64,000 nucleotides of DNA. It comes from an uncultured Gemmatimonadaceae bacterium. Lineage in GTDB: Bacteria; Gemmatimonadota; Gemmatimonadetes; Gemmatimonadales; Gemmatimonadaceae. A model generated the notes under the pieces. That model did not search any database, had not been told where the DNA came from, and was given only the letters and a program-made list of their open reading frames with translations. This document shows positions 1-64,000 of this stretch, piece by piece (the first letter of the stretch is position 1; each line of letters starts with the position of its first letter). Made by a program: the position numbers and the translations under genes. The stretch covers positions 224,001-288,000 of the forward strand of contig CAWHHI010000003.1 of assembly GCA_963829055.1 (NCBI GenBank), written 5' to 3'.

Positions 1-68
1 AGGAGTGAGCCGGTCCAAACGTGCCCCGCGAGCGCTCGGTGGGCAACGGCCGTGGCGCCGAGCGGCGT

Positions 69-204
69 TGTCATTCCGAGCGGAGCGCGGAGGCGCGCAG
101 TCGAGGAATCGCGATCGTCGCCGGTAGAGGGCCCCTCTACCGCGACGATCGCGATTCCTCGACTCCGCTGCGCTCGCTCGGAATGACACCCCGCTCGGAA
201 TGAC
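69..204. repeat. REP-like palindromic element (TGTCATTCCGAGCG...CGCTCGGAATGACA) with an extra right end
   Basis: Long imperfect palindrome at 69-188 with inner arms GTCGAGGAATCGCGATCGTCGC/GCGACGATCGCGATTCCTCGAC. A second CGCTCGGAATGAC lies at 192-204. Related copies at 22397 and 51294. Confidence 0.85.
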
Positions 205-210
205 GGCTGC

Positions 211-1188
211 TTGTGCCTCGCACGACCCGCCGTCATTCTTGCGCCCAGTCCCCAGTCCCCAGTCCCCAGTCCCCGAAACCCGATTCCCCTTCACCTCGGC
301 ATAGACCTCGGCGGCACCGCCGTGAAGCTCGGCGTCTCCGACGACGCCGGAGCTCCACTCGCGCGCGCGACCATCGCCACCGACGCCGCACGAGGGTCGG
401 ATGATACGATCGGACGCATCGCGCGCGCGGCCCGTGAGCTGATAGCGCACACTGGCCTCGTCGGATCGGGTGGCATTGGTGCTCCCGGCGAGCTCGATGC
501 CACGCGCCGACGCCTCGTACGCGCGAACCACTTCCCCGGATGGGCGAACGTTCCCATCGCGGACGTATTGGCCGAGCAACTCGGCATCCCCGTCGCGCTC
601 GAGAACGACGCGAACTGCGCGGCGTGGGGCGAGCTTCGCGGCGGCATCGGGCGAGGCGCACGCAGCCTCGCGTGCTTCACGCTCGGCACCGGCGTCGGCG
701 GCGGCCTCGTCCTGGGCGGCGAGCTGTGGACCGGCGCGAACGGCGCTGCAGCCGCGTTCGGACACATCGCTGTGGATCCCAACGGGCCGTTGTGTCGCTG
801 CGGCCAACACGGCTGCGTCGAGCAGTACGCTTCGGCCACCGCGGTCGCGACGCGTTATGGCCGTGGCTCCGCGCGCGACGCGTTCGACGCCGCCGCGCGC
901 GGTGAGCCGGAAGCCATCGCCGTCGTGGACTGGTCGTGCGACGGACTCGCCGCCGGCGTCGCGAACGTCATTCACATCGTTCAGCCCGACGTGGTCGTAT
1001 TGGGCGGAGGAATGGCCGCCGCGGGCAGCGTCATGCTCGACCGCGTTCGTGCCGGCGTGGCGCGCCGCGTGCGCGCCTCCTGGCTCGCCGGCGTCCGCAT
1101 CGAGTGCTCGGCGCTCGGCGACGACGCCGGATGGATCGGCGCGGCACTCTGGGGCGCGCGTCAGGCAGGAATGGAGAAGCCATCGTGA
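211..1188 (+). CDS. ROK family sugar kinase
   Basis: Motifs GIDLGGT, ENDANCAAWGE, GTGVGGG and the Zn motif GH..CRCGQHGCVEQYAS. Start is uncertain because the 5' part includes a (CCCCAGT)n repeat at about 244-274. Confidence 0.9.
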   Translation: MCLARPAVILAPSPQSPVPSPRNPIPLHLGIDLGGTAVKLGVSDDAGAPLARATIATDAARGSDDTIGRIARAARELIAHTGLVGSGGIGAPGELDATRRRLVRANHFPGWANVPIADVLAEQLGIPVALENDANCAAWGELRGGIGRGARSLACFTLGTGVGGGLVLGGELWTGANGAAAAFGHIAVDPNGPLCRCGQHGCVEQYASATAVATRYGRGSARDAFDAAARGEPEAIAVVDWSCDGLAAGVANVIHIVQPDVVVLGGGMAAAGSVMLDRVRAGVARRVRASWLAGVRIECSALGDDAGWIGAALWGARQAGMEKPS

Positions 1189-1195
1189 AGCTATC

Positions 1196-2996
1196 GTGAC
1201 CGGACAGTTCCACTGGATCGACTGGGTCGTCCTCGTGCTCTACATCGCGGGGACGTCGTGGCTCGCCGATCGACTCACCGATCGCGGGCAGACCATCCGC
1301 GACTTCTTCCTCGGCGGCCGCAAGCTGCCGTGGTGGGCCGTGAGCGGATCGATCGTCGCGAGCGAGGTGAGTGGCGTGACGTTCGTCGCGCTGCCGGCGA
1401 TCGCGTTCGCGCGCGGCGGCAACTACACGTACATGATGCTCGCGATCGGCAGCATCCTCGCGCGCGTGCTCATCGCGTACTTCCTCATCCCCGCGTACTA
1501 CCGGCACGAGGTCTACAGTCCGTACGAGTTCATGGGACGACGACTCGGCCCGGGCGTCGTGCGCGGGATCGTCGGTGATCTTTCTCATCGGCGTCGTGCT
1601 CGGCCAGGGCGCGCGGCTCTTTCTCGCGGCCATCGTGCTCGACGCCATCACGAACATCGGCGCCGTGCCGGCGATCATCCTGCTGACGCTCATCGGCATC
1701 GGCTGGACGTGGATCGGCGGCATCACATCCGTCGTGTGGACCGACGTCGTGCAGTTCGTCATGATCGCGCTCGGCGCCATCGCATCGCTCGTCGCGGTCG
1801 TGACCGCCGTGCCGGGTGGCGTCGACGGCATCATCGCCGTGGGACGCGCAGCGGGAAAATTCCAGCTGTTCGACTTCTCGCTGTCGCCGACGGTGGAGTT
1901 CACGTTCTGGTGCGGGCTGTTCGGCTTCACGTTCCTGACGTTAGGCTCCCACGGCACGGACCAGACGATGGCCCAGCGCTTCTTCTGTTGTCGAGATGCG
2001 CGGGAGGCGCGCAAGGCGGTGCTGTGGTCGAGCGTGGCGATGATCCTGCCGCTCATCATGCTCACGGTCGGGGTCGGCCTGTTCGCTTACTTCCAGCAAT
2101 TTCCGATGACGCCCGCGCAGCTCGCCAAGGTGAGCGAGCGCTCGGACTACATCTTCCCGATCTTCATCCTGCAGGCGATGCCCGTCGTGGTGAAAGGATT
2201 GCTGTTCGCGTCGATCTTCGCCGCCGCTACGCAGACCGCAGCGATCTCCGCCATGGCGCAGACCGGACTCTCGCTGTACGAGCGCGCGCGTCAGGCAGTG
2301 ACGGACGATCGGCGGCTGCTCCGTGTCTCGCGCGGAATGGTGGTGCTGTCCGGCATCATCATCGGGCTCATGGCGGTCGTCTGCTCGCGCATCGAGCAGT
2401 ACAAGGATCTCCTGCGCCTCGCGATGGCGATGGCGAGTTACACGTACGGCGCGATGCTCGGCATCCTCTTCCTCGCGCTGCTTCCCGTCAGGCGCGATGG
2501 CCGAGGGCTGGTGTGGGGCGTGCCGTTCACGATTCTGCTCGTGTTCGCGCTCAACTGGCAGCATCAGGCGTGGGCGCGCTGGCTCATCGTCGTGGCGGTC
2601 GGCGCTATCGTGCTCATGTCCGTGCCCGTACTCCGGCGTGAATGGCCGAAGATCGGCTGGGTACTGCTCGGCGCCGCCGTCGTACTGGCAGCGACGTTCG
2701 TGCGTATCGACGTCGGCGGCGTCGCCACTCCCATCAAGCTCGCTTTCCCGTGGACGTTCCCGCTCGGCGCCGCGCTCACGCTCGGCCTCGGACTCGCGCT
2801 CGGTCGCGTACCTAACGAGCCGGTCCGTTCAGGAGATCGGACGCCAGGGTGCAACACGACGGCCTTCGCGAGGTACGCGCATGGCCGCTGGCCGGCCGAC
2901 GCGCGACTTCGGCCGCTTCCTCACGGAGCAGCGCAACCCGCGCACGATGCAGCTCGACGCCGTGCCGCTGCGCGACGCGCTGCGCATCATCAATGA
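1196..2996 (+). CDS. Sodium:solute symporter (SSS) family transporter, frameshift near 1560-1575
   Basis: DFFLGGRKLPWWAVSGSIVASEVSGVTF in the 470..2641 frame, continuing in the 1575..2996 frame (GGITSVVWTDVVQF, GTDQTMAQR). The true end is probably near 2890, because murQ starts at 2881. Confidence 0.85.
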
Positions 2997-3805
2997 CGAG
3001 GACGCTCAGGTCGCGGGCGTCGTGCGCGGCGAGATCGACCGGATCGCCGACGCCGATCGACCTCATTGTCGAACGGCGGAAGCGCGACGGACGCATCTAC
3101 TTCGTCGGCGCGGGAACGAGCGGACGACTCGGTGTTATCGAGGCCGCGGAACAGACGCCGACGCTCGACGTCCCCGACCCCATCTACCAGGCGATCATCG
3201 CCGGCGGCCCCGAGTGCGTGTTTCGCAGCAGCGAAGGCGCCGAAGACGTTGCGGACGATGGGGCCGAGCAGGTGCGCATCGCGGGAGTGCGTGAGCAGGA
3301 CGTGGTGATCGGCATCGCGGCGAGCGGGACGACGCCGTTCGTGCACGGCGCGCTGGCGGAAGCGCGTCGGCGCGGCGCGGGTCGCGTGCTGCTCGTGTGC
3401 AACCTCACCGGCGTTCTGCCTGACGCGGCGGACGTGATCATCGCGCCACTCGTCGGGCCCGAGGTCATCACGGGCGCGACCCGGCTTCGCGCGGCGACCG
3501 CGTGCAAGATGGTGCTCAACATGATGACCATCGGCACCATGCTCCAGACGGGAAAGATCTACGAGAACCTGAGCGTCGACGTTCCCAAGCGTTCCGACAA
3601 GCTCATCGCGCGAGCCACGCGCATTGTCCGCACGCTGACGGACGCCTCCGACGCCGACGCGCGCGCCGCGCTCGAGGCCGCGGACTTCCGGGCAAAGGTC
3701 GCAGTCGTGATGATCCGGCGCGGCGTCGAACGCGCGGAGGCGGAGCGCATACTCGCGCGCGCCGGTGGTTTCCTGCGGCGTGCACTCGAGGGAGACATCT
3801 CATGA
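2881..3805 (+). CDS. murQ: N-acetylmuramic acid 6-phosphate etherase-like protein (divergent), frameshift near 3055
   Basis: TEQRNPRTMQLD..INDED in one frame, then GAGTSGRLG, EGAED, GIAASGTTPFV, GPEVITGATRL..KMVLNM in the 2849..3805 frame. Confidence 0.85.
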
Positions 3806-5382
3806 CGCGATCGACGTTAGGCACGGGCGGCATGGTAGCGTGTAGCCAGCGGCTGGCGAGCGACGCCGGCGTCGCCGTGCTGCGCGCTGGCGGTACCGCC
3901 GCTGACGCCAGTGTCGCCATGGACGCCGTTCTGCACGTCACTGAACCGACGTCCACGAGTCTTGGCGGGGACATGTTCGCGCTCTATTACGACGCGCGCA
4001 CCGCACGCATCACGGCGCTGAATGGTTCTGGCCGCGCGCCACGCGGCCGCACGCTCGACGCTGTCGCCCGCGACGACGACGGACAGGTACCGCAGCGCCA
4101 CGGCGACGCGGTGACCGTGCCGGGTGTGTGCGCGGCGTGGTTCGATCTCATCGCCCGTCACGGTTCGGGGTTGATGTCGGTCGCGCGCTTGCTCGAACCG
4201 GCCATTCACGCGGCGGAGTCTGGATTCGTCGTCGCGCCCGTGGCCGCGGCCGTGTGGGAGCGCAACCTGCCGCAACTGCACTCCGACGAGCTGACCGTAG
4301 ACGGCCGTGCCCCAAACGCAGGTGAGACGTTTCGCAACCCGGCGCTCGCGGGTGTGCTGCGAGCGATCGCCGCGGGTGGGAGAGACGCGTTCTATCGTGG
4401 GCAGATCGCCGAGCGGATAGCCGCAGCGGCGCGTGCCGTCGGTGGTGCCATGACCGCTGCCGATCTCGCATCGCACCAGTCGACGTGGGAAGAGCCCATC
4501 TCCACCGCGTACCGCGACGTCCGCGTGTGGGAATGCCCGCCTAACGGGCAGGGGCTGGCCGCGCTGCTCGCACTCGCCATGCTCGACGGTCTCTCGCTCG
4601 CGCCGCCGTCGACTGCCGAACGTGCGCACGTGCAGATCGAGGCGCTTCGGCTCGGCTTCGCGGACGCGCGCTGGTACGTCACCGACCCGGCGTTCGCCTC
4701 GGTGCCGGTCACGGAGCTGCTTTCACCAGAGTACATCGCATCGCGACGCGAGCGGATCGACCTGACCCGTGCCGCGACCGACGTTCCCCATGGATCGCCG
4801 GTCGGCATCCCTGGTACGGTGTACCACTGTGCCGTGGACGCCGCGGGCAACGCGTGCTCTGTTGTCAGCTCGACGTTCGCGAGCTTCGGGAGCGGGATCG
4901 TTCCAGCCGGCCTCGGCTTCACGCTGCAGAATCGCGGCTGTGGATTCGTGCTCGACCCCCGTCACCCTAACGCGTACGCGCCCGGCAAGCGCCCGTATCA
5001 CACGATCATTCCGGGGATGCTGACGCGCGACGACGGCACGTTGTGGGGGCCGTTCGGCGTCATGGGCGGACCGATGCAGCCGCAAGGACATCTTCAGGTG
5101 GTGAACGCGCTGGTCGACGACGGCGCGACGCCGCAGGACGCGCTCGACCGGCCGCGTTTCTTCATCGAGCCCGAGCGTGAAGGCGGTCGCGTCTACCTCG
5201 AAACGGGCACACCAACCGCGGTCGCCGACGGGCTGCGTGCACGCGGGCACGACATCGTCGTCGATCCGCCGACGATCGGGCGCTCGATGTTCGGGCGTGG
5301 CCAGATCATCCTCCGTGAGCACGACGGCTCGCTCGTCGGCGGGAGCGATCATCGCGCGGATGGCTGCGTGCTCCCCGCATGA
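3802..5382 (+). CDS. ggt: Gamma-glutamyltransferase family protein
   Basis: GMVACSQRLAS, EPTSTSLGGDMF, PPNGQG, nucleophile Thr region GTVYHCAVDAAGN, LQNRG, PGKRPYHTIIP, GVMGGPMQPQGH. ATGA overlap with murQ. Confidence 0.9.
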   Translation: MTRSTLGTGGMVACSQRLASDAGVAVLRAGGTAADASVAMDAVLHVTEPTSTSLGGDMFALYYDARTARITALNGSGRAPRGRTLDAVARDDDGQVPQRHGDAVTVPGVCAAWFDLIARHGSGLMSVARLLEPAIHAAESGFVVAPVAAAVWERNLPQLHSDELTVDGRAPNAGETFRNPALAGVLRAIAAGGRDAFYRGQIAERIAAAARAVGGAMTAADLASHQSTWEEPISTAYRDVRVWECPPNGQGLAALLALAMLDGLSLAPPSTAERAHVQIEALRLGFADARWYVTDPAFASVPVTELLSPEYIASRRERIDLTRAATDVPHGSPVGIPGTVYHCAVDAAGNACSVVSSTFASFGSGIVPAGLGFTLQNRGCGFVLDPRHPNAYAPGKRPYHTIIPGMLTRDDGTLWGPFGVMGGPMQPQGHLQVVNALVDDGATPQDALDRPRFFIEPEREGGRVYLETGTPTAVADGLRARGHDIVVDPPTIGRSMFGRGQIILREHDGSLVGGSDHRADGCVLPA

Positions 5383-6545
5383 CCGCCCACGACCGCTGGA
5401 CTCGGCGCGACTTCCTCTCGGCGACGGCAGTCGGCGTCGTCGGCCTCGTTCGGCGTGGGGGCGACATGGTTGGCGCGGATGAGCATCTCGCGTACGTCGG
5501 TACGTACACGACCGACGGCCGGAGCGACGGCATCTACCGCCTGCGGCTCGATACGGCGACGGGCGCGCTGCGTGTCGACGGACTGGCGGTGACGAGTGTG
5601 AATCCCTCCTATCTCGCGCTGCATCCGAATGGGCGAGTGTTGTATGCGGTGAACGAGATCTCGGAGTTCGCGAAGGAGCCGACCGGCGCCGTGAGCGCGT
5701 TTGCGATAGCGCGGACGTCCGGCGCGCTGACGCTGCTCAACCAGCAGGCATCGCATGGTAAGGCGCCGTGTTACGTGTCCGTGGATCGCACGGGGACGGT
5801 GGTGCTGGTCGCGAACTACGGCGGCGGGAGCATCACGACGATTCCCGTTAGGCAGGACGGCCGATTGGGGACTCCGCGGAACGTGGTGAAACACGCTGGC
5901 GCTGGTGCCGATCCCGTTCGGCAGACGGCGCCGCACGCGCACTGCATCCTGGCGGACCCCGGCAACACGTTCGTGCTCGCGGTCGATCTCGGCATCGATG
6001 CGATACTGACCTATCGTTTCGATCCACGAACGGCGGCCATCACGGTCGTCCCGTCCGGCGCAGCGACGAAGCCGGGCGCCGGTCCTCGGCACCTGACGTT
6101 TCATCCGAACGGGAAGTTCGCGTACGTCGTGAACGAGCTGGACTCCACGATCGCGACGTATGCGTATGGTGCCGAACAGGGCACGCTCGAGGAGTTGCAA
6201 CTGACGGCGGCATCACCGGGTGGGACGGGGGCAGACAATCGTCCCGCCGACGTGCACGTCGCGGCGTCCGGCCGGTTCCTGTACGCGTCGAATCGTGGCG
6301 ACGACACGATCGCGGTGTTCGCGATCGATCAGGCGAGTGGCCAGCTCTCGCCGGTGCAGCAGGTCCCGAGCGGCGGGAAATCTCCGCGCAACTTCTCGCT
6401 GGACCCGACGGGGCGATTCCTGGTAGCGGCGAATCAGAAATCCGACACGATCGTCAGCTTCCGTGTCGACGCCGAATCTGGTCGCCTAACGCCAACGGGA
6501 TCGTCGGTCGAGGTGGCGAGTCCGGTCTGCGTGCGGTTTCGATAG
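5379..6545 (+). CDS. pgl: 6-phosphogluconolactonase / lactonase family beta-propeller with Tat-like signal
   Basis: TRRDFL twin-arginine motif; YVGTYT, NPSYLAL, VANYGGG, PHAH, GPRHLTFHP, LYASNRG, PRNF. Confidence 0.85.
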   Translation: MTAHDRWTRRDFLSATAVGVVGLVRRGGDMVGADEHLAYVGTYTTDGRSDGIYRLRLDTATGALRVDGLAVTSVNPSYLALHPNGRVLYAVNEISEFAKEPTGAVSAFAIARTSGALTLLNQQASHGKAPCYVSVDRTGTVVLVANYGGGSITTIPVRQDGRLGTPRNVVKHAGAGADPVRQTAPHAHCILADPGNTFVLAVDLGIDAILTYRFDPRTAAITVVPSGAATKPGAGPRHLTFHPNGKFAYVVNELDSTIATYAYGAEQGTLEELQLTAASPGGTGADNRPADVHVAASGRFLYASNRGDDTIAVFAIDQASGQLSPVQQVPSGGKSPRNFSLDPTGRFLVAANQKSDTIVSFRVDAESGRLTPTGSSVEVASPVCVRFR

Positions 6546-6550
6546 CCGGC

Positions 6551-6669
6551 CGTCATCGCGAGCGGTAGCGTGGTCATCCCGAGCCGTGCGGCGTTGTCAT
6601 CCCGAGGAGCCGGGACCCGCCGTCAGACGGGTGCATGACGAGGGACCTTCGCTGCCGATCGGGCTGACA
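6551..6669. repeat. Degenerate REP-like element (several GTCATCCCGAG half-sites)
   Basis: Three GTCATC(G/C)CGAG starts and a degenerate TCGGGCTGACA end, located between convergent genes. Confidence 0.6.
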
Positions 6670-6685
6670 ACACGAGTCATCCGCG

Positions 6686-7204
6686 CTAACGGGTCGGCAG
6701 CTCCGTGCTGTGGGTCGATGCGATCAGCCACCGGTCTCCCTGCGCGCGAAGGAACACCACCATGACGATGGCTTTCATCGTTTCTGTGCGGCCTTCCGTC
6801 CGCAGCCGGACTGTCTCGAAGCACGGACCGGCCGCAAACTGGTCGTGCAACCGTACGGCGCAGTAGTCCACGGTGAACGATTCGACGGTGATCGGGTCAT
6901 TGGCGCGCATCGCGGCCACGCCGCGCAGGCGTTCGTCCCGCGTCAACGTGAGCGTCCCGTCGGGAGTGGTCAACATGTGCACATAGTCCGGCGACCACAC
7001 GCGAGCGAGCGTTGCTGTATCGCCGCGCGCGTTGGCGGCCATCATCGCGCGATATAGCGCCGTCAACTCCTGCTCCGTCGCGCCGCGCGGCTCCCGCGAC
7101 GCCGGCTGCTGCGCGCCGCCGGGTGTGACGAGCGCGGCAACGGCCGTCGAAACGGCGATCATCGCCACGAGCTTCGATGCGCGAACCCTGTATCCTCCGT
7201 GCAT
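6686..7204 (-). CDS. Secreted NTF2-like / DUF4440 family protein
   Basis: C-terminal part of ORF 6686..7744: signal-like IAVSTAVAALVTPGGAQQ, ARGDTATLARVWSPDYVH, VVFLRAQGDRWLIASTHS. Start is approximate. Confidence 0.7.
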   Translation of the reverse strand: MHGGYRVRASKLVAMIAVSTAVAALVTPGGAQQPASREPRGATEQELTALYRAMMAANARGDTATLARVWSPDYVHMLTTPDGTLTLTRDERLRGVAAMRANDPITVESFTVDYCAVRLHDQFAAGPCFETVRLRTEGRTETMKAIVMVVFLRAQGDRWLIASTHSTELPTR

Positions 7205-7387
7205 GGCCACTCTCCCTGAGGATGCTTCGCTGAGATCGGCGGCCACGCGTTGTTGCGAGCCGAGTGGCTCGACCCTACCTTCTGGCCGCACGGCGCTGTG
7301 ACGCCGCACAAGCTGACGCGGAGAAACCCCGCAAAAGATGCCATGCCGACTCTGGCGTGATGGCTCGCGACTCTCGTCTTCCCCCGG

Positions 7388-7542
7388 ATGGCAGACAGGC
7401 AGACGCATGACATCACCGGGGCGCTGACTGCGCTGAGTCAGGGCACCCAAGCGATGGACCACCTCATGCCGCTGGTCTATCGGGAACTCAAACGCATCGG
7501 CAGCTGAATGCCGAGCGTAGCGGTCACACCCTCTCCACCACC
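7388..7542 (+). pseudogene. N-terminal remnant of an ECF sigma factor (TIGR02999-like)
   Basis: Reads MADRQTHDITGALTALSQGTQAMDHLMPLVYRELKRI, then in a shifted frame QLNAERSGHTLSTT. This matches the LMPLVYxELxxIA..ERxGHTLxTTALVHEAY pattern and is truncated at the TT. Confidence 0.75.
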
Positions 7543-7841
7543 GGCGGACGTGCACGTCGCGGCGTCCGGCCGGTTCCTGTACGCGTCGAATCGGGCGACG
7601 ACACGATCGCGGTGTTCGCGATCGATCAGACGAGTGGCCAGCTGTCGCCGGTGCAGCAGGTCCCGAGCGGCGGAAAATCTCCGCGCACTTTTCGCTGGAC
7701 CCGACGGCGCGGTTTCTGGTCGCGGCGAAGCAGAAGTCCGACACGATCGTCAGCTTCCGTGTCGACGCCGAATCTGGCCGCCTAACGCCAACCGGTTCGT
7801 CGGTCGAGATCGCGACTCCAGTGTGCGTGCGCTTTCGGTAA
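7541..7841 (+). pseudogene. Diverged duplicate of the 3' ~300 bp of the pgl-like gene (about 6244-6545)
   Basis: Direct alignment from PADVHVAASGRFLYASNR to the stop codon, with mostly synonymous substitutions plus small deletions. Confidence 0.9.
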
Positions 7842-8005
7842 ACCGCGCGGGAATTTGGGGTCAGGCTCGATTCGAGACCACAGGCTCCGCCGGGTGGTCC
7901 AACGGCACGGAGATAAACGCAGACGGGTCTCCACGCATCTCAGACGAAGAAGATCCTGGACAATGAACAGCAGCAGTTCGCGCCCTTTCAAATGAGTGAT
8001 TTCCT

Positions 8006-11000
8006 ATGACCAACCGCCGCAGTTCGCGTGCTCAGTCACTCTCCGCTCAGCGCGGCTCTGTTTTCGCTTGCCTGTATCGCCGCCCTGACGACTCCGGCGG
8101 TCGCGCAACGTGGCGGAGGCGGCGGGCCGGATGCCGGTGGTGGGCTGCCGCTCGTGCCCACGCGCCCACTCAAGTTCACGACCGACGAGGGCACGTGGAT
8201 GTCGGTGGATGTCGCGCCCGACGGCCGCACGCTCGTGTTCGACCTCCTCGGTGATCTCTACACCTTGCCGATCACGGGCGGATCGGCCACCCGCATCACG
8301 AGCGGTCAGGCGTTCGACGCCATGCCGCGCTTCTCGCCGGACGGCAAACACATCGCGTTCGTGAGCGATCGCAGCGGCGCGTCGAACCTCTGGGTGGCCG
8401 ATGCGGACGGCACCCATCCACGCCAGCTCAGCCGGACCGAGGGGTTCGGCTACGACTACCTGTCGCCCACGTGGACGCCCGATGGCAAGGCCGTGGTCGT
8501 GTCGCACAACAACGGCCCCGCGGCGACTGGCCTGACGCTGCGAGGGTTCACCCCGTTCGAGCTGTACGTGTATCCGATCGCCGGTGGCGTCGGGCAGCGC
8601 CTAACGGGTGGCGACACCAGCGCGCCCGGTGCCGGTGGACGGGGCGCGGCCGGCGCCCCGGCGTACCTCGGCGCACGGTTCTCCGGGCCGCAGACGGTCT
8701 GGTACTCGACAGGCGGCCAGGGCGCGCAGCTGTTCACGCTCGACCTGGCGACCGGCAAGTCGATTCGCCGCACCGTGCCACGGGGCGTGGGCATGCGCCC
8801 GATCCCGAGCCCGGACGGCCAGTGGCTCGTCTACGCGACGCGGCGCAACGACGAGACGGCGCTTCGCCTGCGCGAGATGGCCACGGGCGATGAGCGCTGG
8901 CTCGTGCGCAACGCGCAGCACGACCAGATCGGAACCAAGACCACGCGCGACCTCATGCCCGGCATGGCGTTCACGCCGGACAGCAAGGCGCTGGTCACGT
9001 CGTACGGCGGGAAGCTGTGGCGTGTCGCGGTCCCGTCGGGCGAAGCGAAGCCGATCCCCTTCACCGCCGACGTCGATCAGATGATCGGCGCGACCACGCA
9101 GTTCGCGTTCCCCACGAACGACTCCACGGTCACCGTGCGGCAGATCCGTGTGCCGCGACTGTCGCCGGACGGAAAGCGAGTCGCGTTCGTTGCGCTCGAC
9201 CGCGTCTGGGTCGCCGACCTGCCGGCTGTCCGAGCTCCCGGACAGACCGTGTCGGTCACGAACGTCGCGCCGCCTAACGCGCTTCGACCTGAGCGAGTAC
9301 AGTCCGGCCTGGAGCTCCGGACGGCCAGTCGGTGGCGTTCGTGACCTGGGACGACAGCACGGGCGGCGAGATCTATCGCGTGCGTGTCGCCGCTACCGGC
9401 GCCGCGCCGGGCGCGCCGCAGAAGCTGTCGAAAGTCGAAGGCCTTCTACGAGAAGCTCGCGTTCACGCCCGACGGCACGAAGCTGATGTTCGCCCGCGCG
9501 TCGCGCGCCGAGCGATTCGAGAGCGACGAGCTGGGATTCGCGGAGCCGTCGTCGACCCACGCGGATCTCATGTGGATGCCGGCGGCTGGGGGAGCGGCGA
9601 CGGTCATCACTCGGCTCGAGTACCTCAGTCGCCTCGATCCGCCGTACTACGGCGTCCCGCACTTCGGGCCGGACTCGTCGCGCATCATGCTGTTCGACGC
9701 CAACGCGAACGGGCTGTACTCCATGCGGCTCGATGGATCGGACCGGCAGCTCATCGCGCGCGCCGGCCAGCGGCCGTGGAACAGCTCCGGCGAGGAGCCG
9801 GTCGACGACATGATCCTCTCGCCCAAGGGCGGGTACGCTCGCGATCCTCGGTGGGCAGAACATGTGGCTCGCGACCCTCACGCCTGGAGCGACCGCGCCG
9901 ACGATCTCGCTGATGCGGCCGGCAGCTTCGCCGGTGCCGCTCAGGCGCCTAACAAAGATCGGTGCGCAGTTCGCCGGCTGGAGTCCCGACGGTCGCATCC
10001 TCCACTATTCGCTCGGGTCGGCGCTGTTCCTGTACGACGTCGCCGCAGCGGACTCGCTGGAGCGGGCGCCGGCGAACCCCGAGCAGCCAGCCGGCCTACG
10101 AGCCGACCCGCGTGGACATCACGATCACCGTGCCGAAGGACCGACCGAGCGGCACGGTGGTGCTGCGCGGCGCGCGCGTGATCACGATGAAGGGCACGGA
10201 GGTGATCGAGAACGCCGACGTCGTCGTGCGCGATAACCGCATCGCCGCGGTCGGCGCGCGTGGACAGGTGAACGCGCCTGCGGATGCGCGCGTCATCGAC
10301 GTGAGCGGCAAGACGATCGTCCCCGGCTACGTGGACACGCACGCGCACATGTACGCGCCCGGGTGGGGGCTGCATCGCACGGAGCTGTGGCAGTACTACG
10401 TGAACCTCGCGTACGGCGTCACGCGCACGCGCGACCCGCAGACCGGCAGCTACGACGTCATCGACTACAGCGACCGCGTCGAGACCGGCGACGTCCTCGG
10501 CCCGCGCATCTACACGACGGCCAAGGGCTTCTTCGAGAACGAAGGCATCCAGTCACGCTCGATGACGCACGCAATGCGCTTCGCCGGAACTCGGATTTCT
10601 TCAAGACGGAGACGATCAAGGCGTACGCGGTCGGCGATCGACGACGACGCCAGCTCGTCGCGCAGGCGGCGCAGGAGCTCAAGCTCTCGCCGACGAACGA
10701 GGGCGACGCGGACTTCATGCTCGACCTCACCCACATGCTCGACGGCTACGCGGGCGAGGAGCACACGCTCCCGACGTATCCCCTGTACAAGGACGTCGTG
10801 CAGCTCGTCGTGCAGAGCGGCATCACGTACTCGCCGGTGCTGACCATCGCGTACGGTGGTCCGACACGTGCAGGAGTATTTCACGACCCGCTACGATATC
10901 CGCGGGGAGAAGAAGGTGCAGCGCTTCTGGCCGCAGAGCTTCACGGACACGCGCACGAGCAGCTCGCAGTGGCATCCCGGACGACCAGTACGCGTTCCCG

Positions 11001-11390
11001 AAGTACGCGGCCGAGGCGGCGAAGATCGCCGCGGCAGGTGGGCGCGTGGCGGTGGGGTCGCACGGCAACCTGCAGGGCATCGGCTACCACTTCGAGATGT
11101 GGGGCCTAACGATGGGCGGCATGGCCGCGCACGAGGTGCTCCGGTCGGCAACGATGGTCGGCGCGCAGGCCATCGGCCACGCCCAGGATCTCGGCTCCAT
11201 CGAAGCGGGCAAGCTGGCCGACCTGCAGGTGCTCGACGCGAACCCGCTCGACAACATCCGCAACACGAACACGGTGCGGTTCGTGATGAAGAACGGCCGG
11301 CTCTACGACGCGCTCACGCTCGATGAGGTGTGGCCGCGGCAGGTGAAGCGGTCGACGTCGCAGTGGTGGATGGCGGCCGAGCGCCAGTGA
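8006..11390 (+). CDS. Secreted amidohydrolase with N-terminal TolB/PD40 beta-propeller (several frameshifts)
   Basis: TTDEGTWMSVDVAPDG, PRFSPDG repeats, PGYVDTHAH metal motif and GSIEAGKLADL, across ORFs 8028, 9384, 9862, 9962, 10363, 10856 and 11046. Confidence 0.85.
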
Positions 11391-11443
11391 CTTCGACCTA
11401 ACGTGTCCCGCGTCGCGCGACTCTGCGACCGCGGCGCTCGAGG

Positions 11444-12730
11444 TCACGGGCCACACCAGGTCAGCATCGTCCGCGCGAGCACCTTGGTGCAGGTGATGAC
11501 CTGCTCGAGCGAGACGAACTCGTCGGCGGCGTGCGCGTTGATCACGTTGCCGGGACCGTACAGCACCGCCGGTATGCCGGCGTGACGGGTGAACAGGCGC
11601 AGATCCGTCCCGCATGGCACGCCGAATATCGACGGCGGCACGCCGACCACGGCCTCGTGGCTGTACGCCAGGCGCTCGATGATCGGAGCGTCGAGCGGCG
11701 TGACGCCGGTCTCGAACTGTCCTTCCACCCATTCGATGACCGGCGGATTGTCCCTGAGCCAGGGCCGCGTCGCCGCCACGTCGTTCACGGCGGCCACGAG
11801 CGCGGCCCTGGCATCCTCCGTTGACTCGTTAGGAAACACGCCCAGCCGGCCTTCGGCGACGAGCACGTCGGGAACGGTGGACGGCCAGTCGCCCGCGCGC
11901 ACCGTCCCGACGCTGAGCGATGCCACGTTCTGCGGATCGTCGAACAGGGCGTCATGGAAGCGGCGATGCCGGTCCGAGTTCAGCTGCTCGAGTGCCGTCA
12001 TGACGGGAATGAACTCCGTGATGGCGCTGACGCCGTGCGGCTTCATGCAGGCGTGGGCGCCCTTGCCGTGCACCGTCAGGCGAAACGTCAGGGCGCCGGT
12101 TTGCACCGGTGCGATCCGAAGGTCCATCGGCTCGACGATGATGCATGCGTCGGCCCGATAGCCTCGCACGATGGTGGTGAGGGTCCCGACGCCGCCGGTC
12201 TCTTCGCCGATCACGCTCTCGAGCAGCACGTCGCCGCGGAGCTCGACCCCGATCGACCGCAGCGCTCGGACCGCGAAGGCGGCGGACGCGAGCCCCGACT
12301 TCATGTCGCACGCGCCGCGGCCGTACAGCCGGTCGCCCTCGATCTCGCCGCCCCACGGGTCGCGCGTCCATTTCGTGACGTCGCCCGGCGGAACGACGTC
12401 CATGTGTCCGTTCACGATGAGCGAGCGGCCGCCGCCCGAGCCGCGCCATCGTCCAATCACGTTCAGGCGGTCGGCGAACGGGATGGCGTCATCGCAGAAC
12501 GCCGGATGCCCCTCGAGCTCTTCGCGAACGGACGGGATGATCTCCGTCTCGAGGCCTAACGACTCGTACTGCGCCGCCATGGCGCGCTGTGCCGCCTGCT
12601 CGCTGCCCGACACACTCGGAATGCGAACCAGCGACCGGGCGAACTCGACCAGCTCCGGGGCCAGGGCGTCGACTGCGGCGTCGACGCGCGCGGCGTCGAC
12701 TGCACCGCGGGCGTTAGGGGAAGCGCTCAT
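11444..12730 (-). CDS. ArgE/DapE family (M20) deacylase
   Basis: NGHMDVVP, YGRGACDMKSG, GEETGG, HAADE. ATG at 12730. Confidence 0.9.
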   Translation of the reverse strand: MSASPNARGAVDAARVDAAVDALAPELVEFARSLVRIPSVSGSEQAAQRAMAAQYESLGLETEIIPSVREELEGHPAFCDDAIPFADRLNVIGRWRGSGGGRSLIVNGHMDVVPPGDVTKWTRDPWGGEIEGDRLYGRGACDMKSGLASAAFAVRALRSIGVELRGDVLLESVIGEETGGVGTLTTIVRGYRADACIIVEPMDLRIAPVQTGALTFRLTVHGKGAHACMKPHGVSAITEFIPVMTALEQLNSDRHRRFHDALFDDPQNVASLSVGTVRAGDWPSTVPDVLVAEGRLGVFPNESTEDARAALVAAVNDVAATRPWLRDNPPVIEWVEGQFETGVTPLDAPIIERLAYSHEAVVGVPPSIFGVPCGTDLRLFTRHAGIPAVLYGPGNVINAHAADEFVSLEQVITCTKVLARTMLTWCGP

Positions 12731-12749
12731 GCGGCGTCGCGGGTGGAAG

Positions 12750-14127
12750 TCAGGAAATCGACGATCCGGGCGTGTGTGACGTGCCCGGCGTTCTCGTACT
12801 TCGACGCCACCAATAGTATGCCGGCACGCCAGAGAGCACGACGGCGAGGCCGATGGCGGCCCGTGCCGGCTGCGACGCGATGGTGTTGAGGACCAGTGCT
12901 GCAGCCGACGCAACGAACAGTAGCGGGGTCACCGGATAGCCGGGCACACGAAACGGCCGCGGCACATCGGCCAGCTTCCGTCGATACACGAAGATGCTCA
13001 GGGCGCCGAGCCCGTAGAAGATCCACGCCGCGAAGACGACGTACGTGAGGAGCTGGTCGAAGCTGCCGGTCGCGGCCATGACCATCGCCCACGCGGAGCC
13101 CGCGATGATGGCGATCGCCGGCGTGCCGAAGCGGGGGCTCACCTCCGAGAGCCGGGCGAAGAACACGCCGTCGCGTGCCATCGCGTAGTAGATGCGCGAC
13201 GGCGAGAGCACGCTCGCGTTCGTCGCGCTGAGAATCGAGATGAGAATGAGCGCGCTGACGATCCGCGCCGCGCCGCTGCCCACGGTGGCCGTGAGCGCGT
13301 CCGCCGCCACGCGTTGCGACTGCGCGACCGCCGCTGGCCCGAGGGCGGCGACATAGCCGATGTTCGTGACGATGTAGAGCGTCGCGACCGCGGCGAGGGC
13401 CAGGGTGATGGCTCGCGGAAACGTGCGCTGCGGATCGCGCGCTTCGCCGGCGAGGCAGGTGACGTACTGCCATCCCTCGTAGGCCCAGAGCACGCTGATC
13501 ATCGCCGCGCCGAAACCGCGCGCGGTCGGCGACGCACTGGCGGGTGTCGTCAGCACGGCGCCCGGGTCGCCGACCGCGATGAGCAGGAGGGCGAGGCCAG
13601 CGAGGCCGGCGACCTTGATGACGGTCGTGTAGTTCTGGAGCGTCACGCTCCGTCGCGTGCCGCGGACGTTGAGCACCGCGAGCACCGCGATGAGGCCGAC
13701 GGACACGACGCGCGCTGTTGCCGGCGACATTGGGAACCAGCTGTCCCAGGTAGACGGAGAACGCGACGGCGAGCGTGGCCAGCGCTCCGGTCGCGATGAC
13801 GAAGAACGCGCTCCAGCCATAGAGGAATGCGGGGAGCGGACCGAACGCGTCGCGGATGTAGACGTAGATGCCGCCGGCCTCGGGGCGCATGGCGCCGAGC
13901 TCCGCGTAGGTGAGCGCGCCGAAGAAGGAGAGGAGTCCGCCGGCCGTCCACACGCCGAGCGCGAGGAGGGTGTTCGTGCCGGTGTTCGCGAGGACGAGCC
14001 CGGGGACGAGGAAGATGCCGGAGCCGATGACGATGCCGATGGCGGCGAAGGCCAGGTCGGCGGTGCCGAGCAGGCGGGCGAGCGGCGCGGAGGCGGCGGG
14101 AGGGGCGATCGGCACGGGCGCCAACAT
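12750..14127 (-). CDS. APC family amino acid permease (frameshift near 13730)
   Basis: IGSGIFLVPG, ALTYAELGAMRPEAGGIYVY, WAYEGWQ, GEARDPQRTFP, RPFRVPGYP. Confidence 0.9.
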
Positions 14128-14219
14128 GCCGACGAAAATGGTATACAGCAACGGTACGCCGGCGCGAGCGCGAAGCTCGTGGTCTTCGCGCTCGGCCAGT
14201 AGCGTGGAAACTGGGCCAG

Positions 14220-15553
14220 CTAGCTACAGGCGTTCGGGTCGTTCCAGTTCCGCGCCGGCTGCGCGCTCGGCAACGGGATGTTGGTGTTCGTGTTCCGCTC
14301 GGACTGCGCGTACAGAATGCGCCCCGGGATGCCGCCCACCGCGCCCTGCGCCGGCGTGAGCGCCGGGAGACACGTGCGCTTCCAGTCGTTCCACACTTCC
14401 ATGTTCTGGAAGAGCGCGATGTACTTCTCCGTCATGATGTCGCTGAGCGTCGCGCTCCCGACCGCGGGGAGGCCCGCGTCGGCTCGCTCCGCGTTCAGCG
14501 CCGTCAGCGCCGTGTTCGTCTGCCCGAGCCGGAACGCCGACTCGGCGATGATCAGCTGGTTCTCGGCGTACGTCACGATCGGCTGACGGTAGTCCGGCGC
14601 AACTCGCGCGTCGTCGAACGTGGAGATCGTGGCACTTCCCTGCTGTCCCGGCGCCGCGCCGACGTACTGGCCAGCCGCGTTCGGGTCGAAGTACTGGGCG
14701 AGCCGCGGGTCGTTGCGACTCTGGAGCAGGTTCACGAGAAACGCACCCGGGCTCATGTATCCCGCGCGCTGAATCACCGTGAACTGGTACCAGGAGTTCT
14801 GCTCGTTAGGGTCATCGGACTGATACGACAGCAGGTCGTCGCCTTTCTGCAACCCCTGCTGCGCCTGTGCGAGCGCGGCCTGGTACGCCGACGTGCCCTG
14901 ACGTTCCGCGACGTGCAGGTAGAATCGCGCCTTGAGCGTGTGCGCGAGGCGCAGCCACTTCGTCTTGTTGCCGCCGTAGAACAGGTCGGCGCCGGCGGGG
15001 CCGGTGCCGGTTCCGCCGAGAAGGGTGATCGCGGTGTCGAGCTTCGCCTGAACCGCCGCGTACACCTGCTCCTGCGGGTCGAGCGTCGGCGAGATCGTGT
15101 CACCTACGGCCTCGCGAGTAAGGAATGTCGCCCCACACGTCGGCGGCCACGCCCACGGTGAGCGCCTCGAGCACCCGCGCCGATGCCGCCGTACACGTTG
15201 TCCTTCGAGCTGTCGGCGATCGCCTCGATCTTCCGGATGTCGAGGAGCCCGCCGCCCGTGTACACCTGGGAGAACGGACCGTTGTACGCGTCCTCGCCGT
15301 AGTTGTACACGCCGAGGTCCTTGTACTGACGGTCGGTGCCGGCGCACTGCTGCATCCATACGCACACCGTGCGAGCGAGATCGCTCGTGTACTGCTGGTT
15401 CAGCGCGGTCTCGGTCGCGACGAGGAGCTGGTCCGCGTTCGCGGCCGTCGGTTGATTGGGATTGGTCGTCGCGTCGGGCGCCGACAGGAAATCGGAGCAG
15501 GCGGTCGTGATGCCCAGCAAGGCCGCTCCACACACAACAAGTCTGATTCGCAT
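14220..15553 (-). CDS. SusD/RagB-like outer membrane lipoprotein (frameshifted)
   Basis: Lipobox ITTAC, WLRLAHTLKARFYLH, DPRLAQYF, EKYIALFQNMEVWNDWKRT. Lies directly downstream of susC. Confidence 0.85.
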
Positions 15554-15570
15554 GGAATCCCTCGAGGACT

Positions 15571-15610
15571 CCATCGGCCATCAACCGTAACGACGGTTGA
15601 TGGCCGATGG
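15571..15610. promoter_or_regulatory. Perfect 18-bp stem-loop between susC and susD
   Basis: CCATCGGCCATCAACCGT-AACG-ACGGTTGATGGCCGATGG. Confidence 0.7.
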
Positions 15611-15623
15611 TGGTGGCTGATGA

Positions 15624-18600
15624 CTATCGATTGATCCCCAGCGTGATCACCAACGATCGCGTCTGCGGGTTGTTGAAGTAGTCGATGCCCTGCGCGGCCA
15701 CTTCGGCGCCGCCGAGGTTCGTCTCGGGATCGATACCGCTGTACTTGGTCCACGTCGCGAGGTTGCGTCCGGCCAAGCGGAGATCGAGACTCGTTACGCC
15801 GAGGCTCCGACTGACCCACGGACCCGTGAAGTGTAGCCGACCGAGATCTCGCGGAGCTTCACGAAGCTGCCGTCCTCGAGGAACTGAGACGCGACGGTGC
15901 CGAAGCCGCTGCCGAGACCCGTGTACCAGTTCTCGCCGATCGGAACCGCCGTGCCACTGCCTGGGCCGAACACGGCGCCACTCATGAAGTCCTTACCGAA
16001 CGTCCGCTCGTTGCCCGTGCACGCCAGGTTGTCGGTCGCGTCGTACGTGCAGTTGGCGCGGAGCCGCGTCTCGGCCGCCGTCCCGAAGTTGTCGAGCGCG
16101 CCTCTGCGTGCCGTTCCAGATCACGCCACCCCGACGGATGTCGAGGAGGCCCGACACCGTGACCTTGCGCCAGCGGAGGCCCGTGCGAACACCGCCCGTC
16201 CAGTTCGGATTCGGGTCGCCAATGACGCGCTGCGTCGGGTCCTGCGACCGGGAAGCCATCCGGGCCAATGTAGAGCGCACCGTTAGGCGCCTTCGCTGCC
16301 GCGCAGGCGGCGTTGATGTCCGTCGGCGTTCCCGAACCGTCGACGTCCACCGAGTTCGGCGTGCCGTTGCGGCACCGCACGAAGTCGTAGCTGCGGAAGA
16401 CACCGATCGGGTAGCCACGCACCGCGGACACCAGCGTACCGGTGAAGAAGCCACCCGTCGGGAGGTCGACCGCCTCGGCGCCGCGTGAGCGTCGAGCACC
16501 TTGTTCTTGTTGTGCGCGTACTGGAAGCCGAGATCCCAGTCGAAGTCCGTGGTGCGAATCGGGTGGAGGTTGAGTGACGCTTCGATGCCCGTGTTGCGAA
16601 TGACACCGGCGTTGGCTCGCCTGCACGTTGTAGCCCGTGGACGCCGCCAGCGGCAGATCGAAGATGACGTCGTGCGCCTTGCGGTCGTAGTACGTGAAGC
16701 TCGCGTCCGCGCGATCCTTCAGGAACCCGAAATCGACGCCGGTCTCGAACTCACGCTGGTTCTCTGGCTTGAGATTGTTCTGCGGCTTGCGCAACGCGGT
16801 GAACAGGCCGCCCTGGCCGCCCTGGCTCGCGAGCAGCGCGTCGCTCCACGTGCTCGTGAAGAAGCCAGACGAGTAGTAGCCGTTCGTCAGGTAGACGCCG
16901 GGCTCGGTGCCCGTCTCGCCCGTACGCCGCGCGCACACGCCCCTGGCTCAGCAGGCCGCCTAACGTCGTGTAGTTCGTGAAGTTCCACGCGAGCGTCGCG
17001 GCCGGGAACCAGTGCCGCCGGTTGCTCGACGCCGAACGTCGAGAACCCGTCGTTCCGGAGCGTCGCGGTGAGGTAGAGCTGGCGCCAGAACTCCTGCTGA
17101 TACTGCCCGAAGTACGACTCGCCGCGGACGAGCGAGCGGAAGTCGTTAGGCGTGCGCGTCGTCGTGTTCGTGAGCACGAACGGCTGCGGCGCGATCAGGT
17201 CCTGCCCGGTGACGATGTCCTGGCGGAAGTTGCGGCTGTTGAGGTTGCCGCCAACGACGAATCGCGACTCGAAGCCCTCCCAGAACGACTGCGTGAACGT
17301 CGCCGTGAGGTTGTTGTCGAGCTGATAGTTCACGAGGTTGCCGCGGATCACCTGGCCCGTCGGGAACGACGAGCTCGTCTTCGGCAGTGTCTCCAGCCGC
17401 TCATCGCTCACGTAGTCCGCGCCAACCGTTAGGCGGACGCTGACCCACTCCCTCGGATCGTAGCTGAGGCCGATGTTGCCGAACGCGCGCCCGACCTGCT
17501 GGCGTGTTGTCCTGGTTCTTGATCGCGAACAGCGGATTGTCGTAGCCGCGCGACGTGTTGATCGACCCGGTCGATGGCTCCGGGAACCGGAACGACCGAT
17601 GCAGCCCGGACGCCGGGTCGAGGTACTCGAAGTTGTTGAACTCGGGCGGCGTCCGCCAACTGCCGAGTGACACACCCGACGTGTTCGAGCCCTTCTGCAC
17701 GAACTTCCCGCGATCGTCCACGTACGCGACGTTGCCGTCGAGCGCGGAATCCGGCCGGGCAGCGTCTGCGACGCCTTGAGCCGGACCGAGTACCGGTCGT
17801 ACCGATCGTTGTTGCCGACGACGATACCGTTCTGGTTGCTCGCGCCGCCCGAGAGATAGAACGTCGTGCGATCGCTGCCGCCGGAGACGCGTCAGCGTGT
17901 TGTCGTACGTGACCCGTTCTCGAACAGGTCGGTCGAGTGGTCCCACGTCGGCGTGCCGGCAGCGAGCTTCGGGCCCCACGTCGTACTCGTTAGGGAGCAG
18001 TCGGGCTTGGTGCACGTGACGCCTTCGCCGCCTGTGCCCTGGCCGTACTCGCGCTGCAGCGGCTCGCTGCGATAGAGCTGATCGATGCGCGTCGTCGAGC
18101 GAAAACCGAGGGTGATGCCGCCGGTCGGCTCGCCCACTCTTCGTCGTGATGAGCACGACGCCCTGCCCCGCACGCGCGCCGTAGATCGCGGCCGCCGCGC
18201 CGGACTTCAGAATCTCGATGTTCTCGATGTCGTTCGGGTTGATGTCCGCCGCGCGATTCGGGACGTCGGTGCTAGCCGTCGGCCCACCGGTCGGCAGTCG
18301 TCGAGTTGTCGATCGGCGTGCCGTCGACGACGAACAGCGGCTGCCCGGTTCCCTGAATCGTGTTCAGGCCGCGGATGCGGATCGATGACGACGAGCCCGG
18401 CGATCCGGACTGCGACGTGACGGTCACGCCCGGCGCTTTCGCCGCGAGCGCGTTGACGACGTTCGTCTCGTTCGAGTTCACGATCGTCGACGAGTCCACC
18501 GGCGTGCGCACGGTACCGATGCGCTCGGCTTGCGTGGCCGTGCCGGCGCCGGTGACGACGACCTCACCGAGTTGCAGTGGATTCGCCGCGAGCGTGAAGT

Positions 18601-18924
18601 CGTGCGTGATCGGTCGTGCCCGGCGTCAGCGTCACCTGGATCGAGGTCGGGCGGAAACCGAGCCGCCGCGCCTCGAGCGTCGCGGTCTGTCCGCGAGGCG
18701 CGCGCGGCGGGAACGGTGAACGAGTAGCGTCCGTCCTCGCGGTCATCGAGCCGAGGCCGAGGCCAACGAGCGCGACGGACGCGCCCGGCATCGGTTGGCC
18801 CGTCTCGTTGACGACGCGTCCCGGAAACGGTGATGGGTTGTGGTGTCTGCGCTCGCGCGAGTGCTGGCCACGCGACCGCGACCATTAGTGCCGTGGTCGT
18901 GAGTCGACAATGCATCCGTGTCAT
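15624..18924 (-). CDS. SusC/RagA-like TonB-dependent outer membrane protein (many frameshifts)
   Basis: Signal peptide and carboxypeptidase-regulatory-like N-terminus; [56 protein letters not shown]-terminal [14 protein letters not shown]. Confidence 0.9.
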
Positions 18925-19324
18925 GCGTCCTCCGCATTCTGCGGTAGGGTGATCGCATGACCACCGTCCCCATGACGGCGGTCGACCGTCGGGACGACAT
19001 CAGGATGCATTGCCAGCGAACGTGCTTCGACTGCGACCGGGATGAACGTCTACAGAGAGCTACACTCGCGAGCTGCCGTGCCCAGACGCCGGCTCCGACG
19101 ACTCACGACCGGTCATCGAACGACGCGATGTCGGCGCGTCGATGGTTTCGGCGTGAGTGGCGGAGCGATTTGCAAATCGCGTGCACCAGAGTGGGACGAG
19201 CCCAATTAAGAAGTGGTGAAATGCGATAGTTGGGATGTGAAGCGAGCAGGACCGACGTGTTAGCTGCCGTTAAGCTAAGCGCGAACGAGGGTGCCGGACC
19301 TAACGCCAGAGGCTGCAGCATTTC

Positions 19325-19454
19325 GCTGCACGCTGGGCACGTCTGCCGACGGCTGCATGCTGCGGCCGCACGCTGCCCGCTGCTGCCAATACCGCCCGGT
19401 CACCCACGCGCTGCGCGCTGCTCGCCGAACGACCCAGTCCCAGTCCCCAGTCCC
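19325..19454. repeat. Dispersed repeat, copy 1 (about 97-bp core shared with 44008-44104 in reverse orientation)
   Basis: Core GCTGCACGCTGGGCAC...CCACGCGCTGC(G/T)CGCTGC, with 7 mismatches in about 97 bp by hand alignment. Ends in CCCAGTCCCAGTCCCCAGTCCC. Confidence 0.9.
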
Positions 19455-19557
19455 ACCATTCGATGCACCACTCAATGGAACGGTCGTCTCCGCCTAACGC
19501 GGCCCTCGTATCACTCGGCGGCACAGGCTGCCCGGCTCGCGCGAGAGAGCGACAGAG

Positions 19558-21084
19558 TCAGCGCGGCGCTGACGCGACCTCGGCCCTGAACGACCCGGTC
19601 AGGACTCGGCCACGACGCTTGACCTGCACCCAGACCGTGTAGTCGCCGGGCCGTGGAAACGCATACGGGAAGTAGACGGTATCCTGCACGGTTGTCGGGG
19701 CGTCCATCCCGTGACGCATCCCATCGCTTCCATCGGTTGCTTCCGTCCGCGCGAGCCTCGACTGCGCCGCGAGCGAGATGGTTCCGAGCGGATGTAAATG
19801 GATGAACACGCTGCGATCATCGCGCACGACCACCGCGTGCCCTGCCATGCCGAGGTACGGTTCGAGCGAGGCCGTGTCGCCCGACGGTGGTGTCACCGCG
19901 AACCGAAGACCCGCCTCCTCGTCGGCGGTGAGTGGCCGGCCGTCGCGCACCCATGTGAGCGTCGTACCATCCTCGAGCACGGCGCGCGTCGCATCGCCAG
20001 TTCGCTTGGCCGTAGCCCACGATGCATCCGAGTCCGCGACGCTCGCGACGCTGTCGCTACCGGAGGCGCTAACTGTGGCCGAACCGCTCGGCACAGTGAT
20101 CGATGACGTCAGCGTCTCCGTGAAGCCGCTCGCGTGTACGATGTCGGCGAACACGGAGTAAGTACCGGCCGGCAACGGCGGCAGCGCGGCCTCGAACGTC
20201 ACCGTGTCGATCGTGGTCGGATGGAGGTGTGCGAACGCGCTCCGTCCGTCCGACGCGACGACGAAGAGATGAACGAGCTTGTCGTGATCCGTAATCAGCT
20301 CGCTCGGCTGCGGCAGGCGCCGGCCCCTGAGCCACCCCACATCGTTGCAATGCAGCCACGCCGAATCAGTGATGGCGAGTAGCAATCGCGGACGCGGCGC
20401 CGCCGGTTCCAATCGCGCCGTCACGGACATCGACCGAAACAGATTTCTCGCGAATCGCCTGTCCTCGGCCCGCCACCACGCCGCCGTGCCGGTGATGACG
20501 AGGACGAAGATGCCGGCCGCTCGCGCCATCGCCCACCGGGCGCGCCGCTGGCGCTGCGCATCCGGCTCGGCACCCGGTGGGAGTACGCTCTCGCGGACGG
20601 CGGCGCCGACAATGGTCACAATGCCTAACGCCAGAACGAGGCCGGCGATGCACAGCACCGCGGCGAGCGGACGATCGAACCCGAGCCGGCGGCCGGCGAC
20701 GGCCGTGAGCGGCACGACGATCGTTCCACTCCCCTTGCCGCCCTGCACGGCGATGGTGACGCTGTTGGAGCCAGCGGTCATCACCCATAACCGCGTGCGA
20801 TACCATCCCGGATTGTCCGCAACGGGCGCCGCCACGTCCGGCGGCGGCGTGCCGCCCGTCGCGTCGAAGCGATTGACGAATGCGGTCACGCGATCGACGC
20901 CCGGCTCGTTCGCTCGCACGTTGACGACAGCAATACCGGGAACGACCGGCGGCGCCTGAACGTGTACGAGCACGCGATACGGTCCCGCGGGACCGTCGTA
21001 CCACGCATCGGGGCTCCCAATGTGCGCAGAGCAAACGACGACCGCCGCGGCAAGTATCGTGGCGTGGCGGACGCGGCGCATCAT
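19558..21084 (-). CDS. Membrane-anchored His-motif protein (putative metal-binding; PmoB-like topology)
   Basis: Signal peptide ending VVCSA followed by HIGSPD; two hydrophobic helices; HDKLVHLF..FAHLHP and GMAGHAVV..FIHLHP motifs. Intact ORF. Confidence 0.75.
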   Translation of the reverse strand: MMRRVRHATILAAAVVVCSAHIGSPDAWYDGPAGPYRVLVHVQAPPVVPGIAVVNVRANEPGVDRVTAFVNRFDATGGTPPPDVAAPVADNPGWYRTRLWVMTAGSNSVTIAVQGGKGSGTIVVPLTAVAGRRLGFDRPLAAVLCIAGLVLALGIVTIVGAAVRESVLPPGAEPDAQRQRRARWAMARAAGIFVLVITGTAAWWRAEDRRFARNLFRSMSVTARLEPAAPRPRLLLAITDSAWLHCNDVGWLRGRRLPQPSELITDHDKLVHLFVVASDGRSAFAHLHPTTIDTVTFEAALPPLPAGTYSVFADIVHASGFTETLTSSITVPSGSATVSASGSDSVASVADSDASWATAKRTGDATRAVLEDGTTLTWVRDGRPLTADEEAGLRFAVTPPSGDTASLEPYLGMAGHAVVVRDDRSVFIHLHPLGTISLAAQSRLARTEATDGSDGMRHGMDAPTTVQDTVYFPYAFPRPGDYTVWVQVKRRGRVLTGSFRAEVASAPR

Positions 21085-21103
21085 ACCTGTATGCCCTGTA
21101 TGC

Positions 21104-22301
21104 TCAGCGCTGTACACGCGCCATGCCCGCGCCAATCCAGAGACCGATCCGTGATGTCGCGATGGCGGTGAGGACCGCGATCGCGAGCCCACGCGCGAGA
21201 GCGCCCGCACTCGGGGCACCGTTCCAGAATTCGTGACGCCACGTGCCGGGTCTCAGATAGTAGTCCCACTGATCCGCCGCGAACACGAAATTGCGCGCGC
21301 CGGGACTGAGCAGGAACTCGGCCCACCACCAGTGCGCGACGAACATGAGCGCCACGAAGGCGACGCCTAACGCGCCGGCGAGCCGCCAGTCATGGCGCGA
21401 GCTGTGGCCGCGCAGACGTCGCATGAGCAGATCGATCGCGACCGCCGGCACGACGAGCAACAACGGGAACGGCGGTGCCACCATGTGGGTGATCGGGTTG
21501 TAGATCGGCGCCAGCTTCGCGGTTGCCGGAAAGAGCTGCAGCGTCCACATGAGCACGAGCACGATCGCCATGTACACGCCGGCGGTCGTCGTCGCCGGCC
21601 AGCGCAGTCGCGAGGGACGCGCCGTCGCGACGAGAATGAGCGGCACGCCGATCGCCGTCAGGATGAAGAATCGCGCAGAGTGCATGTCGTTCGGGAACGC
21701 CGCGTACTCCAGCAGTACGGTTGCGTGCATCGTGAGCAGGATGCCTGCTGACGCGGCGTACAGAAGGCTGAGTCGTCGCTGCTCCTCATGCGCGGCGCGG
21801 TTCTGTCGCGCGAGCGCCATGAGCATCGCGCCGACCTGGATCGCGATCATCCCCCACGCGAGCACCATGTGCGGCGGACTCATGATCTTGACGTCGAGCC
21901 CGTACGCGTTGTGCCACCAGTTATCGAACGGCGCGGACGCGATCATCATGAGCGTACCCCAGATGCAGACCCAGGCGCCGAGTGGACCGCGAAAGCCCCA
22001 GAAGCGGACGCTGTGCGCGAGGTCGGCGTCGCGTCGGCCGAACGTCGTCCGCAGCACGAGCCATCCGCAGCTCGAGCCGGCGACGATCGCGGCGAGCTGC
22101 TCCAGCAGAATGTGGCGGTGACCAGAACGTGTCGCGCCCGATCGAGCGGTGCCACGAGATGTCCCAGATCAGCCCGACGACGATGCAGATGGACGCGCCG
22201 ATCACCGCGTAGAGCGGCCACGTCCGCTCGGCCGCTCGCGAGACTGTAACGGCGGAGGCGCGGGTTCGATTCGGTCGGACGGCGTCGAGGGTTGTACTCA
22301 C
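21104..22301 (-). CDS. Polytopic membrane protein with two DxxxH-x12/13-H motifs (PmoC/AmoC-like), one frameshift near 22109
   Basis: WDISWHRSIGRDTFWSPPH (22110-22163) and FDNWWHNAYGLDVKIMSPPH (21869-21925); many hydrophobic segments. GTG start at 22301 is inferred. Confidence 0.75.
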
Positions 22302-22396
22302 AATCTCTCGATTCGAGGTCTGTCCGAATGTGTCGCCCGGACGATCCGCTGGGTACGTGCGCTCCCTAGAGTAAGTGGAGCGAATCACGGATAGCG

Positions 22397-22472
22397 TGTC
22401 ATTCCGAGCGGAGCGCCCGCGCAGCGGACGCGCAGTCGAGGCATCGCGATCATCCCGGTAGAGGGTCCCTTC
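22397..22472. repeat. Truncated (left half) REP-like element
   Basis: TGTCATTCCGAGCGGAGCG...GCAGTCGAGGCATCGCGATC..GGTAGAGGG matches the left arm of 69-188. The right arm is missing. Confidence 0.8.
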
Positions 22473-22535
22473 AACTGTACGGCCTAACGTGCTGATCGGT
22501 TGGTCGAGAAACTCGCTACCCACGGACTCGACAAT

Positions 22536-25500
22536 TCACTGAACGGTGGTATCCCGAGCAGCAACTGGCAAATCCCAGTCGATATTGGGCGCAATACCAG
22601 AATGCACGCGCAACCGGCCGACCAGGAATCGCGTGTCAACGCTGTTTCCCGCGAGCATCACATGAGCCCGTTGGTAGGCCCAGCTCGCCCCGCCCACCCA
22701 TAAGACCTTTCCGTCGATCGCGAAGCCGCAGCGACCGTCTGGTAGAATCTGAAGCACCAGATCGAACGGGGATCCCGAATCGAAGCCGGCGGGAGCTGTT
22801 ACCATTTGGCCGCCACTTGGTGTACTCAGCGCGATCATGGTCGCAGGAGGTGTTTGACGCTGCCCGCGTGGGTATCCAAACTCGCAGTGCGGCACTGTCA
22901 CACCAGGCACCGCATCACCGTGGACGTGATCCCAGGCGTTCCATGCGACCGAATCGGTCACGGCGGCGAAACTGAGCGAGTGGATTTGCCATTCGGCGGC
23001 GGTGACGGGTGAGGACACCTTCATCTCGACCCACAAGCCGCGTCCCGTCGGAAATCCGGCGATAGTATACGCTCCGCTGTAGAACGCCTCATCGCCGTGG
23101 CTCCAGAACGCTCGGCCCATGGTTTCGTCGCTGACGATTTCCGGCCTCGGTGCACCGTACGTTCGCCATGCCGACAGCAGGCTGTCGCTCCACTGCTCAT
23201 CGAACAGAATGCTGGATCGGGCTTCGCCAATCGAGAGCGATCGCGTAGCTCGACGCCAGCCGCCAGCGGAGGCTTCGATGATCACGTTGCCGACGCGGCG
23301 TGGCGTTAGGCGCCCGGTCGAATCGACCGTCGCCATCGTCGTATCCAGGGATCGCCACCGCACTACGCCCGGGTCGACACTCCTCCCTGCGGTGTCGAAG
23401 CCTGCCGCACGCAGTTGATACGATGCTCCGAGCATTGGTGGCCCAAGTCCACCCAGGATCTCGTACGCGCGAGAGAAATGGCGCGCGTGGAGAGTTTGGC
23501 GCCCAGCCGAAGCTTACCTCCTTGCCCGTGGTGTCGGCGACTCGCAGTAACTTGAACTCGTTAGGCCGCCCAAACGGTGACAGGAACCATGACGGTGATG
23601 GATACCCGCGACGATCGCAGAGGCACAGCATCCACCGAGCGTCAGGCGAGATACTCGGCCGGCCAACCCCATTCGTGGCAATGACCTCGATCGTTCCGGA
23701 GTCGATGTCGATAGCTGCCAGGCGACGTTGTTGGGCGACATATGTGAGTACGTGGTGCGAGTCGATCCAACCGCGCAGATCCAGTTCCGCCGCTGCCAAG
23801 TCAGCGAGGCACCGAAGGTTCGAGCCGTCCGAGTCGATGACGCACAGGCTTCGGTCGCTGCCCATCGGCGGCTGTCGAAGGAACGCGATTCGTGATCCTT
23901 CCGGACTCCATCGTGGTGCCCAGTCGATGTCGTCACCCGACGTCAACTGTCGTACCTGACGCGTGGCGGTATCGGAGACGGCAATGTCATAACGCGCCCG
24001 GCGAGCCCAGCGCATGGTCGTGAAGGCAAATGCGCTGTTGTCGGGAGCCCATGTTGGATGCATGTCATCGCCGCGCGTGTACGTGAGGCGTCGCTCGTGG
24101 CCGCCGAGGTCGAACTCGACGATGTCGAGCACGCCACTATCAGGTACCATGCGACTCAGCGTCCATCCGCGTCCGTCCGGGCGAGCCACATCCTCGAACA
24201 ACAAACCGCCGGTCGACGGGATTCTCCAACGGGGGCGCCTCGAGAGGCTCACATCGAGCAAGCCAATGCCCGCCCAGTGCGACCCATCGACCGGCACGTC
24301 GTACAACTCGAATGTTGATCTGCTAGCGGACAATCGCTCAGCCACGAGCACCGCATCCGGCTTAACAGTCGGCCGAGCGCGTACCCACGCGGCCGCGCCC
24401 GCGATGCTGGATATCGCGACGATCGAGAGCGGCGGCGGCTATGGTCCTCGGTCGAGCGAGCGTGTGTCGAGTCCGAATCATCCATGGCAGCGACCTAACG
24501 AGCAACGCGACGAGACTGTCCGTCGCCGCAGGGCCGAGCAGGTCGCGCGCGAGCTCGTCGGGTTGATGTCCGCTTGCGACGGCGTCGATCGGACGAGTAT
24601 CTCGTACACTCGAGTCAACGTAGGAGATGTCGTCCGCACGCACGAGCAGTGGCGCCGCCACGCGCATTTCTCGCGCATTCGTATTCGGGTCGTCGGCGAT
24701 CGCTCGTCCGACGGCGCGCGGCCGCAGCGCGGGATTCGCTCTTCTGAAGCCCCCTCGAGGACCGCCGCCGCATGCTCGTCGTGTACGGTGGTCCAGCCGG
24801 CGTCGTGCCGCACGACCAACCCCCGTTGCTCCAGCCTCGCAAGCGGGCCATCGATCTCGCTGGTCGTGTGCGATGCCGCCGCGGCGAGTCGTGACTTCGA
24901 GAGCGATACACCTCCTGTAGCCAGCACGAGGAGTAGCAGTCGCTCGTTCGCGTCGAGACTCTCAACCCGACGACGCACAGCACTCCCTTCCGTCAACGCC
25001 GCGAATAGAGCTTCTGGGTCGGCGGACTGCCAGAAGCGCTCGGACTCGCTACCAGCATCAGACGAATGCGTCTGCGCGAGCAGCCCTCGTTCTTCCATCA
25101 GTTGCAGCGTTTCAAGTACGAGAAGCGGCGATCCTCCTGCAGCAGCGCCTAGCGCCGCCGGCAATCGATCGGCCCATGGCTCCTCTGGGAGGAGGGCGAT
25201 ACTCGAAATGAGCGATGCGACGTCGTCGTCGGCGAGCGGCTGAAGCGGGAAGACGCGCCGCCTGAGCCGGCGCGGGTGAATCGGCCGGTGTCGAACGCGC
25301 TGCGGACACGACGAGCAAGCGGTTCCGTTCAACGCCGGCCAAGGCTGCCTTGAGCAGTCGGATCGATGCCGGATCGCTCCAGTGAAGGTCGTCCAGCAGC
25401 ACGGCGACCGTCTGTTCCTCGGTAAGCGTCGTGATCAGCTCGCGGACTGCTAGCGCTCGCCGCCGAAGCGCTTCGTCGGCGACCGCAATGTCCGGCGCCG

Positions 25501-26618
25501 CACTGAAGATTGAGGACAGGCTGGGATTGAGCGCCACGAGGCTACTCGCCGACTGCGGCGAGACTCCGATCGAACCCGGACATTCCGCGAGCGCCGCGGC
25601 GAGATGGCCAGCGAAGGCATACGCGATGTCGCGAGTTCCCTGATCCGCGCGGGCGTGGACGACGCATCCCTTCCCGGCACGAAGACGCGTTCTCAGGTCG
25701 GCGAGCAAGCGAGTTTTGCCGAGACCTGCGGGCGCTACTATATGAAGGAAGCTCGCTCGACCGCCGCGCGCGTTGTCCCAGGCTTGGCGGAGCATGCGCG
25801 AACTCCGCTCTCGACCGACGAGATCGACCACTATCCGACGTGAGGCTTCCCGATCGGGGCTGATCCTGCTTCCCAGCGCTGCGAGCGACTCGCAGGGCGT
25901 CACGCGTCGCTGCCTCGGGTTCGATCTCCTCGGTGTCGAGCAATCGCTCGAGCGAATCGGCTTCCACCGACGCGCCCACGTGGTCGCCACTCGCAGCGAG
26001 GCAGTCGAGGAGCAGGCGCCAACCCGCTTGGTTGAGCGGGTCAAGGTCGCGCACACGTCTGGCGAGTGTCTGTGCGTCTCGATAGCGCCCGACTCTGACC
26101 CTCTCGCGGGCGACCGCGTCGGCGGCGTGGACGAAGATGCCCCGAAGTCGACGTCGTTCGTCTTCCGCCCATGCCTCGAACTCGTCGGCCCCGAGCGCCG
26201 CGAAATCCACGAGGAAATCGCCGGTGTAACGTCGAACGACTTCCTCGAAGTCGCCTGCATGCCACGCGGCCATGAGGAGATCACGATCACTCTCGATGCG
26301 GGCGTCGAGCGTTAGGTGGTCGTTGACGGCAACGAGTGTCTCGTCGCCAACCCTGCGCTTGATGAACCAGAGCATTTGCCGGACGGCGCGACGTGCTCCT
26401 GGAGGATCGAGATTGGTCCAGAGGAGGTTAATGAGGTGGTCGCGGCTTCCGGTGCGGTTCGGCGAGGCAGCGAGGTGCGCGATAAGGGCAAGCGGTTTGC
26501 CGGCCTCGAGGAGGAGCTCAGCGTCGCGTGATGAATGGACGCGGCGCAGCGTCGCGCTGCCGAGAGTCGTTAGAGCCAGGCGCGCGTCGGCGTCTTGCGA
26601 GCCTTGACTGTCCGTCAT
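22536..26618 (-). CDS. Large SARP/BTAD-AAA ATPase regulator with TM helix, TolB/PD40 propeller and Ig-like domain (several frameshifts)
   Basis: LTTLGSATL..KPLALIAHLA..SRDHLINLLW, YTGDFL..FEAWAEDERRRL (BTAD); Walker A APAGLGKT and Walker B LLDDLHWSD; GGSPLLV; hydrophobic IAAAALIVAISSIAGAAAWV; PTWAPD/PRWSPEG repeats; WRSLDTTMATVDSTG. Confidence 0.8.
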
Positions 26619-26841
26619 TAGGGCCGTCTAACGGGCAAAAGACGCTTGGGGAGTAGCCTCTCGCACGCAGGCACAAAGTGCGCTGCCCGGGCAGCATCGC
26701 CTTCGGTGGGCGACGTGCGCGAATGTAAGCCCACTGAGCGGTTCGCTCAAGATTGGGTGAGAGTGCGAGCGCACGGGAAACTTCCCTATGATCGGCCAAC
26801 CAAGAGTGGCGGCTCGGAAGGTGTAAGATCCCCCGTCAACA

Positions 26842-28410
26842 ATGAGGCGAACAGTGTCGAACCGCGTATCGAAATCCGCAGCAGTTGCCCTCGTGACCAT
26901 GGCGACGGGTGGATGCGCCGACCAACCGACGGAAGGTCTCGCGCGCACCCACCATTATCGCTCATGCATTCCGGGCGCTCAGGCTTGTGCCTCAACACCT
27001 TCGCAGGCCTGGTTAGCTGGTGGCGGCGACGGGAACGCGAACGATGTCGTGGGTGAGCAACCACGGCGCCTTGGAAACGGCGCGACCTTCGTACGAGGAC
27101 TGGTGGGACAAGGGTTCAGCTTCGACGGCATTGACGACCACGACTCCGTCCCCGATAGCCCGACTCTGACGCCTCCGTCGAATTCAATGACGCTCGACGC
27201 TTGGATCAATCCGAACACCGTGAGCGGACCGCGCATTATCGTGACGAAATACAGTCCCGGGCTCGATGTGAGCTGGGATCTTGATGGTGCTCGCTGGCGG
27301 GCGCATCCGATTCGACGTGTACCAGAGCCGGCAGCCGCTGATCATCGGTCGCGGTTTCGACACGGTCAACCCGGTCGTGACGCACTGGGAGTGTGGCAGC
27401 ACGTCGCAGCGACATTCGACGTTACGACCCAAGACGTGGGCATATACGTCAACGGAGTCGAGGTTCCTACGACTCCGCAGGCCTAGGACAATCCCAGAGC
27501 TCGATTACTTCGATCCGTGACAGCAATAGTCCGGTGCGCATAGGGACGTATCGCACCGGCAACGCCATTCTTGCCGATTTTTGGAGTGGCGTGATCGATG
27601 AGGTTGACGTTTTCAACCGCGCCCTAACGAGTGCTGAGATCCAGGCAATTTTTAGTGCGGGGAGCGCGGGCAAGTGTGTCGGTGGGTCCAATCAGTCGCC
27701 GGTCGCCAATCCCGGCGGTCCGTACGCCGGTGCGGAAGGAAGTGCCATTAGCTTCAATGGCACGGCGTCGATTGATCTCGACGGCGATGCGCTGACCTAC
27801 GCGTGGGACTTCGAGAGTGACGGTGTTGTGGACGCGATGACCGCGACAGCTAGTCAAATTTACAGGGATAACGGCTCCTACACCGCGAAGCTCACCGTCG
27901 ACGACGGCAACGGCGGAACCAACTCGCAGACGGTCGCCGTGACCGTGACGAACGTCGCGCCGTCGCTCGAACCGTTGAGCGTTCCCTATACGCCGATCGC
28001 CCTCCAGACCAGCGGAACGCCCGTGATGATCAGCGCAGCATTCACCGACCGTGGCACGCTCGACACGCAGACGGGTGTACTTTCATGCGACGGAGGAACG
28101 GCAGGCCTGGTGACCGCCATCGCGACCGGCGGCTCGGGCACCGCGAACGGGACATGCACGTTCACAGCGTCCGGCGTCTACACGGTCTCAATGACGTGAC
28201 CGACGACGACGGCGACTCGGATAGCAAGGCGGCCATCGGCCGACATCGTCGTCTACGATCCAGCCGGGCGGGTTCGTGACCGGCGGTGGATGGATCGACT
28301 CGCCGCCAGGCGCGTACCCCCAGAACGCCAGCCTAACTGGCAAGGCGACCTTTGGGTTCGTGTCGAAGTATCAGAAGGGAGCGACGACTCCGCGGGCAAC
28401 ACCGAATTCC
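26842..28410 (+). CDS. Secreted/lipoprotein LamG (ConA-like) + PKD domain protein, 3'-truncated near 28410 (frameshifted)
   Basis: TGGC lipobox-like start; GQGFSFDG, WQHVAATFD..IYVNG, GVIDEVDVFNRALT (LamG); PVANPGGPY..YAWDFESDG..YRDNGSYTAKLTVDD (PKD); then VTGGGWIDSPPGAY..GKATFGFVSKYQKG, which stops abruptly. Confidence 0.8.
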
Positions 28411-29833
28411 GTTCGGCGACGCGGTCGAGCATCGGCGTGTACTTCGCCGGCGTGTCGAATCGCGTGAGCGGGAACGTCACCTGGAAGAACTGCAGGCCAT
28501 CCGCGCGGTAGCCGAGATCCTGCCCCTCGAGACGCGCGAGGCTGCGGCCTAACAGTCCGGCGCCGGCGAGCATGACCAACGCGAGCGCGACCTGCGACGC
28601 GACGAGCCACGCGCGGGCGCGGCGGCGCGCGCGCGATCCGCTTCCCGAGCGTGCATCGAGACGCAGCGGCGAGGCCGGAGCGCCGCGCGCGCCGGCGAGC
28701 GCGGGGAGCACGCCACAGAGGAGCACCGTGAGGAGTGTGACCCCGGCGCTCAGGGCGACCGGGGTACCGGCGGCGACGACCACGTCGCCGCGCGGCAGCA
28801 TGCCTAACGCGCGGGCGCTCATGACGCGCAGTAGCGCAGCCGCGACGCCGGCGCCCACCACCCCGCCTGCGAGGCCGAGCATGGCGCTCTCGACGACGAG
28901 TTGCCGCACGATATCACCTGTGCTCGCGCCGATGGCGCGCCGGACGGCGATCTCACGGGCCCGCCCCGAGGCGCGCAGCAGGAGGAGGCTGCCCACGTTG
29001 ACGCAGGCGATGAGGAGCAGCAGCGCGACCGCCGCGGTGAGCACGAGCAGCGCGGGGCGCACACGGCCGACGATGGCCTCGGCGATTCCGCGCACGTCCG
29101 CGCCGGAGAGCGCGAGCTCCGGGTGCAGGCGCCGCATGATCGCGAGAAGCTCGGTCCCGGCGGCCGACGGCGTCGCACCGGGCGCGAGGCGCGCGACCAG
29201 ATCGACGGGGCCCTGCCCGGTGGTGGCGTACGGCGCCCAGTAGGCGGTGCCTAACGGATAGTCGAGGCCCGGCGGCGCGACGCCGACCACGGTCACGTCG
29301 AGGGCGAAGCTGGACAGGTGCAGCCGCCGACCGAGAACAGCGGGATCCCCGCCGAAGTCTCGGCGCCAGGTTGCGTAGCTGAGCACGATCACCGGTGACG
29401 CGCCCGCCACGTCGTCCTCCGGACGCAGGAGACGCCCCAGCACCGGGCGGGTGCCGAGCACGTCGAAGAAGTTCCCGGTGACGCGCGACTGCGGGAGGAC
29501 GAGCGGCCGGTCGCCGTCCGTGACCGCGTAGGGGACCGCGCCCCAGTGCACGAACCCCGCGATGGCGCGCATGGTCCGGCTGTCGTGGCGCAGGCGCTCG
29601 AGGTCGTCGGGCATGAGCGAGATCTCGGTCCCCTCGCGCGTCGGCCAGAGGGCCACGACGCGTTCCGGCGCCACCACGGGCAGCGGTCGCCGCAGTACGG
29701 CGTCGGACACCGCGGCCATGGTCGAGGCCATGCCGATTCCCAACGCCAGGATGGCCAGCACGGTCGCAGTGAACGCCGGCGTGCGGCGGAAGCCGCGCAG
29801 CGCGATGCGGACGTCGTGCGCGAGTCGGTCCAT
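28410..29833 (-). CDS. ADOP/MacB-type ABC transporter permease, 3'-truncated
   Basis: MDRLAHDVRIALRGFRRTPAF, LLLIACVNVGSLLL, REIAVRRAIGA, LVASQVALALVML. Ends near RVAER, about half the usual length. Confidence 0.85.
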
Positions 29834-30021
29834 GAGCTCTCTCGAGTTCTCTCGGGAACGAACGGGTTCTGCACACCAGATGATGTGCGGCCGGCAGCGT
29901 GCGAGACAGGGGGATCCGCGGTCGACGCGATAAACGGGCAGGATGAGAGACCGCCTCGAGAAGCGAGTGCTCCCCGAGGCGGATTCACACCGGCGGTGGT
30001 GCCTAACGTTGACGTCGAGGG

Positions 30022-30847
30022 CTACTGATCGCTCAGCGCAAACGACCGAAGCGGCGTGCCACCCGCCGGCGCATCCGCGATGACGATCGTCCGACCATTC
30101 CCGGCCGCGACCGCGACGCCGCTCAGCGTCGAGTTCACCGCCGCCGCGCGCGCCGCCGGCGCCGTACCCGCCGGCACCGTGCGGATCGGATACGTCCCCG
30201 GCGCCAGCGATGCACCAGCGAACGACGGCGCGATTCGCGAGACCCGTCGCGACAGGCGTCGCCGCCGCGAGATCCGCATTCGCCGCCGTGATGAACACAT
30301 CCACCGCACCAGCCGCTGGACTCATGTTCGTCACGCGAATGCGCGCCTGCCCGGCCGCGGGCGGCGTGTTCGCATCGGCCGTGCTGAACGCCGTCACCGC
30401 CGATCCACCGGTACCACCCGTCGCGTACACCGTGTAGTCGTTGTTCGCCGCGATGTTCACGCTCAACGTCGCCACCGTCACCGTCGTGTCGGCGGTCTTC
30501 TTGAGCACGATCGTCCGGTCCCCCGCCAGCACGGCTGAGTAGAACGCCGTCGAAGGCGCCGGCAGACTCGCCGGCGTCGACGCCGCGTAGACCAGGTTCA
30601 CACCGAACGGCAAGCCTTCCAGAAGCGCGTTCACCGGATTGCGCGAGGGATCCGTGACGAGGTTCACGAACCGCACCCGCCCCACGGGCCCCGACGGCTG
30701 CAGCGGATCCGCCGCGTCCTTCGTCCCGCACGCCGCGGCGGCCATCGCCACCGCCGCCAGTGCGGGCATCCACGTTAGGCGTCGTCCGACGAGCGGACGC
30801 GCACCCCGAACATCGCGAGCACTGGTCGATACGATCGATGCGATCAT
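30022..30847 (-). CDS. DUF4397-type lipoprotein (frameshift near 30240)
   Basis: AAAAC lipobox; repeated VRFVNLV/IRVTNMSPAAGAVDVF beta domains; DYTVYA. Lies downstream of susD. Confidence 0.75.
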
Positions 30848-30858
30848 GAAGGCGGGCC

Positions 30859-32239
30859 TCACAGCGGGGCAGCTCGCGGGGAACGCCGACGGCTCCGTGG
30901 GATCCGGAAGCGCGCTGAACGTCGCGTTGGGATTGGCGTTGCGGTCACCGACCGCGTACGGCAGCCAGCAGCGCTGGCCGTCGGTGGGAATGCCGGGCGA
31001 CGCGACGGGACCGACGATGGCGTTACGACGCCGCGCGTCCTCCCACCGCAACCCGGTGCCGAACAGCTCGTACTTCCGCTGCACGTAGATCTCCGTCGAG
31101 CAGCTGGTCCTTCGTCAGCTGCCCGGACGAGCGCGCGGCAGACACGCCTTCGGATCGTCGATGCCGCGACCGCCCGTGCAGTCGGTGCGCACCGAGTCGA
31201 GCACGGCCTGCGACGCCGCGAGCTGATTCTGATTCGCCAGCGCCTCGGCCTTGATCAGCAGCGCCTCGTCCGGGAAGTACACCGGCAGCGGCGCCTGCGG
31301 ATTCGCGTAGCGATTCCACGGATCGAGCGGCGCGCCGATGCGGCCGACGAGCGTCGTCGACGGCGTCACGAAGTACGTGAAGCGCTGATCCTGCGGCAGC
31401 CATCGACGTCCGCCACTGACGCCGCGGCGCGATGCCGTTCGTGCCGCCGGTGACGTTCGCGTAGAAGTTGACCGCCGGCGACGGGAACGTCAGCACCGAC
31501 AGCGCCGCCGGCCCGGTGCGCGCCGACGAGGTTCGCCGCCGCGAGCGCCGTCGCATCATCGTTCGCCATGCGCGCGTACCGCGCGCGGAAGAGCTGAATC
31601 ATGTTCGTCAGATTCACGCCCGGCGTCAGAATGTTGCTGTTGAAGAACGCACTCGGCGGCGTCGTCGGCGATCGTCCGCCGCCGCCGAGTCGAGCAGCGC
31701 ACGCACGTACGGCAGCGCCTCGGCGCGCGGCACGTAGGTCGGCGCCGTGACGCCGATACGTCTTGATCGGGATCTTCTGATACGACTGCAGCGCTTCGCC
31801 TAACGCCTCGGCCTTGAGCGCGATAGGCCAGCGCCCGCAGTCCGCTGCGCGTGCCCGGCTCGAACTGGTCGGCGAGCGCGTCCGACCCGGCGAGCAGGTC
31901 GTCGGCCGTGCGCACGGTCCGATACACCGAGTTGAACACGTTGTCGGCGATCGCCGGTGCCCGACGGCACCGCGCCCTGCTCGGCGTCGCTGATCGAGAT
32001 CAGCGCCGCGCTCGTCGACGCGAACTCGTCGGTGACGAGGCCGGCCATGTACGCGAAGTTGCCGTACGACTTCGCGAACCGACCCTGCAGCCCGGTCGCC
32101 AGCGCGATGACGCCGTCGACGCTCGTCGTGACCTGCTCTTCCGTCGGCGAGTTCGGGTTCTGCAGGTCGAGGCTGCACGCCCCGAGACCGCCAGTGACGC
32201 AGTGGCGACGGCCACCGCGCACTGTCTGATCATGCGCAT
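30859..32239 (-). CDS. SusD/RagB-like lipoprotein (frameshifted)
   Basis: GLGACSLDLQNPNSP lipobox, EALLIKAEAL, QRKYELFGTGLRWEDARR. Follows susC. Confidence 0.85.
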
Positions 32240-32255
32240 GCGTGGTCTCCGCCTG

Positions 32256-35200
32256 TCAGTAGGTGAAGCGCGCGCTGATCGACCACACGCGCGGAATCGG
32301 GTAGCCGCCGAAGTCGAAGCCGCGATCGGCCGCCGTCGTCTGCACCGAGCCGATGCCACCGGCGTTCGTGCCGAACAGGTTGATCTCCGGATCGTAGCCG
32401 CTGTAGTCGGTCCACACGACCAGGTTGCGGCCCGACACGCGTGAGGTCGACGCCGTCGTGGAAGACGCGACGCACGGCCGGCATGCTCGAGCGTGTAGCT
32501 CGCCGAGAGCTCGCGGAGCTTCACGAACGTGCCGTCCTCGATCCAGTACTCGAAGATGCCCTGCGTGCGCGCATTGAAGCCCGGCGGCAGCTTGCGCGGA
32601 TCGCCGTACGGCAGCAGCTCGCGCTCGTACGCCTTCGAGTTGCTCGCGATGCCGGCGTTCTGCGCGCGCGTGGAGAGGTTCATGATCTCGTTGCCGAACA
32701 CGCCGTCGAGCAGCGCGCGGACGCGGAGCTTCTCGCATGATCGTGAACTCGTTGAGGAACGAGCCCATCCAGTTCGGATTCGGATCGCCGATGATCGCGT
32801 TGAGCGAGTCGTTGCACGTGCCGCCGCTAGATCGCCTGTCGCTGCGCGAGCGTCGCGCCCATGTCCACCGTCTGGTTGCTGCGGCGATAGCGGCCGAGCG
32901 AGTCGAGCAGCAGCGCGCCGGTCGACGCAGTTGCGCGCCGCGTACGAGCCGTAGAACACACCGGCCGGCTGCCCCGGCGCGAATGCGGTTCGGGTACCCG
33001 CCCGCCGACTGGAAGTCCTGGATGTCCAGGCTCTCGACGAGGTTCTTGTTGTGCGTGTACGTGATCGTCGACGACCACTGGAAGTTGCGGCATGTCGACG
33101 TTCGTGCGTGCGCAGCAGCAGCTCGATGCCCTTGTTCGACATCGAGCCGATCGGCGCGAACTGCCGCGAGAAGCCGGTGCTCGTCGGCGAGCGGGCGGAA
33201 GAACAGCAGGTCCGACACGAGGCGGTCGTAGTACGTCGCCTCGAGGCCCGACGCGTCCGCTCGAGGAAGCCGAGCTCCGTGCCGACCTCCCACTCGCGCG
33301 CGCGCTCGTTATGCAGGTCCGGGTTGCCGTACGTGACGTCGTTGACGAAGCCCGGGACGGCCCGGCGAACGGCAGCTGCGCGTAGCTGATGAACTGCGAG
33401 TACGCGTTCACGATGCCCGGCTGGCTGCCCGCCCATCCGAGCGCGCTGCGCAGCGCGGAGGTTGTTCACGCAGCCCGGGCTGGTTCTCCGTCACGACGTA
33501 CGACGCCGAGAACTTCGGGAACGCCTGCCAGCGCTCGCGACGGCGCGAACGTCGACGACGCATCGTAGCGAACGGCCGCGGTCAGGAACAGCCGGTCGTT
33601 GCCAACGCGACTTCCTGCTGGCCGTAGAAGCCGAGCGTCCGGAGCTCGACGTCGGTCTGCGCCGGCGGAGAAGACCGAGCCCGCGCTCACGAGATCGCCC
33701 ACCGGCGCGAGACCGTTCGCCGTCGCGCTCGTCGTGCGCACGCGCTGCGACGTGAAGTTGAACCCGCCGGTCGTGCGCAGCTCGAACGTCCCCATCGGTT
33801 TCCAGGTGTAGCTGCCGACGCCGTCCTGATTGACGACGCGCGTGTTCTGGAACACCGACTGCGATCGTCCGGTCGCGATCGGCGCGGTGCCGAGCACCGC
33901 GTTGCGCGGCACGAACTGGCGCTGCTCGAAGCCCGACGTTGTCGATGCCGATCGTGTAGTCGAGCAGCAGGTTGCGTGATCGGCGTGTACGTCAGCTTCG
34001 CCGAGCCGATGAACCGCTCGATCGTCTGCGGATTGCGAATGCGATCGATCGCCAGCAGCGGGTTCGTACCGAGCGACGGCGGCAGCGGATACACGCCGTT
34101 CACCGGCCGGAAGTCGACGTTCGTCGGCGCGAAGAACAGCGACCCCATGATGCCGTAGTCGTTCTGCTCGCCGAACGCCTGCATCTGGTTCTCGGTCGTG
34201 ATGTAGTTCGCCGTGACGTTGCCGATGAGCTTCGACGCCAGCTGCTGCTGCAGGTTCACGCGCGCACCCGCTCCGCTGCGACGACGTCGACTTCATGATG
34301 CCGTCTTCGTCCGAGTAAGTTGCCGCTGATGTAGTAGCGCGTCTGATCGTTGCCGCCCTCGACGGTGAGGTTGTGCTCGCTGGCCGCGCGCGCGGTGGAA
34401 GATGTCGTGCTGATAGTTGAAGCGCGCGATCGGCAGCCCGTTCTCGTTGTACGGATAGAGATTGAACGGCTGCTGCTCGCGGAGCTCGCTCTGCGCGAAC
34501 GCGCGACGTCAACGTGAACCGCGGCTTGCCGAGCGTGCCGCGCTTCGTGAAGATCTGCACGACGCCGTTGTTCGCGCGCGACCCGTACAGCGCCGCCGCG
34601 GCCGCGCCGCGAATCACCTCGATGCGCTCGATGTCCGACGGGATTGATGTCGGCGAGACGATTCTGCGGATTCGACCGAATGCCGAGGTCGGCGAGCTGC
34701 GCCGAGCCGTTGTCGACGATCACGCCGTCGACGATGTAGAGCGGATCGGATCCGGAGATGAACGAGTTCGTGCCGCGCAGACGCACCGAGATGCCGCCGC
34801 CGCCCGGGCCGCCGGAGTTCTGCGTGATCTGCGCGCCGGGCACCTTGCCCTGCAGCGCCTGATCGACGGTCACGGCCTGCGCCCGGCTGATCATCGTGGA
34901 GTCGATCGACGCGATGCTCGTTCCGAGCTTGCGTCTTCTCGGTCGGCGCCGCCGAGCCGGTGACGACGACTTCGGTCAGGTTGAGCGCGCTCGCCGGTGA
35001 GCGCGATGTCGCCGGTGCTGGCGCCATCGGTCGTGACAGTCGACGGTCTTCGACACCGGCGAATAGCCAATGCGCCGCACGACGAGTCGTGCGTGTCCGG
35101 TCGGGACCGCAGACGATGGTGAAGTCACCGTTCGCGCCGGTGACCGCGCCGAGTCGCGTGCCTTCGACCGAGACCTGCGCGTCGGGCAGGCCTCGTCCGC

Positions 35201-35328
35201 CGGCGGCATCGGTCGACACGCCCGCGGACAGTGCCGGTCGTGGCTTGGGCGATGAGGAGAGAGGGTGATGCAACGAGTGCGAGCGCCAGCGCCGCGAGGG
35301 CGCTGCGCCGAGCGGTAATGACGGCCAT
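32256..35328 (-). CDS. SusC/RagA-like TonB-dependent outer membrane protein (many frameshifts)
   Basis: QALQGKVPGAQITQNSGGPGGG, DPLYIVDGV, NRLADINP, AAALYGSRANNGVVQIFTKRG, IEDGTFVKLRELS, YPIPRVWSISARFTY. Confidence 0.9.
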
Positions 35329-35429
35329 CAGAGATCTCCGAGTCCGAGTGCTCCCCGCCCGCAGCCGAGCTCCTGGGGTGAGCGCTGCGTGGATCGAGAC
35401 GCTACAGGGCTACAGGATAGTGCGCTGCG

Positions 35430-36122
35430 TCACACCGGGCCAGCCGTTGAAGCGATGAACACGACGGACGCCGGCTTGCCGGTCGCCGGATGGATCGGCT
35501 CGCGCATCTCGACGAGCGTGAGACCACTCGCCGACGATGCAGCTCGACCCAGCTCTGCGAGCGTGCGGAAGTACCACGGCGCGGGATCGGAGAAGTCGTC
35601 GCTGAAGCCAGCCCATGACCCGCTGCGCCACCCGTCTATATAAGGTTGGTCGCCACAAGCAATCACCGGATGAAGCGTCTGAACGATGAGCGCGCCACCG
35701 GGCCGAAGCAGTGTTGGCACGGTCGACGATCAGTGCGTCGACGGCCTCCTTCCCGATGAGCGCGAAGTTCGCGACGGCGACGTCGACGGTGAGATCGAGC
35801 TCACCGCGGGCGATCCCTCGTACGACGCGACGCGGAACTCGCCTCCGCCGGCCGCGCGCGCGCGGTCGATGAGCGCGGGCACGACGTCGACGCCGACGAC
35901 CCGTTGGACGCCGCGCGCCGCGAGCGCGCGCACGAGCCACCCTTCGCCGCACCCGATATCGAGCACGGACTCGGGCTGTCGGCTCATGACGGCGTCGACG
36001 ATGGCGCGGTCGGTGACGAGCTTCCGACTCTCGATGCGCTGCTCGCGCACGGCGACGGTCCACGGCGTGGCGTTGGTGTGCCACGACTCGATGATCTTTG
36101 CGTCGGATAGCGGATCAATCAT
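35430..36122 (-). CDS. Class I SAM-dependent methyltransferase (frameshifted)
   Basis: VLDIGCGEGW motif I, VGVDV, LRPGGALIVQTLHP, PWYFRTL. Confidence 0.85.
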
Positions 36123-36256
36123 GGGGACTGAGGGACTGCGGGACTGGGCAACCGGCGACTGCGGGGCATTCGGTGACTCGCGCAGGGATGCTCTGACCCG
36201 CGAGCAGGCTAGCAGTCAGCTGACAGCTCCCAGCCGAGTCCCCAGCCACCAGTCCC
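36123..36256. repeat. Inverted degenerate heptamer-type arrays (GGGACTG / CAGTCCC)
   Basis: GGGGACTGAGGGACTGCGGGACTGGG on the left and CCCAGCCGAGTCCCCAGCCACCAGTCCC on the right. Intergenic. Confidence 0.65.
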
Positions 36257-36270
36257 GTGTTCAACGTAGT

Positions 36271-36994
36271 TCAACGCTTCAGCTGACCAGCGTACCGCCG
36301 ACTCATGGCCACCGGCTCGGCTGCACCCGCGAAGATACAGCCGATAGCTGAAGTGCGACCACTCCTCCACCCGCTCGACGTACTCGAGGTTCACGATCGT
36401 CGAGCGATGCACGCGCGCGAACGCCGTTCTCCGGCAGCCGCGCCAGCCAGTCGCGCAGCGATTTGCGCGCGCGGTGCGTGCGACCCGTCGCCGAGTCGCA
36501 CCACCGAGTAGTCCCCGTCCGACGCTGATCGACACGATGTCCGCGACCTTCACGAACCCCATCCGGTCGTCGAGCCGCAGAAACAGTCGGTCCTGGTAGT
36601 CGAGCCGAGTCGGCGCCGGTGCGTCGCCGAGTCGATCGTTAGGCGTGCCCAGCCGCTCCACGGCGCGCGCCAGGCGGGCCGGCGCCACCGGCTTGAGCAG
36701 GTAGTCGAGCGCGTTCACCTCGAACGCGCGCACGGCGTACTGATCGAACGCCGTCACGAACACCACCGCCACGGACGGATCGATGAGCGTCAGCAGCTCG
36801 AGCCCCGACTCGCCCGCGAGCTGCACGTCGAGGAACACGACGTCCGCGTCACACGTCCGCACCAGCTCGGCCGCCGCACGCACGCTCTCCGCCTCCGCCA
36901 CCACGCGCACCGCCGACGCGTGCGCCTCCTCGAGCATCGCGCGGAGCTCGCGGCGCGCGAGACGCTCGTCGTCGACGATGATCGCGTTGCGCAC
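36271..36994 (-). CDS. LytTR family response regulator (frameshifted)
   Basis: IIVDDERLAR, VFLDVQL, FVTAFDQYAVRAFEVNALDYLLKP, FARVHRSTIVNL, MSRRY. Confidence 0.92.
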
Positions 36995-37009
36995 GACGGG
37001 CAGTCGACG

Positions 37010-38149
37010 TTAGGCCTGAGACGTACGCGCAGGCGATGCTCGCCCGACGCGCGCCGGCAGCTCCACCACGCGCGCGCACCCAGCCCTGCTCGTCCGTCAG
37101 CTCGAACCGGTGCCGGCCCGGGAACAGCCGCACCAGCCGCTCCCGCACGTTCCGCACGCCGATCCCGGTCCGCCCGCGTTAGGCGCGCCTCGCCCGACTC
37201 GGCGCCACGCGACCGATGGCGCGGACGCGAGCGACCCCGTGTTCCACACCTCGACCCGCAGCACGCCGTCCGTCACGGCCGCGCGTCGAGACGCACGCGC
37301 AGCGGGCCGTCCCGGCATCTCGCGCGCCGTGCTTGATCGCGTTCTCCAGCAGCGGATGAATCAGAAATGCCGGGATCGCGCACGACTCCGCCGCCGGATC
37401 CACGTGCGTCTCGATCGCGAGCCGCTCCTCGAACCGGATCTGCTCGATCGCGAGATACCCGCGCAGCGCGTCGAGCTCGGCCGCGAGCGTCGTCGTCTCG
37501 AGCGCGCGCTCGACGAGCGCGTGCCGGAGAAACGCCGCGAGCTGCGTGACCATCTGCCGCGCGCGCGCGCGATCCTCGTCGATCATCGCGCGGATGGACG
37601 TCAGCGCGTTGAACAGGAAGTGCGGGTTGAGCTGGTACGCGAGCATCTGCAGCTGCGCTTCCTGCGCGAGTCGCCGAGCCTCCGTCGCCTCGCGCTCGCG
37701 CTCCTGCGACCGTCGCCAGACGAGCACGCCGAAGTACGCCGCGCTCCACACGAGAAACGCGAACACGAACTCCAGGATCGAGCGCGGCATCGATCGTCGG
37801 CTCGAGGAAGATCGCGAACGACGGCTGGAGCCCGACGCCGACCATGATCGCCGCGTGCAGCGAAGTAGCCGACGAACCCCGCCGCGACCGACGCGACCAG
37901 CGCGATCGCCGCGACGCGCCCGCTCACCTCGGGCTCCGTCACGACGCGCCGATACAGCCAGAGGAGCCCGAGGCTCACCACGATGCCGACGAGCGCGCGG
38001 AGCTCCTTGTTCACGAACACCGCGAGCCGGCGACCCGGCTCCATCGATGGCAGGAACGTCAGGAACAGGCTCGACGCGTAGGCCGTCCACCCGCCGATCT
38101 GCGCGAGCCAGAACCCGGCACGAGACGAGAGTGCCCGCACGGCGCCCAA
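37010..38149 (-). CDS. LytS/YehU-type membrane sensor histidine kinase (frameshifted)
   Basis: YQLNPHFLFNALTSI, YLAIEQIRFEERL, PLLENAIKHG, GIGVRNVRERL; N-terminal TM helices. The probable TAA stop lies inside the CCTAACG copy at 37008-37014. Confidence 0.9.
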
Positions 38150-38150
38150 C

Positions 38151-38626
38151 TTACTTCTTCTTCAGCTCGACGTATGAAGATCTTGTTGATGATCTTCCAC
38201 TCGCCGTTCGTCTTGAGCAGCGACATGTAGTCGACGATGTGCGCGTCCGGATAGTCGAGCACGATCTTTCCGATCGCCGCGTTGCCGGTGACGTCGACGA
38301 TCTCGATGCTGCGCTTCCGGACCCCGGTCGCCTCGTCGGCCGCTGGCTTGCCCGGCATCCGCGCGATGTATTCGTCGACGGTTCGCGTCGCGAGCGTGTC
38401 CGCGCTCGACCAGAAGAGCCGCGCCGGCGGGGTTGAAGGCGAGACGCATGTGCGCGCCGTCGCCCGTCGCGTGCCCCTGGATGTAGTGCTCGAGCGCGGC
38501 GCGAACAGCGACTTCGTCGGGTGTCGGCGCGGACATCCAGGCACCGCCAGCGAACAGCGCGGCCGCAACGGCGGCGCAGAGAACGCGTCGCGACGAAAGA
38601 CCCTTTCCGGTCAGGACAGACGACAT
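38151..38626 (-). CDS. Secreted NTF2-like (lumazine-binding-2 type) protein (frameshift near 38430)
   Basis: AVRAALEHYIQGHATGD, IEIVDVTGNAAIGKI, DYMSLLKTNGEWKIINKIF. Confidence 0.8.
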
Positions 38627-38743
38627 GGACCAGCCTCCGATCGAGTTCGGACCATGCCCGGCGGCCGAGCGTCCGGCGCGTTATGGGCGATGGTGGAGGC
38701 GAACGATCGGGGTCGCGTCGGCTCTGACGAAATAGATTCTCGC

Positions 38744-38795
38744 CCGAGCGGTGGCATCGTCGCGCCGAGCGGTTGGCACGAGCGCCGAGTGGTTT
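38744..38795 (-). promoter_or_regulatory. Putative LytTR operator: three direct repeats CCGAG(C/T)GGT
   Basis: Copies start at 38744, 38765 and 38785 (21 and 20 bp period), upstream of the NTF2-HK-LytTR operon. Confidence 0.6.
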
Positions 38796-38984
38796 ACGCC
38801 TATACGGCTGGACGAGTGTCCGGTTTGATGCTCGGCGAGCCGTTTCTGGGTAGGGCACGACCCTTCGGTCGTGCAACGCTCGCGTGATCGACGCCAACAT
38901 CCGCGGCTTCCGGGTTCCAGTCTGGTGTCCGATATTCGTGCGCCGCCGCGGCTGACCCAAACGAAATCGAGTAAGGAGAGGACA

Positions 38985-40359
38985 ATGACAACTAATGCGC
39001 ACTGCAGGTCTCTCGGGCCCGTCATTCGGCAGCGGGACTCAGCGGGACCGTCATCCGTCGCGGCGACGCCGACTACGATCAGGCACGCCGCGTGTGGAAC
39101 GGGATGATCGATCGTTCGCCGGCGATGATCGTGCGCTGCAGCGTCCACCGCCGATGTCGTGGCGGCCGTCAACTTCGCGCGCGAGGCAGGGCCTCGTGCT
39201 CTCCGTCCGCGGCGGCGGTCATAACGCGGCGGGCTTCGCGCGTCGTGCGACGACGGTCTCGTCATCGACCTGTCGTCCATGCGCGCGTGACGGTCGACCC
39301 CGGCGAGCGAATCGCGTCCGCGCAGGGCGGCGCGCTGTGGCGCGACCTCGACGCGGCGACGCACGCGCACGGCCTCGCGACGACGGGCGGCGTCATCTCG
39401 AGCACCGGCGTCGGCGGCCTAACGCTTAGGCGGCGGTCTCGGCTGGCTCATGCGCAGCACGGCCTGGCATGCGACAACGCTCGTCGCCGTGGAGATCGTG
39501 ACGGCCGACGGCACCGTCCGGCGCGCCAGCGCGACCGAGAACGCGGATCTGTTCTGGGCGGTTCGCGGCGGCGGCGGCAACTTCGGCGTCGTCACGACGT
39601 TCGAGTTCCGGCTGCACCCCATGAGCACGCTGTACGGCGGCATGCTCGTGTATCCCGGTCGCGCGAGCGCCGCGAGGTGCTTCGCCGTACCGCGACCTGG
39701 CGGCGAAGGCGCCCGACGAGCTGACGATGTTCGCCGGCCTCATGACGTCACCCGATGGCACGCCCATCATGGCGGTCCTCGTCGCGCTACAACGGCCCAG
39801 CCAGCGCCGGCGAGGCGGCGATCAAGCCGCTGCGCGACCTCGGTCCGGTGGCCGATCAGGTGTCGGACGATCCCGTACCCGGCGCTGAAGTCGATGCTCG
39901 ACGACGGGTTCCCGTCACGGATTGCACGTCTACTGGCGCTCCGACTTCCTGAAAGGCGCTGCCTGACGAGGCGATCGACACGCTGGTGCGAGCGGTTCTC
40001 GTCGATCACGTCACCGCTCTCGGCTCTGTTGATCGAGCAGTTCGGCGGCGCGGTCGCCCGCGTGCCGGCCGACGAGACGGCGTTCGCGCAGCGCGATGCG
40101 ATGTTCAACCTCGCGGTCATTGCGCGCTGGACTGATCCCGCGACGGCCGGTTCGCACGTGGACTGGGCGCGCCGGAGCGAGCGAGGCGATGCGTCCCTTC
40201 GCGTCGGGCGGGGTGTACGTGAACTACCTCGGCGACGAGGGCGAGGAGCGTATCCGGGCTGCGTACGGCGCCGAGAAGTACGCGAAGCTCGTGGCGATCA
40301 AGAAGCAGTACGATCCGACGAACCTGTTCCGGCTCAATCAGAACATCAAGCCGTCGTGA
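38985..40359 (+). CDS. FAD-binding oxidoreductase (FAD_binding_4 + BBE), frameshifted
   Basis: RVWNGMIDRSPA, VRGGGHN, TGVGGLTL, DLFWAVRGGGGNFGVVT, YVNYL, KKQYDPTNLFRLNQNI. AAGGAG RBS. Confidence 0.9.
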
Positions 40360-40387
40360 TGGGAGGCGCGGGAGCGCGTTAGGTACA

Positions 40388-40516
40388 CGTCATCCCGAGC
40401 GTCAGCTGTGGTCATCCCGAGCGTCAGCGAGGGACCTTGTGTGATGTCATCGTAGCAAGTCTGGCCACGAGTACGTCACAGAAGGTCCCTCGTCGCTGGC
40501 GCTCCTCGGGATGACA
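40388..40516. repeat. REP-like palindromic element (GTCATCCCGAG...CTCGGGATGAC)
   Basis: Terminal inverted repeats plus inner CGAGGGACCTT/AAGGTCCCTCG arms. The left end is duplicated. Confidence 0.85.
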
Positions 40517-40725
40517 GTGGGCCGACGTTAGGCACCGGGGGAAACGGCTAGAAGTCAGGATGCTGTTCGCATATCAGCGGGGAGGCCCTCTACGGGGTCT
40601 CCCCGCTGGCCGTTCGTCCGCGCGAACCCTACGTTCTTGAGGGACCAAGAGAGCGCCATGGTCGGCGCAACGAGCCCGCCCCGCACCAGTATTCTCCCAG
40701 AGACTTCATGATCAGAGGTCGTGCC

Positions 40726-43700
40726 ATGCTGAACCGGCGCATCCGCCTCGCGCTCCGTTCGATCGTTCCCCTGGCCCTCGGCGCCGCTACGGCGCTCCCG
40801 GCCCAACAGCCCGCCGCACGACCAGTCGCGACGCGAACGGCTGCGGCCGCCAACAGCGCCACTCGCGCGGCCCCGTTCACGGCGCCGATCGACCTCGCAA
40901 TGCTGTCCGGGCTTCGCTACCGAAGCATCGGGCCGGCCCGCGGCGGACGCGTCACGACCGTCACCGGCGTGCCGTCGCAGCCTTACACGTTCTACATGGG
41001 CTCGACCGGCGGCGGCGTGTGGAAGACGATCGACGCCGGCCAGACGCTGGGTCGAACGTCACCGACGGGCAGATCGGCGTCGGGTCGATGGGCGCGATCG
41101 ACGTGTCGCAGTCCGACCCCAACACGATCTACATCGGCACCGGCTCCGATGGCCTCCGCTCGAACGTCTCGATCGGCGACGGCGTCTACAAGTCCAGCGA
41201 CGCCGGAAAGACCTGGACGCACATCGGACTCACGCGACGTCGGGCAACATCGGCGGCGTTCGCGTGCATCCGTCGAACCCGGACATCGCGTTCGTCGCGG
41301 CCATCGGCAACCCGTTCAAGCCTAACGCCGACCGCGGCGTCTTCCGCACGAAGGACGGCGGCAAGACGTGGCAGAAGGTGCTGTTCGTGTCGGACAGCAC
41401 CGGCGCGGTGGACGTCGAGTTCCAGCCCGGCAACCCGAACGTCATGTTCGCCGCCATGTGGCGCGGCGAGCGCAAGCCGTGGACGATCATCTCCGGCGCG
41501 CGCGAGGGCGGCATCTACCGCAGCACCGATGGCGGCGACACCTGGACGAAGGTCACGAACGGTCTACCTAACGAGCTCGTCGGCAAGGCGAACATCGCCG
41601 TCTCGAACGCGAACCCGAACCGCGTCTATGTCCTGATCGAGGCGAAGCCCGGCAGCGGGCTCTATCGCTCCGACGACGGCGGCCAGTCGTTCCAGGTCGC
41701 CAGCACGTTCGCGCAGATCATCACGCGGCCCTTCTACTACACGACGATCACCGCCGATCCGAAGAATGCCGACGTCGTGTACGCCGGCTCCGAGGGATAC
41801 TTCCGCTCGAGCGGATGCCGGAAAGACGTGGCAGCCCATGCGCGTCCCGCACGGCGACAATCACGACATGTGGATCAATCCGAACAACTCGGACATCATG
41901 ATCCAGTCGAACGACGGCGGCGCGAACGTGTCGATCAACGGCGGCCGCACGTGGAGCACGCAGTACAATCAGCCGACGGCCGAGATCTATCAGGTGTACG
42001 TGGACAACCAGTTCCCGTATCGGCTGTACGGCGCGCAGCAGGACAACTCCACGCTCATCGTGCCGAGCCTGCCGACGTCCGGCGGACGCCCGGATGACCC
42101 GATCCAGTCGTGGCGCACCGGCCCGGGCTGCGAGACCGGTCCCATCACGCCGCACAACGACGAATCCCGGACACGGTCTACGGCTCGTGCAAGGGACAGT
42201 TCTCGCGCATGGCCTGCGCACCGGGCAGGAGAAGCAGTACTGGGTCGGCGCGCAGTCGCTGTACGGCAACCCGGGCAAGGACCTCATCTACCGCTTCCAG
42301 CGCGTGTCGCCGATGGAGCTGTCGCCGAACGATCCGCGCACGATCTACTACGGCTCGCAGTACGTCCACCGCACGCGCGACGAAGGCGTGACGTGGGAGA
42401 AGATCTCACCGGACCTCACGGCGAACGACCCGAAGTATCAGGACAAGCCCTCGGGCGAGCCGATCACGATCGACGTCACCGGCGAGGAGTACTACAGCGT
42501 CATCTACGCGATCGAGGAGTCGCCGCTCGAGCCGGGCGTGATCTGGACCGGCTCGAACGACGGGCCGTTCTACGTCACGCGCGACAACGGCAAGTCGTGG
42601 ACGAACGTCACGCCGAAGAATCAGCCGCCTGGCTGCCGCGTGCAGAGCATCGACCCGTCGCCGCATCGCCGAGGCTCGGCGTACTACTCGGTGCTGTGCT
42701 ACCAGCTCGGCGACTTCCAGCCGTACATCTGGCGCACGGATGACTACGGCAAGACGTGGACGCGCCTGACGGACGGCACGAACGGCATCCCGAACAACCA
42801 GCCGACGCGCGTGGCGCGCGAGGATCCCGACCGCGAGGGGTTGCTCTACGCGGGGACGGAGTTCGGGATGTTCGTGTCGTTCGACAACGGCAAGAAGTGG
42901 CAGTCGCTGCAGCTCAACCTGCCGGCGACGCCGATCACGGATCTCAAGATCCACAAGAAGGACCTCGTCCTGTCCACGCAGGGCCGGTCGTTCTGGATCC
43001 TGGACAACCTGACGCCGCTGCATCAGATGTCCGACGCGATCGCCGTCCGTCGGCGACGCTGTTCAAGCCACGCGACGCGTACCGGTTCCGCTACACCGCG
43101 GGCTTCGGCGGCGTCGAGTCGACGAGATCGAATCCGGCCGATCCGCAGTATCCGCCGGCCGGCGCGATGATCGACTACTGGCTGCCTAACGGCGCGACGG
43201 GGCCGGTGACGCTCGAGGTGCTCGACGGCAGCGGCACGGTGATTCGCCGGTTCTCGAGCGACGGCGCGGGCGAGCGGGAGCAGACGCCCGACCAGCCGGG
43301 CATGCGTGCGCCCGGAGATGGTCACGGTGGGCACGCCGCGTCTCCGGAACGTGCCGGGCCTCAACCGCTTCACGTGGGACCTGACGCTGGCGCCGCCGGT
43401 CGACCCGAGCCGTCAGGGCGGCGGTGGTGGCGGCTTTGGTCGCAGCCAGCGGCCCGGTCATCGTGCCGGGCAACTATACGGTGCGGCTCGCCGCCGGCGG
43501 CAAGACGATGACGCAGCCGCTCACGGTGCTCATCGATCCGCGTGAGGCGAAGGATGGCGTCACGATCGCCGACCTGCGCGAGCAGTTCCAGCACAACATG
43601 CAGCGTCCGCGACATGGTGACCGAGGTGAACCAGCTCGTGGCGACCGTCGAGAGCGCGCGCCAGCGCCTCAAGAACGCGACGGGCGCGCGGCGGACACGC

Positions 43701-43921
43701 TGCGCAAGCTCGACGAGCTGCACGCGAAGGTGGTGACGGCGGCGATCCGCTACAGCAAGCCGGAGTTGCAGGCACACATCCAGTACCTGTACTCCCTAAC
43801 GACGCAGGCGGATCAGAAGATCGGCCGCGACGCGGTGGAACGTCTGCGTGTGCTGCGCACCGAGCTGGACCAGCGCCAGTCGGATGTGCGGGCGTTGTTA
43901 GGCGCGAAGGTGGTGCAGTAG
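40726..43921 (+). CDS. Secreted BNR/Asp-box (VPS10/sortilin-like) glycosyl hydrolase-like protein (frameshifted)
   Basis: [12 protein letters not shown], repeated SxDxGxTW Asp-boxes, [37 protein letters not shown]. Confidence 0.88.
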
Positions 43922-43923
43922 GC

Positions 43924-44131
43924 GGGGACTGGGGACTGGGGACTGGAACTGCGGCTGGTTGCTGGGTGGTCGTGCTGGTTGCTGGGTGACGCTGGGTGCG
44001 GCTGCATGCAGCGAGCAGCGCGTGGCGTACCGGGCGGTAATAGCAGCAGCGGGCAGCGTGCGGCCGCAGCATGCAGCCGTCGGCAGATGTGCCCAGCGTG
44101 CAGCCGCTCCAGTCCCCAGTCCCCAGTCCCC
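43924..44131. repeat. MITE-like element: (GGGGACT)3 ... (AGTCCCC)3 terminal inverted repeats around the shared 97-bp core
   Basis: Left GGGGACTGGGGACTGGGGACTGGAACTGCGGCTG, right CAGCCGCTCCAGTCCCCAGTCCCCAGTCCCC. The core matches 19325-19421. Lies between convergent genes. Confidence 0.85.
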
Positions 44132-44140
44132 GTCCAACAG

Positions 44141-47100
44141 TCACCGATCGCCAACAACCCGATAGAACCGGACCGCCGACCGTCGATTCTCAGCGTAGCT
44201 GAGCGTCATCGACCACCCCGGTCCCGCCCGCACTTCCGACGCGAACTGACCGTTAGGCGGTAGCGCGATCCTCGTCAGGCGTCGCGTCGTCAGGTCAACG
44301 AGAACGACATCGCGCTTGTACGTCATCGACGTCGCGCGGAGTCCCGGCCCCAGCGCCACCACACCGAGGTCGCGTGACGAGAGCCTTGCGATCTCCGTCG
44401 CCACCCCCGCCGCGCTCACGGAGTAGAGCGCAGTCCCGCTCCGCCGCTGCACCGAACACGCCGCCGCCCCGCCACTCGGCTGGCCACACTGCGTGGCACC
44501 CTGGAGTGTCGCCACGTGACGCACCGTGTCGCCGTGCACCCTGAACAGATCGGTGTGGAATGCGTCTATCCCGCTGACCATCGCCCATAACGAGATCGGA
44601 GTCGCACGCAGCCGGTTCGCGATACGTCGGCACGATCACCGCCGACGCCGAGCCGAAGACGATCGGCTCACCCACCATCGAGATCGTGTCCGGTATCCCC
44701 GCGCGCCGCGTGGCGCCGTGCTCGCCGATCTTCCCCATCACGACAGCCGTCCGGTCGTTGTCGAGGTCTTCGCCGATGACGCTCCACGTCCCCGTGTCCC
44801 GCTCGAGTGTGAGACGCGGAGCCAACAGCTCGAGATCGGCGATCGTGTCGGTCCAGATGGGCGGACCGCCTCCGTCCACGCGTTCGAGTCGCAGCGCCAC
44901 GCCGCGCTCGAGGACATCGAGGAGCAACATCCGCTCGTCGTCCACGAAGTCACCGGCGACCGCCGCGAGCTCGCGTAATCCCCCTCCCCACCGACGCGGC
45001 CCGCGAGAAGCACCTGCGCGGGACGGGCGGCCGCGCGCCGCACTGACGGGGCTCTGAGCACGAGGAAGTGCTTCCCATCCGGCGACACGCGAAGCCCCTG
45101 CCCCGCACCACCGAGATCCGTCTCCGACACGAGCGCCGCCCGCGCCGTGCCCTCAGCGAGCGCCTCGCGGTGCGTCCACACCGAGCGATCCACGCCCACC
45201 GTCGCGGCAGCTGAGGCGGCGACGATGGCGGCGAAGGCTGCCTGACGACTCCGGGGTGTTTGCAGCCGTGAAGAGCGCCGCCGCAAGGCCCGCCAGCGCC
45301 GTCCCTAACGTGCCGAAGATCGGCGCGCCGACGATGGACGCCTCCGGCATCTGCACGATCTCCCACGCCGTGATGAGCGCGACGGCCGCGGCCAACGCCC
45401 CGAGCACGCGCAATGTCAGACCCAGATGATCCCGGCCGCGCCCCGCCTTCACGAGGCGACTTGCGAGGTAGATCGCGACCACGCCGAGCACCGCCATGGC
45501 CACGAGCCCGAGGCGGGCGATGTCCTCGTCGAACCCGCCGCTGCCTTCCAGCCAGCCGAGGATCGCTCGCGCGATGCTCATGGCTCCGAGCGCCGCGAAC
45601 GCGGCCGGAGCGGGTTTCCACAGCACGATGAAGAGGGGAACCAGCACGATCCCCGTCTGCCCGGCGAGCACGCTGACGAGGAACGCGATGATCGCGACGG
45701 GCTTCGGCGCGACCCTCGTCGGCGCGGGAAGGACCTTGCCCAGCTTCAGGTCGACGATATCGAGCGTGCGCTGAACGCGCGCGACGTCCTCCGCGGCGAG
45801 CGGCACGGTCCACGCGTCGCCACTCCGCGTGCGCGCGGCAATCGCCCTCGCGTCCCCCGCGGCGGTCACGCGCAACTCGGCGAGGTCGGCGTAGTTCACC
45901 GCCCGGTAGCTCGACGCGGCCTCGCGCAGCGTCGCCAGATCGGCGGCGGTTCCCTCCGGCACGCCGTCGAGCCAGTACGAGCGCGCGTGGTCCAGCACGA
46001 CCCAGCTGCCGGGTCGCGTCGAGCGGATCGCCGTCGCCGCGTCGAGTTGTTCGGTGGCGCTGGGAGCGCCCGCGCGAATGGCCTGAATGCGCCGGACCAG
46101 GCTCGGGTGCGTCGACGCCCGCTCCATGTCCACCGCATAACGACGCGGGATGCGGGCGTGCAGATGCAGTTTCACGAGGGCGCGCACCAGCGCTTCCGGA
46201 TCGCCGGACAGCGCGGCCGCACGCAGGTCGCTCTCCGTCTCGTGCTGCTGGCTCTTCGCCGCGCGACGAACGAGCGCCGTGAGCACGAGCAGAGGCCACA
46301 GCCACCCGATCCACCCCTCGGCCGATCCGACCTGCGCCGCCGGCATAACGAGTGGCAGCACGAGCGGCAGCGACACCCCGATGCCGATGAGGGCCCGGTT
46401 GATGAGTTGCGAGCGCCTGACGCGGCGGGGCGTCAAATGGTCGAAGTGCGCGATCTCGTGCGCGAAGATCGCCGTCGCCTCGTCGGCGTCCAGAAGCTCG
46501 AGCAGTGCCGTGCCCAGGGCGACGGACGGCTGACGGACCGACGGCAGCGCCACCGCGTTCACGAACCGCGATCCTTTGGGTCCCACGCGATACACTCGGG
46601 GAGTGACTGTGCCCGCTCGCCGGACGATCTCCTCGAACCTCGGCGTGAGCTCGGGGCTCACGAGCGGCTCGCCCGCGTGCGCCCAGAGCCAGATGCGCGG
46701 ATACCACATCTCCCACGCGATCAACAGCGCGGCGAGCGCCGTCGCCAGCACCACGGCGAGCCAACGCCGCTCCCCGCCCATGCCTTCCATAACGCGGCGC
46801 ACGAGACTCGGCGCGTACGCGAGCGCGATCCAGAAGCCGAAACCGCCCGCCACGGAGATCGCCGTGTGCCAGAGGTAGGCGCCAAACCCCCACGTTTCGC
46901 CGAGCAGACGCGTACGCAGCGGATACGCGACCGCGATCATCGAGACGATGAGCAGGGGAATCCCCCACGCCGAGCTCGCGCCGCCGAACATGATCATGAC
47001 GACGATGGCGAACGCGATGGTCGCACGTTCGCGCGACGGCGGCTGGCCAGCAGCTCGGGCAGTGCCGGGTCGTCGCGCTGCTGCAGGGCGCGCCGGTCGC

Positions 47101-47194
47101 TCCACCAGGCGAGCAGCGCCGGCATGAGCGCCGCGAACGCCGTCAGCGTCGGGCGGACCGGGAATGCGCCGTCCAGGAAGGGTATTGGGATCAT
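44141..47194 (-). CDS. M48 family membrane Zn metalloprotease with long C-terminal TM and soluble extension (frameshifted)
   Basis: NAVAL, AIFAHEIAH, ETESDLRAA, ALVKL, STHPSLVRRI. Further TM helices and a beta-rich tail are spread over ORFs 44738, 44295 and 44141. Confidence 0.8.
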
Positions 47195-47430
47195 TTAACG
47201 CCTGTGACGCGAGGCATCGGCTTGCTGGCGCATAACGACAGCGAAGGACCGTTGCTGACGAATGATGCCACGGAACGTTGCGTCCGAACGTTTCTGAACG
47301 TTGCGGATGGCTCCCGCGTTATGACAAGGACCGCCTTGTCGTCGCGACCCGAGTCGATGGCTTTCTAAACGTCAGGTTAACGACGAACGGTCAGGAATCG
47401 TCTGGTGCCCGTTAGGCTGTTAGGCAGATG

Positions 47431-47459
47431 TTGGACATAACGCCAAACCACACTATCTT
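47431..47459 (+). promoter_or_regulatory. Putative sigma70-type promoter for a leaderless transcript
   Basis: TTGGAC (47431-36), 17-bp spacer, TATCTT (47454-59), then ATG at 47467 with no Shine-Dalgarno. Confidence 0.6.
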
Positions 47460-47466
47460 AGAGCCC

Positions 47467-47769
47467 ATGGCTACCACAACTGCTCGCAAGCGTGCCGCGT
47501 CAGGCGGCGCCAAGCGTCCCGGCATCAGCCGGATCGACCAGGAGTCCACTCGCACCCACGGCTTCTTCGCGCGCTTCGGCTATGCGCGTGACAAGAGCGG
47601 CACGTGGCGTCCAAAGCACCGCGCGTTCTTCGGCGATGCGAGCCACGGCAGCAAGCGCAAAGCGCTCGAGGCCGCGGAAGCCTGGCTCGGGAAGATCGAG
47701 CGTGCTGAGAAGCGCGCGGGCGGCGCAGCAAAGCCGGCCGCGAAGAAAGCAGCAGCGAAGAAGAAGTAG
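47467..47769 (+). CDS. Small basic AP2-like DNA-binding protein with Lys/Ala-rich tail
   Basis: GISRID..HGFFARF..KHRAFFGDASHGSKRKALEAAEAWL resembles the AP2 three-strand-plus-helix pattern. Tail is AAKPAAKKAAAKKK. 100 aa, intact. Confidence 0.7.
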   Translation: MATTTARKRAASGGAKRPGISRIDQESTRTHGFFARFGYARDKSGTWRPKHRAFFGDASHGSKRKALEAAEAWLGKIERAEKRAGGAAKPAAKKAAAKKK

Positions 47770-47791
47770 CACTTTCCTCGCTGACCGGCCG

Positions 47792-47819
47792 CCCGCGCTA
47801 CGACTGCCAGTAGCGCGGG
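47792..47819. terminator. Hairpin between convergent genes (putative terminator)
   Basis: CCCGCGCTAC-8 nt-GTAGCGCGGG, with no clear U-tract. Confidence 0.45.
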
Positions 47820-47922
47820 GGAACGAGTGCCCCCTGCGAGTTGCGAGAACGGCCTCGAGACGCATCGTGTCCCGAGGCCGTGTTGGCAACGCGTCGCCCG
47901 AGCGACGCCGCTAGCGCCTGCG

Positions 47923-48538
47923 TCATCCCTGCTTCGACCGCAGATCCTCCGCCGCCTTGCGCCCGGTGTCGAGGCTCACGCGCACGTCGCTCAGGAACTT
48001 CCGCACCGGCTCCTGACGCACGCCGCCGTTCTCGAGCGCGTCGTCGATCTCGTCCATGAGGTCCTTCCGGACCTTGATCACGCGGTCCAGATACGCACGA
48101 TTGAAATCGGCCCCGCTGCGTCGACTGCAGGTCCCGCATTGCCTCCGCCTGGTCACCGATGACGTCGCGGTCGGGAAGCACCGGCGCGATATTCAGGCGG
48201 TCGGCCGTCGACTTGATGCCGCTGCGCGTCACCGCGTTCTCACTCACCGCCTTCGTCGCGAAGTCGTTCACCGCACCCGTGCGTCTTGCTCTGCGCCAGT
48301 CGATCGGTCGCGATCATCGCCGAGTACGCGGTATCGAGCAACGCGAAGACGTTCTCGTCGGTGAGCATCGCGGCGACCGTCGTCGCAACGGACGCCGGCG
48401 CCGAGTCGATCACGCCGACACGACCCGCCGACGTGTCGACCTGCGGCGTACGACGATCGCCACCGTACGCCAGTGGCATGCGACCGCGGCCGACACGGCA
48501 ACGACGCCGAAAACTCGAACATTTACCGAACGTGTCAT
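47923..48538 (-). CDS. DUF4142-like lipoprotein (frameshifted)
   Basis: AAVAC lipobox, LTDENVFALL, VNDFATK, SGADFNRAYLD. Confidence 0.65.
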
Positions 48539-48622
48539 GATGCACCCCGCTTGGCTGAGCGTGACCCCTGAACGGTGACAGCTGACGACAGCACCGAGCG
48601 CGCAAAGCATACCGCGAGCCAG

Positions 48623-49818
48623 ATGACCTCCCGACTCTACTATACGGACGCCTACCTCACCGCCTTCGACGGACGCATCACCGAGATCTCCGCCGACGGG
48701 CAGCCGCGTGTATCTCGACCGAGACCGCCTTCTACCCCGCGTCAGGCGGCCAGCCGTTCGACCTCGGCTCACTGGGCGGCGCGCCGGTCGCCGACGTCGT
48801 CGACGAGGACGAGCGCGTCGCACACGTGCTCGCCGCACCGCTGTCCGGCCGCGCGGTCGGTGACACGGTGCACGGCGAGATCGACTGGCGGCGGCGCTTC
48901 GATCACATGCAGCAGCACACGGGGCAGCATCTCCTGTCGGCAGTGTTCGCTGACCTCTTCGGCTACGAGACGGTGAGCGTGCACTTCGGCGCCGACCGCT
49001 CGTCGCTCGATCTCGACGTCGGCGCGATCGACGCCCAGCGCGTTAGGCGAGGCCGAACGTCGCGCGAACGAGATCGTGTGGGAGAATCGACCGGTGAGCG
49101 TGAGCGTTCGAGGAGTCCGCCACGGCCACGGGTCTCCGGAAGCCGCCGCCGCGCGAAGGGACGCTCCGCGTCGTGACCATCGAGGCGCTCGACCGCAGCG
49201 CGTGCGGCGGCACGCACGTGCGCGCCACGGGCGAGATCGGCGCCATCATGCTGCGCGGGACGGAGCGCATGCGGAAACAGACGCGGGTCGAGTTCCTCTG
49301 CGGCGGCCGCGTGATTCGTCAGGCACGCGCCGACTTCGAAACGCTGTCCGCGATCGCGCTCTCGCTCAAGGCGTCGGCGCCGAAGCACCTGCACTCGTGG
49401 TGGCGCAGAGCGAGCAGCTTGCGCGACGCGCTGGCGGCGCGCAAGCGCCTCGAAGGCGAGCTCGCCGTGCACAAGGCTCGGGCCCTGTACGACATGCCAC
49501 GCGCCGACGCCGGCAGGCGTGCGCGTCGCTGTAGTGCGACGCGACGCCGGCTCGCTCGAGGAGATGCGCCCGTTCGCGCAGGCGTTCGCTGCGTTGCCGC
49601 AAGGCGGCGTTCGATCGCGGCGATCGCATCGCCCGCCGACGGTGCTCGTCGCCGCATCGGAAGACTCGGGCGTCGATGCCGGCGCCGTACTCAAGGCTGG
49701 CACTGACAGCGGCCGGCGGTCGCGGCGGCGGCTCGCCGCGGCTCGCGCAGGGCACCGTTCCTAACGCGGACGCGCTCGAGCGCGGTGGTGCGCGTCCGTG
49801 CAGGCAGCGTTCGCGTGA
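48623..49818 (+). CDS. AlaX-type alanyl-tRNA editing protein with DHHA1 domain (frameshifted)
   Basis: RLYYTDAYL, TAFYPASGGQPFDLG, RRFDHMQQHTGQHLLS, DRSACGGTHV, C-terminal GGRGGGSPRLAQG. End is approximate. Confidence 0.88.
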
Positions 49819-49848
49819 GGTACCGCGCGATCGCGACGCGCACTCGTT

Positions 49849-51356
49849 ATGACGCCCGCCGTGCTGGTCGGTCAGCGTGACGCCGCCAACCGACTCGCTT
49901 GCGGTCGCCCGCTGGACACGACCGATCATCGCATCGATGTCGACGCTGCCGGCCGGGTCGCGTCGTACGCGCATGGTCGTCCCGCGCGGACACGTCGCAG
50001 CGTTATGCACTCTACCTGCCGTCCGCGTTCACGCGCGACCGGCAGTGGCCCGTGCTCTTCCTGCTCGACCCGCGCGGGCGGGCGCTCGTGCCCATGCAGC
50101 GCTTCCAGCCGGTCGCTGAGCGACTCGGGTACATCGTCGATCAGCTCGTACAACACGCTGAGCGACGGCCCCGCCGAGCCTAACTACACGGCCATGAACG
50201 GCCATGCTGGACGACGTGCAGCGATCGTTGCCGGTGAACTCACGGCGCTTCTACCTCGTCGGCTTCTCCGGGACGGCGCGGTTTGCGTGGGAGATGACCA
50301 CGCAACTTCACGGGTAGCGTCGCCGGCATCATCGGCGCGGGCGCGTCGGTGCCCGGCGGTACATCGTGGATCCGCGCGAACATCGGGAAGTCGTCGCCGG
50401 TGTTGTTCGGCACGATCGGCATGCTCGACATGAACTACGAGGAGGTGCGCATCGTTCGACGCCGAGCTCGATGCCATTGGCGCGATGCATCACGTCGAGC
50501 GGTTCGACGGCGGGCACCAGTGGCCACCGACGGAGTTGGCGGCACGCTCGGTCGAATGGCTCGACGCTGCAGGCGATGCGGCGGGGACTCGAGGCCACGC
50601 AACCAGCCGTGGATCGATTCACTCTACGGCGCGTGGCTCGCGCGTGCGGCTCGGGTCGACTCAGCTCGGCGACGCCCCCGCCGCGGCGCGGCAGTATCGG
50701 CTCGTCCGCGCCGACTTCGACGGTCTCACGGACGTCGGTGCCGCGGCTGCGCGCCTGGGCGCGCTCGAGCGGGATCGATCGCGTCCGCCGCAGCGTCGCC
50801 GCAGAGAACGCGATCGCCGAGCGCGACTGCGCGATGGAGCTCAGGCAGCTCATGTCGTTCGTGGCCGAGATGAGGCGCGCGCCGTCGCCGCCGTCGATCG
50901 ACCAGGCGCGGAAGCGGCTCGAGCTCGATCGCGCTGCGTCGCGATGCCGCGCGCACGGACGATTCGACGTCCGCGATCGCGGCGCGGCGCGCGCTCGAAC
51001 GGATCTTCGCGCACATGTCGTTCTACGCGCCGCGGGAGTTCCTCGATACCCAGCGTTATGCATACGCGGCGTCCGCCCTTCAGGTCGCGCGACTCATCAA
51101 ACCGAATGACGGTGGCGTGTGCTTCTGGCAAGCACGGGCGCTCGCGCAGATGGGCGACAAACCGAGCGCGCTCCAGGCGCTGGAGTGCGCGGTCGCAAGC
51201 AAACAGGTGACGGCGGCGGCGATCGAGGCGGACACGCTGCTCACACCGCTCCGTGGCGAGGCGAAATACCGCGAGATCCTCTCGCGACCGTGGGTCATTC
51301 CGAGCGAGCGCAGCCGAGTGCCGGGCGCAGTCGAGGAATCGCGAGCTTCCAGGTAG
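49849..51356 (+). CDS. Putative secreted alpha/beta-hydrolase with C-terminal TPR-like helices (frameshifted)
   Basis: YALYLPSAF..WPVLFLLDPRG, YLVGFSGTAR, FDGGHQWPP, FWQARALAQMGDKPSALQAL. Confidence 0.65.
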
Positions 51357-51425
51357 AGAGGCCCTCTACAGCGCAGGGCCTCGATTCCTCGACTCCGCGC
51401 CTGCGGCGCTCCGCTCGGAATGACA
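51294..51425. repeat. REP-like palindromic element
   Basis: GTCATTCCGAGCG...GTCGAGGAATCG..GTAGAG..CTCTAC..CGATTCCTCGAC...CGCTCGGAATGACA, the same family as 69-188. Overlaps the last codons of the upstream ORF. Confidence 0.88.
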
Positions 51426-51455
51426 AGCGGCTCGTTTGTTGTATACAGACTCTAC

Positions 51456-51979
51456 ATGGCCAGCCGCTCGCGCTTCCCGCGCTACCCGGAACAGGTGACC
51501 CCGCCCGCGAAGATCTCCACGCGCGGCGGCGGTGTCGCGCGTGCGCGTGGGCTCGCGCGGCTGCTCGACGACCTCATTCGTGTTCCCGGCACCAACATCG
51601 GGATCGGACTCGACCCCATCATCGGGCTCATCCCCGGAGTCGGCGACGTGACTCGGCGGGCGTGATGTCGAGCTACATCCTGCTCGTCGCCGCCCAGGAA
51701 GGCGCTCCGACATCCGTGCTCGTGCGCATGCTCGGCAACATCGCGCTCGACAGCCTCGTCGGCATCGTGCCCGTGTTCGGCGACCTGTTCGACGTCGGCG
51801 TGAAGTCCAACCGCCGCAACGTCGACCTGCTCGAGCGCTATCTCGGCGCGCCGAGGGAAACGAAGGCGGCGAGCCGAGGCGTCGTCGCCCTCATTGTCCT
51901 TGCGCTGGTACTGCTGATCGCCGGCGTCGTCGCGGCCGGGGTTCTGGTCGTGAAGCTGCTCGGTCGCCTGCTGGGCTGA
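51456..51979 (+). CDS. DUF4112 family membrane protein (frameshift near 51650)
   Basis: LARLLDDLIRVPGTNIGIGLDPIIGLIPGVGD, RMLGNIALDSLVGIVPVFGDLFDVGVKSNRRN. Confidence 0.88.
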
Positions 51980-51997
51980 CCGCTCTGCACGCGGACG

Positions 51998-54689
51998 CTA
52001 CTCGCTCCGCAGTGCCTCCAGCGGATCTACGCGAACCGCCCGCCACGCCGGCACGAGGCACGCCGCGAGCGTGACCGCGAGCAACACCGCGGCGACACCG
52101 ATGAACGTCAGCGCATCGGTCGGCCTCACACCGTAGAGCAGCTTCGTCAGCACCCGCCCTAACGCGGCAGCGCCCAGCAGCCCGATCGTGAGCCCGGCGA
52201 CCGCCGAGCCGAGTGCCCTGACGCACGATCATGCCGAAGACGTTGCTCGGTTGCGCGCCGAGGGCCACGCGGACGCCGATCTCGCGCGTCCGCGCCGCAA
52301 CCGAGTACGCCATGACGCCGTACACGCCGACCGCCGCGAGCACGAGCGCGAGCAGCGCAAACGCCGCCATGAGCTGCATCGGCAGGCGCCGGTCGGTGAG
52401 CCCCATCGACTGCACGTCTCGCAGCGTGCGGGGCTCGACTACCGGGAGCGTGGGGTCGATGGCTTTGCACCTCGCGACGCACGGCCGGCAGCAGCGCCAT
52501 CGGGTCCCCGGTCGTGCGGATCGACGATCGGCCTGCCCCGCCCCAGTGGTCCTGCCGCGACGAGACGTAGACCGTCGGACGCGGCTCGCCAGCGACACCC
52601 ATGCGCACATCGCCCACGACGCCGACGACCGTCGATCCACGGATCGTTAGGGTTCGGGCCGAGCCGGATGCGCGCGCCGATCGGGTCGGCGTTAGGCCAG
52701 AACTGCCTGCGCGACCAGCGACTCGCTCAGGATCACGACACGCGGCGTCTGCTTCGTGTCCCCGGGCCGAAGACCCGACCGCGCTTGAGCGGGATGCCCG
52801 ATGGTCTTGAACAGGTCGTCGGAGACAGGTTGATAGCCTACCTCCGGCAGCTTCCCTTCGGGCACGCGGACGACCCGTCGATCGCCAGCGACGCCGAAGC
52901 CCCGCCGCGCAGCGGCAGGTTGCCGAAACCGCCAGCCGAGACCACGCCGGGCAACGCGGCGAGCCGAGCGTACAGCTGGTTGAAGAACGTGTCCTCGGCG
53001 TCGGGACTCTCGTAGCGCTTCCCGCGAGAGTCCGATCTCGAACGTGAGCACCGAATCGATCGAGTACCCGAGGCTCGATCGTCTGTAGCCGCAGGAGACT
53101 GCGGACGAGCAGATCCGGCGCCGACGAGCAGCACGACGGCAAGCGCGAGCTGTCCTGTCACGAGCGCGGTTCGCAACCGGTGACGGGAGACGCCGCCGCT
53201 GGAACCGCGCCCAGCATCCTTGAGGGCGAGGTGAACGCCGCGAGACGCGCTGAGCGCCGGCACGAGCCCGAACAGCACGCCACAGACGACCGTCACAGCG
53301 AACGCCACCGCGAGCACCGTCCGGTCGACGCCGATCCCGCCCGTAGCTCGGCAGCATTGTGCCGGCGGACGCGACCAGCGCGTGCGCTCCCCAGACCGCG
53401 AGCGCCACCCCGACCACGCCGCCGCAGACCGCGAGGACGAGGCTCTCGGTCATCATCTGTCGGACGAGTCGCGCCCGGCCGGCACCTAACGCCACGCGGA
53501 CCGCGAGCTCCTGGCGGCGCGACACGGCGCGCGACAGCAACATGCCGGCTACGTTCGCGCAGGCAATGAGCAGGACGAGCGCGGACGCTCCGAACAGCAC
53601 CAGCAGTGCCGGCCGAGTGTCGCCGACGACCGCGTCTCGCACGCCGAGCATGCTCGACGTAATGTTGGTGTTCGCTTCCGGGTAGTCCCGTTCGAGCTGC
53701 CTGGCATGATGGCGATCGAGGTCCGCGCTGGCGGCGGCCTCGGTCACGTTAGGCCGCAAGTCGGCCGATCGCACCCAGGAAGTGGAACTTGCGCGCGCGA
53801 TTCACGTCCCGGAGCATGGGGCGTCAGGTCGAGCGGTGTGTAGATCTCGACCTCAGCTCACGGTCGGAAAGAAGAACGCGGGCGGGAGCACGCCGATCAC
53901 GGTGCGCGAGCGCCCGCTCAGGTTGATGCTCTTACCGATGATGCCGCTGTCCGCGCCGAAGACGCGGCGCCAGACGTCGAAGCCGAGCACGATCGTGGGC
54001 GCCGCGCCGGCGGAATCCTCGCCAATGGCGAACGTGCGCCCGAGGAGTGGGCGCACGCCCAGCACGTTGAAGACGTTCGCGTCCACGCGGAGCCCGGACA
54101 GCGGCACCGGATCGTCGGTGCCGATGTACGTCCCGCCGCCGTAGGCGAACGCTCCTATCGTCGCTGAACGAGCGCTGGCGGGCGCGCAGATCGATGAAAT
54201 CGGCCGGCGGAGAGTTGGCCCGCGGTCGGTCGGCGGAGTTCGCGTGGGCGCCCCATACGCGCACGACCCGGTCGGCATCGCGGAATGGGAGGTCGCGCAG
54301 CAACAGCGCGTTGACGACGCTGAAGATGGCCGTGTTGGCGCCGATACCTAACGCGAGCGTGATGAGCGCGACGACGGCGAACCCGGGCGATCGGCGGAGC
54401 GTTCGCCAGCTGTGCGCGACATCCTGCCGCAGCTCGGCCATGAGATCGGTACGACGTTCCTCGCGTGTGCTCATGGCGTCCTCCGCCAGGCAATATCGTT
54501 TTGTGTAATCCAGGTCGCCGAACTCGCGCACGTGCCTCGCGCCTCGCCGTCGTCCTCGGGCAGGCCCTGCTCGACCAGCTCGCGCGTCCGCATGTCGAAG
54601 TAGAAGCGCAGCTCGTCGTCGAGGTCCGCGCGCCGGCGTGCCGACGACCGCTGAGGAAGACGCAGGAACTTCCGCAAACGGCCGCTCAC
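51998..54689 (-). CDS. ADOP/MacB-type ABC transporter permease (frameshifted)
   Basis: [87 protein letters not shown]. Confidence 0.92.
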
Positions 54690-55018
54690 ACCGGCTCCAG
54701 CACCTTGAACACGGCTTCGACGTACGTGCGCCACGTGGCTGCCTCTGCCCGTAGCTGTTTCCGCCCTTCAGCCGTCAGCGCGTAGTACTTCGCGCGCCGG
54801 TTGTTCTCGGACACGCCCCATTCGGCGCGAATCCACTTCTTGCGCTCGAGTCGGTGCAGCGCCTGATAGAGCGCCGCGCTCTCGATCGTCAGCACACCCT
54901 CGGTGCGCTCGCGGATGAAGCGCGAGACGCCGTAGCCGTGCATGGGCTCCCAGGCGAGCGTGCGGAGAATGAGGACGTCGACGGTACCCTGCAGGAGATC
55001 GATCGGCGGCTTCGTCAT
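54686..55018 (-). CDS. PadR family transcriptional regulator (Acidobacteria-type, ADOP-associated)
   Basis: LLQGTVDVLIL, MHGYGV, LYQALHRLE, WGVSENNRRAKYYALT. Overlaps the permease start. Confidence 0.95.
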   Translation of the reverse strand: MTKPPIDLLQGTVDVLILRTLAWEPMHGYGVSRFIRERTEGVLTIESAALYQALHRLERKKWIRAEWGVSENNRRAKYYALTAEGRKQLRAEAATWRTYVEAVFKVLEPV

Positions 55019-55173
55019 CGGCTTCCAGTAAGCATGTGACTGGAACGATGCGGAGACGGCCCAATGTGGTCAAGAGCTCAGGGACCGACGGTCGGTCACT
55101 CACGTCGCCACGCTGGCTGCGCCACGGGCTTATAGGGAGTGGCTGGCATCGTGGTCGGTATCGCGAGTACCAC

Positions 55174-55305
55174 GTCGTCAGTCGTGAGTCGCCTGTCATC
55201 AGTTTTCAGTCTCGCCTGGCGAATGGCTACGAGCCGCCAATGGTCGTCACTGACGACTCGACTGATGACTGATGACCCACGACTGCACGACTGAGAACTC
55301 ACGAC
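55174..55305. repeat. Inverted degenerate heptamer arrays (GTCATCA/TGATGAC type)
   Basis: GTCGTCAGTCGTGAGTC..GTCATCAG on the left and GACTGATGACTGATGAC..ACTCACGAC on the right. Intergenic. Confidence 0.6.
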
Positions 55306-55393
55306 AGGCACGAACGTCCGCGATGCCGGTGCGCGCTGGACGCGGCGGCACGACGGCTGACAACATCAGGCGACCATTTCAAGTGAGCGCTTG

Positions 55394-57106
55394 GTGATCT
55401 ACCGATCGGTTGGGCGGTTCGCGTCATTGTGTGTTCTCTCGTCGTTCGTCCTCGCGCTACTCGTTCGCGACGCACACGCCCAGGCCACGTCGCGTGACGA
55501 GACCCTGCGCCTCGTCGGCGCGCTTGCCGGTGACACGCCGCTGCTGCGCGACCTGCAGTCGTTGGCAGATGGTATCGGTGGCCGCGCCACCGGATCGACC
55601 GCAAACACGCGCGCCGTGGCCTGGGCGCTCGCGCGTTTTCGCGAGGCCGGAGTCGATGCGAGGGCCGAACCGTTCACCATGCCCGTGCGCTGGCTCGAGC
55701 GGTCTGCCGCTGCCACCGTGCGTGGTGAAGGCGTCGAGTTCCACCCGGCTGTCGCGGCCATGCCATTCTCCGCGCCGACGCCCGCCGGCGGAACGACGGC
55801 GCCGTTGCTCGATGTCGGCTACGGCAAGAAGGAAGATTTCGAGCGACTCGGTGCGAGCGTACGCGGCGCATTCCTGCTCGTGCAGCAGGACGAGCTGAGA
55901 GATGTCGATGGACTGTTTCGCGAGTACGGCGAGTCCGCTGAAATCGAACAACGGGCCTTTGCCGCGGGCGTGGCAGGCGTGGCGTACATGGGGTCCCGCC
56001 CCTACAACACCCTCTACCGGCACAACGTGTCCATCGGCGCGGCCAACACGCGCCCGATGGTCGTCATGGAACACGACGCGGCCGAGAAGGCGTTGCGGCT
56101 GCTGCGGGGCGGAGCCCGCCTAACGTTGACCGAACGGATCGACATCGATGGCGGCGGCCCCTATCAGGCACAGAACGTGATCGGCGAGATCCGTGGCACC
56201 ACGAGGCCCGACGAGGTCGTCGTCATCGGCGCTCACCTCGACTCGTGGGACCTGGGTGACGGAGCGCTCGATAACGGCGCGAACGTCGCGCTCGTCATTG
56301 ACGTCGCTCGTCAGATGAAGCGGCTCGGCCTACGCCCCACGCGCACGATCCGCTTCGCGTTATGGAACGGCGAGGAGCAGGGAATGATCGGCTCGTTCGG
56401 GTACACGAAGACGCACGCGGCCGAGCTCGATCGGCACGTGATGGCGGGCTCGATCGATATCGGGTGCGGACGCATCAACGGGTTCTTCACCGGCGGCCGC
56501 CCGGAAATACTTCCCGCCGTCACCCGCTCGCTGGAAGCCGTCAGCGGCTTGGGTCCGTTCACGCAGGTCGACGCGCCGATCGTTGGCACCGACAACTTCG
56601 ACTTCATGCTGCATGGCGTCGCGAACCTCGTCGCGAACCAGGAGCCGGCGCTGTACGGCCAGAACTACCACGCGCACTCGGACGTGTTCGTGAAGTGCGA
56701 CCCGCAGCAGCTTCGCCTGAACGCGATGATCACCGCCGCGGTGGTCTATGGATTCGCCACCATGGACGTCACGTGGAATCGCCAGACGCGAGCGGACGTC
56801 GAAGGTTTGATGAAGCGCACCGATCTCGAGCAACAGATGCGCATGTTCAACGTCTGGGACGAATGGGCCGCGGGAACGCGAGGACGTCAGTCGGGAATAG
56901 GGAATCGGGACTGGCGACTAGGGAATCGGGAACTGGGGACTCGAGCTGGTGACGCTGGTCGACCAGCAGTCGTTGGTCGACCAGCGACCAGCACGAGCGA
57001 CCAGCGACCAGCTCGCCAGTCCCGATTCCCGATTCCCGATTCCCGATTCCCGACGTTCACAGAGATTCCAGGAACTTCACGAGCGCCGATCTCTTCGCGG
57101 AGTTGA
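55394..57106 (+). CDS. M28 family (carboxypeptidase Q-like) peptidase with PA domain
   Basis: GAHLDSWDLGDGALDNG, GEEQG, YHAHSD. The real protein probably ends near 56900, and the remaining ORF reads through a repeat. Confidence 0.9.
   Translation: MIYRSVGRFASLCVLSSFVLALLVRDAHAQATSRDETLRLVGALAGDTPLLRDLQSLADGIGGRATGSTANTRAVAWALARFREAGVDARAEPFTMPVRWLERSAAATVRGEGVEFHPAVAAMPFSAPTPAGGTTAPLLDVGYGKKEDFERLGASVRGAFLLVQQDELRDVDGLFREYGESAEIEQRAFAAGVAGVAYMGSRPYNTLYRHNVSIGAANTRPMVVMEHDAAEKALRLLRGGARLTLTERIDIDGGGPYQAQNVIGEIRGTTRPDEVVVIGAHLDSWDLGDGALDNGANVALVIDVARQMKRLGLRPTRTIRFALWNGEEQGMIGSFGYTKTHAAELDRHVMAGSIDIGCGRINGFFTGGRPEILPAVTRSLEAVSGLGPFTQVDAPIVGTDNFDFMLHGVANLVANQEPALYGQNYHAHSDVFVKCDPQQLRLNAMITAAVVYGFATMDVTWNRQTRADVEGLMKRTDLEQQMRMFNVWDEWAAGTRGRQSGIGNRDWRLGNRELGTRAGDAGRPAVVGRPATSTSDQRPARQSRFPIPDSRFPTFTEIPGTSRAPISSRS
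56891..57053. repeat. Nested inverted heptamer arrays (GGGAATC)n ... (GATTCCC)n with inner GCTGGTC/GACCAGC
   Basis: Directly visible; lies between convergent genes. Confidence 0.8.
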
Positions 57107-58489
57107 GCCCGAGCACCGCATCGCGCGATGCTTTTGCTTCACCGCCATGCCAGAGCACGGCTTCCATGAGCGAGCGCGCGCGACCATCGTGAAGGAAGTT
57201 GGTGTGCCCGTTCACCGTCTGCACGAGACCGATCCCCCAGAGCGGCGGCGTGCGCCACTCTTTTCCGGACGCCTGGAAATCGGGACGATTGTCGGCCAGA
57301 TCCGGTCCCATGTCGTGGAGCAGCAGATCGGTGTACGGGTGGATCACCTGGTTCGACACCGATGGCACGCCGTCGAGCGAGCCTGTCCTGACCGTCGTGG
57401 TGTGACAGGTCGCGCATCCGACCTGATAGAAGATCGCCTCGCCCTGCGTCGCCTGCGCGTCGTCGATATTGCGGCGCGCCGGCACGCCTAACGTCTGCAT
57501 GTATCGCGCGACCGCGAGAACAGCCTGATCGCTGACCTCGGGCGCGTGCCGTGCGCACTCGTCACGGTCGCCCTCGCACGACTCGGCCGGGAACAGCGAG
57601 GAGGTCACGCCCATGTCCCCGTTGTAGGCCCCGGCCGTCTGCTGGATGAGGTTCGGCGCGCCGGCCTTCCATCCAAAGCGTCCGACGACCGTCTTCGCCG
57701 CCGCGGCGTCCCAGACGCGGTTCGCCACGCCGGAGATGCCGTCGCCGTTGGCGTCGTTAGGGTCCTCGTTGGCGAGCAGCGTCGCCGTCGGGAATCGCCT
57801 CGAGCAGTCCGAGCCCGAAGTTGACCGGCGCCACCCGGGGGCTGAACAACATCTTGTTCGCCAGCGGCTCGTAGCTGCTCGTAGAAGGAGTACGACGGGA
57901 CGCGAAGCGAGTACGCCGTGCCATCGCTGAAGCGCCCGGCCACCTCCGAGTACGTGATCGACACGCTCGCTTCCGGTGCGCTGCCCGGTATGGCGCGCAG
58001 TTGTAGCTGTCCACCGAACCCCGGGACCGGGTTCGGCGCTCCCGTCACCGGATCGCGATTCGGGAAGCTGATCCGAACCAGGAATGACTCCGCGATCTCC
58101 CCAGGGCCCGGGGGTCGGCCACGCCCGTCGCCAGCATGACAGCCCTCGCACGACACGTTGTCGAACACCGGTCCCAGCCCGGCGTGCTCGGACGTTGGAT
58201 CGGTCACGAACGCGTCTTCGAATTCCTCATCGCCCTCGTTATGGAGCTTGGTGTCAGGTCCTTTCGCGAGGTTGGCGGATGGAAGTGAGAATGCGGCGTC
58301 CGTGAGGTCGAACGTGGTGGTTGCCCCTCCTGAAAGCACCGTGTGAGCGGTGGGGTCGGGCGCCATCGCGAGCGACACGCCGAGCGGCGGTCCTGTCGTG
58401 GGCGCAGTGGGTGGCAGGACGCTGTCGTCAGAGCACGCAGCGAGTACCACCACCCACACGAGGCAGGTGGAGCGAGTGGCCAAGTGCAT
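57057..58489 (-). CDS. Di-heme oxidoreductase (DHOR) family lipoprotein (frameshifted)
   Basis: LAAC lipobox; GLGPVFDNVSCEGCH and GCATCH heme motifs; GRFGWKA; PYTDLLLHDMG; WRTPPLWG; LHDGRAR. Confidence 0.92.
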
Positions 58490-58778
58490 AAGCCTCTCCT
58501 CGATTGTTGGGCGGCGTGGCTTCAGCGCACACGCCGCCGCTGCGGCGGACGCAGGAGCGGGAACTCCTGCGCGAGCCGCTGATGCAGGCGATCGCAAGGC
58601 AATCGCGGGGAGCGCGGAAGGTGCGCGCGCCAGAGAGCACGCGCGGTGATGTGCATCACGAATTGCCCGCGCAGTCGATGAATGGGCTGCCTAACGAGCA
58701 ACTTTCACTGACGCACTGGTCAGTCCGCCGCCAGGTGCCTGACGCGGCGTGGTGAGGGTTGTTACCCGCGTCCCCTCA

Positions 58779-60209
58779 TCATCTCCGCTTGATGCTGGCG
58801 CGCCAGTAGATGACGGCGCCGAGCGCGACGAATGCTGCCGCACCACCGATGACCTTCACGCCGAACGCGAACCGATTCGGCGCGTCGCCCGGCGGAATCG
58901 ACGCAACGATCATCGCGAACACCGTGATCGCCAAGCCGCACACGCCCGCCAGCGTCGCACCCACCCGTCCGCCAGGCAGCTGACCCGTCCGCGCCGGACC
59001 CCGCGCCTGCCGCAGCAGACAGAGGAACAGGTAGATGTACGGGATGAAGTACACGAGCAGCTGCGTATCGAGCAGCACCAGATAGGCCTGCTCCACCGTC
59101 GATCCCTTGCCGAGCTGCGAGACGAGCAGGAACACCGTCGCCAGCACGGCCTGCACGAGGATCGCGACGTACGGCGTCCGAAAGCGCGGATGCACCTTCC
59201 CGAACGCCGGCGGGAAATAGCGGTCCAGCCCGATCACGAACGCCACCCGGGCCGGACCCGACAGCCACGCGCCCACACCCGCCACGTTGCTCAGCGTGTA
59301 GAGTGCCGCCGCGACTGGCGCGAGCCACATGAGTGCTGGTGACGCCGCCGCACTGCCGATGCTGATCGCCTGCAGGAACCCGGACACGATGTTGAGGTCA
59401 CCGGTCGGCACGAGCCACAACACGGACAGCGTGCCGAGGATGTAGGCGGCGGCGATCAGCGGCGCGGAGATGACGATCGCGCGCGGCAGATCGCGCCGCG
59501 GGTTCGCCGTCTCCTCTCCCATCGTCGACGAGAGCTCGAGCCCCGCGAACGCGAACGCGATCGACGCCCAGAGGTTGAGCGTCGAGAGGTCCGTCACGTT
59601 AGGCACGAGCCGCGCCGCCGTGAAGGCGTTCGCGCTCGGATGGGTGACGATCGCCACGACGCCCAGCGCGATCAGCATGACGCCGGGCAGGTAGGTGGCC
59701 ACCCCGCCAATGTTGTGCAGCCACTTCCCCGCACCGAGCCCGACGATGTTCAGCAGCGGCCGCCACCCACAGCGCGGTCAGCGCGACGCCACAGCACGTA
59801 CGGCCAGCTGTTGCCTAACGAGCGTGCCGCCCTTGCCGATCGCGTACGTCGCGATGACGGCGGTCGAGATGAGCAGGTTGGGGTAGTACAGGACGTTGTT
59901 GATCCAGTAGCACCACCCGCAGAGGAACCCGTTCCACTCGCCGTACGTCCGCCGCGTCCACGCGTAGACGCCCGCCTTCCTCCGGGAACCGCGACGCGAG
60001 CGTGATGACGGCAATGCCCTGCGGGATGAAGAAGAGCAGCGCCGCCAGCAGCCACAGCACGAGCGAGCTCGGTCCGGCCTTCGCCGACGTCGCCACCCAA
60101 CGGAGCCCGAGCACGGCGACGACGTTGAACAGCACCAGATCCCCGAGTCGGAGAACGCGCTTGAGGTCGTGGGTCCCGGGTTGGGCGGCTGTCTGGCGTC
60201 GAGCGTCAT
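58779..60209 (-). CDS. APC family amino acid permease (frameshifted)
   Basis: VLGLRWVATSAKAG, PEEGGVYAW, FAFAGLEL..EETANP, FGKVHPRFRTP. Confidence 0.88.
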
Positions 60210-60365
60210 GAAGTGTCCGGTCTGAAAAGGTGCTGAGCGTTACGGCGGGTTAAGGCGGAGGCCGGCAACTTCCTTGCGTCGCAGACCCAACTCGCCACTT
60301 GTCGTGTATGACCCAAGGAGCGCTCGTGCGCTCTGGTTTCCACTTCAACGACTTCCTGGATGCTC

Positions 60366-62358
60366 ATGCAAGCTTTCTCCCGAGCCATTGGGCTCGTGCT
60401 CGCAGCCGCCGGCGTCGCGTTGCCGGCAGTCGCGCAAGGACCCGGCAGCCGCCATGCCGTTCGACACAACCGGCGTGGGCGACACGTCGATGTTCGCGCC
60501 GCTCACCCTTCCCGCACCGGCAACGTGTACCGCCTCGGCTCCGGCGCGCCCGGGCCGAAGTACTGGCAGAACCGCGCCGACTACGACCTCAAGGCGACGC
60601 TCGACACCGGCGACGAAGACGCTGCACGGCGAGCTGACGCTCACGCTACACGAACAACTCGCCCGACACGCTGCGCTTCATCTGGATGCAGATGGAGCAG
60701 AACGCGTTCAAGGACAAGTCGCTCAACTCGTTCATCTTCCCGCAGGACTCGCGCTTCGGCGCGCGCGGCTTCGAGGGCGGCGACGTCGTCGAGCACTTCG
60801 ACCAGGTCTGCACGCGCGCCGGCGCGCAGCGACGCGCGCTCAAGACGCGCGTCGAAGGGACGGTGATGAAGGTCGATCTCGCCGAGCCGCTCGCGCCAGG
60901 GCAAGACCGCGACGTTCGACGTCGCGTGGCACTTCCTCATCCCCGAGCACGGCGCCGACCGCATGGGCCGCGACGGCGCGCTCTACGAGCTCGCGCAGTG
61001 GTATCCGCGCGTCTCCGTGTACGACGACGTCCGCGGCTGGAACACCGAGCCCTACCTCGGACAGGGCGAGTTCTATCTCGAGTACGGCGACTACAATCTC
61101 GCCGTCACCGTTCCGGCCGGCTACATCGTCGCCGGCACCGGGCACGCTGACGAATCCGCGCGAGGTGCTGACGCCGACGCAGATCACGCGTCTCGCGCAG
61201 GCCGCGAAGTCGCGACACGCCGGTGCACATCGTGACGGCCGCCGAGCTGCAGAGCGGCGCGGCGCGCCCGAAGAAGACCGGCACGCTGACGTGGAAGTTC
61301 CGCGCGAAGAACGTGCGCGACGTCGCGTGGGCCGCGAGCCCGGACTTCATCTGGGACGCGTCGAGCTGGAAGGGGCACATGGCGTACGCCTACTACCGCC
61401 CGACGCGCCATCGAGACGTGGAAGGACGCGGCCGACATGTCGCGCATGTCGATCATGGAATACTCCGAGCGCTGGTTCAAGTATCCGTATCCGCAGATCA
61501 GCGCCGTCGAAGGCCCGATCAGCGGCATGGAATACCCGATGGTCGCGATGGAGAACAAGAGCGACGACAAGTACGACCTGTACAACGTCGTCACGCACGA
61601 GATCGGGCACATGTGGTTCCCGATGATCGTCGGCTCGAACGAGCGCATGCACATGTGGCAGGACGAAGGCTTCAACACCTTCATCAACACGTTCTCCGAG
61701 GCGCGTCGCTATCCGGAGAAGGGCGACCAGATGGCGCGCGCGCTAGGCGAGCGCGAGTACGTCGAGAGCGCGATGAAGCACGAACGTCGACGAGCCCGAT
61801 CGAGATGAACCCCGACCGCATCGACCCGCGCTGCTCGGCGCTCGACGCGTACGTGAAGCCGAGCGTCGGTCTGCAGCTGCTGCGCCAGGAGATCATCGGC
61901 CCGGCGGCGTTCGACGACGCGTTCCGCACGTACGCGCGAGCGCTGGGCGTTCAAGCATCCGACGCCGGCGGATTTCTTCCGCACGATGGAAGACGTCGGC
62001 GGCCGGCGCCTCGACTGGTTCTGGCGCGAGTGGTTCCTCGAGAACCCGCACTTCGACCAGGCGATCGACACGGTGGTCACGAAGGTCGACGGGCGACACG
62101 ACGGACGTGGCCGTGATGTACGGCAACCGCGCGCGCGGCGTGCTGCCGATTCACGCGCGCTTCACGTTCAGCGACGGCTCGGTCGAGAACTACGACTATC
62201 CGGCCGAGGTGTGGAGCACGAACACGACGCACTACGTGCGGCGGTATCGGTTCATGGGGAAGAAGCTGACGGGCATCGAGCTCGATCCGGAGAAGCGGCT
62301 CGTCGACCTGAACCGCGACAACAACAGGTGGGGCGTCGGTACGAAGCCGGTATCGTAG
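60366..62358 (+). CDS. M1 family metallopeptidase (frameshifted)
   Basis: [32 protein letters not shown]-x18-E ([25 protein letters not shown]), LDWFWREW. Confidence 0.92.
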
Positions 62359-62508
62359 AGGTGGGCTGCTTCGGCAACCATCTCGGACGAATAACGCGAG
62401 CGGATGCTGGGGATCCAACGGATTGATCCTCAGCACGCGACAGACGCTCTCGCGACGATCTTAGTGAAAGTGAACGGCCTCGGGACGCACTGGTGTCCCG
62501 AGGCCGGA

Positions 62509-62603
62509 TGTCATCCCGAGCATCCGCGAGGGATCTTCTCGACCGTGATTGTGGCCAGAGCGGCCGCAACCAAGACAGAAGATCGCTGGCGCTCGGGATG
62601 ACA
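62509..62603. repeat. REP-like element (TGTCATCCCGAGC...GCTCGGGATGACA)
   Basis: Terminal inverted repeat of the same family as 40388-40516. Confidence 0.8.
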
Positions 62604-62958
62604 TTGTGCCGCGGCCATTCCCATTTCAGATGGCTCGTTGCGGTGCGCCGACTCGCCTTCCATGGAGTCAATCCGGCTGATCCACCGCATCCGTTCGCCC
62701 CCTTCGTCTGAGAAGTCTGCTGAAGCAGTCCTTGGCGTCCTCTGCGTCCGCTGCGGTGAATCGCCGTCCAGCAACCAGTAATCCGTTCTCACCGCTGCCA
62801 GCTCGACACCATCACGCGGTCTCTGCTGCTGCCTAACGAGCAACGCACGGGACAGTGACCAGGATCACGAGATGCGTCGCGATTCCGCATTCGGGGTCCC
62901 TATCTTGCGCAGGCGCCCCCTTCCCAACGGACGTTGTTATCAAATCAGGGAGGGACCC

Positions 62959-64000
62959 ATGGCGGATAGAGACAGAGACCTCGGCGGGATGTCGGACGAC
63001 CTGAGCCGCGTCGGCGACAGCACCATACGCTCGTCTGACAGAACCCGCGGAACAGGCGACGATCCGAACACCGGCGACGCCATCGTCGGCGAGACGGTCG
63101 GCGGTGTTTCCGGCATCGCCGCTGGCGCGGCGCTCGGCTCGCTCGCGGGGCCTGTCGGTACCGTCATTGGCGCGCTCGCGGGCGCGGTCGGCGGGTGGTG
63201 GGCCGGACGCGCAGTGTCCGAAGCCGCATCCACGTACTCTGAAGACGACGACGAGTACTATCGTCGCCACTTCGAGTCGAGCGGTACATTGGACTCTGGA
63301 TTTGGCGCCTCGAGCACGGCGTCGTCCGCGTCATCCACGTCCTCGATGGGATCCACGGGATCGACGGGATCAACGGGGATGGGATCGACGTCGTCCGCAA
63401 ACCGGGACTACGACGCCTACCGCCCAGCGTACCAGCTCGGCCATGTCGCGAGCCGCAACCCGGACTACGCCGACCGCGACTTCGACGCCGTCGAGGCCGA
63501 CCTACGTCGCGGATGGACGGACGATGTCAGCCAGCAGTACGGCAGTTGGGACCGCGTACGTGACCGCGCACGCCAGGGATTCGAGCGCGGCCGTGAGCAG
63601 CGCCTGACGCTGTCGGAGGAGCAGCTCGCCGTCGGCAAACGTCAGGTACAGGCGGGCGAAGCGGCAGTGCGCAAGACTGTCGAGACCGAGCACGTGCGGC
63701 AGTCGGTCCCGGTTCAGCGCGAGGAAGTCGTCGTCGAGCGGCGGCCGATCAGCGGCGACCGCGCCAGTGATGTCGACATCCGCGAGGACGAGGTCCGCAT
63801 CCCGCTCATGGCCGAGGAGGTCGTGGTCGAGAAGCGCGCTGTCCCGACCGAGGAGATCGTGATCCAGAAGCGCGTCGTCACGGAGGAGCGCGAGGTCGAG
63901 GCCGACCTGCGCAGGGAGCGCGTGGACGATTCCGAGCTCCGCAACACGACGTCGCGCACCGCGGACACGGTCGCCGGAGCGACAGAGTCGGCAGCCGACC
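62959..64000 (+). CDS. YsnF/AvaK (DUF2382) domain stress protein with glycine-zipper, partial at window end
   Basis: GGGAGG RBS; GAALGSLAGPVGTVIGALAGAVGG; LSEEQLAVGKRQVQAGE, VPVQREEVVVERRP, IPLMAEEVVVEKR. No stop before 64000. Confidence 0.88.
   Translation, partial: MADRDRDLGGMSDDLSRVGDSTIRSSDRTRGTGDDPNTGDAIVGETVGGVSGIAAGAALGSLAGPVGTVIGALAGAVGGWWAGRAVSEAASTYSEDDDEYYRRHFESSGTLDSGFGASSTASSASSTSSMGSTGSTGSTGMGSTSSANRDYDAYRPAYQLGHVASRNPDYADRDFDAVEADLRRGWTDDVSQQYGSWDRVRDRARQGFERGREQRLTLSEEQLAVGKRQVQAGEAAVRKTVETEHVRQSVPVQREEVVVERRPISGDRASDVDIREDEVRIPLMAEEVVVEKRAVPTEEIVIQKRVVTEEREVEADLRRERVDDSELRNTTSRTADTVAGATESAAD

What the first reader, a model, noticed from the sequence alone, without database searches (positions are those of the whole stretch)
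1939..62838. Non-palindromic heptamer CCTAACG/CGTTAGG iterated about once per kb through genes and spacers
Seen: by hand I count 64 exact copies (37 on +, 27 on -), e.g. 1939, 2811, 3815, 4540, 4966, 5846, 6485, 8600, 11105, 16281, 20624, 30002, 41321, 52645, 59814, 62832. There are also 6 CCTAAC[A/T] variants. A rough zero-order expectation at about 70% GC is only about 6-7, and similar words such as GCTAAC are rare here. Inside genes the motif is built from rare synonymous codons in several frames: CCT-AAC (Pro-Asn), CTA-ACG (Leu-Thr), TTA-GGC (Leu-Gly), GTT-AGG (Val-Arg), and once probably a TAA stop (37010). It is retained in both diverged pgl copies. The largest gaps are 31.8-36.6 kb and 59.8-62.8 kb. 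Established analogues: HIP1, DNA uptake sequences, Chi, KOPS, matS/NBS. Inference: a lineage-specific genome-wide signal (protein-binding, recombination/uptake or methylation-linked) that I cannot match to any motif I know.
Basis: partly seen in the sequence, partly recalled or inferred. Interest (0 to 1): 0.85.

Follow-up and report, generated by a model that had tools for sequence, protein, structure and literature searches.

The report
Hyper-abundant self word in Gemmatimonadaceae
A soil bacterium of the Gemmatimonadaceae has written the eight-letter DNA word GCCTAACG about once per kilobase through its genes and spacers, against its own codon habits, much like the self-tags by which Neisseria and Haemophilus recognise their own DNA, but what reads the word is unknown.

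Summary
The window holds 64 exact CCTAACG/CGTTAGG copies (37+, 27-) against 2.85 expected. The full word is the octamer GCCTAACG. The 7.78-Mb genome holds 6391 heptamers and 5004 octamers, and the octamer is its most over-represented 8-mer (O/E 19-49).

The excess survives a synonymous-codon shuffle (4551 observed against about 407). It is also present in short-read assemblies of relatives.

- The copies have no conserved flanks and no replication or transcription polarity.
- They are positionally conserved within the genus: 27 of 45 against 18.5% for other heptamers.
- They avoid each other within about 300 bp regardless of gene borders.
- They are nearly absent from foreign segments.
- Pro-Asn dipeptides are in excess in word-rich genomes only.

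The same word, with no dialects found, is abundant in at least 11 genera of the order and lacking in nested relatives. No methyltransferase, Vsr, AddAB/RecC, integron integrase or competence gene tracks it.

My best reading, at about 0.4, is an uptake-sequence-like self tag kept up by segment-level drive. The word is spelled like the integron attC core (RYYYAAC/GTTRRRY). This scan had noted the same word in two other Gemmatimonadaceae genomes.

The parts
1939..1945 (-). copy (octamer); antisense in gene 1575-2996+, CG-TTA-GG Leu-Gly
2811..2817 (+). copy; sense in gene 1575-2996+, CCT-AAC-G Pro-Asn
3815..3821 (-). copy (octamer); antisense in GGT gene 3802-5382+, Leu-Gly
4540..4546 (+). copy (octamer); sense in GGT gene, Pro-Asn; conserved in G001, G002, G005, G006
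4966..4972 (+). copy; sense in GGT gene, Pro-Asn; conserved in 5 of 6 genus relatives
5846..5852 (-). copy (octamer); antisense in lactonase gene 5379-6545+, Val-Arg; conserved in 4 relatives
6485..6491 (+). copy (octamer); sense in lactonase gene, Leu-Thr; conserved in 5 relatives
7781..7787 (+). copy (octamer); intergenic
8600..8606 (+). copy (octamer); sense in gene 8028-9344+, Leu-Thr; conserved in G002, G006
9273..9279 (+). copy (octamer); sense in gene 8028-9344+, Pro-Asn; conserved in G002, G006
11105..11111 (+). copy (octamer); sense in gene 11046-11390+, Leu-Thr
11397..11403 (+). copy; intergenic
11827..11833 (-). copy; sense in M20 peptidase gene 11444-12730-, Pro-Asn; conserved in G002, G005, G006
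12555..12561 (+). copy (octamer); antisense in gene 11444-12730-, Leu-Gly
12712..12718 (-). copy; sense in gene 11444-12730-, Pro-Asn
14804..14810 (-). copy; sense in gene 14220-15065-, Pro-Asn
16281..16287 (-). copy (octamer); sense in gene 15982-16938-, Pro-Asn
16959..16965 (+). copy (octamer); antisense in gene 16887-17411-, Val-Arg
17144..17150 (-). copy (octamer); sense in gene 16887-17411-, Pro-Asn
17427..17433 (-). copy (octamer); sense in gene 17401-18015-, Pro-Asn
17988..17994 (-). copy; sense in gene 17401-18015-, Pro-Asn
19299..19305 (+). copy; intergenic
19493..19499 (+). copy (octamer); intergenic
20624..20630 (+). copy (octamer); antisense in gene 19558-21084-, Leu-Gly
21366..21372 (+). 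copy (octamer); antisense in gene 21104-22057-, Leu-Gly
22483..22489 (+). copy (octamer); intergenic
23304..23310 (-). copy (octamer); sense in gene 23197-24351-, Pro-Asn
23559..23565 (-). copy (octamer); sense in gene 23197-24351-, Pro-Asn
24494..24500 (+). copy; antisense in gene 24478-25332-, Leu-Gly
26310..26316 (-). copy; its TAG (26313-26315) is the stop of gene 25773-26315+
27623..27629 (+). copy; sense in PKD gene 27534-28199+, Leu-Thr
28803..28809 (+). copy (octamer); antisense in MacB/FtsX gene 28253-31084-, Leu-Gly
29250..29256 (+). copy (octamer); antisense in gene 28253-31084-, Leu-Gly
30002..30008 (+). copy (octamer); antisense in gene 28253-31084-, Val-Arg
30773..30779 (-). copy (octamer); sense in gene 28253-31084-, Leu-Thr
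31799..31805 (+). copy (octamer); intergenic; last copy before the 4.8-kb gap
36637..36643 (-). copy (octamer); sense in response-regulator gene 36209-36994-, Pro-Asn
37008..37014 (-). copy (octamer); intergenic in my gene calls
37177..37183 (-). copy (octamer); its TAA is the stop of histidine-kinase gene 37179-37790-
39418..39424 (+). copy (octamer); intergenic
40377..40383 (-). copy; its TAG is the stop of gene 39450-40382+
40526..40532 (-). copy (octamer); intergenic
41321..41327 (+). copy (octamer); sense in gene 41264-42097+, Pro-Asn
41567..41573 (+). copy; sense in gene 41264-42097+, Pro-Asn
43185..43191 (+). copy (octamer); intergenic
43795..43801 (+). copy; sense in gene 43424-43921+, Leu-Thr
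44251..44257 (-). copy (octamer); sense in gene 44141-44581-, Pro-Asn
45304..45310 (+). copy; antisense in M48 peptidase gene 45153-46997-, Leu-Gly
47410..47416 (-). copy (octamer); intergenic
49041..49047 (-). copy (octamer); intergenic
49760..49766 (+). copy; intergenic
52158..52164 (+). copy; intergenic
52645..52651 (-). copy; its TAG is the stop of gene 52231-52650+
52690..52696 (-). copy (octamer); overlaps the end of gene 52692-53774-
53485..53491 (+). copy; antisense in gene 52692-53774-, Leu-Gly
53747..53753 (-). copy (octamer); sense in gene 52692-53774-, Pro-Asn
54347..54353 (+). copy; intergenic
56119..56125 (+). copy (octamer); sense in M28 peptidase gene 55391-57106+, Leu-Thr
57487..57493 (+). 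copy (octamer); antisense in gene 57057-57728-, Leu-Gly
57755..57761 (-). copy; intergenic
58690..58696 (+). copy (octamer); sense in gene 58504-58755+, Pro-Asn
59597..59603 (-). copy (octamer); sense in permease gene 58779-59702-, Pro-Asn
59814..59820 (+). copy (octamer); antisense in gene 59778-60014-, Val-Arg
62832..62838 (+). copy (octamer); intergenic

Best explanation
GCCTAACG (core CCTAAC, G preferred on both sides) is a genome-wide 'self word' of certain Gemmatimonadaceae. It spreads by point substitution, not by insertion of an element, into every place that tolerates it: synonymous codon pairs, stop codons and spacers. It is read on double-stranded DNA without regard to orientation. 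It is kept in place by a pressure that acts on DNA segments of a few hundred base pairs, not on single sites: one copy per segment is enough, and a second copy nearby gains little. These statements are shown here. My inference for the mechanism is that it works as the DNA uptake sequences of Neisseriaceae and Pasteurellaceae do. The DNA-uptake or transformation machinery would prefer fragments that carry the word. Alleles that carry it would then replace alleles that lack it by homologous recombination, so the word accumulates to about one per kilobase and marks the organism's own DNA. This could be molecular drive, with or without benefit to the cell. The reader protein is unknown.
For: Shown: The genome holds 6391 heptamers and 5004 octamers on all 20 contigs at 0.64-1.09 per kb. 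It is the top 7- and 8-mer at Markov orders 1-3. CDS hold 4551 copies against about 407 after synonymous shuffling. 59% of Pro-Asn-[VADEG] and 27% of [SPTA]-Leu-Gly tripeptides are spelled with the word, although CCT is 8.6% of Pro codons and TTA 1.6% of Leu codons. Flanks are not conserved beyond position -1. There is no replication-arm or gene-strand polarity. Copies are exactly conserved in 27 of 45 site-by-genome comparisons within the genus, against 18.5% for all other heptamers of the same alignments. The pair correlation is 0.22 below 25 bp and rises to 1.0 at about 500 bp, for direct, convergent and divergent pairs alike. The chance that a permissive tripeptide carries the word falls from 68% to 26% (Pro-Asn-G) and from 35% to 6% (Leu-Gly) when another copy lies within 100 bp. 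This holds equally whether that copy is in the same gene or outside it. The word is almost absent from a 55-kb segment whose housekeeping genes have second copies elsewhere at 47-58% identity. The Pro-Asn dipeptide has O/E 1.39 (G000) and 1.44 (G167) in word-rich genomes, against 1.05 and 1.03 in word-poor G009 and G155. ComEC, a PilQ-like secretin, a ComEA-like protein and type IV pilins are encoded. From papers: DUS are likewise conserved in position, enriched in the core genome, absent from recent acquisitions and spaced like conversion tracts (PMC2397512, abstract and passages). USS are evenly distributed, as expected under drive (PMC7811141, passages).
Against: No uptake experiment exists, and no paper in the library links Gemmatimonadota to uptake sequences (0 papers). 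The competence genes found are equally present in word-poor relatives, so they explain nothing about who has the word. No receptor candidate emerged: a minor-pilin cluster shared by word-rich G127 and G014 has no homologue in G000. Unlike DUS, there are no dialects. The same spelling occurs in at least 11 genera, and word-poor genomes show no alternative word in the samples taken. Unlike DUS and USS, there is no excess of close inverted pairs: 28 inverted against 53 direct within 60 bp, all depleted. The word is shorter (7-8 bp) than DUS or USS. The roughly 300-bp avoidance zone is shorter than typical uptake fragments. Segment-level selection would also fit an array of binding sites for a chromosome-bound protein.
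Confidence: 0.4

Rival explanations
1. The copies are binding or loading sites for an abundant chromosome-associated protein (nucleoid organisation, segregation or repair). This protein would need sites at intervals of some hundred base pairs. Selection on chromosome function, not DNA uptake, would keep them.
For: The evidence is positional conservation, orientation-independent mutual avoidance below about 300 bp that ignores gene borders, and presence in coding and non-coding DNA alike. A structural role was proposed for the quasi-periodic HIP1 of cyanobacteria (PMC13756078, introduction).
Against: No periodic peak follows the avoidance zone: the pair correlation is flat at 1.0 from 500 bp to 5 kb. 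Close relatives nested among word-rich lineages do without the word (G155, G009). That is hard to square with a core chromosomal function. There is no dyad symmetry or extended footprint, and I found no candidate protein.
Confidence: 0.2
2. The word is linked to integrons. It is the R-box of attC sites (GCCTAAC/GTTAGGC). The genome-wide copies would be, or would serve as, secondary recombination sites for the integron integrase, or raw material from which cassettes arise.
For: The heptamer fits the attC consensus R'' RYYYAAC / R' GTTRRRY, and attC of aadB uses GCCTAAC, with the gene's TAA stop inside it (PMC12901181, passages). Only 32 of 16384 heptamers, counting both strands, fit that consensus. 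Strand-polarised arrays of the word at about 550-bp spacing in G027 and G025 are integron cassette arrays, with an integrase fragment beside one of them. G000 has its own integron: intI lies at C20:208041-208958, with about 11 same-strand attC-like sites that start with the word. In G000, 375 of 964 TAA stops are spelled CCTAA, the same arrangement as at cassette ends.
Against: Integrase above the family cut-off is found in 24 of 41 relatives, including word-poor G007, G008, G009, G011 and G016. It is not found above the cut-off in word-rich G002, G004, G006 and G014. The genome-wide copies lack everything else an attC has. They have no conserved flanks. Pairs in the R''...R' arrangement at 50-200 bp are depleted, not enriched. 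No known integrase activity writes its site into genes by point substitution.
Confidence: 0.1
3. A methylation or repair ratchet of the kind proposed for HIP1. A methyltransferase marks the word, and a mismatch-correcting activity converts near-matches into matches, so the word grows by biased repair inside each cell.
For: The scale of enrichment is that of HIP1, and HIP1 is likewise polyphyletic, spread by substitution and conserved (PMC13756078, introduction). Several one-letter variants are depleted to 0.2-0.4 of expectation: positions 2 and 7, GCTTAACG and GCCTAGCG.
Against: No hit to PF01555, PF02384 or PF00145 at E<=1e-8 in word-rich G000 (86% complete) and G127 (96%). No PF01555 or PF02384 hit in G305 and G270 (both 97%). 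Word-poor G155 and G009 have several. The D12-class enzyme PF02086 is in G127, G155 and G009, is only a fragment in G000, and is missing in G014. Vsr was found in 0 of 5 genomes. A site-by-site repair bias does not predict that a copy within 100 bp suppresses conversion 2.5- to 6-fold. Many gains need two or three substitutions, such as CTC to TTA.
Confidence: 0.08
4. A Chi-like recombination hotspot that attenuates a helicase-nuclease (AddAB or RecBCD) and so protects the organism's own DNA.
For: Chi sites are short, non-palindromic, over-represented self markers. A second site close to the first would add little, which could give avoidance.
Against: There is no co-orientation with replication. 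The arms around the skew switch on C16 carry 44:56 and 50:50, and the correlation between skew and orientation is -0.19. AddAB-type PDDEXK_1 proteins were not found in word-rich G167 (100% complete, 4 contigs) or G127. RecC was found in 0 of 5 genomes. As I recall, an O/E of 19-49 far exceeds that of known Chi sites.
Confidence: 0.04
5. Not a signal at all: a by-product of codon or amino-acid usage, or an assembly or base-calling artefact.
For: G000 is an assembly with single-base indel errors: rpoB is frameshifted, and contigs from four runs agree on 1-nt indels at 16241-18127.
Against: Synonymous shuffling leaves 407 of 4551 copies, and non-coding DNA is twice as dense as coding DNA. Short-read MEGAHIT assemblies of relatives carry the word at 0.5-1.1 per kb, while 76 unrelated loci carry 0.03 per kb. 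Contigs from public short-read runs of several studies cover copies with few or no differences.
Confidence: 0.01

Closest known systems
DNA uptake sequences: DUS of Neisseriaceae and USS of Pasteurellaceae
   Same: Both are short non-palindromic words at about one per kb, equally on both strands. Both are written by substitution into permissive places of genes and spacers, are conserved in position between species, and are rare in foreign DNA. Both are evenly spread and leave a measurable imprint on the proteome (PMC2397512 and PMC7811141, passages; PMC2817400, abstract only).
   Different: Uptake bias is not shown and no receptor is known. The word is 7-8 bp rather than 9-12. There are no inverted pairs acting as terminators. 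There are no dialects: the same spelling occurs in many genera, with word-poor species nested among them. It lies in another phylum, for which my literature searches found no record of uptake sequences.
HIP1 (GCGATCGC) of cyanobacteria
   Same: Both are octamers at about one per kb. Both are polyphyletic, spread by substitution, conserved in coding and non-coding DNA, and not randomly spaced (PMC13756078, introduction and discussion).
   Different: HIP1 is a palindrome that contains the sites of two methyltransferases. This word is not palindromic, and no methyltransferase family searched is shared by the word-rich genomes.
Integron attC core sites (R'' RYYYAAC, R' GTTRRRY)
   Same: The spelling is identical: GCCTAAC/GTTAGGC. 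The integrons of this order, including that of G000, start their attC sites with GCCTAACG.
   Different: The 6391 genomic copies are isolated words. They have no partner box, no L boxes and no hairpin, and the integron integrase does not track their abundance.
Chi and KOPS (polar chromosome words)
   Same: These are also short, over-represented, non-palindromic words.
   Different: Those words are strongly co-oriented with replication. This one is not, and AddAB/RecC were not found in two word-rich genomes.

Membership tests
DNA uptake sequences (DUS/USS) | Cells take up or are transformed by DNA bearing the word in preference to DNA without it | not testable with these tools
   Needs an uptake or transformation assay in a cultured word-rich strain.
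DNA uptake sequences (DUS/USS) | Hyper-abundant short non-palindromic word, about 1 per kb, equal on both strands, genome-wide | tested here: met
   6391 copies in 7.78 Mb, with the strands about equal on every contig (octamer 2457 forward: 2547 reverse). All 20 contigs carry it. O/E is 18-49.
DNA uptake sequences (DUS/USS) | Copies conserved in position between related species, sitting in permissive places | tested here: met
   27 of 45 conserved against 18.5% background. All differences seen in rpoBC are synonymous.
DNA uptake sequences (DUS/USS) | Rare in recently acquired or foreign DNA | tested here: met
   Deserts total 170 kb. C6:1-55 kb has 1 copy and carries duplicate housekeeping genes at 47-58% identity to the resident ones.
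DNA uptake sequences (DUS/USS) | Even spacing / diminishing return of a second copy on the same fragment | tested here: met
   Pair correlation 0.22-0.54 below 200 bp. Conversion of permissive sites drops 2.5- to 6-fold near another copy, independent of gene borders.
DNA uptake sequences (DUS/USS) | Dedicated receptor (ComP-type minor pilin in Neisseria) | tested here: inconclusive
   All 5 genomes searched encode pilins. The only cluster shared by two word-rich genomes has no homologue in G000.
DNA uptake sequences (DUS/USS) | Competence machinery encoded | tested here: met
   ComEC 5 of 5, PilQ-like 5 of 5 and ComEA-like HHH_3 5 of 5, but they are equally present in word-poor genomes.
DNA uptake sequences (DUS/USS) | Close inverted pairs downstream of genes (typical, not strictly defining) | tested here: not met
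   28 inverted against 53 direct pairs within 60 bp, all classes depleted. Single copies do peak at and just after stop codons.
HIP1-type methyltransferase-linked word | Word contains the site of a methyltransferase conserved in the genomes that are rich in it | tested here: not met
   No PF01555, PF02384 or PF00145 hit in G000 and G127. No PF01555 or PF02384 hit in G305 and G270. Other methyltransferase families and actual methylation were not tested.
HIP1-type methyltransferase-linked word | Palindromic | tested here: not met
   GCCTAACG is not its own reverse complement.
Chi / KOPS (polar words) | Strong co-orientation with the direction of replication | tested here: not met
   44:56 and 50:50 on the two arms of C16. 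Spearman -0.19 over 137 windows of 50 kb.
Integron attC site | R'' and R' boxes fitting RYYYAAC / GTTRRRY | tested here: met
   GCCTAAC / GTTAGGC fit the consensus quoted in PMC12901181.
Integron attC site | Paired boxes 50-150 bp apart with L boxes, foldable, in one-strand arrays beside intI | tested here: not met
   Not met for the genome-wide copies. Met only for the array at G000 C20:198.7-207.2 kb and for the arrays in G027 and G025.
REP / MITE / other dispersed element | Conserved sequence beyond the core word | tested here: not met
   Only position -1 is biased (G 78%). The other flanks show just the 3-base coding rhythm.

The most novel reading that the evidence does not exclude
The word is a third, independent bacterial 'self tag' system, in a phylum where none is known, and its identity with the integron attC core is not chance. 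In these soil bacteria the machinery that favours the organism's own DNA (uptake or post-uptake recombination) would then also favour integron cassettes, each of which carries the word. Conversely, about 6400 genomic copies, hundreds of them sitting exactly on stop codons as at cassette ends, would give the integron integrase secondary sites across the chromosome and a source from which new cassettes could be cut. That would tie natural transformation to the still unexplained origin and spread of gene cassettes.
Probability: 0.1. Interest if true: 0.92.

Novelty: new member of a known kind. Interest (0 to 1): 0.74.

Why it matters
Genome-wide self words are known from only two proteobacterial families (DUS, USS) and, with a still debated role, from cyanobacteria (HIP1). 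A further case in Gemmatimonadota, an abundant but little-cultured soil phylum, would matter in several ways:

- It would point to sequence-biased DNA exchange in soil.
- It offers a practical marker. Word density flags foreign or chimeric stretches in metagenome-assembled genomes, as it did here for C6:1-55 kb.
- It makes the question of segment-level drive against site-level repair bias testable from sequence alone, through the interference test.
- The spelling shared with the integron core, if meaningful, bears on how gene cassettes are made and captured.

Tried and rejected
1. Replication or transcription polarity of the KOPS or Chi kind was rejected.

2. A dispersed element (REP/MITE) was rejected, because the flanks are not conserved.

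3. Dialects: 50-94 kb samples of G155, G108, G220 and G127, and 17-18 kb samples of G009 and G014, showed either the same word or no hyper-abundant word. The samples are small.

4. Integron integrase as the driver was rejected. It was found in 24 of 41 relatives without relation to word density.

5. Methyltransferases (PF01555, PF02384, PF00145, PF02086) and Vsr: none tracks the word. Other families (MT-A70, Eco57I-type) were not searched.

6. AddAB/RecC do not track the word.

7. ComEC, PilQ-like and ComEA-like genes are present in word-rich and word-poor genomes alike, so they are uninformative.

8. Pilin orthogroups were built from 38 pilin-like ORFs of five genomes. No group is present in all three word-rich genomes and absent from both word-poor ones.

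9. Within-species variation came from contigs of four public runs laid on window 1-20000. Only 40 of 663 differences were listed. None lies in a copy, but about 0.3 would be expected, so the test has no power.

10. The GGT orthologue was too diverged in G014 (42%) to compare sites, so rpoBC was used instead.

11. GAAGTAC (1548 copies) looked like a second word. It is Lys-Tyr in preferred codons with no flank signal, and I take it for coding usage.

12. Literature: the strings GCCTAACG, CGTTAGGC, CCTAACG and CGTTAGG gave one unrelated paper. 'Gemmatimonad*' with 'uptake sequence*' gave none. The library holds only open-licence PMC papers and bioRxiv.

Full report
**Observation.** Dinucleotide-preserving shuffles give 2.85 (largest 7). 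One search confirms the side observations: 6 CCTAAC[A/T] variants, 4 GCTAAC, and 70 of the 86 CTAA tetramers lying inside CCTAAC. The window is G000:C3:224001-288000, part of a 7.78-Mb, 20-contig genome of 66.7% G+C.

**The word and its excess.** The genome holds 6391 heptamers, on every contig at 0.64-1.09 per kb.
- The base before the heptamer is G in 78% of copies. Beyond that, the flanks show only the three-base rhythm of coding DNA.
- The unit is therefore the octamer GCCTAACG, with 5004 copies. It is the most over-represented 8-mer at Markov orders 1, 2 and 3 (O/E 38, 49 and 19).
- 72% of all CTAA tetramers in the genome lie inside the heptamer.
- Among one-letter variants, ACCTAACG (827), GCCTAACA (435) and GCATAACG (583) are enriched. 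Changes at positions 2 and 7 are depleted to about 0.2 of expectation.

**Codon null.** The gene calls are my own and crude. They rest on GC3 and give 8090 genes and 84% coding.
- 4518 copies lie within genes, 1305 between them, and 568 across a gene border.
- Density is 0.69 per kb in coding DNA and 1.48 per kb outside it.
- Only the four stop-free readings occur: CCT-AAC 1322, C-CTA-ACG 835, CG-TTA-GG 1665 and C-GTT-AGG 696.
- Shuffling synonymous codons within each gene 20 times gives 280 + 127 copies, against 2172 + 2379 observed. That null is conservative, because the shuffled pool keeps the rare codons that the word itself contributes.
- 54% of all TTA codons lie in the word.
- 59% of Pro-Asn-[VADEG] tripeptides and 27% of [SPTA]-Leu-Gly tripeptides are spelled with it.
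- 375 of 964 TAA stops are CCTAA, and 316 of 2253 TAG stops are GTTAG.
- Copies peak at the stop codon: 546 in the 20 bases before the gene end, against about 80 per bin elsewhere. They stay raised for about 100 bases downstream.

**Not an artefact.** The closest public relatives of the window's gamma-glutamyltranspeptidase gene are Gemmatimonadaceae soil MAGs assembled from short reads. Three of them carry the word at 0.5-1.1 per kb. A fourth, of 73% G+C, carries 0.08 per kb. The 76 unrelated loci carry 0.03 per kb. Twenty public runs from 16 studies of soil, rhizosphere and sediment hold part of the stretch as contigs. G000 itself has single-base indel errors: rpoB is frameshifted, and contigs from four runs agree on 1-nt indels at 16241-18127. 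These errors are not placed at the word.

**No polarity.** Over 137 windows of 50 kb, the orientation of the word correlates weakly with GC skew (Spearman -0.19) and not with gene strand (-0.03). Around the skew switch on C16 the two arms carry 159:201 and 234:230. This excludes a KOPS-like reading and argues against a Chi-like one.

**Spacing and interference.** The mean spacing is 1201 bp, but short spacings are missing. 1.0% of spacings are at most 50 bp, against 4.1% expected, and 6.5% are at most 200 bp, against 15.3% expected.
- The null moves each copy at random within its 20-kb block. Against it, the pair correlation is 0.22 (<25 bp), 0.27, 0.32, 0.45, 0.54 (150-200 bp), 0.77 and 0.90, reaching 1.0 from about 500 bp. 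No later peak appears.
- Direct, convergent and divergent pairs behave alike.
- The avoidance is not a matter of where sites are possible:

| Distance to nearest other copy | Pro-Asn-G sites carrying the word | [SPTA]-Leu-Gly sites carrying the word |
|---|---|---|
| under 100 bp | 26% | 6% |
| 100-200 bp | 45% | 17% |
| 200-300 bp | 57% | 27% |
| 300-1200 bp | 68% | 34-36% |
| over 2 kb | 33% | 15% |

- The drop is the same whether the neighbouring copy lies in the same gene or outside it: 0.34 against 0.36, and 0.092 against 0.104, within 150 bp.

The pressure therefore acts on stretches of DNA, with diminishing return, and not on single sites or on genes.

**Conservation and distribution.** In alignments of window 1500-13800 with the six other genomes of the genus (72-83% nucleotide identity), 27 of 45 site-by-genome comparisons keep the word exactly. 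All other heptamers do so in 18.5% of cases (5971 of 32257). The comparisons are not phylogenetically independent. G003 and G004, which have half the density, show ordinary codons at the lost places, such as CCGAACG and CGCTCGG.

All 7 genomes of the genus have 2501-5112 octamers. G014, of another genus, has 6360 in 5.1 Mb.

In a panel of 301 genomes of the order (90 genera), I read these counts from the table:
- 15 genomes have at least 1000 copies.
- 31 genomes have at least 300.
- These lie in 10 and more genera of the own family, with weaker enrichment in two other families.
- Most of the rest have 2-60 copies, about ten times fewer than the reversed-word control.

Unpublished genomes G013, G094, G212 and G266 enter only these totals.

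Samples of DNA from G127, G014 and G220 have the same word on top. Samples from G155, G009 and G108 show no other hyper-abundant word. So I see no dialects, although the samples are only 17-94 kb.

An rpoB tree of nine taxa was built with the word's columns masked (4564 columns). It places word-poor G155 as sister to the word-rich G127/G159/G215 (support 93) and word-poor G009 next to them (99), inside the word-rich G167, G014 and G000/G004. The trait therefore changed at least twice. Two rpoB sites are shared by all seven word-rich taxa of four genera, while G009 has CGCTGGG and CGCTCGG there. All differences at such sites are synonymous, and many need two or three substitutions, such as CTC-GGA against TTA-GGC.

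**Imprint on proteins.** The dipeptide Pro-Asn has O/E 1.39 in G000, ninth of 400 dipeptides, and 1.44 ± 0.10 in word-rich G167. In word-poor G009 and G155 it is 1.05 ± 0.13 and 1.03 ± 0.11. The reverse dipeptide Asn-Pro shows no such contrast. The pressure is thus strong enough to change amino acids.

**Foreign DNA.** Only 170 kb of the genome has three or fewer copies per 20 kb. C6:1-55 kb has one copy. It carries FtsK, chorismate synthase, anthranilate synthase, DAHP synthase and an M17 peptidase, each with a second copy elsewhere in G000 at 47-58% amino-acid identity. It is a foreign or chimeric segment.

**Search for a reader.**
- Vsr: 0 of 5 genomes.
- DNA methyltransferases PF01555, PF02384 and PF00145: none in word-rich G000 and G127. 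Word-poor G155 has 1, 1 and 2 hits, and word-poor G009 has 3, 7 and 0.
- Among five further word-rich genomes, PF02384 hits occur in 2 and PF01555 in 1. G305 and G270 have neither.
- PF02086 does not track the word either.
- AddAB-type proteins were not found in G167 (100% complete) or G127. RecC was found in 0 of 5 genomes.
- ComEC, a PilQ-like secretin and a ComEA-like protein are in 5 of 5 genomes, word-rich and word-poor alike.
- Of 38 pilin-like ORFs, none forms a group confined to the word-rich genomes.

**The integron coincidence.** In G027 and G025 the word occurs every ~550 bp on one strand, each time followed by a conserved ~40-base element and next to an integrase fragment. These are integron cassette arrays. 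GCCTAAC/GTTAGGC is the textbook attC core: R'' RYYYAAC and R' GTTRRRY, and attC of aadB uses GCCTAAC (PMC12901181, passages).

G000 has its own integron outside the window. Its intI lies at C20:208041-208958 and scores 265.7 bits, just over the cut-off. About 11 same-strand attC-like sites start with the word. One of them folds with its two boxes paired, though not better than shuffles (z -1.08).

The integrase is over the cut-off in 24 of 41 relatives with no relation to word density, and the dispersed copies have none of the other attC features. I leave the shared spelling as an unexplained coincidence. About 0.2% of heptamers fit the consensus.

**Comparison and verdict.** In every feature that sequence can show, the word behaves like the DNA uptake sequences of Neisseriaceae and Pasteurellaceae:
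- density and strand balance;
- spread by substitution;
- placement in permissive sites;
- positional conservation;
- absence from foreign DNA;
- even spread;
- an imprint on the proteome.

The sources are PMC2397512 and PMC7811141 (passages) and PMC2817400 (abstract only, in a search listing).

It differs in several ways. It is shorter. It lacks terminator pairs. It has one spelling across many genera, with word-poor species nested among them. No uptake bias or receptor is known.

It also resembles HIP1, but it is not a palindrome and has no cognate methyltransferase in the genomes searched. The interference result speaks for a segment-level drive or selection and against a site-by-site repair bias.

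I hold the uptake-like self tag as the best explanation at about 0.4. An array of protein-binding sites on the chromosome follows at 0.2. Integron-linked, methylation-ratchet and Chi-like readings come behind.

The scan had already noted the same word in two other Gemmatimonadaceae genomes. Those notes agree with what I found but are not independent evidence. I found nothing in print: the searches covered an open-licence library only.

Noticed in passing
G000 C20:198000-209000 (outside the window; locus L145 700-10960): G000 has a chromosomal integron. A full-length intI lies at C20:208041-208958 (265.7 bits, just over the TIGR02249 cut-off). About 11 same-strand attC-like sites start with (G)CCTAACG at intervals of 0.1-1.7 kb. 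They lie on the 3' side of intI, which is an unusual orientation.
   Followed up: partly
L081-L085 (G027:C95, C43, C80; G025:C3): Word-poor relatives of another family carry long integron cassette arrays, more than 25 cassettes of about 550 bp on G027:C95. Their attC sites all begin GCCTAACG followed by a conserved ~40-base element. No ORF of 400 aa or more occurs in 20 kb.
   Followed up: partly
window 69-205, 6572-6606, 22397-22408, 40388-40516, 51293-51425, 62509-62603: A second, unrelated repeat, TGTCATYCCGAG(CG), occurs often as inverted pairs 80-120 bp apart in spacers. There are 13 matches in the window against 0.63 expected, and roughly 1400 in the genome. It has conserved flanks and so is REP- or MITE-like. 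Contig depth in public runs is very high at 1-667.
   Followed up: partly
window 14220-18015; G000 C19:47991-52509: Genes are broken by single-base indels of the assembly. The SusD/TonB-receptor genes are in pieces, and rpoB is in two frames. Contigs from four public runs agree on 1-nt indels at 16241, 17742, 17755, 17891, 17914 and 18127.
   Followed up: partly
G000 C6:1-55000 and C11:1-45000: Word-free stretches at contig starts. The C6 stretch holds duplicate housekeeping genes (FtsK, AroC, TrpE/D, DAHP synthase, M17) at 47-58% identity to the resident copies. It is likely a chimeric join or a large foreign insert. Word density could serve as a check for mis-binned DNA.
   Followed up: partly
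window 31806-36636: This is the largest word-free gap of the window. The ORFs at 32256-34894 have no Pfam match, and 35730-36122 is a small methyltransferase-domain fragment. It is possibly a recent insertion.
   Followed up: no
G000, G127, G305, G270 against G155, G009 (whole genomes): Word-rich genomes seem poor in restriction-modification methyltransferases. They have none of PF01555 or PF02384, and G000 and G127 also have no PF00145. The two nested word-poor genomes have 4 and 10 such hits. The sample is small and not corrected for phylogeny.
   Followed up: no
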